A stretch of 64,000 nt of DNA from a virus: IMG/VR virus record IMGVR_UViG_3300042344_000022, positions 4,969 through 68,968 of that record. The stretch is one strand, 5' to 3'. Positions 1-64,000 of this stretch are shown here, piece by piece. The translations under genes and the position numbers were made by a program. Numbering within the stretch: the first letter of the stretch is position 1; each line of letters opens with the position of its first letter. The notes under the pieces are model-generated. The model did not search any database. It saw only the letters and a program-made list of their open reading frames with translations, and was not told the origin of the DNA.

Positions 1-2
1 GT

Positions 3-638
3 GCTTCTGGATTACATGCTGCCGTTACTAACGAAGGTGATATGTCATTCTTAAACGAAAAGGGTGATATGTACCACGAAACAAAAGACGGTAAGGCAGA
101 TCAGAAGTATGCCAGCGGTGGTAAAGAAGTTAAGATTATGCACAAAGATGGTAAGACAGATCATACCGCCGACGAAGAAATCACCACAAAATCTACTAAT
201 AAAGGTATTACTACAACCGCCAAGCAAGACATTACTACTAAGTCGGAGTCAGGTGGTATTCAAATGAAAGCCGATGCTGGTTCTATTTCGGCACAAGCAC
301 AACAGAATATTGAAGTTAAGTCACAACAAGATACCCACGTTATTGCACAGGGTCATGCTGCTATTGAAGGCTCAAGTGGCACTACAGTCGGTAATGCTAC
401 CGCTACCACTAACGTTGTAGGTGGTGCATCTGGTGTTAATATTGATCCACTTGGTGGTCTATTGAACCTAGCAGGCGGTGGCGGCCAGGCCTTCGGTGGT
501 CTTGGGCAGCTATCATTTAACTTCCTAACAGGTGATCAGGCAACTGGTATTCAAGATAGACAAGCAACTAGAGCAAATCAGCCACAGGCAGAAGCCGACG
601 CTTCCGCTTGGATCAATGCTCTTGATAGAACGGCATAA
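3..638 (+). CDS. Probable baseplate hub/spike gp5, C-terminal beta-helix part (5'-truncated by the window edge)
   Basis: Frame is open from nt 3, upstream of the ATG at 42. Short periodic beta-strand repeats (ITTKSTNKGITTTAKQDITTKSESGGIQMKA). Lies directly upstream of gp25. Confidence 0.55.
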   Translation, partial: ASGLHAAVTNEGDMSFLNEKGDMYHETKDGKADQKYASGGKEVKIMHKDGKTDHTADEEITTKSTNKGITTTAKQDITTKSESGGIQMKADAGSISAQAQQNIEVKSQQDTHVIAQGHAAIEGSSGTTVGNATATTNVVGGASGVNIDPLGGLLNLAGGGGQAFGGLGQLSFNFLTGDQATGIQDRQATRANQPQAEADASAWINALDRTA

Positions 639-641
639 ATA
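634..641 (+). promoter_or_regulatory. T4-type late promoter (CATAAATA)
   Basis: TAAATA core overlapping the upstream stop codon, ~20 nt before the gp25 start. Confidence 0.65.
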
Positions 642-661
642 TAATAAACTAGAGGACCTCT

Positions 662-1066
662 ATGTCAGTCAATCAGGTAAATAGACAGCCAGATTATTCA
701 GACCTTGATTTGGATTTTTTCAGAAATCCATCAACTAATGACGTTACCCGCAAGGTGGGTGATGAGTCAATTAAACGTGCTGTTCGTAATCTAATATTGA
801 CTAACTATAATGAGCGCCCATTTCAGAGTTATATTGGTTCTGATGTTAGAAGATTACTATTTGAACCAATGACCTCTTTTACTGCTATTCAGTTACAGAA
901 GGCCATTAAACTATGTATTGAGAACTTTGAGCCACGAGTTAAGTTACAGGCAGTTGATGTAACCGCTGATATTGATAATAACGGGTTCAATGTTCGCTTG
1001 CAGTATATTATTCTGAATAGAGACCTACCAGTAACAACAACAATATTCCTTGAAAGGATTCGTTAA
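662..1066 (+). CDS. gp25: Baseplate wedge subunit gp25
   Basis: YSDLDLDF, SIKRAVRNLILTNYNERPF and IENFEPRV motifs; ends FLERIR; GAGGA RBS. Confidence 0.93.
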   Translation: MSVNQVNRQPDYSDLDLDFFRNPSTNDVTRKVGDESIKRAVRNLILTNYNERPFQSYIGSDVRRLLFEPMTSFTAIQLQKAIKLCIENFEPRVKLQAVDVTADIDNNGFNVRLQYIILNRDLPVTTTIFLERIR

Positions 1067-1071
1067 GAGCC

Positions 1072-3156
1072 ATGGCAAGTTCCAACAATATACTTAGAGT
1101 TGCGGATCTAGACTTCTTCTCTATTCGCAATAATCTAAAAGAGTATCTCCGCAGTCAGAATACTTTTCAAGATTATGACTTTGAGGGTTCTGGTATGTCT
1201 GTAATGCTAGACATTCTGGCATACAATACCTATTACAATTCATATTACTTGAATATGGCTGCTAACGAAGCCTTTCTTGATACGGCGCAGCTTAGAAAGA
1301 ACATCGTATCACACGCCAAGGTGATCAACTATGTGCCTATGTCTATGCGTGGTGCAGAGGCTATGGTAAATGTTGTTGTCACACCAGGTCCCGATGAAGA
1401 TCAGATCATCAATTATATTACACTAGACAAATGGACAACCTTTCTTGGTGCTGATAAGGAACAAGTTAATTACCCATTCGTTGCAATACATTCTAATACC
1501 GCATATAAGAGCAACGGTTCATTTGTGTTCAGCAATGTAGTTGTTAGACAGGGTGAGGCTGTTACAATGCAGTTCCCAGTGCTGGCTAATAACACATCAA
1601 GACGCTTTCAGATTCCATCTTCTAACGTCGATACATCAACTCTAACTATTTCAGTTCAGGAGTCCGCATCAAATACTACCACAACTGAATATGTATTAGC
1701 CGCTGACATTTCAGAAATTCAAGCTAACTCTACGGTATATTTCATCGAAGAAGATCAGGACTCATATTACACAGTTTATTTTGGTGATAACTACATCGGT
1801 AAGAGACCTTCTAATGGCTCTATCGTTATTGCAACTTATCTTGATACTGTAGGTCCTAGAGGCAACAATATTTCAAGAATTGGTCTATCTGACGCTGACG
1901 GTATTGCAGGATTCAGTAGCAATGTTAGAGTTACAGTAACAAGCGCCTCTGCTGGTGGTTCTGATAAAGAAACGGTAGAACAGGTTCGTTTCCGTTCTAC
2001 TAACTATTACACCTCACAAAATCGTGCTGTTACCTCTGGTGACTATGAAGCACTCGTTACTAAAGACTTCCCTAACATTGAAGCTGTTTCTGTTTGGGGT
2101 GGTGAAGATAATGATCCTATCGTATATGGTAAAGTGTTCATGTCTCTCAAGACCAAGGGTTATTATACACTAACCAATCTAGAAAAAGAAACAATTAAAA
2201 ATAGCCTTGTTGAAAATCGCAACGTTCTAACTGTTAAGCCAGATATCGTCGATCCTGAATATGCATTCGTTCTTATTCGTGGTAAGGTTAGATATAATCC
2301 TAACTTGACAACTAGAACACAAGGGCAAATTCTAAATCTAATCAAAGAAGCTATCTACAATTACGCCACACAGGAACTATACACATTCAAATCAACTTTT
2401 AAGTTGTCTAAGATGCAGTATTATATTGAACAGTCAGAAGCATCTATTACATCTTCTGATATCGATATCTTCCTACAACGCCGTGTCAAGATGGAGATTG
2501 GCGGAACTAATACATATGTTATTAGCTTTAACACACCGCTTCGTAAGGGTGACTATGCGTTCAAGCTAAACACATATCCAACTCTTAAAGTAAAAGACTC
2601 CGCAGCTATTCAGCGTGACGTATTCATTGAAGAAACTCCAGAGTCCTATACTGGTATTGATTCGGTATCAATTCTAAATCCTGGTGTTAATTATACTAGC
2701 AAACCAACACTAACAATTACTGGTGACGGTTCTGGTGGTGAAGTTGAGCCAGTCATCGTCAATGGACGTTTTGTTTCTGTCCGAGTTATAAACCCTGGTA
2801 TTAATTACACCAGAGCGTTCGTTGAGATTACCGACAGTCAGGGTTCTGGCGCAGTTCTAGCAGTTAACCTAAGATCAACAACAGGAACACTAAGAACATA
2901 TTACTATAAGCCAAACGGTGAAAAGGTTATCGTTAATGCAGCAGCAGGCACTATTGATTATCTAACTGGTAAAATTATTCTAGATACATTGACACCTATT
3001 TCAATGCCAGCAAACGATTTCTATGATCAAGACGTTCTTACAATTAACGTTGTTCCTGAACAGGGCGTTATTGTTCCTCTGAGAAATCGTATTCTCGCTA
3101 TTGACACTAACAACATACAGGCAATTCAGCTAGACATGGTAGCCGAAACAGCATGA
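1072..3156 (+). CDS. gp6: Baseplate wedge subunit gp6
   Basis: LDFFSIRNNLKEYL, FQDYDFEGSGMSVMLDILAYNTYY, QNRAVTSGDY, VWGGEDNDP..YGKVF motifs. Confidence 0.95.
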   Translation: MASSNNILRVADLDFFSIRNNLKEYLRSQNTFQDYDFEGSGMSVMLDILAYNTYYNSYYLNMAANEAFLDTAQLRKNIVSHAKVINYVPMSMRGAEAMVNVVVTPGPDEDQIINYITLDKWTTFLGADKEQVNYPFVAIHSNTAYKSNGSFVFSNVVVRQGEAVTMQFPVLANNTSRRFQIPSSNVDTSTLTISVQESASNTTTTEYVLAADISEIQANSTVYFIEEDQDSYYTVYFGDNYIGKRPSNGSIVIATYLDTVGPRGNNISRIGLSDADGIAGFSSNVRVTVTSASAGGSDKETVEQVRFRSTNYYTSQNRAVTSGDYEALVTKDFPNIEAVSVWGGEDNDPIVYGKVFMSLKTKGYYTLTNLEKETIKNSLVENRNVLTVKPDIVDPEYAFVLIRGKVRYNPNLTTRTQGQILNLIKEAIYNYATQELYTFKSTFKLSKMQYYIEQSEASITSSDIDIFLQRRVKMEIGGTNTYVISFNTPLRKGDYAFKLNTYPTLKVKDSAAIQRDVFIEETPESYTGIDSVSILNPGVNYTSKPTLTITGDGSGGEVEPVIVNGRFVSVRVINPGINYTRAFVEITDSQGSGAVLAVNLRSTTGTLRTYYYKPNGEKVIVNAAAGTIDYLTGKIILDTLTPISMPANDFYDQDVLTINVVPEQGVIVPLRNRILAIDTNNIQAIQLDMVAETA

Positions 3157-6089
3157 CCGATAAAATCGATAACAAAACATCTATACTAGTTAAGTCACAG
3201 GTACCTGATTTCGTCAGAGCCGACCATGAGTTGTTTGTTCAATTCATGGAGCATTATTATAAGTTCTTAGAACAAGACGGACAGCTACAGTATGTCACTA
3301 AAAACTTTCCTCGCTTTCTTGATATTGATGAAATCAAGATGGATATCGATCATGATATACAAGAAGGTGAAGAACATTATATTGAAGAAGAAAGTGACTA
3401 TCATGCCTTCCTACAGAAGCTATACGATAATTACACAGCACTAATTCCTGACAGTATTCTAGCTGATAAGGTCGTGTTGCTAAAACATGCCAAGGAGTTT
3501 TATCGTACCCGTGGTTCAGAGAAGTCAATTCGCTTTCTTATGCGAGCCCTGTATAACCAGGATATTGATTTCTATTATCCTAAAGATGATATTCTTCGTG
3601 CGTCAGATGGTAAATGGTTCGTAGAAAGATCACTAAACGTTAAAGACTTTGCGGTCGATAATGTTGCCAACAGTTCTGCATATTCTCTGTTTATCGGTAG
3701 AACAATTCGTGGTGCTAATTCTAATTCTACTTGTACCGTTGAAACTGCCGATCAGTATTATGATAACGGTGTTCTAGTCACAGAACTTAAAGTTTCCGCA
3801 GTTGAACAGGACTTTGAAAACGGTGAAGAAATCTTCACGTTCTATGATGACAACGGCCTAGTCAAGAGACTGTCTTGTAATCTATTCTCTGGTCAGATTT
3901 ACACCGTTACAGTAACAAACCCTGGTTCAGGATACGTTCAAGGTTCTGCTGTTCCTATTAGTAGTAATAGTGGTTCTGGTGGTCTTGTCGTTATCTCTAA
4001 AGTTATTAGAGCATATCTTGAAGGTAAGATTAGATCGGTTGAGGTTACTCTACCAGGTGCTGGCTTTAGAGCAAACGACGCATTGCTATTCACTGGCGGT
4101 GGTGGTCGTGACGCCGCTGCTAACATCTTCGTTGTTAATGAGGACGAGACATATCATCCTTCTAGCTATGATATTATCGGTACTAGAATTATCGATGTTG
4201 CTAATAATGTAATCGCAAACACTCTAAACGTTAATCAGAGTGAAGCCTATACCAATATGGCTAACATCTATGTCAATACATCAAATCTCATTATCTCGAC
4301 AGGTATCGGTCCTGCAACAACTGTTAACCTAGATTATTGGGCATCTAATTCAAATGTTTATTTTGAGACTGGTGACGTTATCATGGCTAACAATGAGTTT
4401 GTTACAATTACTAGTAGTAATACAAAATCAAATATTATTACAGTATCACCAGCACTATCAGGAAATATTGGTGGTTACTCTTTCGATATCTATAAGAAGC
4501 CTAACGCCAATACAGTAGTAGCCAATTCTATGATATATTGGCAGTATGCAAACTGCGGTCCTGTTCTTTCTGTTAAGATTACAAACCCAGGTCTAGGTTA
4601 TTACGAACTACCATCAGTTGACGTTCTCTCTAATACCTTTGTTCGTTCTATGGGTATTCTTGGTAGAATGGAAATTGCAAACGGTGGATTCGGCTATGTT
4701 GTCGGTGATATTCTAGAGTTCAATAACAGATATGGATATTATGGTGAAGGTGCTAATGGTGTCGTTACAATCGTCGATTCCAATGGTTCAATCCAGCAAG
4801 TATCATTTACACCTCGCACAGGTTACACAATCGGCGGTTCAGGATATATACAGTCTGCACTACCTAACGTTTCTGTTATCTCACAAAACGTCAATGCATA
4901 TGGTGCGAATGTTCAAGCGGTGGCAATTATCGGTGACGGTGAATTACTTGAAGCCACATCAAATATCATTGGTGGTATTGAGCAGTTGCGTGTTCTATCT
5001 CGTGGTGCTGGATATCAACCAAACACAACTCTAAATCTTTCTACACAGGGCGACGGTCTAGCACAGGCAGATATTACAGTTATCACTGGTATCTATACAT
5101 ACCCAGGCCGTTATGTCAATGATGATGGTCATCTATCTGGCTATAACTTCCTACAGGATCGTGATTATTATCAGCCTTATTCATATGTCATTAAGTCTGA
5201 CACATCGCTTGAGAAATACAGAAAGTCAATCAAAGAACTTTCACATCCTGCTGGTATGAAGCTATTCGGTCAGCATGTTTATAGAAGTGAAACCGAAAGA
5301 TATGATATCAACGTGGCAGCCAATGTTGTTAACACATATATCACAACAGACATTGCATATCAAAATCTAATTCTAAAATTTGCTACATCAAATGGCTCAA
5401 GTTATGTTCCTACAGGAAACTTTGCATATCTAACATATGACACAAGAAGAGGAACAACAAACACCGCAGCCAATGTTGGCAACGTGATATATGATACTCA
5501 GAACATTTGGTACAATGCTGCTAATACTCAGCAATACGCCAATCTCAAAGCTAACACTTACTTTGCATCAGCTGGCTTGCGTGTAATGGGTATCTACAGT
5601 AATGGTGGTGCTATCATGTCACATGCCAATACTATGAATGTTTCAAACGTCATTTCGGTTGCTGCATGGGTAAATCAGTCAAACGTTCTAGCATATAAGA
5701 CAATTCTAACAAAGAGTGATAAGTCAACCTCAGGATATGAATTGTATATGAACGGCAGCAACCCAACGATTGATATCTATCCATCGTCTGCTGATAACTC
5801 ACTAGTGATCACAACAGGTCTAGCAAATAATAGCTGGCAGTTTGTTGCATTTACATATGACGGTATTAATATCCGTGGTTACTCAAACGGCGCCTTTATG
5901 TCCATGTCGACAGGAACATCAACTGGTGTCACTGACTCTACACAACAACTAATGGTTGGTCGTCGCAGCGGCACACCACCTCTACCGTTTGAAGGCAAGA
6001 TTGCTTCTGTTGAGATATATAATAAAGTGCTTTCAAACAACGAAATTCAAACACTATTCAATAGAGACCGCCGTAGATACGGCTTATAA
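3153..6089 (+). CDS. gp7: Baseplate wedge initiator gp7-like protein with a C-terminal LamG/concanavalin-like domain
   Basis: N-terminal SQVPDFVRADHELFVQFMEHYYKFLE, FYRTRGSEKS, LRASDGKW; LQDRDYYQPYSYVIKS...HPAGMKLFG; LamG-like tail (WQFVAFTYDG, FEGKIASVEIYNKVLS). Sits between gp6 and gp8. Confidence 0.85.
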   Translation: MTDKIDNKTSILVKSQVPDFVRADHELFVQFMEHYYKFLEQDGQLQYVTKNFPRFLDIDEIKMDIDHDIQEGEEHYIEEESDYHAFLQKLYDNYTALIPDSILADKVVLLKHAKEFYRTRGSEKSIRFLMRALYNQDIDFYYPKDDILRASDGKWFVERSLNVKDFAVDNVANSSAYSLFIGRTIRGANSNSTCTVETADQYYDNGVLVTELKVSAVEQDFENGEEIFTFYDDNGLVKRLSCNLFSGQIYTVTVTNPGSGYVQGSAVPISSNSGSGGLVVISKVIRAYLEGKIRSVEVTLPGAGFRANDALLFTGGGGRDAAANIFVVNEDETYHPSSYDIIGTRIIDVANNVIANTLNVNQSEAYTNMANIYVNTSNLIISTGIGPATTVNLDYWASNSNVYFETGDVIMANNEFVTITSSNTKSNIITVSPALSGNIGGYSFDIYKKPNANTVVANSMIYWQYANCGPVLSVKITNPGLGYYELPSVDVLSNTFVRSMGILGRMEIANGGFGYVVGDILEFNNRYGYYGEGANGVVTIVDSNGSIQQVSFTPRTGYTIGGSGYIQSALPNVSVISQNVNAYGANVQAVAIIGDGELLEATSNIIGGIEQLRVLSRGAGYQPNTTLNLSTQGDGLAQADITVITGIYTYPGRYVNDDGHLSGYNFLQDRDYYQPYSYVIKSDTSLEKYRKSIKELSHPAGMKLFGQHVYRSETERYDINVAANVVNTYITTDIAYQNLILKFATSNGSSYVPTGNFAYLTYDTRRGTTNTAANVGNVIYDTQNIWYNAANTQQYANLKANTYFASAGLRVMGIYSNGGAIMSHANTMNVSNVISVAAWVNQSNVLAYKTILTKSDKSTSGYELYMNGSNPTIDIYPSSADNSLVITTGLANNSWQFVAFTYDGINIRGYSNGAFMSMSTGTSTGVTDSTQQLMVGRRSGTPPLPFEGKIASVEIYNKVLSNNEIQTLFNRDRRRYGL

Positions 6090-6092
6090 ATA
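6085..6092 (+). promoter_or_regulatory. T4-type late promoter (TATAAATA)
   Basis: Exact T4 late consensus overlapping the gp7 stop, upstream of gp8. Confidence 0.75.
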
Positions 6093-6112
6093 TTATCTAA
6101 AGAGAGAGAATA

Positions 6113-7444
6113 ATGGCTTCAGTTCGTTCTAAAGATTTTGGCATTTATGTTGCTAAACAGTTTCGTGAATCGGTTTCAGAACCATCAGGCGCTAATCTAT
6201 ATCTGACATTTGGTAGAGTGCAGCCATGGACAAACGATATCAGCCCACCACAAGCTAATACTTCCGAAGCTAGTGTTTATGAAGTATGGGATAATATGGT
6301 TGGTGGAAAGAGACTAACATCAAACGACATGAGACATGTTGTTCCTAGATTTGATTGGTCGAACAATACCGTTTATGTTGCTTACGATCATCTTACGGAT
6401 TCTAGATCATTAAAGAATCCAAACACAGCCTTCTATGTTCTCACTGATGATTTCAATGTTTATAAGTGCATTGCAAACAATTATGGTGCTGCTTCTACAG
6501 CTAAACCATCATCAACAAATCCAGCAGGTGTGTTCCAGACACCAGACAAGTATATCTGGAAGTATATGTATAGCTTGAGTGCAGAAGATCAGCAAAGATT
6601 TTTGACTAGTTCTTTCATGCCTATTAAAACTCTAGCTACTGACGATAACACTCTACAGTGGCAAGTTCAAGATGGTGCTGTTGATGGTGCTATTAATAGC
6701 ATTATTCTCACCAACAGAGGTTCGGGATATACTTCAAATCAGATTTCAGTAAATATTGCTGGTGATGGTTTGTTCGCCAATGCATTCGCTACACGCAATA
6801 CAACCACTTCACAAATTGACTCTATTACCATTGACAATAAAGGTGCTAGATATACCTTAGCAAATGTAACTATTAGTTCATCTGTCGGATCCGGTGCTAA
6901 TGCAAGAGTAATTATTAACCCACCAGGCGGCCATGGATCAGATCCTCTATATGAACTAGGCGGATCATATCTAATGATTGATACTCTTATCAAAAACCAA
7001 GAAGGTGGTGTTCTATCTGTAGAAAATGATTACAGACAGATTGCTATCATTGAAGATCCACGTAACTTCGATGAGACAAAAGTTATGTCTAATGCTGCCG
7101 TATCACAGTTGACAGTAATTACAATGGCCGAATCAGCCGTTACTACAAACTACTATGAAGATGAATGGGTATATCAGGGTTCTAGCCTAGCCAATTCTAC
7201 ATTCAGAGGCATTGTGGCTGCTTGGGATTACTCTAACGTTACAATCAAACTTACTAATGTAAGAGGCGTTCCTACATCCGATTTGCTAATCGGTGCAACA
7301 TCAACCACATCACGTTACGTTAACTCGGTTCTAAATCCTGAAATGCTACCATACTCAGGAAAACTATTATATATAGATAATATAGTACCAATCGAACGTT
7401 CAATTGACCAGAACGAAGAATACAAAATCCTACTAAGTTTCTAA
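6113..7444 (+). CDS. gp8: Baseplate wedge subunit gp8
   Basis: VVPRFDW, FYVLTDDFNVYKCIAN, DKYIWKYMY, PPGGHGSDP..ELG, NDYRQIAII.DP, YSGKLLYIDN. Confidence 0.93.
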   Translation: MASVRSKDFGIYVAKQFRESVSEPSGANLYLTFGRVQPWTNDISPPQANTSEASVYEVWDNMVGGKRLTSNDMRHVVPRFDWSNNTVYVAYDHLTDSRSLKNPNTAFYVLTDDFNVYKCIANNYGAASTAKPSSTNPAGVFQTPDKYIWKYMYSLSAEDQQRFLTSSFMPIKTLATDDNTLQWQVQDGAVDGAINSIILTNRGSGYTSNQISVNIAGDGLFANAFATRNTTTSQIDSITIDNKGARYTLANVTISSSVGSGANARVIINPPGGHGSDPLYELGGSYLMIDTLIKNQEGGVLSVENDYRQIAIIEDPRNFDETKVMSNAAVSQLTVITMAESAVTTNYYEDEWVYQGSSLANSTFRGIVAAWDYSNVTIKLTNVRGVPTSDLLIGATSTTSRYVNSVLNPEMLPYSGKLLYIDNIVPIERSIDQNEEYKILLSF

Positions 7445-7459
7445 GGGAAAGAATAGAAA

Positions 7460-10400
7460 ATGGCAAATACTGCTAACACAACTGCGCTAACCACAGACTT
7501 TAACGTTACACCTTATTATGACGATTATGATGCTAATAAGGGTTTCTATCGAATCCTATTCAAGCCAGGCTATGCAGTCCAGGCTAGAGAACTAACACAG
7601 ATTCAGACTTCCCTACAGGAACAAATTCAGCGTTTTGGTCGCAATATCTTCAAAGATGGTACAATCGTTCTCCCTGGCGCATTCTACCTAGAAACTAACG
7701 ATGGTCTAAATGCTGGTCGTGCTATTCGTTACGTTAAGATCAATGATACGGATTCAACTGGTAACACTGTTAGTGTGTCAGAATGGAACACTCTAATTGA
7801 ACAAGGCAAAGCAAATGGTAATACTCGCCTTGAGATTACTGGCGTTACATCGAACATTACAGCACAACTTATTCAGACACTAGACGGTGTTCAGTCATCC
7901 GCAAACTCTAAAACACTATACGTTGCTTATACATCAGCTTCACCAACTAATCCTACTCAAAAGGTATTCTTGCCAGGTGAAACACTAAGAGCAAACGTAA
8001 ATGGTGCAACTTATAGTGTAGTTGTTAAGAGCACCGACGCTGTTGCAAATACTGGCGTTGGTTCACGCTTTACTATTACATCAGGTGTTCTATTCGCTAA
8101 GAACCACTTTATTGCTTTCCCAGAACAGTCAATTGTTATTGATCGTTACAACCCAAACCCAACCGCAAGAGTTGGCTTCTACATTTCAGAAGAAATTGTA
8201 ACATCATCATCCGACGCATCACTACTAGATCCTGCACAGGAGGCATCAAACTTCTCTGCACCAGGTGCTGATCGTCTAAGACTAAATCCAGAACTACAGG
8301 TTGTCGGTATTGATGATACTGTAGATGTTCAGAACTTCGTAACTCTATTCACCATCGAAGCAGGACGTGTTAAGACATATCTAGCCAACACACAGTATTC
8401 ATATATCAATGATGCTATGGCTAAGAGAACATACGACAACTCTGGTGACTATGTTGTTAATGGTCTTGATATCACTGTTAAAGAGCATGACAATACAGGA
8501 TCTAACTATGGTCGTTACGACGATGGTAACAATAGCCTACTTTATGTTGGCGTGTCACCTGGCTCTGGCTATTGTCAGGGTTATCAAGTCGGCGCCCTAT
8601 CAACTTACGATCTATCAACTGACAAGGGTTTAACTTTCTCTAACGTTAACGGCCAGTATGCCGCTGCTACAATGGGGCAGTATGTAACTGTCAATGAACT
8701 TGTAGGTGGTTGGGAACTAAACAAAGCCAAGACAGTTGAACTATACAATACTGCACAGGATAGAATTAGCACCAAGAAGTGGTCAATCGCCACACAGACT
8801 GGTTCTAAGATTGGTTCTGCTACACTACTATCATATGAATATGTAAGCGGAACACCAGGCTATGACGCAAGATATAATGTATATCTAGCCGATGTTAAGA
8901 TGCTTGGCTCAAATACATTCTCAAGCGTAAGAAACATCTATGCTGCTGGCTCTGGTGTAAGTTCTCTAATGGGTGCTGATGTTATTCTTGATACATCAGG
9001 AAATGCAGTTCTTCAAAGAGTTCCAGATTCAACTCTACTCTATAGAACTGGTTCTGACTTTACCAAGACAATTCGTAGCGTTGGTGATATATCACAGACA
9101 GATACATCATTCATCTTTAATCAGACCGATGGTGTAGCTTCTACGGTTCAGGCAGCCTCAAACGGTGTATTCACTCTATCACTACCTTCTGGTATTGAAA
9201 AGTTCCCATTCGGCTCAACTACACTATCTGCTAGTGCTGCACAGGGAATCTATCTAACATTCAACCAGACATCTGGCGGTGCTAACGTTGCTGCTATTAC
9301 ACAGACTGGTACCGCTGCATCTGGTGCTGGTACTACACAGCTAGTTGGTCTAGGTACAAGATTCCAGAGACTAAACGTTGGTGATAAGATCCAGCTATCT
9401 GGTAATGGTAATTTCTATTACGTTACAGCAATCGCCAACAATCTATATCTAACTGTTGATTCCGCTCTACCAGCCGTTGTTTCAACAAATACCATTTCTA
9501 AGATTTATAAGTCTGGTGACTTGATCACTCTAACAGGTATTGGTTCTGATGCTGGCTCACAGCGCACAATTACCGCAACTGATACAACTCTAAGATTTGA
9601 TCTTAAAGAAACATTCCCAAGCGTGTTCTATGTCACAGTATCTTACCCAATTGTAAGATCAGGCGCTCTTGAAATTGAAAAGAACCTAAACATTAGCCGT
9701 TATGTTAAGATCAATTGTGCTAACAACGTTGCTGGCATTGTAGGTCCTTATGATCTAGGCTTCTCTGATGTTTATCGTATCAGAAGCATTAGAGCCAGAA
9801 CTGATGGTGTTTATCCAACATCAAACACAAACGGTTCTAATGTTATGTCATCTTTCGTGTTCAGCAATGGTCAGAAAGATACGCATTATGATCACGCAAC
9901 AATTACTCCTACAGTTACACTAGACACAAACACAAGACTGCTAGTAGAGTTGGATTACTTCACACCTGATTTCACTAATCGTGGTGGTTACTTCTCTATT
10001 GACTCATACCCAATTGAAGATGATGACACTCTATTTGATCCAACTACTGATATCAGAACAGAAAATGTTCCGATCTTTAAGTCACCAATCAATGGTGCAT
10101 CATATGATCTAAGAAACTGCCTAGACTTTAGACCAGTTAAGGCTGCGTCTGTAACTGGCTCCACAACTGTAGCTGGTGCTCCTGTCAACCCAGCAGTAAC
10201 TACGACATTCAACTACCCTGCTACTGGTATGAAGTTCCCAGTGCCATCATCATTGATCACTTATGACTTCTATTACTATCTCGGTAGAACTGACTTGGTT
10301 GTAGTTGATAAAGACAGCAACTTCCAGATCATTAAGGGTATCCCAAGCATCAATCCACAGATGCCACAGATTTATCCTGGCTCTATGGCTCTTGCTTCTA

Positions 10401-13400
10401 TCAATATTCAACCATACCCATCACTGTCACCACAGTATGCAGTATCTCTAGGACGTCCTGATCTAGCATGTTCAGCTAAGAGACTATCAAACCTACGCTT
10501 TACAATGCGTGATATTGGTGTATTGAAACAGCGTATCGTTAACCTAGAGTATTACACCTCACTATCTGTCCTCGAACGTTCTGCAACCAGCATGACAATC
10601 AAAGACGATGCTGGTAATGATCGCTTTAAGAATGGTATCTTTACCGATACATTCAACGATAGTTCGCTATCAAACACTGATGATCCAGAACAGCGTGTAG
10701 CATTCGATGACGAAGAAAAGTCAATTCGTCCATTGTATAAGATGGAAACAATCGCATACGACTATAAGACTGGACAGAATGTTCGTTATAGCAGCCCTGT
10801 TGTAACTCTACAATATACAGAAGTTGAATACTGGAAACAGCAAAGAGCAACCGTAGAAGTCAATGTTGAACGTCAGTCTTGGTTGTTCCTAGGCACAGTT
10901 AATCTATACCCAGATAATGATATCTGGATTGATACTACACTAATGCCAGATGAGCAGCTATCTAACAAGTCTGTTTCAATCGTCACTTACGGATCACAGG
11001 CTTCAGGATATCTAAACAATGCCTATACCACAAACAAGTATGGCTATTCTGGTAACACAGTAACCAACTTTGGTACATTTACTGCAAATGCCACATCAGG
11101 TGTTGTCGATGTTCTCAACAGCACACAATGGGCATCATGGAACAAGTGGGTCACTGGCTATAAAGTTTATCGTGGCACTGGCTCAAGCAGATCATACGTT
11201 GGTACATATTCAACATACGATCAAGCTAGAAGCGTAGCTAACTCTAATAACCCAATCGGCGGTCCTGGTGTTACAGTTGAGACTGTATATAACAACAATC
11301 GTTCTGGTACACAGTATTGGGAAGCATCAGGTGCCGACGTTGTGCAGACAGACTATAAGGTAATCGACATTCAGTCTTACCCATATATTCGTCCGCAGAT
11401 GATCACCGTTCGTTGTACCGGTATGAAGCCATACACTCGCATGTGGCCATACTTTGATAACGTATCAGTTGCTAACAATGCCCGTCCTCTAACAGCAAAT
11501 CAGTTTGGCTGGATCATTCAGAACGGTCAGTTTGGTCTATCACCAAACACAGTTATCGATTTGACAAAGGGAACAACAAGCGCATCTAACACCACACTAC
11601 CAGCACCATCTTCACTAACACCATGGTCATCATTCGGTACTGACCTAGTTACTGACGCTAACGGTGCTCTAAACTTCCAGTTCCAAGTAACACAGGGTCA
11701 GTTCCGTGTTGGTGAGCGTAGCATGTTGGTTATTGACAGCCGTTATCCAGTTGATCCAAACGTAGTAAAGACTAGATCAGATATCCCAGATGAAATCTCA
11801 ACTGGTGGTGCTGCTACATTTACTGCATCTGGTACAGCCGTTAAGAAGCAGCGTTCAATTCTAACAACAAAGACTGTTTCTTACCATACTGAAAAAGTTG
11901 TTCAAGACTTCCCATCATCAGATTGGGAATCAATTGCTGCTCCTCCACCACCAGCACCAGCTTCACATTCTTGTGCGGCTTATTCATTCTTGGCCAAAGC
12001 GCCTAATGGTGAAGAAGGTATTTTCATAACAAGTGTTGATATCTTCGTAGCAAGAATTGGTACAAAGGGCTTCTGGTGTGAAATTCGTGAAATGGATGCT
12101 GGTCAGCAGATCACTAGAAATACTGTTCCTTATTCAGAAGTATTCTTCAATAATCCAGCAGCAGTTCCAATTTCAACAAACGGCAGTAGCAATCCTTGCC
12201 GTGTAACATTCCAGGCACCTGTGTTCTTGTATAACGATACACAGTATGCGTTTATTATTCACCCAATTAACGCTAACCCTGATCTATATGTTTGGGTATC
12301 TAAACTTGGTCAGACAGATGTTAATGGTCTCGGTCAGGTTGTTGATCGTCGTGGTACTGGTACATTCTATCAGACAAACAACAACACCAACTGGGATATC
12401 ATTCCAGACACCGATCTAACCTGCAAGTTCTATCGTGCAGAGTTCGTTAAGAACACAGACGGCGTTGCATATCTAGCCAATAAGCCAATCGAAAAGCTAT
12501 TCGTTAGAAACGAAACGATCACCTTCGATGGCAACTATGGCGAAACATTTATGTCTGGTGATAAGATAACCGTTTCTGGCTTGACTGGCGGATCGATTTC
12601 TATCGGTGACGTTATTCACGGTAACGTTTCATTCCAGAACAGCACCGTTGTTAACGTATCAGGCGGACTAGTTCATTGTTCAAACACTGGTTACATCCAG
12701 GGTGAGAACTTCTATGTTCTAGATGGTACTACACTACTATCAAAAGCTATCTTCGGAACTGTATCCGATATCACCAATGCTCGTGGTAGCCTAAACTACT
12801 ACATCAATGGTGATACATCAATGCTACATCTAAGTGGCTCTGGTGGTGGCTTCGTCAACGGCGATTACGTTATTGCTTCTACTGATTGGAGCAAGCGTGG
12901 TTTCATTGAGAAGATCGAAGGTATCTCTAACTTTAGATATTCGTCAATGACTTTTGAACCATCATTCTTGTCATTCAAGAATACTGATATCCAGTTCAAA
13001 GTCAAGACAACATCTATCGCTGGTGTTCCTGGTAACTTTATTGATGTTGATCCATCAGAAGTTCATTACTTCAAGACTGAGCAGGGCGTTCTTTCAAGAA
13101 CAAACGAAAACGCTCTACTCTCCGGTGGTCAGTCAATGAACGTTCAAGTAACAATGCGTTCATCATCTAATGCCGTATCACCACTAGTTGATACAAACAG
13201 AACACATTCTATCATTCTTGACAATATCATCAACAATGATTACCGTGGTGAAACTTATCCAACTCACGGTCTGCTACTTAACAAGTATATCTCAAAGACT
13301 GTTACACTAGCAGAAGGACAAGACGCAGAGGATATTCAAGTTATCATTGCTGCATATCGTCCACCAGGAACAGATGTAAAGGTATGGCTCAAGGCACTAA

Positions 13401-13927
13401 ATGCCGAAGATGACACAGCATTTGACAATAGACCATGGGTAGAACTATATAAAGATGGTACAGGCGATGTTAAGTATTCATCACTAGATGATAGAAATGA
13501 CTTTATCGAATACACATATCTCGTACCTACATCAACTATTGATAGACTAACTGTGACAAATACACTTGGTACAACAATCAATGTTGGTGATACACTAACT
13601 GGACTATCTTCTGCTAACTCTGCACAGGTATCAGCCATCGAAGGCTCAATCTATGTAATGAGTGGCACAGGATTCTCTACTGGCGAAACAGCAAACGTTG
13701 TTAATTCAAGTGGCATCGTTACTGGTAACACTGTTGTTTCCACAATCGGTCGCCCAGTTGCACTAAATGGTGGCGTTGCTAATGTTCTAAGCTATACTAC
13801 TGACGCTGGCGTTACTTATCAGTCATATAAGTATTTCGCAGTTAAGATTGGTCTACTAAACGACGGCTTCAATTCTGCTATTGTTCCACGTGTCGGTGAC
13901 CTAAGAGTTATTGCTCTACAAATGTAA
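7460..13927 (+). CDS. Large VrlC-like (DUF4815-type) baseplate/virion structural protein
   Basis: FNVTPYYDDY...FYRILFKPGYAVQARELTQIQ, APGADRL, FTMRDIG.L..RI.NLEYYTSLS.LE, RFKNGIF.D.F; ends PRVGDLRVIALQM. Usual position after gp8. Confidence 0.88.
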   Translation: MANTANTTALTTDFNVTPYYDDYDANKGFYRILFKPGYAVQARELTQIQTSLQEQIQRFGRNIFKDGTIVLPGAFYLETNDGLNAGRAIRYVKINDTDSTGNTVSVSEWNTLIEQGKANGNTRLEITGVTSNITAQLIQTLDGVQSSANSKTLYVAYTSASPTNPTQKVFLPGETLRANVNGATYSVVVKSTDAVANTGVGSRFTITSGVLFAKNHFIAFPEQSIVIDRYNPNPTARVGFYISEEIVTSSSDASLLDPAQEASNFSAPGADRLRLNPELQVVGIDDTVDVQNFVTLFTIEAGRVKTYLANTQYSYINDAMAKRTYDNSGDYVVNGLDITVKEHDNTGSNYGRYDDGNNSLLYVGVSPGSGYCQGYQVGALSTYDLSTDKGLTFSNVNGQYAAATMGQYVTVNELVGGWELNKAKTVELYNTAQDRISTKKWSIATQTGSKIGSATLLSYEYVSGTPGYDARYNVYLADVKMLGSNTFSSVRNIYAAGSGVSSLMGADVILDTSGNAVLQRVPDSTLLYRTGSDFTKTIRSVGDISQTDTSFIFNQTDGVASTVQAASNGVFTLSLPSGIEKFPFGSTTLSASAAQGIYLTFNQTSGGANVAAITQTGTAASGAGTTQLVGLGTRFQRLNVGDKIQLSGNGNFYYVTAIANNLYLTVDSALPAVVSTNTISKIYKSGDLITLTGIGSDAGSQRTITATDTTLRFDLKETFPSVFYVTVSYPIVRSGALEIEKNLNISRYVKINCANNVAGIVGPYDLGFSDVYRIRSIRARTDGVYPTSNTNGSNVMSSFVFSNGQKDTHYDHATITPTVTLDTNTRLLVELDYFTPDFTNRGGYFSIDSYPIEDDDTLFDPTTDIRTENVPIFKSPINGASYDLRNCLDFRPVKAASVTGSTTVAGAPVNPAVTTTFNYPATGMKFPVPSSLITYDFYYYLGRTDLVVVDKDSNFQIIKGIPSINPQMPQIYPGSMALASINIQPYPSLSPQYAVSLGRPDLACSAKRLSNLRFTMRDIGVLKQRIVNLEYYTSLSVLERSATSMTIKDDAGNDRFKNGIFTDTFNDSSLSNTDDPEQRVAFDDEEKSIRPLYKMETIAYDYKTGQNVRYSSPVVTLQYTEVEYWKQQRATVEVNVERQSWLFLGTVNLYPDNDIWIDTTLMPDEQLSNKSVSIVTYGSQASGYLNNAYTTNKYGYSGNTVTNFGTFTANATSGVVDVLNSTQWASWNKWVTGYKVYRGTGSSRSYVGTYSTYDQARSVANSNNPIGGPGVTVETVYNNNRSGTQYWEASGADVVQTDYKVIDIQSYPYIRPQMITVRCTGMKPYTRMWPYFDNVSVANNARPLTANQFGWIIQNGQFGLSPNTVIDLTKGTTSASNTTLPAPSSLTPWSSFGTDLVTDANGALNFQFQVTQGQFRVGERSMLVIDSRYPVDPNVVKTRSDIPDEISTGGAATFTASGTAVKKQRSILTTKTVSYHTEKVVQDFPSSDWESIAAPPPPAPASHSCAAYSFLAKAPNGEEGIFITSVDIFVARIGTKGFWCEIREMDAGQQITRNTVPYSEVFFNNPAAVPISTNGSSNPCRVTFQAPVFLYNDTQYAFIIHPINANPDLYVWVSKLGQTDVNGLGQVVDRRGTGTFYQTNNNTNWDIIPDTDLTCKFYRAEFVKNTDGVAYLANKPIEKLFVRNETITFDGNYGETFMSGDKITVSGLTGGSISIGDVIHGNVSFQNSTVVNVSGGLVHCSNTGYIQGENFYVLDGTTLLSKAIFGTVSDITNARGSLNYYINGDTSMLHLSGSGGGFVNGDYVIASTDWSKRGFIEKIEGISNFRYSSMTFEPSFLSFKNTDIQFKVKTTSIAGVPGNFIDVDPSEVHYFKTEQGVLSRTNENALLSGGQSMNVQVTMRSSSNAVSPLVDTNRTHSIILDNIINNDYRGETYPTHGLLLNKYISKTVTLAEGQDAEDIQVIIAAYRPPGTDVKVWLKALNAEDDTAFDNRPWVELYKDGTGDVKYSSLDDRNDFIEYTYLVPTSTIDRLTVTNTLGTTINVGDTLTGLSSANSAQVSAIEGSIYVMSGTGFSTGETANVVNSSGIVTGNTVVSTIGRPVALNGGVANVLSYTTDAGVTYQSYKYFAVKIGLLNDGFNSAIVPRVGDLRVIALQM

Positions 13928-13937
13928 TGGAGAACAA

Positions 13938-14708
13938 ATGGAAATTCGTTTTGATTCAAGTGATTTTGTTGAACAAGTAGATATAGACTTTCAAGATGGT
14001 GCGGGACCTGTTCCCGCCCATCAGCATATCAGAGGTGGTGGATGGGTTGCTGAAACTGCCAAGGTAGACGATAACTGTTATATCGGTCCATTTGCCATGG
14101 TATATGGTGAAGCAAGAGTATCAGAGAACGTTATCATCAATGATTATGCTAGAGTATATGGCAACGCCAAGATATATGGTAGAGCAAAAGTATATGGTGA
14201 CTGTCAGGTATATGAAGAAGCACAAGTTTATGGTGATGCAAGAGTAAGCGGACACTCTAAAGTATATGGTAAAGTCAAAGTAATGGATAATGCCATGGTC
14301 TATGATTACTCAGAGGTTTATGGTGATGCCATCGTTCGTAACAATGCAGAGGTTCTAAACTACGCTAAAGTATATGGTGGTGCTGATATATACGATTCCT
14401 TGAAAGTATATGCTAACAGTGTAGTCACCAGAAAACCTAAGGCATGTTATGGGTTTGATTATAACGTAACGATTACAGATCATCATATCTGCCTAGGTTG
14501 TGTAGTTATACCACCAAAGTTTATTGATACTACTGCTAAAAAGATTGTAAGAATGATGGGGTATCATCCCGATGAAGCAGTTAAATGGGTACAGGCTCTA
14601 AAGTATGTTGCCGAGTTTCATGGATGCACAGATAGAGAAGAAGATATCGAAGCATATGACGAACGTAAAATTATAACCGATTTGCTAAATGCTAGAGTAG
14701 GATTATGA
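13938..14708 (+). CDS. Hexapeptide-repeat (left-handed beta-helix) protein
   Basis: Tandem VYGEAR/VYGNAK/VYGDAR hexapeptides. Start moved to ATG 13938, which follows GGAG at 13929. Confidence 0.8.
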   Translation: MEIRFDSSDFVEQVDIDFQDGAGPVPAHQHIRGGGWVAETAKVDDNCYIGPFAMVYGEARVSENVIINDYARVYGNAKIYGRAKVYGDCQVYEEAQVYGDARVSGHSKVYGKVKVMDNAMVYDYSEVYGDAIVRNNAEVLNYAKVYGGADIYDSLKVYANSVVTRKPKACYGFDYNVTITDHHICLGCVVIPPKFIDTTAKKIVRMMGYHPDEAVKWVQALKYVAEFHGCTDREEDIEAYDERKIITDLLNARVGL

Positions 14709-14908
14709 GCAAAGAAGCTAAAACAGACATTCCAGGCATCTACAGAAGCCCCGAAGGATTTCTTATAAATAAAGATAATAAATCTCTTGCTGCATACAAG
14801 GCTAGAAAAACAAGAGACAGGGAACTAGACACCGTAAAAGAAGAAGTATCCTCAATCAAGGAAGACTTACGAGAAATTAAAGAACTTCTAAAAGGACTGG
14901 TAAAGTAA
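14705..14908 (+). CDS. Small conserved hypothetical protein with C-terminal coiled coil
   Basis: ATGA overlap with the upstream gene; ends EVSSIKEDLREIKELLKGL, of the kind seen after VrlC-like genes. Confidence 0.75.
   Translation: MSKEAKTDIPGIYRSPEGFLINKDNKSLAAYKARKTRDRELDTVKEEVSSIKEDLREIKELLKGLVK
14764..14771 (+). promoter_or_regulatory. T4-type late promoter (TATAAATA), intragenic, upstream of the fibre block
   Basis: Exact consensus ~140 nt before the 14910 fibre gene. Confidence 0.55.
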
Positions 14909-14909
14909 C

Positions 14910-16835
14910 ATGGGATTAGCAAACGTAAACCTTACTGACACATTTGATCAGTGGAGAGTCAAAACAAACCAGATCATTCTATATGCTAATGAACAGCATG
15001 AGAAGATGAACTTGGTGTTTCAGACAACCAATTCTGTTTATGTCCAATCAAACACCGACAATGTTAGACTATCCGCAGCATATGTAGTAACCAATGCAGC
15101 CTTTACACAGTCAAACACAGATAACGTTAGACTTACACAGGCATACAACGTATTAAATGCAGCTTATACCTCAGCTAATGCCAACTATGTAGTCACTAAT
15201 TCAGCATTCACCCAGTCAAATACAGATAACGTTCGACTATCAGCCGCATATGTTGTGCTAAACTCAGCATTCACCCAGTCAAATACCGACAATGTTAGAC
15301 TAAGTGCGGCTTATGTTGTTCTTAATGCCGCCTTCACTCAGGCTAATACAGATAACGTCCGCCTGTCTGCGGCTTTTGTCTCTGGTAATGCCAACTATGT
15401 CGTATCGAATAGTGCATTCACTGTTGCCAATTCAGGCTTCGGTCGTGTCAATTCCGTATATACTTTTGCTAACGGCATCTATGACTTTGCAAACAACATT
15501 AACATTAACGTTGCATCAGCTTACACGGTAACTAATTCATCATATGTTACTGCTAACGCAGGCTTTACAAAAGCAAATGACGCATACAGCCTAGCAATGA
15601 CATTGGGATCAAATGCTGCTAATGCTTATGCCGATTATCAGAATAATTATAACCTAATTAACGCATCTTTCACTGTAGGTAACGCATCTTTCGGTAGAGC
15701 AAACAGCATCTACGGTGTTTTGAATACAGCTTTTGGTGTTACTAATTCAGTCTATACACAAGCCAACACCGATAACGTCCGCCTGTCGGCAGCCTTTGTG
15801 GTATTGAATGCTGCATACACCTCTGTAAATGCCAACTATGTAGTTACTAATGCAGCATATGGTACTGCTAATGCTGGCTTCACTGCCGCAAACCAAGCTG
15901 GTGTTGTAGCCAACGCAGTAAACACATTCTCAATTGCAACGTATGTAAGAAAAGCTGGTGACACTGTTAGTGGTGATCTAGTAGTTACTGGTAACCTAAC
16001 GATCTCTGGCGTCACAACTTATGCTAATACACAGCAACTAAATGTTGGTGATAATATTATCACACTAAATGCTGATCTACCAATAGGTACGGCACCATCA
16101 CAAGATGCTGGTATTGAAATCAATCGTGGTTCATCAACTAACGTAGCACTACTATGGGATGAAGCAACTGACGTTTGGGAATTTACAAACGACGGAACTA
16201 ACTATAGAAGAATTGCATCTAACTCTGATATTGAATCAGTAGTTCAAAATACAACCGCTGCATTTGCTAAAGCTAACGGTGTTTCTGCTGGTGCTAATGG
16301 ATATACAGTTCAAGTTGGTGCTGCTGGTAATACCTATGCTACTGCAATGGCAACTAGTGGAAATGCTTATGCACTATCTGTAGCCACATCTATCGGTGCA
16401 TCTGGTAATGGATACGCACAGCAAGTAGGCGCATCAGCAAATGCATTTGCCGCTGCCACTTATGCACCTCTATCATCACCATCAATTTCTAGCCCTACAT
16501 TCACAGGTACGGTTACAGTTAATGCTAACATTAGAAATCAGACACTAACTGATGGTGCCACAATCAATTGGGACGTTTCAGTTGGACAGGTTGCATATGT
16601 TACACTTGGTGGTAATAGAACAATTGCAGCGCCAACTAACCTCAGAGTTGGTACATATATACTACATGTGATACAGGATGGTACTGGCAGCAGAACACTA
16701 ACATGGAATGCTGTATTCAAATGGCCAGCTGGTGTCGCACCAATCCTGACAACGGCTGCAAATCGTCGTGACTTGTTCTCATTCGTATGTGATGGCACAA
16801 ATCTATACGGTTCATTCCTACCAGACGTTAGATAA
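14910..16835 (+). CDS. Tail fibre-like protein with Asn/Ala heptad stalk
   Basis: N-terminal NVNLTDTFDQWRVKTN anchor; heptads NAAYTSA/NANYVVT/NTDNVRL; DNIITLN..DAGIEINRG..LLWDE module; C-terminal LTDGATINWD...QDGTGSRTLTW domain. Confidence 0.8.
   Translation: MGLANVNLTDTFDQWRVKTNQIILYANEQHEKMNLVFQTTNSVYVQSNTDNVRLSAAYVVTNAAFTQSNTDNVRLTQAYNVLNAAYTSANANYVVTNSAFTQSNTDNVRLSAAYVVLNSAFTQSNTDNVRLSAAYVVLNAAFTQANTDNVRLSAAFVSGNANYVVSNSAFTVANSGFGRVNSVYTFANGIYDFANNININVASAYTVTNSSYVTANAGFTKANDAYSLAMTLGSNAANAYADYQNNYNLINASFTVGNASFGRANSIYGVLNTAFGVTNSVYTQANTDNVRLSAAFVVLNAAYTSVNANYVVTNAAYGTANAGFTAANQAGVVANAVNTFSIATYVRKAGDTVSGDLVVTGNLTISGVTTYANTQQLNVGDNIITLNADLPIGTAPSQDAGIEINRGSSTNVALLWDEATDVWEFTNDGTNYRRIASNSDIESVVQNTTAAFAKANGVSAGANGYTVQVGAAGNTYATAMATSGNAYALSVATSIGASGNGYAQQVGASANAFAAATYAPLSSPSISSPTFTGTVTVNANIRNQTLTDGATINWDVSVGQVAYVTLGGNRTIAAPTNLRVGTYILHVIQDGTGSRTLTWNAVFKWPAGVAPILTTAANRRDLFSFVCDGTNLYGSFLPDVR
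15030..15900 (+). repeat. 21-nt/7-aa periodic coding repeat (e.g. FTQSNTDNVRLSAAYVVLN)
   Basis: NTDNVRL occurs six times in this gene with synonymous DNA variation. Confidence 0.85.
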
Positions 16836-16848
16836 GCGAGTTGCTTGA

Positions 16849-18024
16849 ATGTTTGTATTTCCGATATTAAGACCAACTAAGATCATCAACATTAGTTCAG
16901 CAACGAACAATGTTGATCTATATACACAGGCGGGTAATCCAACCTATCCTCTTAATGTTTTCTGTTTCGTTAATGCTAATATCGGTTCGTCAAATCCTTC
17001 TACACCAGCATTCAAAACTAGTTCGTCATGGACTGGTGGTTCATTGCTCTATATCGAAAACAATGCAACGATTACTGGCTCAACAGGAACAGCCGGCGCA
17101 ACTGGTACAACAGGAACAACTGGTGACACAGGTACTACAGGCTCTACAGGTTCATCTGGTTCAGCAGGACATGGCGGCCATGGTGGCGGTGGTGCTCATG
17201 CTTCTGGTGCCTCGACATCTGGTGCAGGTCATGGAGGCGGTGGTGGCGCTGGCGAAACAGGCGGAACTGGTGGTCCTGGAGGAACAGGCGGCACAGGCGG
17301 ACCTGGTGGTACTGGAGGAACTGGTGGTACAGGCGGCATATCATTTCAAGCCGATGCTGCGACTGGAACAGCACTCATTCTAAACAACAATAACACAATT
17401 ACTGGTGGTTCTGGCGGATCAGGAGGTCCTGGAGGTCCTGGTGGACTAGGAGGATCTGGAGGACCAGGCGGTTCAGGAGGACCTGGTGGTTCTGGTGGTG
17501 GTGGAGGCGGCGGAGGCGGCGGTGCTGCACACGGCTACGGTAGTCATCACGTTTATGTTTATTACGCCGTAGGTCATCACGGTGGCCATATTACTGCCGG
17601 TGGTGGCGGTGGTGGCGGTGGTGCAGGTACAGGCGGCCATGGCGCAGGCGGCGGTGGCCCAGGCGGCGGCCATGGTGCAAGTAATAACGGTGCTGGTGGT
17701 GGCGGTGGTCACGCCGATTACGGTGGAAACAACAACCACAGTCATGTTAGAGGTGGTACAGGTGGTCACGGCGGTGGCTTTGGCGCCGGCGGAGGACACG
17801 GACATGCAGGACATGGTGGCGGTTCTCACAGCGGTCATGCTGGTGCAGCCGGAGGTGGTGCAGGTGCTACAGGACCTACAGGTTCTACAGGTCCAACAGG
17901 ACCAGGCGGCGCACAAGGATCCACGGGTTCAGCAGGTGCATCTGGCTCACAAGGCAATGCTATCACAGGCAATACAAACATCAGATATATCAATCAAGGC
18001 ACAAGAAACGGGCCAGTATCTTAA
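16849..18024 (+). CDS. Glycine/histidine-rich putative fibre-tip adhesin (polyglycine, Gly-X-Y runs)
   Basis: GTTGTTGDTG, GGPGG and GPTG runs plus poly-G/His segments. Follows a fibre gene, as in T-even gp37/gp38. Confidence 0.65.
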   Translation: MFVFPILRPTKIINISSATNNVDLYTQAGNPTYPLNVFCFVNANIGSSNPSTPAFKTSSSWTGGSLLYIENNATITGSTGTAGATGTTGTTGDTGTTGSTGSSGSAGHGGHGGGGAHASGASTSGAGHGGGGGAGETGGTGGPGGTGGTGGPGGTGGTGGTGGISFQADAATGTALILNNNNTITGGSGGSGGPGGPGGLGGSGGPGGSGGPGGSGGGGGGGGGGAAHGYGSHHVYVYYAVGHHGGHITAGGGGGGGGAGTGGHGAGGGGPGGGHGASNNGAGGGGGHADYGGNNNHSHVRGGTGGHGGGFGAGGGHGHAGHGGGSHSGHAGAAGGGAGATGPTGSTGPTGPGGAQGSTGSAGASGSQGNAITGNTNIRYINQGTRNGPVS

Positions 18025-18039
18025 AGGGAACAATAAGAA

Positions 18040-18558
18040 ATGAATCTAGGATACAGAATAGTTAAAGCGGACTCATCAGAGCATGGCATTCTTGTTCGCT
18101 ATTGGACAGACAAAGTAACAGAAATGGATTTGGCCACATCCTTCAATGAAGATGGTACTGTAAAAGTAAACGCTGATGGTTATCCACTATCAACCAGAAC
18201 AGATGTGTTCATGAGCATTTACGAAACACCAGCACCATCATATGAACAGATTGTAAAAGACATCATTCTAAGAGCACCTATCGATTGGCTCAAATTGCAA
18301 GAGAGTATTGTTGATGTTAATGTTGATACTAAACTTGCAGAACTAAAAGAACATGTTGGTGACACAGGAACATTTACACTAGAAGATGTAGAAGCCTTGC
18401 GTCTGGAATCAAGTCAACAGGCAGTAGCAAATGTTAATGCTGATATAACCGAAACTGTTCGCATCTTTGATTACGCTAACAGTGATCCTAAGATTTCGTC
18501 AGCTTTTGCCAATCTAGTTATTCATGCAATTCATACAGGAACAACTATTCCTCTTTAA
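18040..18558 (+). CDS. Hypothetical protein (possible fibre assembly partner)
   Basis: 172-aa ORF tightly packed between the adhesin and the oxygenase; AAGGG RBS-like element. Confidence 0.7.
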   Translation: MNLGYRIVKADSSEHGILVRYWTDKVTEMDLATSFNEDGTVKVNADGYPLSTRTDVFMSIYETPAPSYEQIVKDIILRAPIDWLKLQESIVDVNVDTKLAELKEHVGDTGTFTLEDVEALRLESSQQAVANVNADITETVRIFDYANSDPKISSAFANLVIHAIHTGTTIPL

Positions 18559-18569
18559 GGATTATAACA

Positions 18570-19187
18570 ATGCGTTATGGTGAAGTGTCAAATGATTTGT
18601 TTATGAGAAGAAGGATGACACCTTCTAACTTTTGGATTGATGGTGTGTTTGATGATTCGGAGATAGGTAATATAGCAAACTATTGTGAAACTCTAGAATT
18701 GAATGATGCCAAGATTGTTACCGATGAGTATGTCAATCAGGTTAGAATTTCTAAAGTGGCATTTATCGGTAAAGATGATACCACAGAATGGTTTTACAAT
18801 AAGTTTAACCATGTGATCAATAGAGTTAATAACAACTATTATGGGTTCGATCTACATGGCTATGAGTCGATACAATACACGACATATGATAAAGACGGAA
18901 AGTTTGAGTGGCACACTGACTTATTGTATGATGAAAATCTTGGTAATACTAAGAACAGTGACACACGAAAGTTAAGTTTAGTTATGTTGCTGAATACACC
19001 TGGCGAAGATTTTACTGGTGGTGAGTTTTTGATCAATACTGGTAAAGAAGAAGATGCTATTACGATTGCCATGAAACGAGGAACCATTGTATCATTTCCT
19101 TCTTTCATTCCTCATAAGGTAGCACCTGTCACATCTGGAGTCAGAAAGTCTTTGGTTATCTGGGTAGAGGGACCCAAGTTTAGATAA
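18570..19187 (+). CDS. 2OG-Fe(II) oxygenase (PKHD/prolyl-4-hydroxylase-like)
   Basis: WHTD (HxD), RKLSLVMLL, FTGGEF, FPSFIPHKVAPVTSGVRKSLVIW (distal His and RxS). Confidence 0.92.
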   Translation: MRYGEVSNDLFMRRRMTPSNFWIDGVFDDSEIGNIANYCETLELNDAKIVTDEYVNQVRISKVAFIGKDDTTEWFYNKFNHVINRVNNNYYGFDLHGYESIQYTTYDKDGKFEWHTDLLYDENLGNTKNSDTRKLSLVMLLNTPGEDFTGGEFLINTGKEEDAITIAMKRGTIVSFPSFIPHKVAPVTSGVRKSLVIWVEGPKFR

Positions 19188-19241
19188 ATACTAAAGGAAT
19201 TGCTTATTATGAGAAGGTCTAAATAAGCAAAAGGGAAACAA

Positions 19242-19586
19242 ATGTCCGAGTATGTAGAACTATACATAGACAAAGGCGCAGACTTCTATACTACCATCGA
19301 TATCACCGATGATGACACAAACTTGCCCCAAGATTTGAACGGTTATACTATTAGAGGAAGCCTCAAGAGGTCTCTAGTATCTCCTAATGCATCTGCATCA
19401 TTTGTATGCACCACTGATACAGCAAATAGCAACGGTACGATTTTCATTTCAATGTCAGCAGCTAATACAGCCAACCTAAAGGTCGGAACGTATTTCTTTG
19501 ACATTTTGACTATTGTTAATGTAGGTAATACTCGTTCAAGATTGATTGAAGGCGTTGTCCATGTAACACCATCCATCACAGGATAA
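19242..19586 (+). CDS. Conserved small virion structural protein
   Basis: ELYIDKGADF...DLNGYT...TANLKVGTYFFDI...RLIEGVVHVTPSIT. Preceded by TAAATA motifs at 19183-19190 and 19219-19225. Confidence 0.75.
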   Translation: MSEYVELYIDKGADFYTTIDITDDDTNLPQDLNGYTIRGSLKRSLVSPNASASFVCTTDTANSNGTIFISMSAANTANLKVGTYFFDILTIVNVGNTRSRLIEGVVHVTPSITG

Positions 19587-19591
19587 GTTAT

Positions 19592-19831
19592 ATGTCAATC
19601 AAGATTACACCTAAGCAAACTAAGGTTAACGTCACTACGACACCTAAGAATAGGATCACCATAAATACTGGTGGTGGTGGTAGTGCATTACCCTCAAATA
19701 TTGATACACTTGTAGAACTAAAAGATGTTAATGCAACAAATATAGCTAACACCAATACAGTTGTTTACGACCAGGCAACAGGAAAGTTTGTTATTAGAGA
19801 ACTGCCTATTGTAAACGGAGGAGATTTTTAA
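19592..19831 (+). CDS. Small hypothetical structural protein
   Basis: LVELKDVNAT...VVYDQATGKF; ends NGGDF, like the DGGGF end of the next gene. Confidence 0.7.
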   Translation: MSIKITPKQTKVNVTTTPKNRITINTGGGGSALPSNIDTLVELKDVNATNIANTNTVVYDQATGKFVIRELPIVNGGDF

Positions 19832-19834
19832 GGC

Positions 19835-21271
19835 ATGTCAAATACCATCATTCAAATCAAGCGTTCTAGTACCACCGGAACGCCACCTGGCGGTTCGCTC
19901 CAGCAAGCGGAATTAGCCTATTCATATCAGTCTGGCAAACTTTTCATTGGTTCTGCTAATGGTCTGGACGTTATCACGATTGGTGGTAAGTATTTCCTAG
20001 ATCAGTCTAATGCAGCCTTTGATGTAATCAACTCTGCTTATGGTGTAGTCAATGCTGCCTACACTATGGCAAACATGAATTACACCACAACTAATGCGGC
20101 ATATGCAGTTCTTAACGCTGCTTATACAAGTTCTAATGCCAACTATGTTGTTTCTAACGCTTCGTTCGATAAGTTAAACTCTGCATTTACAGTTCTCAAT
20201 GCAGCCTATACTTCCGCAAATGCTAACTACGTTGTAACTAACGCCGCATACACCTCCTCTAATGCTGGCTATACGGTTGCTAACGCTGCATTTGATCTAG
20301 CTAATACCAAGTTCGCATCTGCTGGTGGTACAATCACTGGTAATGTTAATATCGTCGGCGACCTTACACTTTCTGGCAACACTTTCGTAGTAGATGCAGA
20401 AGTTCTAAGAGTTTCTGATTCGATGATCTACTTGGCAGGTAACAACTATACGACCGATATTGTTGATATTGGTTTTGTTGCCAACTATAATAACGGTTCA
20501 GCCAATCTACATACCGGTCTTTATCGTGAGCATTCTACTAAAGAATACTATCTATTCCAAGGCTATAACCAAGAACCTGATAACAATCATATCGATCCTA
20601 CGGCCAACGGCTTCCAGCTAGCCGTTCTTAATGCCGATATCATCACTGGCAATCTAAGACTTAACGGCGCTAACGCATACGTTTGGATCAAGACAAACTT
20701 CGATACCACAAACGCTGCCTATACAATGGCAAACATGAACTATACGGTAACTAATGCCGCATATGTAATGGCCAATCAGAACTATCTTACAACTAATGCC
20801 GCATATGATGTAGTTAATGCTGCCTATACAATGGCAAATATGAACTACACAGTTACAAATGCTGCATATACATCATCAAACGCTGCATACGTTGTCGTTA
20901 ATGCAGCTTATACATCAATCAATGCTGGTTACACTGTAGCCAACGCAGCATTCAATACAGCTAACGTTGCTGATCAACATGCTGCTAACGCTTCTTACAT
21001 GAACACTGGTACTGTTCCAGAGGCTCTAGTTGTTGGTAACTACCGCAATATCACTGGTCTAGGTAACGTAACAATCGGCACATGGACTGCTAATACAATC
21101 GGCGTGCCATGGGGTGGTACTGGTAACACAACCTTCACGACCAATGGTGTCCTATTCGGTAATGCAACTGGTCCTCTACAGGTTACTGGTGCTGGTACAG
21201 AAGGACAAGTGCTACAAGCCAGCGCATCAGGCGTACCATTCTTTGGTATCCTAGACGGAGGCGGTTTCTAA
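19835..21271 (+). CDS. Tail fibre-like protein
   Basis: N-terminal IQIKRSS...LQQAELAYS anchor; NAAYTMA/NMNYTVT heptads; IYLAGNN..DIVDIGF..HTGLYR module; ends LDGGGF. Confidence 0.8.
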   Translation: MSNTIIQIKRSSTTGTPPGGSLQQAELAYSYQSGKLFIGSANGLDVITIGGKYFLDQSNAAFDVINSAYGVVNAAYTMANMNYTTTNAAYAVLNAAYTSSNANYVVSNASFDKLNSAFTVLNAAYTSANANYVVTNAAYTSSNAGYTVANAAFDLANTKFASAGGTITGNVNIVGDLTLSGNTFVVDAEVLRVSDSMIYLAGNNYTTDIVDIGFVANYNNGSANLHTGLYREHSTKEYYLFQGYNQEPDNNHIDPTANGFQLAVLNADIITGNLRLNGANAYVWIKTNFDTTNAAYTMANMNYTVTNAAYVMANQNYLTTNAAYDVVNAAYTMANMNYTVTNAAYTSSNAAYVVVNAAYTSINAGYTVANAAFNTANVADQHAANASYMNTGTVPEALVVGNYRNITGLGNVTIGTWTANTIGVPWGGTGNTTFTTNGVLFGNATGPLQVTGAGTEGQVLQASASGVPFFGILDGGGF

Positions 21272-21296
21272 TTCTCATATAAGTGGAGTCTAAACT

Positions 21297-21926
21297 ATGA
21301 GTGATCCAAACAAGTATATAAATTATTACGTTGAAAATTCCATGACTATGGTGCATGAATACATCAACACTTTGCTACAAACAAAGACACAGTTGAGAGT
21401 ATTGGAAGATCAAGTAAAGGAGAAGGATACCGCTATTGCTTCGTTACAGAATGAACTAAACACACACTTGAGCAATAAGCAAGAAGTTGACCGTGCGATG
21501 GCTAATGCCACAAACTGGGAAAACTCTTTCAATGATATGAAGAACAAGGTATCTCATATGGATACTTTGAATCATCAAATCGGTGAAGCCAAGAAGATGT
21601 TAGTTGAGAAGAATGCCGAACTTACTAAAGCACTAGGCATTATTGATGATCTAAAGAAGCAGGCAGCCGAAAAGGATGGTCAGATCAAAGAACTAAAGAA
21701 GCTGGTACCATCTGTTCCTTCACCTAAAAAAGCTGTAATAAATAAGAAGAAATCTACAACTGTAGGTGAGGAAGCGGTTAAAGAAATAAAGACTCCTGTT
21801 GCGCCATATGTGACAGGTGTTGTAGGAACTAAAGTTCCATATGAGCCTCCTAAGAAGGCTAATAATGAGGTCGCTTTAAAAGTTGTTAATGTAGTAGAGC
21901 CGGAAAACGAGACTGACGACTTTTAA
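21297..21926 (+). CDS. Coiled-coil hypothetical protein
   Basis: Long heptad-rich helix followed by a Lys/Pro-rich tail; GGAG RBS. Confidence 0.75.
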   Translation: MSDPNKYINYYVENSMTMVHEYINTLLQTKTQLRVLEDQVKEKDTAIASLQNELNTHLSNKQEVDRAMANATNWENSFNDMKNKVSHMDTLNHQIGEAKKMLVEKNAELTKALGIIDDLKKQAAEKDGQIKELKKLVPSVPSPKKAVINKKKSTTVGEEAVKEIKTPVAPYVTGVVGTKVPYEPPKKANNEVALKVVNVVEPENETDDF

Positions 21927-22849
21927 TGGCCAACACAACTATTAGACTAAAGAAATCTTCGGTATCTGCACATCTTCCTACTGCAACCCAGTTGGAACAT
22001 GGTGAAATTGCGCTTAACTATGCCGATGGTAAAATCTTCTATAAAGATCCATCTAATAACATTCAGCAGATTTCTGGTAGTGCTAATACATTCTATACCG
22101 TTAATGCCAACGGCACTCTCTTAGTATCAACATCACCAACTGATATTCTTACCATCAATCCTGGTAACAATATTGAGATCACTGGTAACTTCCTTACTGA
22201 TACTCTAACGATTGGCGCAAACCTAAAGTTTGTATATGATGTAGCCAATGCTGCATTTGATTCAGCCAATAACGTAGCACCTCAGGTAGCACCAAGTTAT
22301 AATACTGCCAATGCTGCCTTTACGGTAGCTAATGCGGCATTTGATAAGGCAAATCTAGCAGCATCCGCAGCAACTATCAATGTTGGTCCTACTCCTCCAG
22401 TCGGTTCAGCCGGCGCTCTTTGGTGGGACACAGTTGGTGGCCGTCTATACATCTACTATACTGACGCTGATTCAAGTCAGTGGGTTGAAACATCACCATC
22501 AGGTGGTACAGTTGATTATGTCGCTCTTGCTGATGTTCTAACAGGCAATGCTAACACTGGTACTGCCACAGTTTCATATGTCATAGATAGCTTCTCTGCT
22601 AATACATATAGAACAGCAAAGTATATCATTCAAGGTGTAAGTTCCTCAAACGTTCATTCTACAGAAGTTCTACTTACACATAACGGAGCAAATGTTTTCT
22701 TAACCGAATACGGAACGATCTTTACAGGCAATTCCGAACTATATACTGTTAGTGCCAATCTTTATTCATCCAACGTGAACTTGATTATTAACTCAGCCAA
22801 TGCTAACACTGTAGTGGACTTCTATAGGTTTAAATTAGCGGCTAGATAA
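21926..22849 (+). CDS. Fibre-like structural protein
   Basis: IRLKKSSV..P....LEHGEIALNYADGKIFYK anchor; LWWDT..GRLYIYY.D.DS.QWVE module; C-terminal IDSFS..YRTAKY domain. Confidence 0.75.
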   Translation: MANTTIRLKKSSVSAHLPTATQLEHGEIALNYADGKIFYKDPSNNIQQISGSANTFYTVNANGTLLVSTSPTDILTINPGNNIEITGNFLTDTLTIGANLKFVYDVANAAFDSANNVAPQVAPSYNTANAAFTVANAAFDKANLAASAATINVGPTPPVGSAGALWWDTVGGRLYIYYTDADSSQWVETSPSGGTVDYVALADVLTGNANTGTATVSYVIDSFSANTYRTAKYIIQGVSSSNVHSTEVLLTHNGANVFLTEYGTIFTGNSELYTVSANLYSSNVNLIINSANANTVVDFYRFKLAAR

Positions 22850-22876
22850 CATCATCCTAAGGGAAAGGGAACTTGG

Positions 22877-25800
22877 GTGTCAGACAATAAAGAATTTAGA
22901 GTCCGTCATGGACTCGTTGTTGGTAACAATGTGTTGGTCGCTAATGTTACCTCTAATACAGCCTATGTCAATGATCTAGTAGCCGCTGCTAACGTCAGTG
23001 CCACTTACTTTGTAGGTAATGGTGCGGCTCTTACTGGCATCGTCACTGACTTTTCTCCCGCTTTCAATAAGGCAAATGCTGCCTATACAAACTCAAACGG
23101 CGCATTTGGTGTAGCCAATTCGGCTCATGATACGGCTAACAATGTTGTATTTGCTTTTAATACGGCCAACGCAGCGTATGTGATAGGTAACTCTGCCTAC
23201 AACTTTGCCAACAGCGTCAATACATTTGTTTATGGTGTGGCAGACAATGCAGCGGCGGCCTTTGCTGCCGCCAATAACGTAGCACCTCAGGTAACTCCTG
23301 CTTTCAATACTGCTAATACGGCATATACAACCGCTAATGCCGGTTATAGTCTTACCAACACCACTTATACTGCGGTCAATAGTGCATTTGGTGTTATTAA
23401 TTCATCCTTTAGTTTATCAAATACTACTGCTAATAACCTTGCTAATACTGCTGTTGCTGCTAACAATTACTCTGGTGCAATGGCTAACTCTGTCAATTCC
23501 TATGCAGAGTCAGTTGGTGTAAATGCTAATACATATGCATCTTCCGTGGCAATTTCTGCAAATGCATATTCTGATACTCTATTAGTAACTGCTAGAGCAT
23601 ATACCAATACCTCCACTACAGCAGCCAATAACTATGCTGGTGTTATGGCTAACTCTGCCAATACATATGCTGATGGTACATATATCAAACTAACCGCAGC
23701 GTCACAAACAATCACTGGCAATCTTTCAATCACCGGTAATCTAACTTTACTTGGTGGTTCTACAATTATTTCATCAAACAACCTGTCAGTTGGTGATTCC
23801 CTAATCTATCTTGCTGCTAACAACTATTCTGGCACAGACTTTTTAGATATTGGTTTCATTGCTAACTACGGCAATACCACTGGTGCTAATGTTCATACTG
23901 GTCTTGTTCGTGATGCTACCGATAAGCAATACTATCTATTCAATGGTTATGATCAAGAACCAGCCAACAATACATTTGTTCCTGGTGGTAACAATATGGT
24001 CAATGCCGTATTGGTTGCAGATATCAATACTAGTAACTTGACACTAGGTGGTGCTAATGCTATTGTATGGATCAAGTCATCTTATGACAATTCTAATGGT
24101 GCTTTTGATAAGGTAAATTCTGTAGCAACATCGGCCAACAATTATGCTGGTGCTATGGCTAACTCCGGTAATGCCTGGACACAGACCATTGTAGATGCCA
24201 ACTTGGTAACGGCAAGAGCATATACCAATACCTCCACTACAGCCGCAAATAATTATGCTGGTGCTATGGCTAATAGTGCAAATGCCTATGCCGCAGCGAC
24301 TTACTCGACCATCACACAATTAGGTCAGAACTGGGTTGTTACTAACGCAGCATTTACCAGAGGCAACACATCTGCACAGTTGGCATTCTTTAGAGTTGCT
24401 GCTGGTGGTACAAATTTGGATGCAGTATCAAACGCTGATACATTAACAATTTCATCATCAAACAACATTGTATTGATTCCTAATGCAACAAACGATTCGA
24501 TACAAATCACACAATCACCATCTGGTGTTACAGCAACCACATATGGTGGTGCTTCTGCAATACCTGTCATTACAATTGATGCCTTTGGTCGTGTTACTGC
24601 CGCAGCAAACCAAGCGGTTACAAGCGGCGGCGTTACATCCGTTGCTACAGGTGTCGGTCTTACAGGTGGTACTATTACCACAACCGGTACAGTTTCTCTT
24701 GCTACATATTCAACTGCTACTAACGTTGCTGTATCGGGTGGTATATCTTCTATTACAGTTGATGAATATGGTCGTGTTCGTGCTGTTTCAGGTTCAGCAG
24801 GTTATGGTACAGGAACAGTCACGGGCGTTTCTGGTACAACTGGCCGTATTACAAGTTCTGGTGGTACTGCTCCAACAATTGACTTGGCAACCGCTGGTGC
24901 TGGTGCAGCAACTTATTCAACCGGCATTTCTGCTATTACTGTAGATGCCTATGGTCGTGTAACGTCTGTTACTGGCTCTGCTGGTTATGTTACTTCATCT
25001 GGTGTAACCTCAGTTTCAGGAACAGGTACAGTATCTGGACTAACATTATCCGGAACTGTCACATCAACAGGTAGCTTGACATTAGGTGGCACTTTAAGTG
25101 CTTCTATTATTGATAATATGACAGACGAACATCGTCTATTCAATAACATGGGCGACATTCATTCTACAAGAACCTCATTTGATGCTACAAATCCTTCTTA
25201 TAACTTTGGATGGAGATTTATTCAAGGATCAGGTAATGGTCCTGGTGTTAATAGTGCCTCTCAATATTATTCTGAATATATCGGATTAGGCAATGATTAT
25301 GTTGCAACAGGTGCTGGTTCATATGGTATGCAAATAGCATATCCAAGAAACGTTACTACACCATACATTGCTATTAGATATAATGAAAATAATACTCTCG
25401 GCGCTTGGCAAAAAATTTCTGCTGGTTTTGCTGATACCGTAGGTTCTATTACCTCAGGACAAGTAACAACGGCGCTTGGTTATACACCATATAACTCTAC
25501 CAATCCTAGTGGTTATATCACATCTTCCGGTTCAATTTCTGGCTCTGCCGCAACATTCACTAGCACGACACAAAATTCACGATTTAATTCAATTGGTGTT
25601 AATACTGTTGCGTCAGGTACTGCTGGCGAAATTAGAGCAACAAACGAAATCACCGCCTACTTCTCTGATAAACGTCTAAAGACCGTTATTTCACCAATTG
25701 AATCACCACTAGAAAAATTGATGCAATTATCTGGTGTTATATATAAAAATAACGACCTTGCAAAAAGTTTTGGATATGATGACGACAAAGAACATGTTGG

Positions 25801-26023
25801 TGTTCTTGCACAAGATGTTGAGGAAGTTCTTCCACAAATTGTCAAAAGAGCACCATTTGATACTGGGTATGTAGATGGTAAAGAAGTATCTAAGTCTGGT
25901 GAAGATTATAAGACCGTTCAATATGACAAACTAGTACCGCTTCTAATAGAAGCAATCAAAGAACAACAAAAACAGATCGAATTTTTATCTGATAAGGTAA
26001 ATAGTCTAGAAGGGAAACAATAA
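22877..26023 (+). CDS. Long tail fibre with C-terminal intramolecular chaperone (peptidase S74-type)
   Basis: GTG start, KEFRVRHGL N-terminus, Asn/Ala heptads, VDAYGRVT repeats; GEIRATNEITAYF-SDKRLK cleavage motif and VQYDKLVPLLIEAIKEQQ tail. Confidence 0.88.
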   Translation: MSDNKEFRVRHGLVVGNNVLVANVTSNTAYVNDLVAAANVSATYFVGNGAALTGIVTDFSPAFNKANAAYTNSNGAFGVANSAHDTANNVVFAFNTANAAYVIGNSAYNFANSVNTFVYGVADNAAAAFAAANNVAPQVTPAFNTANTAYTTANAGYSLTNTTYTAVNSAFGVINSSFSLSNTTANNLANTAVAANNYSGAMANSVNSYAESVGVNANTYASSVAISANAYSDTLLVTARAYTNTSTTAANNYAGVMANSANTYADGTYIKLTAASQTITGNLSITGNLTLLGGSTIISSNNLSVGDSLIYLAANNYSGTDFLDIGFIANYGNTTGANVHTGLVRDATDKQYYLFNGYDQEPANNTFVPGGNNMVNAVLVADINTSNLTLGGANAIVWIKSSYDNSNGAFDKVNSVATSANNYAGAMANSGNAWTQTIVDANLVTARAYTNTSTTAANNYAGAMANSANAYAAATYSTITQLGQNWVVTNAAFTRGNTSAQLAFFRVAAGGTNLDAVSNADTLTISSSNNIVLIPNATNDSIQITQSPSGVTATTYGGASAIPVITIDAFGRVTAAANQAVTSGGVTSVATGVGLTGGTITTTGTVSLATYSTATNVAVSGGISSITVDEYGRVRAVSGSAGYGTGTVTGVSGTTGRITSSGGTAPTIDLATAGAGAATYSTGISAITVDAYGRVTSVTGSAGYVTSSGVTSVSGTGTVSGLTLSGTVTSTGSLTLGGTLSASIIDNMTDEHRLFNNMGDIHSTRTSFDATNPSYNFGWRFIQGSGNGPGVNSASQYYSEYIGLGNDYVATGAGSYGMQIAYPRNVTTPYIAIRYNENNTLGAWQKISAGFADTVGSITSGQVTTALGYTPYNSTNPSGYITSSGSISGSAATFTSTTQNSRFNSIGVNTVASGTAGEIRATNEITAYFSDKRLKTVISPIESPLEKLMQLSGVIYKNNDLAKSFGYDDDKEHVGVLAQDVEEVLPQIVKRAPFDTGYVDGKEVSKSGEDYKTVQYDKLVPLLIEAIKEQQKQIEFLSDKVNSLEGKQ
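23594..24243 (+). repeat. Direct repeat inside the fibre gene (AGAGCATATACCAATACCTCCACTACAGC at 23594-23622 and 24215-24243)
   Basis: Identical 29-mer within a duplicated LVTARAYTNTSTTAANNYAG.MANSAN block. Confidence 0.8.
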
Positions 26024-27090
26024 TGCCTCTTCCAAGTAGCGGAGCAATCAATTTTGCTGCGATTAACACCGAATTAGGGGCAGCAACTAATACAACAAGA
26101 GCATTAGGTTCTGCCGCAGTAAGAGGTTTGTATGGGGTTGCTTCTGGTGCTATTCGACTAGCAGCCGATGGTTATGGTAAATCAAATTTTTGGAAAGGTT
26201 CTTTAACTAAAGGATTCACCATGGGCGGCCGAGTGTCTCCGCCGTCGGTGTCCAACTCATCTACAGCCGAAAAATATACATACTCTACTCAAACCGGAGC
26301 GGTTACGCCTGCTGCTTCTCTTAGCGTCGCAATAGGACTGTCCAGTGGAATGGGAAATACAGAAAAAGGATTTACTGGTGGCGGGGAAGTACCCGGCACT
26401 CCTGTTGTAGCCACATCACATAAGACAACATTTTCATCCGAAACCACGGCTGCTGCTCCCGGTTTAAACGTAAGCCCTGCTAGAAGAGGTATTCTGTCCG
26501 CCGGAAACAGCACTAAAGGATTTTTTACTGGTGGCGGCACGACACCTGCGACTCCCGTTAGTGAAAGAGTAACTTACTCTACAGAAACAAAGGCTGCCGT
26601 TCCTACTGCAAATATGATATTTGCACGATATGAAGGCGTTGGTGTAGGAAACGATACTAAAGGATTTTATACTGGTGGAAGAAACCCAGGTACTGTTTCG
26701 ACTGCTGCTACGGAGAGAAACACTTTTGCTACAGAAACAAATGCTTCTGTTCCTGGCGCAAATTTATCTGTGGCTAGATTAGGTCTTGCGGGCTTTGGTA
26801 ACCCTGCTTCAGCATACTTCGCCGCTGGGCTCACTGCTCCCGCAACATATCGCTCTACAGTAGACAAAACAAGTTTTTCAACCGAAACAACCGCTGCGAC
26901 GCCACTATCTGTTACCGCTAAACTACATGTTAGTTATTTAGGAGATGGCACTAGAGGTTTCGTTTTAAAAGGAACCACTCCAGGTCCAACTTTTACCACT
27001 TCCGTGCAAAATATTTTATATTCTAATGATACTGTATCATCTTCGCCTGCGGCCGCAGGACCTGGTAGAGACCGTGCATATTCTTTTTAA
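26023..27090 (+). CDS. Putative fibre-tip adhesin: N-terminal attachment segment plus ~6 repeats of ~49 aa (beta-propeller/kelch-like)
   Basis: MPLPSSGAINFAAINTELG...DGYGKS start; repeats KGFTxGG...(K/R)xTxSTET...PxAxLSVAR; TAATG coupling to the fibre gene. Confidence 0.7.
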   Translation: MPLPSSGAINFAAINTELGAATNTTRALGSAAVRGLYGVASGAIRLAADGYGKSNFWKGSLTKGFTMGGRVSPPSVSNSSTAEKYTYSTQTGAVTPAASLSVAIGLSSGMGNTEKGFTGGGEVPGTPVVATSHKTTFSSETTAAAPGLNVSPARRGILSAGNSTKGFFTGGGTTPATPVSERVTYSTETKAAVPTANMIFARYEGVGVGNDTKGFYTGGRNPGTVSTAATERNTFATETNASVPGANLSVARLGLAGFGNPASAYFAAGLTAPATYRSTVDKTSFSTETTAATPLSVTAKLHVSYLGDGTRGFVLKGTTPGPTFTTSVQNILYSNDTVSSSPAAAGPGRDRAYSF

Positions 27091-27107
27091 CCAATGAGAG
27101 ACACATA

Positions 27108-27740
27108 ATGAAAAATCAAAATTTATCCAAGTTGAGTCAAGATATCAGCGACATTACAAGCAAACAGAACAAACTTAAAGAATCATTTGCTGAAATTTTC
27201 AATGGTAGATCATACTATCAATTAGAAAAGTTTGTTGTTGACCAACATGTATCTATTGAAAGGCAATTTGATCAGTGTGTGACCGAACTTCAAGTTAAAT
27301 ACTATTCGATCAAGAGAATGGATATAAGTCGTAGAAAAGTTATGTCAGAATTGAATACTGTTACCGATGAGTTTATGAAGGAAGAAAAAAATCTAGACTT
27401 AGAAGAAATCGAATTTGCAATGATTGGTGCCATAAGAGAGTTCAACTGTCTATATAAGATATATGAGAGTCTACCTAAATTCACAAATGATCAGTTACAA
27501 AATTCCGAAGCCGAATATTGGCTTAAACGTCTTTCAATACAGGCACAGATGGACATTGATTCAACTGGTGTGATTTCAGTTGGAAACTATGAAGCCTTAC
27601 GCCAAATCAATCTAATAGATGATCATCTTGAAAGATTCAAGCATTGTATTCAGGCACATCCAGCCATATCAAATGATGTTAAAGAAAACAATGAAGTGAA
27701 AAAAGTTGAAAGACTAACTAATAGAGGATTCATGAATTGA
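27108..27740 (+). CDS. Hypothetical protein, largely helical
   Basis: 210-aa ORF in operon context; GRSYYQLEKFVV and EAEYWLKRL segments. Confidence 0.7.
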   Translation: MKNQNLSKLSQDISDITSKQNKLKESFAEIFNGRSYYQLEKFVVDQHVSIERQFDQCVTELQVKYYSIKRMDISRRKVMSELNTVTDEFMKEEKNLDLEEIEFAMIGAIREFNCLYKIYESLPKFTNDQLQNSEAEYWLKRLSIQAQMDIDSTGVISVGNYEALRQINLIDDHLERFKHCIQAHPAISNDVKENNEVKKVERLTNRGFMN

Positions 27741-28321
27741 CAAAACTTTTGACCATGCAAAAACATTTACCTTACTATGTAAAAATATATAGTAATGTCC
27801 TAGATAATTCTGTTTGTGATCAAACTTTAGCCGAACTCAAACAGGTCAAATGGATTCAACACCAATATTCTTCACCCGATGATTATACGGTATCGGCACT
27901 CAACGCCAATAAAGAATTATCGGTGACTCGTGATATCATATCAACGACGAATAATATTGAGGATAAAGTGTGGCACTGTCTTAAAGATTATGTCACAACC
28001 TTAGACTTTCCATGGTTACGTGGTTGGAGAAACTTTTCAAATATAAGGTTCAATAAATATGAAGTTGGACAGTTGATGAATATACACTGCGATCATATTA
28101 ACACTCTATTCGATGGAGAAGAAAAAGGCGTTCCTATTCTCACTGTTCTTGGTATGCTGAATGATGATTATGAAGGTGGAGAGCTTGTCATGTTTGACGA
28201 TAGTTTCATTAAAATGGATAAAGGGGACATTGTAGTCTTTCCATCAAACTTTTTGTTTCCTCACAGAGTGCTTCCTGTAACATTTGGAACAAGACACTCA
28301 TTTGTCAGTTGGGCGTGGTGA
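27737..28321 (+). CDS. 2OG-Fe(II) oxygenase (prolyl-4-hydroxylase-like)
   Basis: IRFNKY, IHCDH (HxD), LNDDYEGGEL, FPSNFLFPHRVLPV..GTRHSFVSW. Start is TTG 27737 or ATG 27755. Confidence 0.92.
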   Translation: MTKLLTMQKHLPYYVKIYSNVLDNSVCDQTLAELKQVKWIQHQYSSPDDYTVSALNANKELSVTRDIISTTNNIEDKVWHCLKDYVTTLDFPWLRGWRNFSNIRFNKYEVGQLMNIHCDHINTLFDGEEKGVPILTVLGMLNDDYEGGELVMFDDSFIKMDKGDIVVFPSNFLFPHRVLPVTFGTRHSFVSWAW

Positions 28322-28941
28322 TGGATATACATTCTCTGTTTCCTATACCTGTTGGAATAACAGATGTATCTAATGTGTTGAACGATGAACACATTAGATA
28401 TGCCCACGAATGTAGCAAGTTTTACACAGTCAATGATGGTAACACTACTAGTGTAAACAGTTATGTCCTGGACAGTCCTAATATGTATGATCTTAAACAA
28501 GCATTATTACAGTCGGCGAATGATTATATCTCAAAGGTGATTCAACCATTAAGAGATGGGTGTATTGATTGTTACATAACTCAGTCTTGGTTCAATTACA
28601 CGAATACAGGACAGTATCATCATTCACACTTACATCCGAACAGTTTTGTATCTGGCGTATTATATCTAAATGCAGATATGGAAAAGGATACAATCACTTT
28701 CCAAAATAAATATAATAATTATGATTTTTGTTTTCAAATCGATGGGTATCCGAACGAATTTAACAGCAGAGAAGTATTTTTTAGTAACAAGGTGGGTACG
28801 GTATTTATATTTCCATCTTCTCTACATCACTCGGTTAACCATACAACTTCTGAACAAACTAGAATTAGTTTAGCATTTAATACTTTTCTGAGGGGTTATA
28901 TTGGTGATGATAGAAAACTAACCGGACTACATCTAAAATAG
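28321..28941 (+). CDS. Putative 2OG-Fe(II) oxygenase (TIGR02466-like)
   Basis: LFPIPV start, QSWFNY, HHSHLHPNSFVSGVLYL, FPSSLHHSV, RISLAFNTF. ATG 28321 is coupled (TGATG) to the upstream stop. Confidence 0.88.
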   Translation: MDIHSLFPIPVGITDVSNVLNDEHIRYAHECSKFYTVNDGNTTSVNSYVLDSPNMYDLKQALLQSANDYISKVIQPLRDGCIDCYITQSWFNYTNTGQYHHSHLHPNSFVSGVLYLNADMEKDTITFQNKYNNYDFCFQIDGYPNEFNSREVFFSNKVGTVFIFPSSLHHSVNHTTSEQTRISLAFNTFLRGYIGDDRKLTGLHLK

Positions 28942-28954
28942 GACACGATAAGAA

Positions 28955-29449
28955 ATGAAATATTTTACATACAACTTAGTCTTTTCTGAAGAAGCAAATG
29001 GATGGATTTCACCATATGCCCTTTTACCTCAGGATAGTGTATTAGGTGTTTCAGATGGCGAGAAATACTATGCCGCCGCTAATATCGATAACTTTGATGC
29101 TATCAGTGACTATAATCCTGTAGAGGTCAGCAAAGAACTATTCGATAGGTATGCCAATCCTGCACCAGACATCACAACCAGACAGTTTTATATGCAGGCT
29201 ATGAAAGAAGGTCTTTTGATACAACAGGATGTTGAAAACGCTATCAAGAATAGAATCATACCAGTATCTATTCAGTCTGTTCTAGATGCTGCTATCACAG
29301 ACCATGCACAGAAGTTCAATGCTGAAATGTCTATTATCAGCGCCATCTACTTTGAGAGAAGTAATTCCTTGGTTGAACTAATCGGCACAAGTTTTGGTAA
29401 GACAACCTACGAAATTGATCAGTTTTTTAGAAATGCGTCAAAACTATGA
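28955..29449 (+). CDS. Hypothetical protein
   Basis: 164-aa ORF; C-terminal ITTRQF...FERSNSLVELIG...EIDQFFRNASKL resembles small fibre-associated phage proteins. Confidence 0.7.
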   Translation: MKYFTYNLVFSEEANGWISPYALLPQDSVLGVSDGEKYYAAANIDNFDAISDYNPVEVSKELFDRYANPAPDITTRQFYMQAMKEGLLIQQDVENAIKNRIIPVSIQSVLDAAITDHAQKFNAEMSIISAIYFERSNSLVELIGTSFGKTTYEIDQFFRNASKL

Positions 29450-29524
29450 TTTCAGGTTTTGTCTTTCAGTTCGAACATTAACCAACTGAGTTTGCTAAAT
29501 AGTGTTGTGAACAAAGGATGCTAT

Positions 29525-29587
29525 TATATACAAGCCTATATTGATGCATGTTTAGCCGTGAAAGATAAATACCCAAAACCACAATAA
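29525..29587 (+). pseudogene. 3' remnant of a tail-fibre-assembly-like gene
   Basis: Reads YIQAYIDACLAVKDKYPKPQ*, matching the C-terminus (QAVKDKYPKP*) and DNA of 36419..36721. No own ATG start. Confidence 0.6.
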
Positions 29588-29607
29588 TCCACCGCTAAAG
29601 GATAGAT

Positions 29608-30492
29608 ATGGCCTTACAGTTCCCAGCATCACCAGTCGACGGTCAAATCTACTTTGACACCGCTTCTGGTAACCGATATGTTTATGATGCTGCGACCACC
29701 AAGTGGAGTTATACAGCTAACAATACTCCCACTGGTTCAGTATATCTATCTGCTAGTGCTCCTCCTGGTGCGGTAGCTGGTGATCTATGGTGGCACCAAG
29801 ACCTTGGTACCATGTTTATCTTTTACAACGATGGTGATTCCACACAGTGGGTAGAAACATCACCATCTGGTGGCTTCTCTGACGTTGCTGCATCCTTTCA
29901 GACAATCAATGCTGCTTTCGGTGTTGCTAATGCTGCTTTTGATTCCGCCAACAATGTCGCTCCTCAGGTAGCACCAAGTTATAATACCGCTAATGCCGCA
30001 TACACACAGGCTAATGCTGCCTATAGTTTTGCAAATGGTGTTGCTACCAATGCTGCTGCCGCTTTTGCTGCGGCTAATGCCGAATATACATTCTCTAACA
30101 CTGTCTATGCTGCGGTTAACTCTGCCTTTGCGGTAATCAATGCAGCCTATACATCCTCTAATGCCGACTATGTTGTTACCAATGCTGCCTTTGCTGTGGC
30201 TAATGCTGCTTATGGTACCGCTAATCTAGCATACACTGTATCCAATTCAGCCTTTGGTATCGCCAACATTGCTTTCACTTATGCTAATAATAAGGGATAC
30301 TATGCTGGTAACAACGGCGATAAGGGTAATTCTACAAGTCTTGGCGATATCTTCCGAGTCCATTCTAATACCCTTACACAAAATGTTACTATATACTCAG
30401 GAAACAATGCCCTTTGTGCTGGTCCTATTACTGTAACTGGTTCTAGCACTACACTTACTATTCAACCTGGCGCAAGATTGGCTATCGTATAA
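29608..30492 (+). CDS. Short fibre-like protein
   Basis: MALQFPASPVDGQIY N-terminal module, GDLWW..QWVETSPSGG module, NAAF heptads, C-terminal NALCAGPITV...TIQPGARLAIV. Confidence 0.78.
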   Translation: MALQFPASPVDGQIYFDTASGNRYVYDAATTKWSYTANNTPTGSVYLSASAPPGAVAGDLWWHQDLGTMFIFYNDGDSTQWVETSPSGGFSDVAASFQTINAAFGVANAAFDSANNVAPQVAPSYNTANAAYTQANAAYSFANGVATNAAAAFAAANAEYTFSNTVYAAVNSAFAVINAAYTSSNADYVVTNAAFAVANAAYGTANLAYTVSNSAFGIANIAFTYANNKGYYAGNNGDKGNSTSLGDIFRVHSNTLTQNVTIYSGNNALCAGPITVTGSSTTLTIQPGARLAIV

Positions 30493-31943
30493 TGTCCACA
30501 TTACAAGTAACAACTATCACAACTGTCAATAATACAACACCTCTGATCCTACAGACTGGTAATACTGGTGGTGGTCAGATTGTATTGAATAGTGCTAATT
30601 CAGATGTCCAGTTTGTTGGTAATGTTAGAGTTGCTTCTGGTTTTACTGGTGATGGTTCTGGGCTGACTTTGCCAACTGCTAATGTGGCAAATGCTGCTTT
30701 CGGCAAGGCTAATAGTGCGCTACAGAATACAACTGGCACATTCAATGGTAGTTTATATTTTCCTACCGGTAATGTTTTTATCGGCACAAATTCTTCTGGT
30801 GTTGATGGTTCCGACTTTCAAGTTCAAACAGCAAACGCAACTGTCTTTGCTCATTATGTAGGAAATGCTAGAGGTGGATTGCAAGCCTTCTCTAGTCAGA
30901 GATTAGGACTTGTAACTACCACATCTGGTGATAACCTTGTGTTTGGTTATACATCTGGTGTTAAAGGTACTCTAACCGAATATATGAGAATCAAAAACTC
31001 TAATGGATATGTCGGAATCGGTAATAATAATCCTGCTTCCGCACTAACTGTATCAGGATCAGGTTTCTTTTCCGGCATAACACTAAACAATAGAGCCGGT
31101 GTAGATATAGGATTCAACACAAATTATGCCTTCTTAACATCCGGTGATCGTGGCGCTTCAACACTCAATAGACTAGACTTTGAAGGATCATCTTTTAGAT
31201 GGTTATTTGGGTTTGGTACTAGCCAACAAATGGAACTAAATTCATCGGGTCTTGGTATAGGTATTACACCAACATCACCACTTCAAGTATATGCTCCTGT
31301 TGCTGACAGTCTTCCTATTTTGAGATTGAGTGCCAGTTCAAATACTTCATCCCCATTCCAATGGATTAGCACCTCTTTGGCTCCTAATATTGGAGCAGGA
31401 CAGAACCTAATTCATCTTATTGGTAAAGCACAAAGCACACCAAATTCGGGTTATATCGGATATAAACACGCTGGCGATGGATCATATAATAATTCTATGA
31501 CTATCGGTATGTATGGTGCCGACAATCTATTGAACATAAATGCTTCTGGTCGTGTTACCAAACCATATCAACCAGCCTTTTCTGGATACAGAAACGCCGG
31601 ACTTGTTACCAACGCAACAGCTATTCATAATATAGTTAATCTGAATGTTGGTAGCCACTACAATTCATCTACAGGTTTGTTTACATGTCCAATAGCAGGT
31701 TACTACCTAGTATCTTGTGCCGGTCATGCTGAAAATTTTGATGTTACTCGTATTCAAATAAGAGTTAATAACTCAAATGTTAGATATACTTATAACAGAA
31801 CCGGTGGTGCTAACTATGTTCACCAGTGTATATCTTCTGTTGTTTACTGTAATGCCAACGACACAATTAGCATGTATGTAGAAGGTACAATGTGGGGTGG
31901 TGATCTTTCCGGTGTTATGATGGATATATATCTATTAGGATAA
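30492..31943 (+). CDS. Fibre protein with C-terminal C1q-like head
   Basis: GYVGIGNNNP and LGIGITPTSPL fibre repeats; GRVTKPYQPAF...NVGSHYNSSTGLFTCPIAGYY head. Confidence 0.8.
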   Translation: MSTLQVTTITTVNNTTPLILQTGNTGGGQIVLNSANSDVQFVGNVRVASGFTGDGSGLTLPTANVANAAFGKANSALQNTTGTFNGSLYFPTGNVFIGTNSSGVDGSDFQVQTANATVFAHYVGNARGGLQAFSSQRLGLVTTTSGDNLVFGYTSGVKGTLTEYMRIKNSNGYVGIGNNNPASALTVSGSGFFSGITLNNRAGVDIGFNTNYAFLTSGDRGASTLNRLDFEGSSFRWLFGFGTSQQMELNSSGLGIGITPTSPLQVYAPVADSLPILRLSASSNTSSPFQWISTSLAPNIGAGQNLIHLIGKAQSTPNSGYIGYKHAGDGSYNNSMTIGMYGADNLLNINASGRVTKPYQPAFSGYRNAGLVTNATAIHNIVNLNVGSHYNSSTGLFTCPIAGYYLVSCAGHAENFDVTRIQIRVNNSNVRYTYNRTGGANYVHQCISSVVYCNANDTISMYVEGTMWGGDLSGVMMDIYLLG

Positions 31944-31953
31944 AAGGAAACTA

Positions 31954-33558
31954 ATGTCAACTCTACAAGTAGCTAACGTTCAATTTGAATCAACCGGTGC
32001 CAACCGTATAGAATACACAGGTAACAATGTTATCCGTGTCAAAGGTAGCGGTTTGCAGTTACCAACAGTCACCAATGCTACCAAGCCATCACCTGAACCA
32101 GGTATGATGCTTTATAACTCTGACACTGGCAACATGGAGATGATGGGTGCTGGTGGTGCTGGGTTGTCTTTTGCTAGTAATTCATCTGTGGGTGCTGTCT
32201 TTGCGGTTGCTAATGCTGCTTTCGGTAAGGCTAATACGGCTTTGCAGAATGCCACAGGAACTCTAGTAGGGACGTTATATACCACTACAGGATTAGGAGT
32301 AGGAAGCACTACTAGTCTAGTCGGTGGTTCATTATTGACTGTAACAGGTAATACTTCCGGTGCTTGGATTTCAAGTTGTGCTAAGTCACTTTCATCCAAT
32401 ACTGCTAAGTTAGGTGTTTATATTGATCATAACAGTAACGATGGATCAATCTATAATGGTATAGGCTTTAGAGGTCAGTCATCATACGATATGTATTTTG
32501 GTAGGCCTGCTGGCTCAGCCGATGACCTAATCATTTCACGATCAAACTATGATACAACGGAATTGTTTAGATTTACTGCCGGTGGTAAACTAGGTATTGG
32601 TACATCTTCTCCAGGAGGCAAACTAACAACATATACATCTTCTGGTGGTGTTTATACAGAAGTAACCTCAGGTGGTACTAGCGGTACATCTACAGACTAT
32701 GCTTATAACATGGCCGCTGTAATGGGAACTTATGCCGGCGGCGTCTATAATATTATATATGGATCAGGTATAGGTTATACATATTATTCTGCTAATAATG
32801 GACAGTATTGGGTAGGTACATCACAAAATTCACCATTAGTTTTTTATACTAATAACGGCGAAAAAATGAGAATTACCGCCGGCGGTTCTATTGGTATTGG
32901 TAGTTCAAATCCAAATTCACCTCTATCTCTTATGTCAAGCGGCACGGGAGTATCGATCAATTTCAACGCTAATGGTTTGACAAATGCTTCTAACAGAGGT
33001 GGCCTTATCAACTATTGGTATGATGGTAGTTCAACATATTATAAAGATTTTTGGAATTGGGAATCAAATGGTGTGGTTCGTATAGGTACAGCCGGTGCAG
33101 AACGTTTCAAGATCGATAGTTCTGGTCGTATTACTAGACCATATCAACCAGTGTTTCTTGGTGTTGGTAGATCGGGAGGTACCCCACTAAACACGGGTAG
33201 CGAATCAACTTATACTATCTGGAATCCTAATAGCGTTCAATTAAACAGAGGTAGTCACTTCAACACATCAACAGGCAGATACACATGTCCTGTTGCTGGT
33301 GTATATCAGGTTTCTATCTTTTTGCTCTGTCGTTACAGTTCATCCGGCGGCGCACATAATATCCAAATCTTCAAAAATGGTTCTGGAACATCTATTCTTG
33401 GTAGAGATATTGTTTATGGTAGTAACGAGTTGAACACAGGTCTACTAGGTTATGTTGATTGTGCCGCAAACGATATTCTTGATGTTAGAGTGTCTAACAG
33501 TTCTGGTTGTGATTTCTATCCAGATTTCAACTCTTATGCAATTTCACTATTTGGTTAA
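31954..33558 (+). CDS. Fibre protein with C-terminal C1q-like head
   Basis: GKLGIGTSSP and EKMRITAGGSIGIG repeats; GRITRPYQPVF...NRGSHFNTSTGRYTCPVAGVY head. Paralogous to the upstream gene. Confidence 0.8.
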   Translation: MSTLQVANVQFESTGANRIEYTGNNVIRVKGSGLQLPTVTNATKPSPEPGMMLYNSDTGNMEMMGAGGAGLSFASNSSVGAVFAVANAAFGKANTALQNATGTLVGTLYTTTGLGVGSTTSLVGGSLLTVTGNTSGAWISSCAKSLSSNTAKLGVYIDHNSNDGSIYNGIGFRGQSSYDMYFGRPAGSADDLIISRSNYDTTELFRFTAGGKLGIGTSSPGGKLTTYTSSGGVYTEVTSGGTSGTSTDYAYNMAAVMGTYAGGVYNIIYGSGIGYTYYSANNGQYWVGTSQNSPLVFYTNNGEKMRITAGGSIGIGSSNPNSPLSLMSSGTGVSINFNANGLTNASNRGGLINYWYDGSSTYYKDFWNWESNGVVRIGTAGAERFKIDSSGRITRPYQPVFLGVGRSGGTPLNTGSESTYTIWNPNSVQLNRGSHFNTSTGRYTCPVAGVYQVSIFLLCRYSSSGGAHNIQIFKNGSGTSILGRDIVYGSNELNTGLLGYVDCAANDILDVRVSNSSGCDFYPDFNSYAISLFG

Positions 33559-33572
33559 ACAAGGAGAAAACA

Positions 33573-33851
33573 ATGACAACTTATACAGTAGAATACACAG
33601 AAACCGAAAACAAGGCTATGGCTTACGCAGCAGCCGATGTCAATGAATGGATTCAGAACGCCGCTCATGAAAGAGCCCGTATCGCCATTGATGAAATCGT
33701 TGCTCTGGCCGTTCAGAAGTTCCTTGAGAATGGTCAGTCCATTCCTGGTTCTAAAGATGAAATCGTAGCCGCTGCTTTCACCAATGGTTGGGTCAAGACT
33801 GCCGCTGATCGTAACGCAGAAGCCCTAGCAGCCACACCAACGGAAGCATAA
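33573..33851 (+). CDS. Small hypothetical protein next to the C1q fibres
   Basis: AGGAG RBS; WIQNAAHERARIAIDEIV motif. Confidence 0.78.
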   Translation: MTTYTVEYTETENKAMAYAAADVNEWIQNAAHERARIAIDEIVALAVQKFLENGQSIPGSKDEIVAAAFTNGWVKTAADRNAEALAATPTEA

Positions 33852-33875
33852 ATACCTAAAAACCAAGGGTAACGA

Positions 33876-36422
33876 ATGTCACTTAACTTTCCAGCATCAC
33901 CATCTAATAATCAGATATACTTCGATGCCACTTCAGGTAATCGATATAAGTATAATGCGGTCAACAATGTTTGGTTCTATACTGCCAACAATGATATTCA
34001 AGGTTCCGCAACGGACACACAGATTGTATTTGATGATGCTGGATCGGCTAATGGTAGCCCAGGTCTAGTATTCAATAAGAGCGCCAACACCCTCACAGCG
34101 AATACCATCAATGCGTATTCTATGAGGGTTACTGGCAACCTCTATATTGGTTCTAATACGGTAGTTATCTCTAATAACTCCATTATAGCACAAACCATCT
34201 TTGTTGGTGGTTCATCTATTCCTACAGGGCAGCAGGCTAACGCAGTATATGACCTGGTCAATGCCGCTTTTACTGTAGCCAACTCTGCCTATGCATTGCA
34301 GAACAATGACTATACAATGTCTAATGCCGCCTATACGGTGGCTAATGCTGCATTTGGTCTGACTAATACGACCTATGCTGCGGTTAACTCAGCCTTTGCA
34401 GTAATCAATGCAGCCTATACAAGTTCTAATGCTGATTATGTAGTTACTAATGCGGTCTTTACTCAATCTAATACAGACAACGTTAGATTGTCGGCTGCCT
34501 ACGTTTCTCTAAATGCTGGTTATACCGTAGCTAATGCAGCTTTTGGAACGGCTAATGGCAAGGTTTCTAAGTCTGGTGATACTATCACAGGTACACTAAG
34601 CATTGTTGGTGATCTAGTTGTTTCTGGTAATACTTATCAGTTGAACGCCAATACCATGTCGATCTCAGATCCATTGATCTATTTGGCTGCTAATAACTAT
34701 TCTAGTGATATTGTGGACATTGGCTTTATAGCCAACTATGTCAATACTGCTGGTGCTAACGTCCATACAGGTCTCTATAGAGAACACACAGATAAAGAGT
34801 ATTACCTATTCCAAGGTTATGACAGAGAGCCTATAAACAACCATATTGGTGCAATGAGCAACAATATGACTCTATCGGTTCTCAATGCGGACATTAGAAC
34901 CAGTAACTTGAACCTTGGTGGGGCTAATGCTATCACATGGATTAGTTCTGGTTATGGTGTTGCTAATGCTGCATTTGCAGCCGGTAATGCCGAATTTACC
35001 TTTTCTAATACAATCTATGCTGCGGTCAATTCTGCATTTGGTGTTATCAATGCAGCCTACACCAGTTCTAATGCTGATTATGTATTAACTAATGCAGCGT
35101 TTACCGCTGCTAATGCAAAAGTTGCCACCGTATCTGGTACATCTGGTCGTATCACAAGTTCCGGTTCGACTGGTATTACTCTTGACCTGGCAACTGCCGG
35201 TGCTGGTGCGGCATCATATTCATCCGGTATTTCGGCACTCACAGTTGATGCTTATGGTCGTGTTACATCTGTTACTGGTTCGGCTGGATATGCAACTACG
35301 ACTCAATTAGGAAATTACTTACCACTTGCTGGTGGTACGATGACTGGACAATTGAACGTGATTGGTCTAACCGTAGGACAGGGTCAGTCATCATCAACTA
35401 TTACAATGTTTGACAGTGATAATGGAAGCAGATATATTCATGCCAATTCTGACAGATTAGGATTCTTGAACCTAAATGCAACTGGATGGTGGGCGTGGAA
35501 TGATAATGCTGGTAACTGGTTTGCAGCATCATCTAGTAGAGCGCCAATCTTCTACGATTCAGATAACACTAGCTATTATGTAGATCCTACTAATGGTGGT
35601 TTTAGTCTTATTGGTGGAACGTCTAACCGTGTAAGTTTCTATACTGGCGATTCTGGTTATTTTGTCGGAAATCCTGAAGGTAACGGTGCCACATTGAGAA
35701 TAGGCTCAGCTTGGGGTTACACCGGTTTATACACCGCTGGCACTTTAAGTTTGATGGCCGATAGTTCAAATAATATTGAGTTTAGAATTGCCAATGCTCA
35801 AAAAGGTTATATGGACAGTAGTTCTAATCTTTTTGCATTTGGTTCTATGCGTTCGCCTATTTTCTACGATTCTAACAATACTGGTTACTATGCTGATCCG
35901 GCATCGACCTCTGTATTCAATGACCTTAGAGCACCAGGACATATTCTCCAAGTAGTGCAAACTGTGAAAACATCAACCACATCTATTGCCGTTTCTGCAA
36001 ACACATATAACGAGTTTGATTCGGGATTCCGTGTAACCATCACACCCAAATCAACAGCCAGTAGAATTGTTCTTTCTGCTTATATTACTGGTGCACAAAA
36101 TACAGGTACTGTTAGATATAAGTTCCAGTTTAGTACCAATGGCGGTTCATCTTGGTCGGATGTTCCTGGTATCGGCGATGCTGTAGGTTCACGCAGTCAG
36201 GGACACTTTGGTTATGCAGTCAATGGTGATACCAATCAGTTTAATACTTGTGCTATGGAGTTGGTTCATAGTCCATCAACTACAAGTGCTATAATCTATC
36301 GTGTTTTGTTTGGTCAGGACGTTTCTACCACATATCATTTTAATAGATCAATTGGTTATCCAAACAACTTCTTGGGTGGAACATTGTCATCAACCCTAAT
36401 TGCAAAGGAAATTGGCGGATGA
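33876..36422 (+). CDS. Long tail fibre-like protein
   Basis: MSLNFPASPSNNQIY start, NAAY heptads, DIVDIGF module, two R(A/S)PIFYDS.NT.YY.DP repeats, C-terminal GHILQVVQTVK...ITPKSTASRI domain. CATAAATA at 33847-33854. Confidence 0.82.
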   Translation: MSLNFPASPSNNQIYFDATSGNRYKYNAVNNVWFYTANNDIQGSATDTQIVFDDAGSANGSPGLVFNKSANTLTANTINAYSMRVTGNLYIGSNTVVISNNSIIAQTIFVGGSSIPTGQQANAVYDLVNAAFTVANSAYALQNNDYTMSNAAYTVANAAFGLTNTTYAAVNSAFAVINAAYTSSNADYVVTNAVFTQSNTDNVRLSAAYVSLNAGYTVANAAFGTANGKVSKSGDTITGTLSIVGDLVVSGNTYQLNANTMSISDPLIYLAANNYSSDIVDIGFIANYVNTAGANVHTGLYREHTDKEYYLFQGYDREPINNHIGAMSNNMTLSVLNADIRTSNLNLGGANAITWISSGYGVANAAFAAGNAEFTFSNTIYAAVNSAFGVINAAYTSSNADYVLTNAAFTAANAKVATVSGTSGRITSSGSTGITLDLATAGAGAASYSSGISALTVDAYGRVTSVTGSAGYATTTQLGNYLPLAGGTMTGQLNVIGLTVGQGQSSSTITMFDSDNGSRYIHANSDRLGFLNLNATGWWAWNDNAGNWFAASSSRAPIFYDSDNTSYYVDPTNGGFSLIGGTSNRVSFYTGDSGYFVGNPEGNGATLRIGSAWGYTGLYTAGTLSLMADSSNNIEFRIANAQKGYMDSSSNLFAFGSMRSPIFYDSNNTGYYADPASTSVFNDLRAPGHILQVVQTVKTSTTSIAVSANTYNEFDSGFRVTITPKSTASRIVLSAYITGAQNTGTVRYKFQFSTNGGSSWSDVPGIGDAVGSRSQGHFGYAVNGDTNQFNTCAMELVHSPSTTSAIIYRVLFGQDVSTTYHFNRSIGYPNNFLGGTLSSTLIAKEIGG

Positions 36423-36721
36423 TTTATGATATTACACATGCTATCACTAGTCTTAGACCTGGTGCTACTTGGATTATACATAGTGAAGATTATAATACGT
36501 TAGAGTGGTTTGAAGAAAATACTACTTCTAAGCCAACTCTGGAAGAGATTGAACAAGAGATTGTAAGACTACAGGCAGAATATGATGGTAAAGAATATCA
36601 GCGTTTAAGATCCGCAGAGTATCCATCTTTCGCCGACCAGTTCGACTTACTATACCACGGCGGTTATGATGCATGGAAGGCTCAGATACAGGCCGTAAAA
36701 GATAAATACCCAAAACCATAA
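36419..36721 (+). CDS. Tail fibre assembly-like small protein
   Basis: AITSLRPGATW, KPTLEEI, YQRLRSAEYPSFADQFDLLYH...AVKDKYPKP; ATGA overlap with the fibre gene. Confidence 0.75.
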   Translation: MIYDITHAITSLRPGATWIIHSEDYNTLEWFEENTTSKPTLEEIEQEIVRLQAEYDGKEYQRLRSAEYPSFADQFDLLYHGGYDAWKAQIQAVKDKYPKP

Positions 36722-36730
36722 GAGGAAACC

Positions 36731-37078
36731 ATGGCAGTAACATACACCTGGGAAGTGACAGGTCTAAAAACTACTACACTAAATAATACACCAAACGTAG
36801 TCGTTCAGACATACTGGAAGAAGATTGGTACAGACGGTGAGCATACCGGAACATTCTCAGGTGCTACACCATTCTCTGCCGACACAATGCCAGCAGGAAC
36901 AACATTTGTTCCATTTGAACAGCTAACCGAGGAAACAGTCCTATCCTGGATTCAAGCCGTTGTCGTAGGTGACTATGAACGCCACGTTAATGACAAGATC
37001 CAAGAACAGATTGACGCTTCACTAAATCCAGTAGTTGAAGCAACCCTACCATGGGCGCCAGCAGCTAATACACCATAA
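36731..37078 (+). CDS. Conserved phage hypothetical protein (fibre-associated)
   Basis: YTWEVTGL, FVPFEQLTEETVLSW, LPW motifs; GAGG RBS. Confidence 0.75.
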   Translation: MAVTYTWEVTGLKTTTLNNTPNVVVQTYWKKIGTDGEHTGTFSGATPFSADTMPAGTTFVPFEQLTEETVLSWIQAVVVGDYERHVNDKIQEQIDASLNPVVEATLPWAPAANTP

Positions 37079-37092
37079 GGAGTGAAAACATC

Positions 37093-37269
37093 ATGAATAA
37101 AGTAACACTTGAATTGAACATTGATCAGCTAAACATTGTTCTAGCAGGTTTAGCAAAATTACCACTAGAGCAATCAATCGATACCTTCACCGTGGTTCGC
37201 CAGCAGGCTAACGCACAGTTGCAGCCACCAGCACCAGAGGGACCTCTATCGGATAAAGTGGTAAACTAA
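37093..37269 (+). CDS. Small hypothetical protein (58 aa, not in the ORF track)
   Basis: AGGAG at 37078, then MNKVTLELNIDQLNIVLAGLAKLPLEQSIDTFTVVRQQANAQLQPPAPEGPLSDKVVN*. Fills the gap before gp13. Confidence 0.75.
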   Translation: MNKVTLELNIDQLNIVLAGLAKLPLEQSIDTFTVVRQQANAQLQPPAPEGPLSDKVVN

Positions 37270-37300
37270 ATACTACAAATATCTAACAAGGGTAACCTAA

Positions 37301-38050
37301 ATGTCTATTACTAAACCGGCAAATAAAGAAGAACTAAAAGACTTCTGTTTAAGACAGTTGGGTTACCCTGTTATTCAAATCAATGTTGATGATGAACAGG
37401 TCAATGATGCCGTTGAACTTGCCTTTGAATACTGGAACGAGTTTCACTTTGACGGCACAGAACGCACCTATGTTAAGCATCAAATCTCATCCCAAGATAA
37501 ATCTAACGGTTACATTCAACTATCAGATCAGATTATTGGTGCCGTTCGTATCTTCCCTGTAGGTGGAACTAATGCCTCTATGGGTATGTTCGATCTAAGA
37601 TATCAGTTGCGTCTAAACGATCTATGGGATTTGTCATCAACATCATATGTCAATTACTCATTGACTATGCAGCATCTAGCCACACTTGATCTTATCTTCA
37701 CAGGTCAAACTCCAGTTCGTTTCAACAAAGTCAATAACCGTCTATACATCGATATGGACTGGATGAATGACGTTGATACTGGTGAGTTTGTTATTGTAGA
37801 AGGAATGATCATTACCGATCCAGTTCAATTTACTGCGGTATGGAATAACCGTATGCTCAAGAAATTAGCCACTGCCTATGTTAAGCGCCAGTGGGGACAG
37901 AACATGTCAAAGTTTGATAAGATGCAGCTACCAGGTGGCGTAACAATGCGTGGTGCTGATATCTATGCAGAGGCTATGAATGAAATCACAGCAGCCGAGC
38001 GAGAGATTAGAGAAACATACGAGGCCCCTCCTGGCTTCTTGGTAGGTTAA
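37301..38050 (+). CDS. gp13: Neck protein gp13
   Basis: LKDFCLRQLGYPVIQINVDDEQV, EFHFDG, KRQWGQNMSKF..QLPGGVT. Confidence 0.95.
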   Translation: MSITKPANKEELKDFCLRQLGYPVIQINVDDEQVNDAVELAFEYWNEFHFDGTERTYVKHQISSQDKSNGYIQLSDQIIGAVRIFPVGGTNASMGMFDLRYQLRLNDLWDLSSTSYVNYSLTMQHLATLDLIFTGQTPVRFNKVNNRLYIDMDWMNDVDTGEFVIVEGMIITDPVQFTAVWNNRMLKKLATAYVKRQWGQNMSKFDKMQLPGGVTMRGADIYAEAMNEITAAEREIRETYEAPPGFLVG

Positions 38051-38051
38051 G

Positions 38052-38954
38052 ATGGCCGTATCAGGGTATTTCAACAACTCCCCATCACAAGATAGAATGA
38101 GCAATGAACATCACCTTATGGAGGATGTTATTGTTGAGTCTATTCAGATCATGGGCCAGAACGTCTATTATATTCCTAGAGAATCCTTTGACGCTGGTGA
38201 TATGATCTTTGGTGAGTATAGCAAATCAAAGTTTGACAAAGCATACCTAATTGAAGCCTACATGACTAACTTTGAAGGTTTCGAAGGTGACAATGACTTC
38301 TTCTCTAAGTTCGGTCTAGAGATTAGAGAAACATCTAATTTTATAATTTCACTAAAGGCTTTCAAAAGACTCATACCAACAACCCTTCGTCAGCGCCCGC
38401 AAGAAGGTGACTTACTTTATATTCCTGTCATCAAGAGTTTAGTTGAAATCAAGTTCGTTGAACAGGAACTAATGTTTCACTCTCTAGGTAAGAGACTGCC
38501 ATTCGTTTATGAAATGCGTTGCGAACTGTTCCGTTACAGCGAAGAAGAAATCAATACAGGCATCGAAGATATCGATGAAGTGGCAGCCGAAGTGCAATAT
38601 ACAACCAGACTTATGATCTCTAATGCAGTAACTTATAATCCTGCGGCATCAAGTTATCATGACGGTGAGATTGTATATCAATCAACCGATGGTACCTGGG
38701 CTAATAACTTTGCCTCTGCTACAATCACAGAGTTCTACAAAGCCAACGGCGCTCTATTCCTACATAACATTGAAGGACAGTTTAGAGCAAATGCCAACGT
38801 ATATGGCAATGTATCACGAGCAATCTTCCGCTCAATCTCTTATGATGACAGAACAGACTTCAATCCATATGATGACTATGACAACGAAGAATTTAGAACA
38901 GAAACTAATATCATTCTAGATTTGAGCGAAACTAATCCGTTTGGAACACCATAA
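38052..38954 (+). CDS. gp14: Neck protein gp14
   Basis: ESIQIMGQNVYYIPRE, FSKFGLEI, RPQEGDLLY, ends ETNPFG. Confidence 0.95.
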   Translation: MAVSGYFNNSPSQDRMSNEHHLMEDVIVESIQIMGQNVYYIPRESFDAGDMIFGEYSKSKFDKAYLIEAYMTNFEGFEGDNDFFSKFGLEIRETSNFIISLKAFKRLIPTTLRQRPQEGDLLYIPVIKSLVEIKFVEQELMFHSLGKRLPFVYEMRCELFRYSEEEINTGIEDIDEVAAEVQYTTRLMISNAVTYNPAASSYHDGEIVYQSTDGTWANNFASATITEFYKANGALFLHNIEGQFRANANVYGNVSRAIFRSISYDDRTDFNPYDDYDNEEFRTETNIILDLSETNPFGTP

Positions 38955-39961
38955 TGTTAGGTAATTCACATTTCTACCATCAGCTAACAAGAAAGGCCGT
39001 TATTCTATTCGGTCGCTTGTTTGATGATATCACTATCATTAGAAAGAATGATCAGACTGGTAAAGAAACCAGCCGCTTTCTTGTACCTATCATCTATGCT
39101 CCTAAGGAGAAGATGGTTACTCGTATTCTATCCGACCCTGACCTACTAAGATCAGTTGGCGTTATTCTGCCACGTATGTCATTCGAGATTACAGGTATCA
39201 CATATGATGCCACGAGAAAACAAAACTCTCTGCTAAAGGCAGCTAAGACTAATTCAGCAACTAACGTATCTGCAAGTTATATGGGTGTGCCATATGACAT
39301 TACATTTGCATTGAACATCTATGCTCGTAACATTGATGACGGTACTCATATTGTAGAACAGATTATGCCGTTTTTCAATCCTGACTTTACAGTTACAACT
39401 AATATGATTCCTGATCTAGGTGCCTTGAAAGATATCCCTATCATTCTCAATTCTGTGGCAAATGATATTGCATATGAAGGCAATTACGATTCCGTTAGAT
39501 ATGTTAATTGGACACTAACCTTCACAATGAAGATGCATTACTATGGTGCTATATCTTCACCTAAGATTATCAAATCAGTTTATGCCAACATATATGATGA
39601 CAACTCACTAAAGTCTGGCTACATTACTCGTTTGAATGTTATCAATGCTAATGGTACATTCAAAGCAGACGACTATGTGTTCCAGGGTAACTCTTACAAT
39701 ACGGCATCAGCATACGGTATTGTTATGAACTATAGTGCTAACACAGGCAAACTTGTTTTGGGTGCTACTCAAGGACAGTTTAGAGTTAATAACACAATTC
39801 ACGCCGTATCAACAAACGGTGTGTGTCAGATTGATTCGTTTGTGGTCGACCCGATTAAGTTAGCAGAGATCAAGATAGAGCCCGATCCTCTTACAGCGCA
39901 GGCTGGTGACGATTATGGTTATGATGTTACTATCACAGAGTGGCCAGACACAGAAGTATAA
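38954..39961 (+). CDS. gp15: Tail sheath stabiliser/completion protein gp15
   Basis: FYHQLTRKAVILFGRLFDDI, VPIIYAPKEK, LPRMSFE, IVEQIMPFFNP. Confidence 0.95.
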   Translation: MLGNSHFYHQLTRKAVILFGRLFDDITIIRKNDQTGKETSRFLVPIIYAPKEKMVTRILSDPDLLRSVGVILPRMSFEITGITYDATRKQNSLLKAAKTNSATNVSASYMGVPYDITFALNIYARNIDDGTHIVEQIMPFFNPDFTVTTNMIPDLGALKDIPIILNSVANDIAYEGNYDSVRYVNWTLTFTMKMHYYGAISSPKIIKSVYANIYDDNSLKSGYITRLNVINANGTFKADDYVFQGNSYNTASAYGIVMNYSANTGKLVLGATQGQFRVNNTIHAVSTNGVCQIDSFVVDPIKLAEIKIEPDPLTAQAGDDYGYDVTITEWPDTEV

Positions 39962-39964
39962 ATA
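39957..39964 (+). promoter_or_regulatory. T4-type late promoter (TATAAATA)
   Basis: Exact consensus overlapping the gp15 stop, upstream of gp16. Confidence 0.75.
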
Positions 39965-39989
39965 TCAAAAATGTTTAGGATAAGTTATT

Positions 39990-40445
39990 ATGGGTGTTGA
40001 AAAGAATTTATCGGATGCTTTAGGTATTCCTCATGAACCTGTTGAAGAAAAGAAGCAGGAGGTCATTCCTTATGAAGCACCTCCTTCTGATTTGACCGAT
40101 GAAGATGAAGATTATATTCTTGTAAGAAAGACCCTTCGCAACCTAATAGTAAAGGGAAACGATGCAATCGAAGAAATCGCCACCATCGCCAGACAAAACG
40201 AAAGTGCAAGGGGTTTTGAGGTTGTTTCTAACCTCATCAAAACTGTTGGCGAAACTTCCAAAGACCTCTACGCACTACAAAAAACGAAAAAAGACCTAAG
40301 GGAACCTAATCCAGAATCTGATCCTCGTAAGAAGAATCCAGAGGGTCACATCAACGTGGAACAGGCAGTCTTTGTAGGCTCTACAGCCGAACTATTGTCC
40401 GCCATCAAGACTAAGAGAGAGCAAGATGGCAAGGACGCCGTTTAG
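39990..40445 (+). CDS. gp16: Terminase small subunit gp16
   Basis: DYILVRKTL, ARGFEVVSNLIK, AVFVGSTAEL motifs; overlaps gp17. Confidence 0.93.
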   Translation: MGVEKNLSDALGIPHEPVEEKKQEVIPYEAPPSDLTDEDEDYILVRKTLRNLIVKGNDAIEEIATIARQNESARGFEVVSNLIKTVGETSKDLYALQKTKKDLREPNPESDPRKKNPEGHINVEQAVFVGSTAELLSAIKTKREQDGKDAV

Positions 40446-42102
40446 TTATCAGAATAACCCCAACCTGCCTAATGAGCAGTATCGTCATGCATTTACACAA
40501 GCAGAACTAGATGAATATATCAAGTGTGCTGACGACCCCGTTTATTTTGCCAAGAAGTATATCAAGATCATCAACGTTGATCGTGGTTTGATCCCATTTG
40601 AAATGTGGGACTTTCAGGAGCGTATGCTTCAATCATTCCACGACAATCGTTTTTCTATCTGCAAACTACCACGACAGGTTGGCAAATCCACAACTAGTGT
40701 GGCATACATTCTGCATCAGGTTCTATTCAATGAGAACTATGTGGTTGCTATTCTAGCTAACCGTGCTCCTACCGCTCGTGAATTGCTACAGAAACTAAAA
40801 CTGGCGTTTGAGTATTTGCCTATGTTTCTCAAGCAAGGCATCAAAGAGTGGAACAAAGGTTCTATCTATCTTGCTAATGGTTCAAGAGTTCTAGCCGACT
40901 CCACCTCAGGTTCATCTGTCCGTGGTTTCTCGTTCAACCTAATCTTTCTGGACGAGTTCGCATTCGTACCTAACAACATTGCCGAGGAGTTCTTTAACTC
41001 TACATATCCTACCATTTCATCTGGTCAAAGTTCAAAGGTCGTTATCGTTTCTACCCCTAACGGTATGAACCTATTCTATAAGATGTGGACAAAAGCAGTT
41101 GAAAAGACTAGCACATATATCCCTATTGAGATCCACTGGTCGATGGTACCTGGCAGAGATGCCAAGTGGGCAGAAGAAACTATCAGAAACACTAGTCAAA
41201 GACAGTTCGACCAAGAGTTTGGTTGTGAGTTCTTAGGTTCATCTAACACACTAATCAATGGTGCTAAACTAGCATCGCTGCACTGGAAAGAGCCAATCTA
41301 TAGAAACGAATGTATGGATGTATTCGAGGATCCTATTCCTAAGCATACCTATGTGTTATGTGCTGATGTTGCTGAAGGACAGGGTCTTGACTACTCTACA
41401 TTTTCTATCTTTGACGTTACAGAAATACCTTATAGGCAGGTCGCTAAATATAGAAACAACGAGATTAGCCCTATGCTACTACCAGCGGTAATCTATTCTG
41501 CCGCTACTAAGTATAACGAGGCTTTCGTTCTTATAGAAATCAATTCTATCGGTCTACAGGTAGCAGATATCTTACACTTTGAGTTGAACTATGAGAACTT
41601 ACTAAAGTTTCAGATCAAGGGTAAACAAGGTATGCAAGCCTCTGGTGGCTTTGCTGCTGGTAAGAACAAACTAGCATTTGGTCTAAAGATTACCGCACAG
41701 TCTAAGATGATTGGTTGTGCTAACCTCAAGACACTAGTTGAGAGCGATAAACTCATTCTTAACGACGAAGATACGATTACAGAACTATTCTCTTTCTCTG
41801 CTAACAAGAAATCATTCATGGCAGAAGAAGGATCAAACGACGACCTTGCAATGACCTGTGTTCATTTTGGGTGGTTGACTGCACAAAAGCTATTCAAAGA
41901 AACAGTTTCAAATGATATCAGATATGTTCTACAGAAAGAACTAGGTTACCTACAGGATGTTGAGAACGTACCTTTTGGTTTCATTGATAACGGTTTAGAT
42001 GATTACGTGGAACAAGATGCTAATGGTGACTTATGGCGAAGTGATAGAGAAGCTATGTATCCTTTCGATAATCTCAATTACGATTGGAACAGTAAGTTAT
42101 AA
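40426..42102 (+). CDS. gp17: Terminase large subunit gp17
   Basis: Walker A PRQVGKST, Walker B IFLDEFAFV, STPNG coupling motif, nuclease ADVAEG..DYS and NDDLAM. Confidence 0.97.
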   Translation: MARTPFSYQNNPNLPNEQYRHAFTQAELDEYIKCADDPVYFAKKYIKIINVDRGLIPFEMWDFQERMLQSFHDNRFSICKLPRQVGKSTTSVAYILHQVLFNENYVVAILANRAPTARELLQKLKLAFEYLPMFLKQGIKEWNKGSIYLANGSRVLADSTSGSSVRGFSFNLIFLDEFAFVPNNIAEEFFNSTYPTISSGQSSKVVIVSTPNGMNLFYKMWTKAVEKTSTYIPIEIHWSMVPGRDAKWAEETIRNTSQRQFDQEFGCEFLGSSNTLINGAKLASLHWKEPIYRNECMDVFEDPIPKHTYVLCADVAEGQGLDYSTFSIFDVTEIPYRQVAKYRNNEISPMLLPAVIYSAATKYNEAFVLIEINSIGLQVADILHFELNYENLLKFQIKGKQGMQASGGFAAGKNKLAFGLKITAQSKMIGCANLKTLVESDKLILNDEDTITELFSFSANKKSFMAEEGSNDDLAMTCVHFGWLTAQKLFKETVSNDIRYVLQKELGYLQDVENVPFGFIDNGLDDYVEQDANGDLWRSDREAMYPFDNLNYDWNSKL

Positions 42103-42177
42103 TCCTGAAAACATCAAAAACGATAAATAAGGTGAAGATGGAATAAACACCATTCTAACCTATAAAAGGAGTAAAAG

Positions 42178-43935
42178 ATGGCATATTCACTTTCCCCAGG
42201 CGTGACTTGGTCAGAAGTTGATCTTACGACCATTGTTCCTGCCGCATCTACTACAGAAGGGGCGTTTGCCGGAAACTTTGATTGGGGTCCAGTTGACCAT
42301 ATTGTCACCATTAGTAATGAACTTGATCTTGTTCGTTGGTTTGGTAAGCCAAGCCAGAACTCATATACAGCATTCTTTACCGCTGCAAACTTCCTATCAT
42401 ATGGCAATAACCTAAAGGTTGTTCGTTCTGCTAATACTATTGTTGATGGTGCGGTTAACGCAACCACTGGTGCATATGGCTTGACCATTAAGAACGAAGA
42501 TGATTACGAAAACAACTACGCTCTAATCGGTTCAGCAAATACAGTTCCAAACACACACGGTATGTTTGCTGCTAAGTATCCAGGTGAACTTGGTAACTCA
42601 CTAAAAGTTTCACTATGGTGCGGACAAGATTCAGCAACATTCGATTCTTGGGAGTATTCATCACAGTTTGAAGGTGTTACAGGAACATCTTCTTATGTAT
42701 CATCTAAGGGTGGTGCTAACGACGAAATGCACCTTATTGTTGTTGACCGTCTTGGCAAGTTCTCTAATGGTGAAGCAAATACTGTTCTAGAACGCTTCTC
42801 TTATGTCTCAAAGGCATCAGATGCAGTCAACGATGATGGTTCATCTAATTTCTGGGTCAATGTCGTTAATGACAAGTCACAGTATCTATGGGCAATCAAT
42901 CATGCACTAGATGAAGTAACTGGTGTTTCTGAAACCTCATCATGGGGTCGTCCATCATCTACACAGAATAACACAGGTCATCTAGTTGCAACTGCATATG
43001 GTCAGTCAAATGCATCATATACAATGGGACTATTCGGTGGTAAGGTTGCTGCACCAACTAATGCACAGCTAAACTCTGCATATGATCTATTCTTGAGCGC
43101 AGAAGAAGTTGATGTTTCACTAATCATGACTGGTGACGCACCACAGGTTGTTTCAGAACACGTTCTAGATAACATTGTAGGTATTCGTAAGGACTGTGTT
43201 GCATTCGTTTCACCTGATATGGCAGACGTTGTTGATAACGCTGGTAGCGAAGTCTCTGATATTGTTTCTAAGATTGACCTATACAACTCTACTTCATTCG
43301 GTATCTTCGATGGTAACTGGAAGAAGCAGTTCGACAAGTATAATAACGTATATCGTTGGGTACCGCTAAACGGCGATATCGCTGGTCTATGTGCCCGCAC
43401 CGACTTTGATCGTGACCCATGGTTCTCACCAGCTGGTTTCAATCGTGGTCAGATTAAGAACGTTGTTAAACTTGCTTGGAATCCAACCAAGGCACAGAGA
43501 GACGATCTATACAAGAACAACATTAACCCTGTTGTCACCTTCAAGGGTGAGGGAACTGTTCTATATGGTGATAAGACCATGCAGCGCAAGCCTTCAGCAT
43601 TTGATCGTATCAACGTTCGCCGCCTATTCATTGTCCTTGAAAAGACAATCACAAAGGCTGCTAAGTATTCTCTATTCGAGTTCAACGATGAGTTCACCAG
43701 AGCCCAGTTCGTTGCTCTAGTAGAGCCATTCCTAAGGGATGTTAAGGGTCGTCGTGGCATCTACGATTTCAAAGTAGTCTGCGATACCACCAACAACACC
43801 CCTGAGATTATTGATCGTAATGAGTTTAGAGGAGATATCTATATCAAGCCTGCTCGTAGCATCAATTTCATTCAACTTAATTTCGTGGCTGTCCGCACTG
43901 GCGTTGCCTTCTCCGAAATTGTTGGCAAGTTCTAA
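42178..43935 (+). CDS. gp18: Tail sheath protein gp18
   Basis: LSPGV..SEVDLT, AKYPGELGN, WFSPAGFNRG, SAFDRINVRRLF, IKPARSINFIQLNF. GATAAATA at 42122-42129. Confidence 0.97.
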   Translation: MAYSLSPGVTWSEVDLTTIVPAASTTEGAFAGNFDWGPVDHIVTISNELDLVRWFGKPSQNSYTAFFTAANFLSYGNNLKVVRSANTIVDGAVNATTGAYGLTIKNEDDYENNYALIGSANTVPNTHGMFAAKYPGELGNSLKVSLWCGQDSATFDSWEYSSQFEGVTGTSSYVSSKGGANDEMHLIVVDRLGKFSNGEANTVLERFSYVSKASDAVNDDGSSNFWVNVVNDKSQYLWAINHALDEVTGVSETSSWGRPSSTQNNTGHLVATAYGQSNASYTMGLFGGKVAAPTNAQLNSAYDLFLSAEEVDVSLIMTGDAPQVVSEHVLDNIVGIRKDCVAFVSPDMADVVDNAGSEVSDIVSKIDLYNSTSFGIFDGNWKKQFDKYNNVYRWVPLNGDIAGLCARTDFDRDPWFSPAGFNRGQIKNVVKLAWNPTKAQRDDLYKNNINPVVTFKGEGTVLYGDKTMQRKPSAFDRINVRRLFIVLEKTITKAAKYSLFEFNDEFTRAQFVALVEPFLRDVKGRRGIYDFKVVCDTTNNTPEIIDRNEFRGDIYIKPARSINFIQLNFVAVRTGVAFSEIVGKF

Positions 43936-43962
43936 TAAATAAAGGAAAAGGAGAAATAACAA

Positions 43963-44520
43963 ATGCCATTCAACGTAAATGATTTTAGAGCAAGTCTAGT
44001 TGATGATGGTGCACGTGCCAGTCTCTTTGAAGTAATGATGACGCTGCCCCCTGTATTAGGGTCAGCACCTCTAAGCCCTGATATCATTTTCAAGGCTAGA
44101 GCAACATCACTTCCAGGCGATGCCATGTCATCTATTGAGATCCCATACTTTGGGCGCACAATCAAGGTTGCTGGAACAAGATCATTCCCAGATTGGTCTT
44201 TCCAGGTTATCAATGATGAAAACTTCACCATTCGTAACAACCTTGAAATCTGGATGAACCAGCTAAATTCACATGTTGGTAACCTTCGTAATCCTGCTGC
44301 AAGAAGCGGTGTTCAGTATCAGGCACAAGCATACGTTACACAGTATGCTAAGACTGGTGAGATCATCAAGCAGTATATGATTTTCGGAGCCTTCCCAGTT
44401 GATGTCGCTGCAATCGACCTAGATTGGGCATCTGGTGACCAGATCGAAGAATATGGTGTTACATTTGCTTATCAGTGGTGGGAATCCGTATTCCCAATCC
44501 CAACCACCGACTTCGTATAA
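43963..44520 (+). CDS. gp19: Tail tube protein gp19
   Basis: GARASLFEV, PYFGRTIKVAG.R.F.DW, IEEYGVTFAYQWW; AGGAG RBS. Confidence 0.95.
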   Translation: MPFNVNDFRASLVDDGARASLFEVMMTLPPVLGSAPLSPDIIFKARATSLPGDAMSSIEIPYFGRTIKVAGTRSFPDWSFQVINDENFTIRNNLEIWMNQLNSHVGNLRNPAARSGVQYQAQAYVTQYAKTGEIIKQYMIFGAFPVDVAAIDLDWASGDQIEEYGVTFAYQWWESVFPIPTTDFV

Positions 44521-44540
44521 TCAGCACTAAATATAACTAT

Positions 44541-44571
44541 ATCCTACGGGGGTTATCTCCCGTAGGATTTT
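44541..44571 (+). terminator. Intrinsic terminator-like hairpin between gp19 and gp20
   Basis: Stem ATCCTACGGG/CCCGTAGGAT followed by TTT. Confidence 0.7.
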
Positions 44572-44588
44572 AGAAGAAGGATATTATT

Positions 44589-46460
44589 GTGAAATTATTT
44601 GGTTTCCAAATAGGTGCTGACAAGGTCGATCCACGCTTTGAAGATCAGCAAAGACAGAAAACATTTACCTTACCAGAGAACAACGATGGTGCGGTAACTG
44701 TTGCTGGTGCTGGTTATTATGGCACATACGTTGATCTTGATGGTACATTCCGTAATGAGACACAACTAATCACAAAGTATAGAGAACTATCTATACAACC
44801 AGAAGTAGAAACTGCCGTCGATGAAATTGTCAATGAGGCAATCGTAGTAGAAGATTCTGGTACCTCAGTAGAAATCAATCTAGACGAAGTTAAACTTACC
44901 CCACAACTAAAGAAGCGTATCGAGGATGAGTTCAACTATATCCTAAAGTTGCTTAACTTTGGTAATATGGGTCACGAGATTTTCCGCCGCTGGTATATCG
45001 ATGGTAGATTGTTCTATCATGTCGTTATTGACGAAGGTATGCCTAATGCTGGTATCCAAGAGGTCAAGTATATTGACCCACGCCGTATTCGTAAGATTAG
45101 AGAGATTCAAAAGACTCGTGATCCTAATACTGGTGTAGAACTAATTAAAAGACAAATTGAGTATTACCTTTATAACGAAAAGGGAATGATTGGCGCAGGC
45201 ACCAATCTAGGTGCAAAGATCGCCGTTGATTCTGTCGTTAATATCAATTCAGGTATCATGGATCCAAAGCAGACCATGGTGCTTTCATATCTACACAAAG
45301 CAATCAAGCCATTCAACAATCTAAGAATGGTTGAAGATGCTACAGTTATCTATCGTCTATCTCGTGCACCAGAGCGCCGTGTATTCTATATCGACGTTGG
45401 TAACATGCCTACAGTTAAAGCGGAACAGTATGTCCGTGATATCATGGTCAAGTATCGTAACAAGCTAGTATATGATTCCAATACTGGTGAAATTAAAGAC
45501 GACCGCAAACACCTATCAATGCTTGAGGACTTCTGGCTACCACGCCGTGAAGGTTCTAAAGGCACAGAAATCTCTACACTAGAAGGTGCTCGTAACCTTG
45601 GTGAACTAGAGGACGTTAAGTATTTCCAAACCAAGCTATACAAGTCACTTGGTATTCCAATCTCAAGACTAGAACAGAACCAAGGCTTCTCACTAGGTCG
45701 CACAACCGAGATTACTCGTGACGAACTAAAGTTTAACAAGTTCGTTACTAGACTCCGTAATAAGTTCTCTACACTATTTGATGATCTTCTAAGAGTTCAA
45801 CTTGTTCTAAAGAAGGTTTGTACCGAAGAAGAATGGAATGAAATCAAAGAAGATATCTGGTATGACTATAAGAAAGATAATAACTTTGATGAACTAAAAG
45901 AGGCGGAACTACTTAATACCCGTCTTGATACACTAATCAAAGTTGATCCTTTCATTGGTCGTTACTATTCTATCTTGTGGGTCCGTAAGAACATTCTCCA
46001 GCAGACAGACGAGGACATTGAGGAAATCAATGCTCAGATGGAACAAGAGAATGCCATACTAGCACAGCAACAACAAATGCAGATGCAAGCCGATGCCGAG
46101 GCACAAGCAATGCAGCAGCAACAGGATATGCAGAATCAGATCCAGTTTAATGCACAGCAGCAGATTGCCCAGGCTCATGTCCAGAAGGAAGTTGATAGTA
46201 TCAATCCTGAGGCTGCCAATAAAGAAATGGTAAACAAAGGACATGAAGCAACTATGATGGATAAAAAGATTGAACTTGAACGTATCAAGTCATCTAAGAA
46301 GCCAGCCGCAACCGCTAAGAAGCCTGCACCTAAAAAGAAATCTGTAGTTAAAGAAGCCAAAGAACTAGGCTTAATCTATGTTGGTTCTAATCGTTACGCC
46401 AATACAGAGGGTGATGTTACTCACCTGAATGAAGATGGTGTTTTGGTTCCTATTAACTAA
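44589..46460 (+). CDS. gp20: Portal protein gp20 with C-terminal extension
   Basis: GTG start; RRWYIDGR, SYLHKAIKP.N.LRMVEDA.VIYRLSRAPERRVFYIDVGN, EDFWLPRREG, EITRDE.KF. Confidence 0.97.
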   Translation: MKLFGFQIGADKVDPRFEDQQRQKTFTLPENNDGAVTVAGAGYYGTYVDLDGTFRNETQLITKYRELSIQPEVETAVDEIVNEAIVVEDSGTSVEINLDEVKLTPQLKKRIEDEFNYILKLLNFGNMGHEIFRRWYIDGRLFYHVVIDEGMPNAGIQEVKYIDPRRIRKIREIQKTRDPNTGVELIKRQIEYYLYNEKGMIGAGTNLGAKIAVDSVVNINSGIMDPKQTMVLSYLHKAIKPFNNLRMVEDATVIYRLSRAPERRVFYIDVGNMPTVKAEQYVRDIMVKYRNKLVYDSNTGEIKDDRKHLSMLEDFWLPRREGSKGTEISTLEGARNLGELEDVKYFQTKLYKSLGIPISRLEQNQGFSLGRTTEITRDELKFNKFVTRLRNKFSTLFDDLLRVQLVLKKVCTEEEWNEIKEDIWYDYKKDNNFDELKEAELLNTRLDTLIKVDPFIGRYYSILWVRKNILQQTDEDIEEINAQMEQENAILAQQQQMQMQADAEAQAMQQQQDMQNQIQFNAQQQIAQAHVQKEVDSINPEAANKEMVNKGHEATMMDKKIELERIKSSKKPAATAKKPAPKKKSVVKEAKELGLIYVGSNRYANTEGDVTHLNEDGVLVPIN

Positions 46461-46480
46461 ATAATACAAGGGTATTTGAA

Positions 46481-47803
46481 TTGTCACTCAAAAGTGTTAA
46501 AACATTAACAGCGGCACAGATTGCTAAGAAGTGGAATCTATCACTTGATACGGTTAAACAACTTATCGATGCAGGTGCTAAGGTTGAGAAAGAACACACA
46601 GGTAGTTTAAAAGACGCCAAAGAAATTGCAAGAGATCATCTATCTGAAAGACCAGATTACTATAAGAAACTGTCTAAGGTAGAGAAGTCTAAGATATCAG
46701 AAAGTATCAGCACATCTGGTGTTAGAGGTTTAGGTAACGTTAGCGGTGATCCTGCTGTCATCAATTATGTGCAGCAATATATCAATAACAACTCTATGTC
46801 ATACCAAGATGAAAACGGTAACAAGTTAAAGTGGATGAAGAAGCATCATAAAGGCCACGAGCATAACAAAGTTGGCTTTGATGAGTTTAATCCTACAAAA
46901 CTAAAAGAAGGTATCTCTGCTGGTCCTGAAAGAGAAGCAGACTACAGTATTGGTGATTCAACTGGTAATACTAGAAGATTGCCTAAGATAGACGAAGGTG
47001 AAAGACTAAAGAAAGCTAAGCGAGTAGCTATGGCGGGTATGACTGCTGCTAACATATATACCATGGGTGATGTTATGAGCAAAGCATCTTCTGGTCATGG
47101 CTCACCCAAAGGAGATGTTGTTAGAATGGCAACTACACTACCAGGTGCCGCAGGTTGGGGTGCTACAGGTGTTCATTATGCCAAGAAAGCATACGACTTT
47201 GTTAAAGGAAAAAAGATGAACGAAGAAAAGAACGACCTTAAAGACGCCTGCTGGAAAGGTTATACTGCCAAAGGTCTAAAGAAAAAAGGCGGTAAGATGG
47301 TTCCTAACTGTGTTCCTGTTGAGGAAGGTTGGGCATCAATCGGTCATCCATATGATCGCTTTGGTGATGTTAGTCGTAGAGCAAAGTTCTATGGTAAGAA
47401 GCCTAAGCCAACTACCACAAAGAACGATGACAAAGATGATACCTATAAGGATTCAAAGCAGGGTGGTGCTAACGTAAATAAGGTTAAACCTGTTAAGAGT
47501 GAGGCTTGGATGCCTTACTTCACACCACATCATAAGCATTCTGCTCGTTTGAATAAAGAAAAGTCAAACAAGCCAGATATCATTGTCGATCCCGGTGGTA
47601 AAAAGGGACAAACGGTTTATGAAAACCTAAAAAAGGAAACTAAAATGGATACCAAAGAACACATTAATGAGGCTCTTGACAATATCCTTGAGAACAATCT
47701 TTCAGAAATGAAAGAGCATCTTCTTGCCGCTCTCCAAGAAAAGGCTATGGAAAAACTTGAGGAGAAGAAGAAGGATATTGCTGCTAACTACTTTGCACAG
47801 TAA
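46481..47803 (+). CDS. Modular head-associated protein ending in a gp67-like prohead-core segment
   Basis: TTG start; GAKVEKEHT..AKEIARDHL.ERPDYYKKL module, ACWKGY...MVPNCVP module; C-terminal acidic helix ..LEEKKKDIAANYF. Position after gp20. Confidence 0.65.
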   Translation: MSLKSVKTLTAAQIAKKWNLSLDTVKQLIDAGAKVEKEHTGSLKDAKEIARDHLSERPDYYKKLSKVEKSKISESISTSGVRGLGNVSGDPAVINYVQQYINNNSMSYQDENGNKLKWMKKHHKGHEHNKVGFDEFNPTKLKEGISAGPEREADYSIGDSTGNTRRLPKIDEGERLKKAKRVAMAGMTAANIYTMGDVMSKASSGHGSPKGDVVRMATTLPGAAGWGATGVHYAKKAYDFVKGKKMNEEKNDLKDACWKGYTAKGLKKKGGKMVPNCVPVEEGWASIGHPYDRFGDVSRRAKFYGKKPKPTTTKNDDKDDTYKDSKQGGANVNKVKPVKSEAWMPYFTPHHKHSARLNKEKSNKPDIIVDPGGKKGQTVYENLKKETKMDTKEHINEALDNILENNLSEMKEHLLAALQEKAMEKLEEKKKDIAANYFAQ

Positions 47804-47813
47804 GGATTAGATC

Positions 47814-49325
47814 ATGAAAACACTCAAGCAACTAAGAGAAGAATATGATATTGCTTTACCTCAGGCATCTCCTGAGGATTTAGTGCTTGAGGATGTTTCT
47901 AAACCTAAGAGTGAGATTAAGTCACTATCAGATGTACCTTCACAGACAGCAATGCCTAATCTGCTAATGTTTAGACGCATTACTTATAGAAGATATCCTG
48001 GTAATCAGACTGTCGCTCTATACTATTCTAAGACAGTTGATAAGTATCTTTCTGTGCCATTTGGTCCTAAGGGTAATATAAACCTAAATGAAGCCTCTGT
48101 ATATGATTCTATGGAAGAACTAGATTTGTATGAAGGTGCAAAGTGGGAAGCTGTTAAGGGTGGTCTAAAAGGTGCTGCACATGGAGCACTAAGAGGTGCT
48201 GCTAAAGGCAATGCTATTGCAGCCGAGCCTGGTATGGCTATCGGTGCAGTCGTTGGTGCAGCCCACGGTGCTTATAAGGGTGCCAAGACAGCATATAATA
48301 AAGCACAAGATATGGAAGAAGATTGGCAGGATGTCAATCGTAAAGATAAAACAGACGGTCTATCACAGAAGGCAGTCAATGTCTATCGTCGTGAGAACCC
48401 AGGTTCGAAACTAAAGACTGCTGTTACAGAAAAGAATCCTACAGGTAAGAGAGCATCACGCCGTAAGTCATTCTGCTCACGCATGGGTGGAATGAAAAAG
48501 CGTTTGACCTCTGCTAAGAATGCAAGAGATCCTGATTCACCAATCAATAAGGCACTACGCCGCTGGAACTGCGAGGAAGACTTTAAGTTGAAACTTGCAG
48601 AGAAGCGTATGGAAGAAGGTGTTATCGGTGATACCATTGAAAAGGGTAGAAAGTGGGCTCAAGATAAAGTAAAAGATTCCGCTACATTCAAAGCAGCACA
48701 AGAACTAGGACATAATCTACCTGGTTATGGTAATGTTAAAGCCGCCAAAGAGAAGTGGTCCAAGGGTGATACTTGGGGTGCTGCTAAAGAAGCTGGTAAG
48801 AGTGTAGCTAAAGCTGCTGCTACAGGTGCTGCCGTTGCAGGCGTTGGTGGTGTAGCAAGAGCCGCACTAAGTGGTGCCGCTAGATTAGTTGCTGGAGCCG
48901 CTGCTGCTAAAGCCGCTACGGGTGGAGATAACAAACCATCAAGTCAAGATACAGGCACAAGAATTTCTACCGATAACATTCAAAAGAGACACATCACAAC
49001 CAAGTCACCAACATTTGATAGAGGTGATTCTGCTATTGACAAATCAAGACAGAAAACTCTACTAAGAAAAGATGCAGAGGCTTCAAGCAAAAAGCAAGTC
49101 TCAGAGAACAAGATATCCGACCTTCGTCAGATGGTAAATGAAGGTTCTCACCGTCTTGATATGAAAATCAACGGAAGACCAGTTCATATAAATACCAGTA
49201 TGGCTAAAAGAATCCTTGAAGTTTATGATTCGGTCAATACTAAGAACAAGAAGATTGTTGAAAGTATGCTAAACGAGGACCTTGAATCCTTCAAGAAACT
49301 ACTAAACTTTTCAATAAAGGCATAA
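47814..49325 (+). CDS. Modular head-associated protein in the gp68 position, with inserted basic/glycine-zipper modules
   Basis: MKTLKQLREE start; VALYYS..DKYLSVPF; basic module GLSQKAV..YRRENPGSKL...RRKSFCSRM...RRWNC; C-terminal VYDSVNTKNKK..SMLNE..SFKKLLNF. Confidence 0.65.
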   Translation: MKTLKQLREEYDIALPQASPEDLVLEDVSKPKSEIKSLSDVPSQTAMPNLLMFRRITYRRYPGNQTVALYYSKTVDKYLSVPFGPKGNINLNEASVYDSMEELDLYEGAKWEAVKGGLKGAAHGALRGAAKGNAIAAEPGMAIGAVVGAAHGAYKGAKTAYNKAQDMEEDWQDVNRKDKTDGLSQKAVNVYRRENPGSKLKTAVTEKNPTGKRASRRKSFCSRMGGMKKRLTSAKNARDPDSPINKALRRWNCEEDFKLKLAEKRMEEGVIGDTIEKGRKWAQDKVKDSATFKAAQELGHNLPGYGNVKAAKEKWSKGDTWGAAKEAGKSVAKAAATGAAVAGVGGVARAALSGAARLVAGAAAAKAATGGDNKPSSQDTGTRISTDNIQKRHITTKSPTFDRGDSAIDKSRQKTLLRKDAEASSKKQVSENKISDLRQMVNEGSHRLDMKINGRPVHINTSMAKRILEVYDSVNTKNKKIVESMLNEDLESFKKLLNFSIKA

Positions 49326-49328
49326 TAG

Positions 49329-49826
49329 ATGGCAAACGGCATTAACGAACACAAACTGATTGATAACAATCGTAGAGCATTAGTCAAGTATGTTGCAACT
49401 GTAGATTCTGCGGCTGCTAACGTTGTTCTACTAGATGTATCGTCATTGGCATATTCTTTGAATACCAATGGTAAGATCATGTCATCTAATACTGATATCA
49501 AATCTCTTTACAGAACACAGATCAAAAGAATTTGGGGACATGGTCACTATAAATCTGGTGGCTATACTTCACTTAGATGGGGTGGTACAAATACTGAAAT
49601 CTGTCATGTAGGGACAGGTCAATTCGATTTTAACTTTGATGCCGAAGGTATGACTGGTGCCATTCCTGCTAACACCGCCGGTACTGGTGATATTGTTTAC
49701 TCAACAACTGGTGTTGCTGCTGGTGATGTATTCACACTATTCATTGAACTAAAGAAAGACGGTCGTGATTATGATCAGGGCCAAACAGCCGACTCCGCAG
49801 CCTTCAACCCAAAGAGACTAGCATAA
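49329..49826 (+). CDS. Conserved hypothetical protein of the head cluster
   Basis: 165-aa ORF; TATAAATA upstream at 49187-49194; FIELKKDGRDYDQGQTADSAAFN tail. Confidence 0.75.
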   Translation: MANGINEHKLIDNNRRALVKYVATVDSAAANVVLLDVSSLAYSLNTNGKIMSSNTDIKSLYRTQIKRIWGHGHYKSGGYTSLRWGGTNTEICHVGTGQFDFNFDAEGMTGAIPANTAGTGDIVYSTTGVAAGDVFTLFIELKKDGRDYDQGQTADSAAFNPKRLA

Positions 49827-50377
49827 TGTCACATCTTATCGAAAGCATCCTAGACAAAAACTACGTTGTAGCTGAAAGTCATCTTAACGAAAAACTAAAC
49901 TCTATTATGGAAAAGAAGCTATACGAAAAGAAGCGTATGGTTGCTGCCCAAATGGATGAAGTGATGGGTGGAAAAGATCCTGCTACTCTTAGATCCCAAG
50001 GTTATCGTAGAGCCATTGATGTTCTTGGTTTAAGTCCTTATGATAAAGCAAAGGAAGCTGCTAAGAAAAGAGCCGAAGCAAGATCAAAAAAATCAAATCA
50101 ACCAAAACAGACCGAAACTAAACCTAAGGCAGCAGAAACAAGTGCCGCTCCAGAGGTTAAAATTGAACCAGATGAAGTGAAAAAGAAAGAAACACCAAAA
50201 AAGCCTGAGTATAAAAGACCAGGCATGTTGAGAAGAAACATCAACACATTACAAGGTCGTGAACCAGGTTATGTAGCACCAAAAGATGAAAAAGATATGC
50301 AGAGAGGTGGTAAAGTAGGTAAAGCTGCTCGTGCCGTTCTAACAGGGTTAAGTGGCTACGGCTCTATGGCCGAATAG
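49826..50377 (+). CDS. Prohead-core-like protein with basic C-terminal extension
   Basis: N-terminal helix LIESILDKN...EKKLYEKKRMVAAQM resembles the gp67-like tail of 46481..47803; the rest is Lys/Pro-rich. Confidence 0.65.
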   Translation: MSHLIESILDKNYVVAESHLNEKLNSIMEKKLYEKKRMVAAQMDEVMGGKDPATLRSQGYRRAIDVLGLSPYDKAKEAAKKRAEARSKKSNQPKQTETKPKAAETSAAPEVKIEPDEVKKKETPKKPEYKRPGMLRRNINTLQGREPGYVAPKDEKDMQRGGKVGKAARAVLTGLSGYGSMAE

Positions 50378-50406
50378 TCAAGGAATTAAAAAGGATAAAT
50401 AAGTCT

Positions 50407-51054
50407 ATGAAACTTATTAGAGAAGATATACAAGACATTCATTACCTCGTAGAGGATAACGGTAAGGGTGGTAAGAACCACTTCATTACTGGTATCTTCA
50501 TGCAGGCAGAAAAGCAGAACCGTAACGGTCGTGTTTATCCTATGTCAGTTCTTTCTAAAGAGGCTGACAGATATAACCGTGAATACGTTTCAAAAGGCAG
50601 AGCGTTTGGTGAACTAGGTCATCCTGAGAACCCTCAAATCAACCTAGATCGTGTATCCCACATGATTACATCATTACATCCTGACGGGACAAATTTTATT
50701 GGTAAAGCAAAGATTTTAGATACTCCTAACGGAAAGATAGTTAAGAGTCTACTAGATGGCGGTGCAAGTCTTGGTGTGTCAACAAGAGGCGTAGGGTCTC
50801 TCCGTTCGCACAATGGTTATCAGCAAGTCCAAGACGACTATAAGTTAGCTACAGCGGCAGACATTGTAGCAGACCCTAGCGCACCTGACGCATTTGTGCA
50901 AGGCATCATGGAAGGTAAAGAGTGGATTTTTGAGAATGGTAAGTGGAAAGAGCAAGAGTATTATCGTGCTAAGAAACTTATAAGTGAAGCATCACGTAAT
51001 GATATTGAAGAAGTTGCCTTGAAGATTTTTGAAAACTATATTTCAAAACTTTGA
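50407..51054 (+). CDS. gp21: Prohead protease gp21
   Basis: MKLIRE, NRNGRVYP, GELGHP, LGVSTRGVGSL, DIVADPSAPDAFV. Confidence 0.96.
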   Translation: MKLIREDIQDIHYLVEDNGKGGKNHFITGIFMQAEKQNRNGRVYPMSVLSKEADRYNREYVSKGRAFGELGHPENPQINLDRVSHMITSLHPDGTNFIGKAKILDTPNGKIVKSLLDGGASLGVSTRGVGSLRSHNGYQQVQDDYKLATAADIVADPSAPDAFVQGIMEGKEWIFENGKWKEQEYYRAKKLISEASRNDIEEVALKIFENYISKL

Positions 51055-51087
51055 AATTGCTAAATAAGGAAAAGGAGTATCCATAAC

Positions 51088-52506
51088 ATGGCATCACTAA
51101 CAGAAACAGCAAAGGCTGTTTTGCAGGGAAAGGTTTTGGAAGAGGGTGCTTATCCTGAGGTTTCCCCAGGTAAGATTTCTAACCCTAATCCAGTTGACCC
51201 ATCTACTGCATCAACAGGCAATGCTAAGACACTAAAGCCAAGTTCTAAGTCTGTCGAAGGCAGACATACGAACCCAGGCGCTGCCGATCCTAAGTCACTC
51301 GGTAAAGAGGAAGACCTAGGCGGCCAGACCCCAACATCACTTCCAACTGAAAATCTAGGTGCTAAGGCTTCTGGTTCAAAGGACACATCAAAGTCTGCAA
51401 AGGCTTCTGTTGCTGCCGAACCAACTAAGAAACTAGCTGCCGAAGAAATGGAACAGGACGGTGAAGTATTCTCAGAAGAGGAAAAGGTTTCTCTTGCAGA
51501 ACGTCTAAAGGCTCTTAAAGAAGCCCGTAAGTCCAAGGAAGACGATAAGTCTGAAAAGGAAGACGAGAAGGACGAAGATGAGAAGCACGAAGGCAAGTCC
51601 GAAAAGTGCGATGAGGAAGTTGCTATTTCAGAAGAACTAGAAGATTTCATTGCAGAAGCAATTGAAGCTGGTCTTTCAGAAGAAGAAATCCTTGCTGCTA
51701 TCGACGAGAACTTTGAGTTCGTAACCGAAGAAGCAGAAGAAGAAACTGTAGCAGAAGCCCTAGAGACTTATGAAGTCGATATGGCAGAGCATGTTGATGC
51801 CCTCCTAGCAGGTGAAAACCTATCAGAGGAGTTTCATGCTAAGGCTACCACAATCTTTGAAGCCGCTGTAAAAGCAAAGCTAGAAGAAGAAGTCGCTCTA
51901 CTAGAACAGGCTTATGCCGAAACTCTAGAGGAGAGAGTCAACGAGATCATGGAAGAACTTGCTTCCAACGTTGATGACTATCTAAACTATGTTGTTGAAC
52001 AGTGGATTGAAGAAAATGAAGTTGCTGTTGAGTCTGCACTCCGTTCAGAACTAACAGAAGATTTCATTGGTGGTCTACGTGCCCTATTCGCAGAACATTA
52101 TATCGATGTTCCAGAAGATTCAGTCAATGTAGTTGAGGAACTATCTTCAACAGTTGAGGAACTAGAAACAAAACTTAATGAAGAAATTCAGCGTAACGTT
52201 GAACTTACCGGTGTTATTGCAGAAGCCCGCAAGGCAGAACTAATCGGTACAGTTTGCGAAGGTCTAACTGGCGTTCAGGCAGAGAAGCTATCTTCTCTAC
52301 TAGAAAACGTTGCTTATACCAGCGATGAAGAATTTATCGATAAAATCGAAACTCTTAGAGAGAACTATTTCCCAGTAGCAGTTAAGAACGATTCAGTTCT
52401 TGACAAGGTAGAAGTTTCAGCAGACCCACAGGCCCTAACTGAAGGTAACCTAAACGGTCCAATGGCAAACTACGTTAAAGCTATTGGCAAGAGCCTCCCA
52501 AGATAA
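51088..52506 (+). CDS. gp22: Prohead core scaffold gp22
   Basis: Highly acidic; LSEEF..KATTIFEAAV, VDDYLNYVVEQW..ENEVAVE, F.EHYIDVPE. Confidence 0.95.
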   Translation: MASLTETAKAVLQGKVLEEGAYPEVSPGKISNPNPVDPSTASTGNAKTLKPSSKSVEGRHTNPGAADPKSLGKEEDLGGQTPTSLPTENLGAKASGSKDTSKSAKASVAAEPTKKLAAEEMEQDGEVFSEEEKVSLAERLKALKEARKSKEDDKSEKEDEKDEDEKHEGKSEKCDEEVAISEELEDFIAEAIEAGLSEEEILAAIDENFEFVTEEAEEETVAEALETYEVDMAEHVDALLAGENLSEEFHAKATTIFEAAVKAKLEEEVALLEQAYAETLEERVNEIMEELASNVDDYLNYVVEQWIEENEVAVESALRSELTEDFIGGLRALFAEHYIDVPEDSVNVVEELSSTVEELETKLNEEIQRNVELTGVIAEARKAELIGTVCEGLTGVQAEKLSSLLENVAYTSDEEFIDKIETLRENYFPVAVKNDSVLDKVEVSADPQALTEGNLNGPMANYVKAIGKSLPR

Positions 52507-52538
52507 TTTAACTTTAGTTAAGAAAGAAGGAAACTAAA

Positions 52539-53924
52539 ATGTATCTTACAGAAAACCTAGAGTCAAAGTGGTCCCCAGTTCTGGACCATGATGGTCTCAA
52601 TCCAATTAAGGACTCTTATCGTCGTGCTGTTACAGCCGTCGTTCTAGAGAACCAAGAAAAGGCAATGGCTGAGGAGTCACGCACTCTTAACGAAGCTGCC
52701 CCAACTAACGCTGGTGGTGGTCTCGGTGCTGGTACAGCAATTGGTTCATACGACCCAATTCTTATCTCACTAGTTCGCCGTGCGCTTCCAAACCTAATCG
52801 CATACGATGTCTGCGGCGTTCAGCCAATGACAGGTCCAACCGGCCTAATCTTCGCTATGCGCTCACGTTATAAGGCACAGCAGGCACAGGGTGCAGGTAC
52901 AACCGACGAAGCACTATTCTTCGAAGCAAATACCGCATTCTCATCAAAGAACGCTGCTGGTAACACCGGTGGTGCTGCTGGTACAGAATGGGCAAACACC
53001 TCATTCGGTGATTCAGCTAACACCAACCCAGTTGCCGATCTAAACGGCGACGGTACTGCATTCGGCGTTGGTCGTGGTATGACCACTTCACAGGCAGAAG
53101 CACTAGGTGATTCCGGTGCAAATGCTTTCGCTGAAATGGCATTCAACATCGACAAGGTAACTGTTACTGCTCGTAGCCGTGCGCTAAAGGCAGAATACAC
53201 CACTGAACTTGCACAGGACCTAAAGGCAATCCACGGTCTTGACGCAGAGACAGAACTTGCCAACATCCTTTCAACTGAAATTCTAGCTGAAATCAACCGT
53301 GAAGTTATCCGCACCATCTATCGCTCTGCTACTGTAGGCGCACAGTATGGTGTTACAACTGCCGGTACTTTCGATCTAGACACCGACTCAAACGGTCGTT
53401 GGTCAGTTGAAAAGTTCAAGGGCCTAATCTTCCACATCGAAAGAGAAGCTAACGCTATCGCCAAGGCAACTCGTCGTGGTAAGGGTAACGTCCTTATCGT
53501 TTCTTCAGACGTTGCTTCAGCTATGGCAATGGCCGGTGTTCTTTCATACACCCCAGCCCTTTCTGCTGATCTAACTGTTGACGATACTGGCAACACCTTC
53601 GTTGGTATGCTACACGGCCGCATTAAGGTTTATATCGATCCTTACTTCGGTGGTTCAGCAAACGGCGACGAACTAGTTACCGTTGGTTATCGTGGTACTT
53701 CACCATTCGATGCTGGTCTATTCTACTGCCCATACGTTCCACTACAGATGGTTCGTGCAATCGGTCAGGATACCTTCCAGCCAAAGATTGGCTTCAAGAC
53801 CCGCTACGGCATGGTTGCAAATCCATTTGCTACCGCTTCTGGCGACGGTGTTGTTGCTGGTCGTGAAGTTGCTGGCAAGGCCAACATCTACTACCGCATC
53901 TTCCGTGTTCGCAATCTAACCTAA
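52539..53924 (+). CDS. gp23: Major capsid protein gp23
   Basis: KWSPVL, LVRRALPNLIAYDVCGVQPMTGPTGLIFAMR, LKAEYTTELAQDLKAIHGLDAE.EL, YCPYVPL, FQPKIGFKTRYG. Confidence 0.98.
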   Translation: MYLTENLESKWSPVLDHDGLNPIKDSYRRAVTAVVLENQEKAMAEESRTLNEAAPTNAGGGLGAGTAIGSYDPILISLVRRALPNLIAYDVCGVQPMTGPTGLIFAMRSRYKAQQAQGAGTTDEALFFEANTAFSSKNAAGNTGGAAGTEWANTSFGDSANTNPVADLNGDGTAFGVGRGMTTSQAEALGDSGANAFAEMAFNIDKVTVTARSRALKAEYTTELAQDLKAIHGLDAETELANILSTEILAEINREVIRTIYRSATVGAQYGVTTAGTFDLDTDSNGRWSVEKFKGLIFHIEREANAIAKATRRGKGNVLIVSSDVASAMAMAGVLSYTPALSADLTVDDTGNTFVGMLHGRIKVYIDPYFGGSANGDELVTVGYRGTSPFDAGLFYCPYVPLQMVRAIGQDTFQPKIGFKTRYGMVANPFATASGDGVVAGREVAGKANIYYRIFRVRNLT

Positions 53925-53953
53925 TAGAAGTTAGATACGATCTAAGAACTGAG

Positions 53954-53981
53954 AGAGAGGCCTTCGGGCCTCTCTTTTTTT
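53954..53981 (+). terminator. Rho-independent terminator after gp23
   Basis: AGAGAGGCC-TTCG-GGCCTCTCT stem with cUUCGg loop, followed by a T run. Confidence 0.92.
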
Positions 53982-54009
53982 GTCTGCTAAATAGTTAGCG
54001 GAGGATAGC

Positions 54010-54528
54010 ATGGCATACGAAGAATTTACTAAAAACACACCAGAGAACACATCGCTCCTACAGGCGACAAAATATACGTTCATCATTCCTGATATGCCAT
54101 TCTTGAAATACTTTTGTCAGACTGTAGCACTACCTACAGTATCTACATCAGAGGTTGCCATACCCACACCCTTCTCTACCACCTATAGACATGGTGATAA
54201 GCTGGTCTATGAGGGGTTAACCCTTACTGCTTTGGTTGACGAAGATTTGCGTATTTGGGAGGAGTCATATAAGTGGCTTCGTGGATTGACTCGTCCTGCC
54301 GAATATGCACAGTATATCAAAGCAAAAGATCCTAAAGCACCTCTATACTTTGACGGTTACCTAACTATCAATACAAACTCTAATAATCCTAACATGCGTA
54401 TTAAGTTTCATAACTGCCATCCTACCTCACTAAGTGGTATTAACTTTGATACTAAGGTTGATGCCGATACTATTCCTACCTGTGATATTACTTTCCGATA
54501 CGATCTATTTGAGATAGAAAGACTTTGA
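54010..54528 (+). CDS. gp3: Tail completion/tube terminator gp3
   Basis: YFCQTVALP, GDKLVYE.L.LT.LVDEDL..WEE.YKW, PTSLSGINF. GCTAAATA at 53986-53993. Confidence 0.9.
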   Translation: MAYEEFTKNTPENTSLLQATKYTFIIPDMPFLKYFCQTVALPTVSTSEVAIPTPFSTTYRHGDKLVYEGLTLTALVDEDLRIWEESYKWLRGLTRPAEYAQYIKAKDPKAPLYFDGYLTINTNSNNPNMRIKFHNCHPTSLSGINFDTKVDADTIPTCDITFRYDLFEIERL

Positions 54529-54553
54529 CGTTTCCTTTATAGTATGATATAAT
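54525..54553 (+). promoter_or_regulatory. Sigma70-type (early/middle) promoter for uvsY-uvsW
   Basis: TTGACG-17 nt-TATAAT with extended -10 TG. Confidence 0.85.
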
Positions 54554-54579
54554 AGTTGTTTCTACGGAATGGAGTTATT

Positions 54580-55029
54580 ATGTTGAAACCACCAGTGAAT
54601 ATTGACGACTTGATGAAGGAATGGTCACAAGATGGTTCTATTGATTCCACATCAATGGAAAAAGAACTATTGAAGATATCTCACCTTCACGGTAAATACC
54701 TAAACATCATGTCCTTTCATAGACACCTACTCCGCAAGATGGAGACTGATTATAAAATCATGAAGGGTCTAAGAGAGGATTACTATCAGGGTCATCTTAC
54801 ACAGGAAGAACTAGTAGAACGTGGTTGGGAACCTATGCAGCATGTTCTATCTAACCCACAGATTGCTAGAAAACTCGACACAGACCAAGAACTAAATAAA
54901 CTGTTACTGAAACGAGTTGCCCATGAGGAGATTGTATCTTATTGTGAGAATGTCCTCAAGTCTCTAAACAATAGAACCTGGGACCTAGGCAACTATGTAA
55001 AGTATTTGCAGATGACAAACGGTAGATAA
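54580..55029 (+). CDS. uvsY: Recombination mediator UvsY
   Basis: EWSQDGSID, ELLKISHLHGKYL, YYQG, LKSLNNRTWDL..Y. ATG 54580 follows GGAG; directly upstream of uvsW. Confidence 0.88.
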   Translation: MLKPPVNIDDLMKEWSQDGSIDSTSMEKELLKISHLHGKYLNIMSFHRHLLRKMETDYKIMKGLREDYYQGHLTQEELVERGWEPMQHVLSNPQIARKLDTDQELNKLLLKRVAHEEIVSYCENVLKSLNNRTWDLGNYVKYLQMTNGR

Positions 55030-56501
55030 TGACACACTTGATTATAACAAATGCGGATGAATCCTATATTAAAGTTCATTGTGACGAAAGCGTTGCATGG
55101 GAACTTAGGGATGCATTCTCATTCCGTCCTCCAGGGTTTCAGTTTGTGCCTTCTTACAGACAGAAACTTTGGGACGGCTATCTAAGACTATTCAATCCTC
55201 TCAATAGACAAATCTATCGTGGTCTTGCCCCACAGGTAATAAAGTGGGCAACCGATAGAGGATATACCTATGAGTATGCGGACGAAGATTATGACACATC
55301 CTTTTCAGTGGAAGAAGCAAATGAGTATATTGAAAAACTCAATCCCAAACATATGCCTAGAGATTATCAGGTTAACTCTTTCGTCCATGCAATACGTTCT
55401 AAGCGTCGTATTGTGTTGTCTCCTACTGGTTCAGGCAAGTCTTTGCTTCTTTACATGGTCTCTATGTATCTGCTTACCAAAGGGAAGAGAGGTCTTATCA
55501 TCGTTCCTAGGTCGGCCCTTGTAGAACAGTTGTATTCAGACTTTGAGGACTATTCTGTAAAGAATGGTAAAGACATGTCTAAGTATTGTCACCGTGTCTA
55601 TTCTGGTAAAGATAAGGTAACAGATAAGCCTGTTTGTATCTCTACTTGGCAGTCATTATATAAGATGCCTAAAGAATACTTTCAGCAGTTTGACTATGTT
55701 ATCTGTGACGAGGTACATCAGGCACAAGCAAAGTCTCTTACCGACATTGTAGGTAAATGCACCAAGGCAGAATATCGTTTAGGTGTTACTGGTACTCTTA
55801 CCGGTGCTAAGGCTCATGAATGGCAACTTGTAGGATTGTTTGGTCAAATCTATAAGGCTACTACATCAAAAGAACTTATGGACAATAAGCAATTAGCAGC
55901 CTTGACTATTAAGTGCCTTGTTCTAAAGTACCCTGATGAAGAATGTCATTATATGAAATCTGCGGACTATAAGACCGAGATTGATTACATTGTGTCACAC
56001 AAGGAACGTAACAAGTTCATTGTGAACCTTGCATTGTCTCTAGAAGGTAATACACTTGTGTTTTTCAACTTTGTTGAGAAGCATGGACAGGTGCTATACG
56101 ACATGCTAAATAAGAAAGCAAAAGATCGTAAAGTATTTTTTATTCATGGAGGAACAGACGTAGATGACCGAGAACAAATACGAAGGATCGTCGAGACGGA
56201 ACGTAATGCTATTATTGTTGGGTCCGTTGGCGTTCTCAGCACTGGTACTAACATCGTGGCCCTCAATAATGTCATATTTGCATCCCCTTCCAAGTCCAAG
56301 GTTAGAAACCTTCAGTCCATCGGGCGTGGTCTCCGTGTCAACAGCACTAAGGAATCCGCCACGCTCTTTGACATTGCCGACGACTTTAAGTGGAAAGCCC
56401 ATGATAACTATACTCTTAAACACTTCTTCGAACGCCTCAAAACCTACGGTGAAGAAAAGTTCCATTTCAAAATCTACAAAATTAAGGTCAAAGAAACGTA
56501 G
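55029..56501 (+). CDS. uvsW: SF2 DNA helicase UvsW
   Basis: WDGYLRLF, PRDYQ, SPTGSGKS, DEVH, LQSIGRGLR, DIADD. Confidence 0.96.
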   Translation: MTHLIITNADESYIKVHCDESVAWELRDAFSFRPPGFQFVPSYRQKLWDGYLRLFNPLNRQIYRGLAPQVIKWATDRGYTYEYADEDYDTSFSVEEANEYIEKLNPKHMPRDYQVNSFVHAIRSKRRIVLSPTGSGKSLLLYMVSMYLLTKGKRGLIIVPRSALVEQLYSDFEDYSVKNGKDMSKYCHRVYSGKDKVTDKPVCISTWQSLYKMPKEYFQQFDYVICDEVHQAQAKSLTDIVGKCTKAEYRLGVTGTLTGAKAHEWQLVGLFGQIYKATTSKELMDNKQLAALTIKCLVLKYPDEECHYMKSADYKTEIDYIVSHKERNKFIVNLALSLEGNTLVFFNFVEKHGQVLYDMLNKKAKDRKVFFIHGGTDVDDREQIRRIVETERNAIIVGSVGVLSTGTNIVALNNVIFASPSKSKVRNLQSIGRGLRVNSTKESATLFDIADDFKWKAHDNYTLKHFFERLKTYGEEKFHFKIYKIKVKET

Positions 56502-56508
56502 GTGATCT

Positions 56509-56913
56509 ATGAATGATGTCAGTGATAACCCTGTAGCAAAGTTCCTTAGACTACAGAATGGTGATGATATTGTAGCTGAAACGGTAGAGTATGAAGATGA
56601 AAATGGTATAATGTATATGGTAATGAATCCTATGAATGTGGTCTATTCACACACTCACGAAGGATATCTTTCTGTATCGTTTATGCCATGGGTGTTCCCA
56701 AAGATGGTAGATCATCAAGAGTTCATGCTACATGCCGAAGATGTTCTACTCATTTCAGATGTCACCGAGAAGATGAATATATACTATTGGGACAATGTGC
56801 AATCTCTATGCTCACCACAAGAGACTAGACCTCCTGTAGAACAACCTCAGGAAGAAGAAAGTAATATCTTAGATGTGCTTAGAGAAATGGCAAACAAAAG
56901 GACATATCACTAA
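56509..56913 (+). CDS. Conserved hypothetical protein downstream of uvsW
   Basis: KFLRLQNGDDIVAE...NPM...FMPWV pattern, typical of the gene between uvsW and gp55. Confidence 0.75.
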   Translation: MNDVSDNPVAKFLRLQNGDDIVAETVEYEDENGIMYMVMNPMNVVYSHTHEGYLSVSFMPWVFPKMVDHQEFMLHAEDVLLISDVTEKMNIYYWDNVQSLCSPQETRPPVEQPQEEESNILDVLREMANKRTYH

Positions 56914-57206
56914 TGGCTACTGAAAGTAATCCGTATCTGTCATTCGACGACAAAGAACTAACAGACGACTTTGGGTTTTCTTTTAGCAACGAAGATGATA
57001 TTGTAGCCGAGGCGGTAGCACCAGCGTCGGATGAGATTACAGACCTTAAAAAGAGGCTAGAGGCCATTCGTAAGATATACCTACCCCTATTACAGAACCT
57101 CGCTAAAAACTCCGATCAGCCCATTATCAAATGGCCGGATCGTGGTCCTGTGCTTAAAAAGCAGATTGATAAACTCACGATGCTAACGGAACCAGGATTC
57201 AAGTAG
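56913..57206 (+). CDS. Hypothetical protein
   Basis: DDFGFSF...YLPLLQNLAKNSD.PIIKWPDR; TAATG coupling. Confidence 0.75.
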   Translation: MATESNPYLSFDDKELTDDFGFSFSNEDDIVAEAVAPASDEITDLKKRLEAIRKIYLPLLQNLAKNSDQPIIKWPDRGPVLKKQIDKLTMLTEPGFK

Positions 57207-57290
57207 GCAGCTAACTAGATTTGCTTCGCAAATCATTCGCTTCGCTCATGGCTGCCTCTTGGCAGGAGGTTATTGGTTGGTTGGCTGCGA
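57204..57290 (-). ncRNA. Candidate structured small RNA or origin element transcribed from the antisense promoter
   Basis: Nested inverted repeats (AGGCAGC 57205-57211/GCTGCCT 57251-57257; GATTTGC-TTC-GCAAATC 57218-57234) immediately downstream of a consensus minus-strand promoter; no sizeable minus-strand ORF here. Confidence 0.4.
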
Positions 57291-57295
57291 AGCAC

Positions 57296-57324
57296 ATTAT
57301 AACCCAGTTCTAAAAATGTGTCAA
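57296..57324 (-). promoter_or_regulatory. Consensus sigma70 promoter on the minus strand
   Basis: Minus strand reads TTGACA-catttttagaactgggt (17 nt)-TATAAT. Confidence 0.88.
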
Positions 57325-57349
57325 GCCCTAATTTGAGGTTTTCTATAAA

Positions 57350-58114
57350 ATGTTTCACTTTTTTCACCGCACACCAGAGATTGTTCTAGATTGCTATACA
57401 AGCGATCAGAGTTTCTATGCCAACACCCCTATCATCAAATCAGGTAAAGCAATTCCAGAATGGTGGAGAGAACTAGAGCCTTATAAAGCAAAGTTCTATC
57501 AAGAAGGTGAAAATCCTTATCATCTAAACTCAAATGAGTTGACAGCACGGGATTGTTATGCTATTATAGAATTATATAAAGTTGGTGCTATACTAGAAAA
57601 CTGGTGTGATATCTCTTTTAGAACAGCGAACGGTGAATACAACTATTGGTATTCATCAGGACCTAAACCTGAAACGCATGATAGGAAACAGTTGGGTAAC
57701 TCATTCCCAGGCTATCATCATATCAAGTTGGTTAGTCCTTGGGTTATGAGAGAAAGAACTGGAGTCAAATTTATGTGGTTAGGCGCAGAGTGGTCGTTAC
57801 ATAACTATGATATTAAGGTCTTGCCAGGAATACTTAGTTTTGATATAGTAACAGCAATGAATGTGAATATCATGTTCCCTATGCATGATGATGAGTTTGT
57901 TCTTCCTGTCGGATTGCCTTTAGGGCAACTTGTTCCTTTGTCTGATAAGAGATTGAAGATCAACAATCATCTAGTCACGGAGCAAGAGTATAACAAACAT
58001 AGAATGAACTCATTTGGTGTTTCCTTTTACGGATGGCGAAGGGCATTGCAATTGAGAGAAAGAAACAAAGAGAGGGGAACATGCCCCTTTCATTCTGGAG
58101 ATACAGATGGCTAA
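57350..58114 (+). CDS. Hypothetical protein
   Basis: 254-aa ORF, GAGG RBS; IPEWWREL, HIKLVSPW, LPGIL, G.PLGQLVPLSD; overlaps the gp55 start. Confidence 0.75.
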   Translation: MFHFFHRTPEIVLDCYTSDQSFYANTPIIKSGKAIPEWWRELEPYKAKFYQEGENPYHLNSNELTARDCYAIIELYKVGAILENWCDISFRTANGEYNYWYSSGPKPETHDRKQLGNSFPGYHHIKLVSPWVMRERTGVKFMWLGAEWSLHNYDIKVLPGILSFDIVTAMNVNIMFPMHDDEFVLPVGLPLGQLVPLSDKRLKINNHLVTEQEYNKHRMNSFGVSFYGWRRALQLRERNKERGTCPFHSGDTDG

Positions 58115-58679
58115 GAAGAAGAAACACTATGTAGATAATGAAAAGTTTCTGCAAGAGATTAAAGAATACAAGAAACAATGTAAGATTGCAGAAGCCGAGG
58201 GTAAAGAAAAGCCTCGGCTTTCAGAGTATATTGGTCAGTGTATCTATCTTATCGCAGAGAACTTTGCACATAAGCCTCGTTTTATGAACTATTCGTTCAT
58301 CGATGAAATGAAGTCAGATGCTATTGAGAACTGCCTAATGTATTTTGACAACTTTGATTCCGACAAGTATAGCAATCCATTCGCATACTTCACACAGATC
58401 ATTTACTATGCTTTTCATCGCCGTATTAACAAAGAAGAAAAGAACCGCTATATAATGTATAAGAAGTTCCAAGAGAGTTTCATTCAGACAGGTAGTGTCG
58501 ATCAGCTATTAGATGGTGATGGCAATAACGTTATCACCCCTATGATGTATGATAACCTAAACCAGTTTATAGGAAATTTTGAAGCAAGAGAAGCAGAAAA
58601 GAAGAAGAAGCGCAAACTAGCTAAAGAGGGACTTGAAAAGTTTGTAGGAGAGGATGATGAAGGAAGAGAATCAGTTTGA
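58107..58679 (+). CDS. gp55: Late-transcription sigma factor gp55
   Basis: HYVDNEKFL, YIGQCIYLIAE, FMNYSFIDEMKSDAIENC, NPFAYFTQIIYYAF.RRI.KE. Confidence 0.95.
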   Translation: MAKKKKHYVDNEKFLQEIKEYKKQCKIAEAEGKEKPRLSEYIGQCIYLIAENFAHKPRFMNYSFIDEMKSDAIENCLMYFDNFDSDKYSNPFAYFTQIIYYAFHRRINKEEKNRYIMYKKFQESFIQTGSVDQLLDGDGNNVITPMMYDNLNQFIGNFEAREAEKKKKRKLAKEGLEKFVGEDDEGRESV

Positions 58680-58863
58680 GGTACCTTTTCAGGTGCAGAC
58701 ATTGATCACCACACTCAAAGATAAGAATGAACGTGTCCACGTTCGTGGTAACTATCGTCAGCGTTTAGACGCTATTCGACGTTCTATTGATAAGGCGATC
58801 TTTGACTATGATACCGAAATGGGCACCGTTCAGCCTCTACGATTTAAGAAGGGGCAGAGATAA
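58657..58863 (+). CDS. Small hypothetical protein
   Basis: GGAGAGG RBS; VRGNYRQRLDAIR; overlaps the gp55 end. Confidence 0.65.
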   Translation: MKEENQFEVPFQVQTLITTLKDKNERVHVRGNYRQRLDAIRRSIDKAIFDYDTEMGTVQPLRFKKGQR

Positions 58864-59045
58864 TGGATATGGATGATTTTGTCAAAGAGGTTGATCAGAA
58901 TATAGAATGGTTCTGTAATCGGATTGTTGAACCTGTTCCCATCGATAAGCAGAGCAAAGAAAAGATCATGCGTCGGATGATCAATCTCGGATGGCTTCGG
59001 GAGTCAGAGTTTGAAACCTATCAAGAGATTACCAAAGAAGATTGA
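58863..59045 (+). CDS. Small hypothetical protein
   Basis: 60-aa ORF with TAATG coupling. Confidence 0.6.
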   Translation: MDMDDFVKEVDQNIEWFCNRIVEPVPIDKQSKEKIMRRMINLGWLRESEFETYQEITKED

Positions 59046-59070
59046 CGAAATCATTTTTATGATATATACT
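59042..59070 (+). promoter_or_regulatory. Sigma70-type promoter for gp47
   Basis: TTGACG-17 nt-TATACT; same -35 hexamer as the uvsY promoter. Confidence 0.8.
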
Positions 59071-59108
59071 GTATCTTTGAACTTGCTATTAGACTTAAAG
59101 GATAGAAT

Positions 59109-60185
59109 ATGGCGCTGATTGCTATGCCTACCGATACACATGCCGGGGTCAGAAATGACAACCCGGCATTTCAGCAATACCAGAAACGTTGCTGGCAGTG
59201 GTTCTTTGACTACATTGACGAAAAACAAATCAAGCATGTCATTCATCTAGGTGATATATACGACCGACGCAAGTATGTGAATTTCATGTCCGCTAAACGT
59301 CTCCGTGAGGACTTCTTTGAGCCTCTAGCGGAACGTGACATTGAAACGCATATTATTGTCGGCAATCATGACATGTATTATAAAGATACACACGAGGTCA
59401 ACGCCCTAGAGGAAGTTGTCCGTGGTCGTTATTCTAATGTCCATATTCATTCTACCCCACAAGTTATCAACATTGACGGTCTAGACATACAGTTGATGCC
59501 TTGGATTACAGATAGTAATCGTCAAGAGGCACTAGACGCTATCAATAACCCCAAAGCAACTATCCTCATGGGACACCTTGAGTTGAACGGCTTTACTATG
59601 CACAGAGGATTGATCTCAGATCATGGCATGGATCGTAACGCATTTGATAAGTTCGATAAGGTTTTTTCAGGTCACTATCATCACCGTAGCACTGTTGGTA
59701 ACATATCCTATATTGGCGCTTTTGGCGAATATACTTGGCATGATTACAACGATCCCAGAGGTTTTTCGGTGCTTGACACGGAAACATCTGTTCTAGAGTT
59801 TATACAGAATCCCCACCGAATGTTTAGGATTGCTAAGTATGATGATGTTGCTAACCCAGAAATTGTGGAGAAGATTCAAAGAACTGACTTCTCAAAGTAT
59901 AAAGATAGTTACGTTAAGTTGGTTGTTGTTAATAAGTCTAACCCTTATGCTTTCGATCTACTTTTCGATAGTATCTATAAAGCAGGACCCCTCGACATTA
60001 CGGTTGTTGAGGATCCGTCGGTACTCTTAGAGAATGAAGATGCTGACGAGATTAACGAGGCAGAAGATACACCTACGATTCTCCGTAAGTATATCGACAC
60101 GCTAACGCTACCCTTAGATAGCGGCAGAACAAAATCGTTTATGATGGACATATACAACGAAGCCTTACAGGTTGAGACTGTATAA
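59109..60185 (+). CDS. gp47: Recombination nuclease gp47 (Mre11/SbcD-like)
   Basis: TDTHAG, HLGDIYDRR, VGNHD, MGHLE, FSGHYH metallophosphoesterase motifs. Confidence 0.95.
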   Translation: MALIAMPTDTHAGVRNDNPAFQQYQKRCWQWFFDYIDEKQIKHVIHLGDIYDRRKYVNFMSAKRLREDFFEPLAERDIETHIIVGNHDMYYKDTHEVNALEEVVRGRYSNVHIHSTPQVINIDGLDIQLMPWITDSNRQEALDAINNPKATILMGHLELNGFTMHRGLISDHGMDRNAFDKFDKVFSGHYHHRSTVGNISYIGAFGEYTWHDYNDPRGFSVLDTETSVLEFIQNPHRMFRIAKYDDVANPEIVEKIQRTDFSKYKDSYVKLVVVNKSNPYAFDLLFDSIYKAGPLDITVVEDPSVLLENEDADEINEAEDTPTILRKYIDTLTLPLDSGRTKSFMMDIYNEALQVETV

Positions 60186-60188
60186 ATA
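60181..60188 (+). promoter_or_regulatory. T4-type late promoter (TATAAATA) upstream of ftsH
   Basis: Exact consensus overlapping the gp47 stop, 26 nt before the ftsH ATG. Confidence 0.7.
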
Positions 60189-60214
60189 GTTTGATAACAC
60201 AATAGAGGTTCGAT

Positions 60215-61999
60215 ATGATAAAGAAACATTTACCTTGGGTTCTATTGATCTTGATGTCACTTGTATTAGTGTCATTCATTTTTGAAGGACCAAAACAGAA
60301 GGTCGTTTCCGAGATTGGCTACTCTGACTTTATTGCACAAGTCGATGCAGGCAGAGTTCATGACGTTACGATCATCGGTGAAAATGTGGTTGGCCACTTT
60401 ATGGACAATCGACAGTTTTCGACTACAGTTACCGGTCTCGGTAATCTGCTTCCCCGCCTAGAAACACATAAAGTAAATATCACAGTCAAAGAAGAAGGTG
60501 CAAATGGGTTTTGGGTTGGTCTGTTGATCAATCTACTTCCTGTTTTCTTGTTCTTTGGTCTTTGGCTTATGCTATCTCGCCGTTCAGGTGCAGGTGGTGG
60601 TGTCATGGGCTTGGGTAAGTCTAAGGCTAAACTACTCACTGAGGAACATGGTCGTAAGACATTTGAAGATGTTGCAGGTGTTGATGAAGCTAAAGAAGAT
60701 TTACAAGAGGTTGTAGAGTTTCTACAAGACCCACATAAGTTTGAACGCCTAGGTGGTAAAATCCCTAAGGGTGTTCTACTCGTTGGTCCTCCAGGTACAG
60801 GTAAGACACTACTTGCTCGTGCCGTTGCTGGTGAAGCGGGTGTTCCCTTCTTCTCTATCTCTGGTTCTGACTTTGTTGAAATGTTCGTGGGTGTGGGTGC
60901 TTCCCGTGTCCGTGATATGTTTGAACAGGCTAAGAAGAACGCACCATGCATTATCTTCATTGACGAAATCGATGCTGTTGGTCGTTCAAGAGCAAATGGT
61001 ATCTCAGGTAACGATGAACGTGACCAGACATTAAACGCTATGCTAGTTGAAATGGATGGCTTCAATGATAATCAAGGTATCATTATCATCGCAGCAACTA
61101 ACCGTGCTGACGTTCTAGATAAGGCTCTATTGCGTCCAGGTCGTTTTGATAGACAGATTCAAGTTCCTAATCCTGACTTCGTTGGTCGTGAAAAGATCCT
61201 GAAGGTACATACTCGCAAGGTGCCAGTTGGTCCTGATGTTGATCTAAAGCGAGTAGCAAAAGGCACGCCGGGCTTCTCTGGTGCTGACCTTGCTAATCTA
61301 GTCAATGAAGCCGCTCTACTAGCAGCAAGACGTTCAAAGCGTATTGTTACTGGTATGGAGTTTGAAGATGCTCGTGATAAGATCCTTATGGGTCCTGAAC
61401 GCCGCACTTTGATCATGAGCGATGAAGAAAAGAAGATGACTGCATATCACGAAGCCGGTCATGCTCTAGTATCAATCAACATGCCAGGTTCTGTTCCTAT
61501 TCACAAAGCAACAATCATCCCACGTGGTCGTGCTTTGGGTATGGTTCAGTCTCTACCAGAGCGTGATAAAATCTCCATGCACTATGATGAAATGATTGCC
61601 AATCTAGCAATGGCTATGGGTGGTCGTGTAGCAGAAGAAATGATCTTCGGTGATATGAAAGTATCTTCTGGTGCATCTGGTGACATTCAGATGGCAACTC
61701 AACTTGCTCGTTCAATGGTTACCGAATATGGTTTCTCTCCGAGACTAGGTAGAATGGCATACTCAACACCTAATGCTGATGTGTTCCATGCTCCTAAAGT
61801 TGCAGAAGAAACACAGAAGGCAGTTGATGAAGAAATCCTACGCTTAGTGGAAGAAGGATATGAAACTGCTTATAAAATTCTTACTAAGAAAAGAAAAGAC
61901 CTTGACAAACTAGCTAATGGTCTGCTAGAATATGAAACTCTATCCGGTGAAGAAATCACCGATCTACTAGAGGGTAAGATTCCAACCAGAGATTTTTGA
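60215..61999 (+). CDS. ftsH: ATP-dependent membrane zinc metalloprotease FtsH
   Basis: Two hydrophobic TM segments, [56 protein letters not shown]. Confidence 0.97.
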
Positions 62000-63720
62000 T
62001 GATAACTTTTCATTATGTTAAGTGGAAAAACTTTCTGTCCGCAGGTAATGTATGGACAGAGATTGAACTAGATACGCACAAGAATACTCTAATCATGGGA
62101 CACAATGGGTCGGGGAAGTCAACCTTCCTCGACGCATTGACTTTTGTGCTATTCGGGAAGCCTTTCCGTAAGGTTAATAAGGGCAACGTGGTCAACTCTA
62201 TCAACAATAAGAACTGTGAGGTTCAGATTGAGTTTACCTCATCTAACAAGCGATACAAAGTTATCCGTGGTGCCAAGCCCAACTTGTTTGAAATCTATTG
62301 TGAAGGTAATAAGGTCAATCAAGATGCCGCCGCAAAAGACTATCAAGAACATCTAGAGAAGAACATTCTGCGAATGAATTACAAGTCATTCACGCAGGTC
62401 GTTATTCTAGGCTCCGCATCGTTTGTTCCTTTCATGCAGCTATCATCTAATGATCGCCGTGCAGTCATTGAGGATTTGCTAGACATTCAAATCTTCACGG
62501 CTATGTCTAATGTGGTTAAGAACCGTCTCCAGATCAATAGAGAAGGTCTTGAGAAGAACCGTATTACATTGACAAGCAAGGAAGAGAACAAGACTTACAT
62601 TGAACAGACATTAGAATCCTTACGTGCTAACAGTGAGGAGAAGTTAAAAGAACTTAAAGCAAAGAAAGAGAACTTAGAACTTGATCTAAAGGTTCAAGAA
62701 GTTGGTGTTATCAATCATAATGCCCTACTTGAGAGAGCCTTAGAAAAGGATATCGATCTAACACCACTAAAGACTAAACACTCTAAACTCATTGGCTTCA
62801 AAGCCAAGATGGAAGGCAACCGTGAACGGGTAGTCAAGGAGAATTTCTTTTTCCGTGATAACGATACCTGTCCGACCTGTAAACAAAACATCCAAAATGA
62901 TTTCAAGGTCAAGGCAATGACCGAGAATGAAACCAAGATTGATGAACTCGACGAAGGACTAAATAAAGTTACCGACCAGATAGACTTGGTTCTATCAGAC
63001 ATAGAGAAAATTGATGAAGTTCTCACAAAGATCAACGAACTTAAAATGGGTCTTTCATCTGCTAAGTCTTCCTATAACCATATTGCTAATAATCTGCGTC
63101 AAGTTGTGGAGCAGATTGAATCCTTCACATCATCAGATAAAACAACGCAAGATAGCGAACGACAACTCGAAAGAGTGGAACATGATATTTCCGCCCTCCA
63201 AAAGGAGAAGGAGACCCTTTTAGATGAAAGACAATACATTGATCTTGCCACTACCCTACTCAAAGATGGTGGAATCAAGACGAAGATTATTAAACAATAT
63301 CTTCCTATCATCAACAAGCACATCAACAAATACTTGGCAAAACTGGGTTTCTTTGTCAACTTCAATATTAACGAATCCTTCGAAGAATCCATCAAGTCAA
63401 GATACAGAGACGAGTTCTCCTATCACAATTTCTCAGAGGGTGAGAAACTAAGAATTGACTTGGCTATTCTTCTAACATGGAGACAGATTGCCAAACTAAA
63501 GAATAGTGTCAATGTCAATATACTTGTGTTCGATGAAATCTTAGATCGTGCTATGGATGGTGCAGGTACGGACGAGTTTATCAAGATCATGTGGGAAATG
63601 GGTGACAAAGGAACAAATATCTTTGTCATTTCTCATAAGGATACAATGATCGATAGATTCCAGAGAACCATCAAGTTTGAGAAGGTAAAGAACTTTTCTA
63701 CTTTAACTAAGGAGCAATGA
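61999..63720 (+). CDS. gp46: Recombination ATPase gp46 (Rad50/SbcC-like)
   Basis: WKNFLSAGN, GHNGSGKST, CPTC hook, FSEGEK signature, VFDEILD, ISH; TGATG coupling to ftsH. Confidence 0.96.
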   Translation: MITFHYVKWKNFLSAGNVWTEIELDTHKNTLIMGHNGSGKSTFLDALTFVLFGKPFRKVNKGNVVNSINNKNCEVQIEFTSSNKRYKVIRGAKPNLFEIYCEGNKVNQDAAAKDYQEHLEKNILRMNYKSFTQVVILGSASFVPFMQLSSNDRRAVIEDLLDIQIFTAMSNVVKNRLQINREGLEKNRITLTSKEENKTYIEQTLESLRANSEEKLKELKAKKENLELDLKVQEVGVINHNALLERALEKDIDLTPLKTKHSKLIGFKAKMEGNRERVVKENFFFRDNDTCPTCKQNIQNDFKVKAMTENETKIDELDEGLNKVTDQIDLVLSDIEKIDEVLTKINELKMGLSSAKSSYNHIANNLRQVVEQIESFTSSDKTTQDSERQLERVEHDISALQKEKETLLDERQYIDLATTLLKDGGIKTKIIKQYLPIINKHINKYLAKLGFFVNFNINESFEESIKSRYRDEFSYHNFSEGEKLRIDLAILLTWRQIAKLKNSVNVNILVFDEILDRAMDGAGTDEFIKIMWEMGDKGTNIFVISHKDTMIDRFQRTIKFEKVKNFSTLTKEQ

Positions 63721-63722
63721 TA

Positions 63723-64000
63723 ATGTGTACCGTTTCTATGGTGACTGATTATTGGAACCAGAATGACCGGAATAAGTATAATGGTATTGCACAAGGTATT
63801 GGAGGTTTGAATTACAATCCAGTATCAAGAGCAGAGTTTGAACAACTCCGTAAGGAAATGTTAGAACTGAAAGAACTACTGAAATCCGCTAAGGCATATG
63901 ACGTTGCTACCAATCAGCATAATTGCGAAAAGGAAGAGAACGTTAAGGTCTTGATTAGAATAGCAAAAGCCTTAGATATTGACTTTGAAGATATTTTCAT
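63723..64000 (+). CDS. Hypothetical protein (3'-truncated by the window edge)
   Basis: AAGGAG RBS, then MCTVSMVTDYW...VSRAEFEQLRKEMLELKELLKSAKAYD...; frame is open to the end of the window. Confidence 0.7.
   Translation, partial: MCTVSMVTDYWNQNDRNKYNGIAQGIGGLNYNPVSRAEFEQLRKEMLELKELLKSAKAYDVATNQHNCEKEENVKVLIRIAKALDIDFEDIF

What the first reader, a model, noticed from the sequence alone, without database searches (positions are those of the whole stretch)
1072..53924. Virion-wide [A/S/G]-Asn motif enrichment: candidate signal for post-translational decoration of the whole particle
Seen: outward-facing structural proteins are saturated with AN/SN/GN, often ANT, SNT, ANS or ANV. By eye, gp7 nt 4194-4556 has 13 such dipeptides in ~121 aa, versus 2 in all 490 aa of UvsW. 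The motif recurs in gp6, gp8, the VrlC-like protein (MANTANTT), every fibre (one Asn per heptad), gp14, gp15, gp18 (SANT, SANTVPNT, EANT) and a loop of gp23. It is sparse in enzymes and in internal head proteins such as gp21 and gp22. Established: some phages glycosylate their virions, and 2OG-Fe(II) enzymes can hydroxylate Asn. Inference: one short motif accumulating in unrelated folds points to selection for a modification site (Asn glycosylation or hydroxylation) coating the virion. No glycosyltransferase is in this window.
Basis: partly seen in the sequence, partly recalled or inferred. Interest (0 to 1): 0.8.

Follow-up and report, generated by a model that had tools for sequence, protein, structure and literature searches.

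The report
Surface Ala-Asn-Thr motif on phage particle
The outward-facing particle proteins of this uncultured T4-like phage and its relatives carry far more Ala-Asn(-Thr) than chance allows, which may mark sites where the phage sugar-coats its own particle, though no chemistry has been shown.

Summary
After composition control the signal is Ala-Asn only. Gly-Asn is not enriched and Ser-Asn only weakly.

AN is the top dipeptide of 400 in fibre and baseplate proteins (177 vs 86 expected) and second in core virion proteins (36 vs 22). It is in-frame only, so it is not a DNA motif.

Two layers:
- A fibre-shaft heptad x-N-[AST]-A-[FY]-x-x, probably a structural coiled coil.
- A tripeptide A-N-T in exposed loops of sheath, capsid and neck proteins (31 vs 7.5).

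In uncultured relatives, exposed proteins show ANT 242 vs 36 expected, non-virion proteins 2 vs 7, the tail tube 0 vs 5. Eight cultured T4-like phages show none.

All 10 relatives at least 80% complete carry one orthologous GT2 glycosyltransferase, sitting in a sugar-synthesis cluster in the two I annotated. It is absent from 50,697 GenBank phage records. The neighbouring 2OG oxygenases do not track the motif.

Glycosylation-type recognition: about 0.4; purely structural: about 0.35.

The parts
3153..6089 (+). gp7-like baseplate wedge protein, the most AN-rich non-fibre protein (21 AN vs 5.9 expected; 5 ANT vs 0.44)
   Evidence: PHROG/Pfam baseplate wedge; shuffles
7460..13927 (+). VrlC-like 2155-aa virion protein, starts MANTANTT; AN 21 vs 10.7
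15033..15908 (+). heptad array x-N-[AST]-A-[FY]-x-x in the 641-aa fibre protein (15 AN)
19991..20980 (+). heptad array in the 478-aa fibre protein (15 AN)
22229..22369 (+). heptad array in the 307-aa fibre protein (5 AN in 47 aa); the protein starts MANTT
22937..23437 (+). heptad array in the 1048-aa fibre, which ends in a Peptidase_S74 chaperone domain
29911..30303 (+). longest clean heptad array (131 aa, 10 AN) in the 294-aa fibre protein; predicted helical at low confidence
34221..34571 (+). heptad array in the 848-aa fibre protein
42430..42438 (+). gp18 (sheath) A85-N86-T87, in the loop just after strand 79-83; relatives have ANT, VG or DG here
42535..42543 (+). gp18 A120-N121-T122, in a variable loop aligned to T4 domain I
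42775..42783 (+). gp18 A200-N201-T202, the end of a hairpin loop with Thr starting strand 202-211. ANT in 37 of 52 clade sequences; five cultured phages have Gly or Ala at the Asn column
52926..52934 (+). gp23 (capsid) A130-N131-T132. ANT in 30 of 31 clade sequences; ADT in four of six cultured phages compared. Aligns to T4 residue ~151, in the I-domain linker
52992..53024 (+). gp23 ANT at 152-154 and 160-162, aligned to T4 residues ~193 and ~201, past the I-domain linker and so placed in the surface insertion domain by inference
18570..19187 (+). 2OG-Fe(II) oxygenase (PF13640) inside the fibre module
27737..28321 (+). 2OG-Fe(II) oxygenase (PF13640)
28309..28941 (+). 2OG-Fe(II) oxygenase (PF13759)

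Best explanation
The enrichment is real and has two layers.

(1) Fibre heptad. The fibre shafts of this phage are built from a seven-residue repeat x-N-[A/S/T]-A-[F/Y]-x-x with an invariant Asn. This is most likely a trimeric alpha-helical coiled coil in which Phe/Tyr and the residue before Asn form the core, and Asn and Ala flank it. The heptad Asn is then structural. The structure and register are inferred, not shown.

(2) Surface motif. Independently, the exposed parts of sheath, capsid, neck and baseplate proteins have accumulated A-N, above all A-N-T. The sites lie at the ends of surface loops, where cultured relatives have Asp or Gly.

I read layer 2 as a recognition site for a trans-acting modification of the assembled surface. 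The most likely one is glycosylation of the Asn (or the adjoining Thr) by the glycosyltransferase set that every near-complete relative encodes. This would be analogous to the non-canonical Asn-Thr sites of the chlorovirus capsid protein.

Shown: the statistics, the clade restriction, the surface restriction, and the co-inherited enzymes in relatives. Inferred: that the enzymes act on the virion, that the motif is what they read, and which residue is modified.
For: - Protein-level signal. GCNAAY occurs 234 times in frame, 26 out of frame and 64 antisense in virion genes; it is spread over all Ala and Asn codons.
- Order-specific. ANT occurs 41 times against 10-26 for its five permutations in window virion proteins. 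In related fibre loci ANT is 1277 vs 333 expected, while TNA is 343 vs 333 and NAT 246 vs 337.
- Top tripeptide. ANT leads the pooled virion proteins after heptad masking (31 vs 7.5), and ranks second in the core group alone (9 vs 1.6). Non-virion proteins have 1 vs 0.8.
- Surface-specific across the clade (unique ORFs of loci L083-L162). Exposed gp13/14/15/18/23 (n=167): AN 778 vs 417, AD 208 vs 359, ANT 242 vs 36. Tail tube: AN 28 vs 61, ANT 0 vs 5. Scaffold and protease: ANT 0. Non-virion (n=113): AN 133 vs 115, AD 174 vs 130, ANT 2 vs 7.
- Sheath domains. Within gp18 the interior domain IV has AN 4 vs 35.5, while domains II and III have 178 vs 92 and 178 vs 88 (T4 domain limits from passages of PMC3004832).
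- Recurrent gain. ANT occupies 27 distinct alignment columns in 52 sheath sequences. It is the top tripeptide by distinct columns over four proteins (46, next 35).
- Clade-specific. Eight cultured T4-like phages have 3 ANT in 8 sheath proteins and 3 in 8 capsid proteins, near expectation.
- Homologous sites. Clade ANT corresponds to ADT or x-G-x in cultured phages, without any overall Asp-to-Asn shift (N/(N+D) 0.54 vs 0.51).
- Enzymes. An orthologous ~250-aa GT2 is present in 10 of 10 AN-rich relatives at least 80% complete, and in 2 further AN-rich relatives 54% and 68% complete. It is absent from 2 AN-poor complete contigs and from T4, Mosig and S-SM2. There is no tblastn match in 50,697 phage records.
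- Gene cluster. In the two relatives annotated, the GT2 sits with a GT10 fucosyltransferase and sugar methyltransferases. In one of them it also sits with a GT4, a UDP-glucose dehydrogenase and an epimerase/dehydratase.
- Precedent. PBCV-1 capsid N-glycans sit on Asn in NTGT, NTET, NTAT and NIPG, not N-X-S/T (passages of PMC9614988).
Against: - No chemistry of any kind supports a modification.
- The window's contig is 69 kb and holds no glycosyltransferase, so the link rests on relatives.
- The AN-rich genomes may all be one clade. The perfect co-occurrence with the GT2 may then be shared descent, not an independent association.
- Large cyanophages such as S-SCSM1 encode many glycosyltransferases, which the literature reads as host-surface or DNA modification (passages of PMC12801897). 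S-SCSM1 has no ANT in its sheath or capsid protein.
- The four-residue chlorovirus form NTXT is not enriched (15 vs 11.6), and N-X-S/T is slightly depleted (188 vs 214).
- At variable sites the Asn column alternates with Asp, Gly and Ser, and the Ala column with Ser, Thr and Gly. In the sheath model the sites lie at loop-to-strand boundaries. That is what an ordinary turn position looks like.
- Counted by distinct columns, the excess of ANT over its permutations is only about 1.8-fold.
- Homologues are not independent samples, so the large pooled ratios overstate the number of events.
- gp17, a non-virion protein, shows AN 105 vs 71.
Confidence: 0.4

Rival explanations
1. Purely structural and historical. 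Asn after a small residue is simply this lineage's preferred way of building coiled-coil heptads and loop-to-strand turns. In these turns Asn takes the left-handed backbone conformation that Gly or Asp takes in other T4-like phages. Nothing is attached to it.
For: - The heptad Asn is invariant at a fixed position next to the likely core.
- The region is predicted helical (low confidence). The Atlas's nearest cluster carries Alanine_zipper in 16% of members (score 0.87, a lead only).
- Asn columns alternate with Asp, Gly and Ser.
- ANT sits at the ends of loops, with Thr starting the strand.
- The combined A-[N/D/G] enrichment is similar in clade and cultured phages (1.30 vs 1.23).
- Several AN sites of gp23 are conserved in all cyanophages compared.
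- T4 and Mosig fibres also show mild AN excess (40 vs 29; 25 vs 15).
Against: - It gives no reason why the same folds in eight cultured phages lack ANT.
- It does not explain why Asp is avoided after Ala only in exposed proteins (AD 0.58 there, 1.34 in non-virion proteins).
- It does not explain why Thr is preferred right after Asn in unrelated folds.
- It does not explain why the tube inside the sheath is depleted.
Confidence: 0.35
2. The motif is a surface property selected for binding rather than for modification. An uncharged, hydrogen-bonding Ala-Asn-Thr patch could help the particle stick to host polysaccharide or to particles, or avoid aggregation.
For: The motif is restricted to exposed domains, and Asp is replaced at homologous sites. 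C1q-like and lectin-like domains in the same proteins show a carbohydrate-facing lifestyle.
Against: Overall charge and N/(N+D) do not differ from cultured phages. A bulk surface property would not need a fixed residue order.
Confidence: 0.1
3. Asn hydroxylation by the three 2OG-Fe(II) oxygenases encoded among the fibre genes.
For: Three oxygenase genes lie inside the fibre module. The related Pelagibacter phage Mosig has genes annotated Asp_Arg_Hydrox in its fibre module.
Against: - The window's enzymes match PF13640 and PF13759, not the Asp/Asn hydroxylase family.
- PF13640 is present in 3 of 5 complete AN-rich relatives and in 3 of 5 AN-poor genomes.
- Homologues of the PF13759 enzyme are in 2 of 5 AN-rich relatives and 1 of 5 AN-poor genomes, the latter being Mosig with four copies.
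- AN excess in related fibre loci is the same with an oxygenase within 10 kb as without: ratio 2.23 in 15 loci and 2.06 in 63 loci.
- Mosig and S-SM2 have many such oxygenases and no ANT excess.
Confidence: 0.05
4. Artefact of composition, repeats or a DNA-level signal.
For: - Fibre proteins are Ala- and Asn-rich and share paralogous blocks, which inflates pooled z-scores.
Against: - Block shuffles, heptad masking and permutation controls all leave the AN/ANT excess.
- The hexamer is enriched only in frame.
- The signal is present in the single-copy sheath and capsid proteins.
Confidence: 0.03

Closest known systems
Chlorovirus PBCV-1 major capsid protein Vp54 N-glycosylation (virus-encoded, cytoplasmic, atypical sites)
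   Same: Asn directly followed by Thr on the outer face of a capsid protein, and no N-X-S/T sequon. The genome (here, those of relatives) encodes its own glycosyltransferases, a fucosyltransferase and sugar methyltransferases.
   Different: The chlorovirus sites read NTXT or NIPG, and NTXT is not enriched here. Here the preceding Ala is the strongest feature. The host is a bacterium, and no glycan has been seen. That an Ala or Gly precedes the chlorovirus sites is my recollection, from no call.
Mycobacteriophage virion glycosylation (Freeman et al. 2023, Cell Host Microbe)
   Same: Phage-encoded glycosyltransferases thought to decorate capsid and tail proteins. It is the only proven case of phage particle glycosylation that I know of.
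   Different: As I recall it (paper not held; seen only in a reference list), those glycans are O-linked to short C-terminal tails, and the enzyme genes sit next to the capsid gene. Here the motif is internal and spread over many proteins, gp23 has no Ser/Gly-rich tail, and the enzymes lie far from the structural module.
Alanine-zipper and other trimeric coiled-coil stalks (Lpp-type PF11839; trimeric autotransporter stalks with N@d layers)
   Same: Heptad periodicity, small residues in or next to the core, and a recurrent Asn (N@d described in passages of PMC4786415).
   Different: No Pfam match. In the N@d motif a hydrophobic residue lies three residues before the Asn. Here that position is variable and polar, so Asn cannot be at d in the same way (read from the sequences). 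The trimer was not confirmed.
Cytoplasmic N-glycosyltransferase HMW1C/NGT of Haemophilus and Actinobacillus
   Same: Glucose on Asn, made in the cytoplasm without a lipid carrier. PMC9614988 names it as sharing the linkage type.
   Different: It uses N-X-S/T, which is slightly depleted here. It belongs to family GT41 (recalled), which I did not search for in the relatives.
FIH and AspH type asparaginyl hydroxylases
   Same: 2OG-Fe(II) enzymes that hydroxylate Asn in proteins, and oxygenase genes are present in the fibre module.
   Different: The window's enzymes belong to other 2OG families and do not co-vary with the motif.

Membership tests
Chlorovirus-type atypical N-glycosylation sites | Modified Asn is followed directly by Thr and lies outside N-X-S/T | tested here: met
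   NT 164 vs 116 (z 4.8); [AGS]NT 84 vs 32.7 (z 9.2); N-X-S/T 188 vs 214
Chlorovirus-type atypical N-glycosylation sites | Four-residue form N-T-X-T | tested here: not met
   NT.T 15 vs 11.6 (z 1.0); ANT.T 3 vs 1.3
Chlorovirus-type atypical N-glycosylation sites | The virus encodes the glycosyltransferases and sugar-modifying enzymes | tested here: inconclusive
   Met in relatives. The window's own record is a 69-kb fragment with none.
Chlorovirus-type atypical N-glycosylation sites | Glycan demonstrated on Asn of the capsid protein | not testable with these tools
   Needs mass spectrometry or structure work on virions
Canonical N-glycosylation (PglB, AglB, NGT) | N-X-S/T sequon enriched at exposed sites | tested here: not met
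   188 vs 214 expected, z -2.1; AN[^P][ST] 23 vs 21.9
Mycobacteriophage-type virion O-glycosylation | Short Ser/Gly-rich C-terminal tail on capsid and tail-tube proteins (feature recalled, and named in scan notes) | tested here: not met
   gp23 ends ...IFRVRNLT. The tail-tube C-terminus was not inspected.
Mycobacteriophage-type virion O-glycosylation | Glycosyltransferase genes inside or beside the head module | tested here: not met
   None between gp6 and gp23 in the window. In relatives the cluster lies 20 kb or more from the structural genes.
Asn hydroxylation by 2OG-Fe(II) oxygenases (FIH, AspH) | Enzyme of the JmjC/FIH or Asp_Arg_Hydrox family | tested here: not met
   The three window enzymes hit PF13640 and PF13759 only
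Asn hydroxylation by 2OG-Fe(II) oxygenases (FIH, AspH) | Enzyme and substrate motif occur together across genomes | tested here: not met
   present and absent in both AN-rich and AN-poor genomes
Trimeric alpha-helical coiled coil (alanine-zipper type) | Seven-residue periodicity of hydrophobic or small positions | tested here: met
   Spacing peaks at multiples of 7; arrays read
Trimeric alpha-helical coiled coil (alanine-zipper type) | Helical structure | tested here: inconclusive
   The single-sequence AlphaFold2 model gives helices 90-120, 125-182 and 188-228, but pLDDT is below 50 over most of them. The Atlas model has mean pLDDT 0.73.
Trimeric alpha-helical coiled coil (alanine-zipper type) | Sequence membership in PF11839 or another coiled-coil fibre family | tested here: not met
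   No Pfam family at E 0.01 or better on the heptad region; no PDB sequence match
T4 gp18 tail sheath (for placing the sites) | Fold match to solved T4 sheath | tested here: met
   Foldseek E 1.6e-37 to 9mkb and 2.7e-20 to 3foa; PHROG 23

The most novel reading that the evidence does not exclude
A large uncultured clade of aquatic T4-like phages coats its whole particle (sheath, capsid, neck, baseplate and perhaps fibres) with a phage-made glycan. The glycan would be attached at a short non-canonical site, small residue-Asn-Thr, by a soluble glycosyltransferase system with no counterpart in any cultured phage. This would be a bacterial-virus parallel to chlorovirus capsid N-glycosylation, and the first sequence-defined glycosylation site for tailed phages.
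Probability: 0.3. Interest if true: 0.85.

Novelty: new variant of a known kind. Interest (0 to 1): 0.62.

Why it matters
If the motif marks modification sites, it would give a sequence signature for predicting particle glycosylation from metagenomes. It would extend phage virion glycosylation from a few mycobacteriophages to abundant aquatic myoviruses. It would also offer a tractable bacterial system for the unsolved question of how Asn outside N-X-S/T is glycosylated in the cytoplasm.

A sugar coat would bear on particle stability, adsorption, grazing and host recognition in natural waters.

Even if nothing is attached, two things appear to be undescribed. One is the fibre heptad with its invariant Asn: no Pfam family and no solved structure, and no paper on it in my one literature search. 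The other is the sharp contrast between exposed and hidden virion proteins, which is a usable marker of surface exposure in this clade.

Tried and rejected
- Trimer prediction of the heptad region (residues 90-240 of the 294-aa fibre, three copies) gave no verdict (score 0.03). It says nothing either way.
- The single-sequence AlphaFold2 model of that fibre was of low confidence (mean pLDDT 46.7), so I did not search folds with it.
- PDB sequence searches with two fibres found only the C-terminal chaperone domain.
- Pfam found nothing on the heptads.
- A DNA-level cause was rejected.
- A global Asp-to-Asn or charge shift was rejected.
- Late-promoter motifs (TATAAATA) near the GT2 of four relatives were found upstream in two and absent in two. 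This is uninformative.
- NCBIfam gave only generic GT2 and GT4 similarities, far below cut-offs.
- Literature searches found no paper on Asn modification of phage virions or on this heptad: virion, asparagine, hydroxylation; cyanophage, 2OG-Fe, oxygenase, tail fiber; tail fiber, heptad, asparagine, coiled-coil. Iyer et al. 2010 (PMC2938197, passages) read the cyanophage dioxygenase arrays as secondary-metabolite enzymes.

Limits of my counts:
- ORFs in fetched loci were called by my own script: longest non-overlapping frames from the first ATG/GTG/TTG, at least 100 aa, with frames holding X dropped.
- 'Fibre-like' means at least 200 aa and at least 45% G+A+S+T+N.
- Homologues had to cover at least 80% of the query, and at least 60%. 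Duplicates were removed.
- Homologous sequences are not independent.

Full report
**What the window is.** All genes lie on the plus strand and form the structural module of a T4-like myovirus (PHROGs).
- The order is gp25, gp6, a gp7-like protein, gp8, and a 2155-aa VrlC-like protein.
- Then comes about 22 kb of fibre genes, interspersed with three 2OG-Fe(II) oxygenases.
- These are followed by gp13 to gp23, gp3, UvsY, UvsW, gp55, gp47, an FtsH-like gene and gp46.
- The record holding the window is only 68,968 bases. The extra 5 kb upstream encodes baseplate-hub-like proteins as read from their translations (not scanned against a family library).
- The best cultured relative by capsid protein is Pelagibacter phage Mosig at 65% identity. 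Uncultured IMG/VR contigs reach 94%. The clade therefore has no cultured member in the collection searched.

**Checking the observation.**
- With per-protein shuffles over all 400 dipeptides, Ala-Asn stands out. It is 177 vs 86 in the fibre/baseplate group (rank 1), 36 vs 22 in core virion proteins (rank 2), and 21 vs 16 in non-virion proteins.
- Gly-Asn is at expectation and Ser-Asn barely above it. The motif is therefore A-N, not [A/S/G]-N.
- The excess is not a composition effect. It survives shuffling within 30- and 15-residue blocks.
- It is not a nucleotide motif. It is spread over all codon pairs and is seen only in frame.

**Layer one: a fibre heptad.**
- AN-AN spacings peak at multiples of seven.
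- Read directly, the arrays are x-N-[A/S/T]-A-[F/Y]-x-x. Asn, Ala and the aromatic residue are nearly invariant, and the residue before Asn is A, S, T, V, L or I.
- Eight fibre proteins share such arrays, and several blocks are paralogous, which inflates pooled statistics.
- The arrays have no Pfam family and no solved relative by sequence.
- A single-sequence AlphaFold2 model makes them helical at low confidence. The ESM Atlas places the segment nearest a cluster in which 16% of members carry Alanine_zipper (score 0.87, a lead only).
- A register with Phe/Tyr at a, the residue before Asn at d, Asn at e and Ala at g fits a trimeric coiled coil. This is inference. If it is right, the heptad Asn is a flanking, probably structural residue.
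- The same repeat is common in fibre loci of many uncultured phages. In 78 related loci, fibre-like ORFs hold 6495 AN against 3097 expected.

**Layer two: A-N-T on exposed surfaces.**
- After masking the heptads, ANT is the most over-represented tripeptide in the pooled virion proteins (31 vs 7.5). It is second in the core group alone (9 vs 1.6), and non-virion proteins have 1 vs 0.8.
- ANT outnumbers each of its five permutations (41 against 10-26).
- The sheath and the capsid protein have three ANT each, against about 0.3 expected.

**Relatives.** I fetched 80 loci around portal homologues.
- Across unique ORFs, the exposed proteins gp13, gp14, gp15, gp18 and gp23 (n=167) show AN 778 vs 417, AD 208 vs 359 and ANT 242 vs 36.
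- Proteins hidden in the particle or removed from it (n=232) show AN 247 vs 290. The tail tube has AN 28 vs 61 and ANT 0 vs 5, and the scaffold and protease have no ANT.
- Non-virion proteins (n=113) show AN 133 vs 115, AD 174 vs 130 and ANT 2 vs 7.
- Exceptions against my reading: the portal has ANT 19 vs 5; a 165-aa protein of unknown role that I had grouped as internal has 22 vs 3; the terminase has AN 105 vs 71.
- In 52 sheath sequences ANT occupies 27 different alignment columns, three or four of them conserved. By distinct columns ANT is still the top tripeptide, but only about 1.8-fold above its permutations. So the pooled ratios overstate the number of independent events.

**Where the sites lie.**
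- The sheath model (mean pLDDT 78) matches solved T4 sheath.
- In it, AN or ANT sits in loops just before or after strands, with Thr 202 starting a strand.
- Aligned to T4 gp18, the interior domain IV holds AN 4 vs 35.5, while domains II and III hold 178 vs 92 and 178 vs 88. The domain limits come from passages of PMC3004832. That paper calls domains I and II (the protease-resistant part) solvent-exposed and places domain IV on the interior; it does not say the same of domain III.
- The three capsid ANT sites align to T4 residues about 151, 193 and 201. The first lies in an I-domain linker (aa 132-160). The other two lie beyond it, in what I take to be the insertion domain that protrudes from the capsid surface (passages of PMC9546572). 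The exact domain limits were not seen, so this last step is inference.

**Clade restriction.**
- Eight cultured T4-like phages (T4, S-SM2, Mosig, S-WAM1, P-SSM4, S-SCSM1, DLP_6, Melnitz) have 3 ANT in 8 sheath proteins and 3 in 8 capsid proteins, about as expected.
- At homologous sites the clade's ANT corresponds to ADT in four cultured phages (capsid site 130). At sheath site 200 it corresponds to x-G-x or x-A-x in five cultured phages.
- There is no overall Asp-to-Asn or charge shift. The combined enrichment of Ala before Asn, Asp or Gly is about the same in clade and cultured phages (1.30 vs 1.23).
- What differs is that after Ala the clade uses Asn (1.90) and avoids Asp (0.57).
- At variable sites Asn alternates with Asp, Gly and Ser. 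This is the signature of ordinary turn positions and the main argument for a structural reading.

**Candidate enzymes: glycosyltransferases.**
The window's record is too short, so I searched relatives.
- All five first tested (94-100% complete) have a Pfam GT2 above cut-off. T4, Mosig and S-SM2 have none above cut-off.
- The five proteins are orthologues, 46-78% identical to each other.
- With one as query, the orthologue is present in 10 of 10 AN-rich relatives at least 80% complete. It is also in two AN-rich relatives 54% and 68% complete.
- It was not found in five AN-rich fragments 34-51% complete. It is absent from two complete AN-poor contigs.
- It has no tblastn match in 50,697 GenBank phage records.
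- In one relative it is followed by an unknown gene, a sugar C-methyltransferase and a GT10 fucosyltransferase. In another it is followed by an O-methyltransferase, GT10, GT4, UDP-glucose dehydrogenase, an epimerase/dehydratase and a methyltransferase. Only these two neighbourhoods were annotated.
- This is the kit for a methylated, fucose-containing oligosaccharide.

**Cautions on the enzyme link.**
- The AN-rich genomes may form one clade, so the co-occurrence may be shared descent.
- Large cyanophages carry many glycosyltransferases that authors ascribe to host-surface or DNA modification (passages of PMC12801897). One of them, S-SCSM1, lacks the motif.

**Candidate enzymes: 2OG oxygenases.**
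- The oxygenases next to the fibres do not fit. They belong to PF13640 and PF13759.
- PF13640 occurs in 3 of 5 AN-rich and 3 of 5 AN-poor genomes.
- Homologues of the PF13759 enzyme occur in 2 of 5 AN-rich and 1 of 5 AN-poor genomes.
- AN excess in fibre loci is the same with an oxygenase nearby as without.

**Comparison with what is known.**
- The closest precedent is the chlorovirus capsid protein. Its N-glycans sit on Asn in NTGT, NTET, NTAT and NIPG, outside N-X-S/T, and are made by virus-encoded enzymes (passages of PMC9614988 and PMC5408694).
- Here Asn-Thr is enriched ([AGS]NT 84 vs 32.7). However, NTXT is not (15 vs 11.6), and N-X-S/T is slightly depleted.
- Mycobacteriophage virion glycosylation is the only proven phage case I know. 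I could not read that paper.
- Other agents of this scan have noted many GT2-fucosyltransferase-methyltransferase cassettes in phages as candidate virion-glycosylation systems. None had noted an Ala-Asn-Thr motif. Those notes are leads that I did not test.

**Verdict.**
- Part of it is a structural fibre repeat.
- The rest is a clade-specific, surface-specific, order-specific motif. Its best single explanation, at about 0.4, is a recognition site for glycosylation of the particle. A purely structural reading is close behind at about 0.35.
- Hydroxylation by the local oxygenases is unlikely (about 0.05).
- Virion mass spectrometry would settle it.

Noticed in passing
window 49329-49826 (+): A 165-aa protein of no known family between the portal and the prohead protease. 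I had grouped it as internal, but its homologues are as AN-rich as the exposed proteins (AN 89 vs 32, ANT 22 vs 3 in 24 sequences). It may be an outer capsid decoration protein.
   Followed up: partly
window 16849-18024 (+): A 391-aa protein that is 56% Ala+Ser+Gly and visibly rich in Gly, His and Thr. It has long GGxGG, GHGG and GPGG tracts and short G-T-x triplet runs, and sits among the fibre genes. There was no Pfam match and only one weak PHROG match to a family of unknown function.
   Followed up: no
window 13911-14708 (+): A hexapeptide-repeat (left-handed beta-helix, acyltransferase-like) protein directly after the VrlC-like gene (Pfam Hexapep, E 4e-12). It could be a structural solenoid or an acyltransferase.
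   Followed up: no
window 30492-31943 and 31954-33558 (+): Two fibre proteins end in C1q-like domains (Pfam C1q, E 1e-8 and 2e-5). The gp7-like protein ends in a concanavalin-like lectin domain.
   Followed up: no
L001 (Pelagibacter phage Mosig, record 40-72 kb): Between its VrlC and neck genes, Mosig's fibre genes share a ~35-kb stretch with at least four 2OG oxygenases, two proteins annotated Asp_Arg_Hydrox, and a block of aminotransferase, carbamoyltransferase, methyltransferase, radical-SAM-like and epimerase genes. Yet its virion proteins lack the ANT excess.
   Followed up: partly
L180 7294-7887, 8600-9493 and 12242-13039; L183 8546-9460: Conserved genes of unknown family flank the clade's GT2 and fucosyltransferase, with no Pfam or NCBIfam match. 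They are candidates for the missing protein-recognising component.
   Followed up: partly
window virion proteins overall: Asn-Gly, the most deamidation-prone pair, is depleted in virion proteins (88 vs 110, z -2.4). Asn-Pro is enriched in both core virion and non-virion proteins (20 vs 11 and 20 vs 10).
   Followed up: no
window 60215-61999 (+): The FtsH-like ATPase gene between gp47 and gp46 (PHROG 30773) has AN 5 vs 1.6. This is an exception to the rule that non-virion proteins lack the excess.
   Followed up: no
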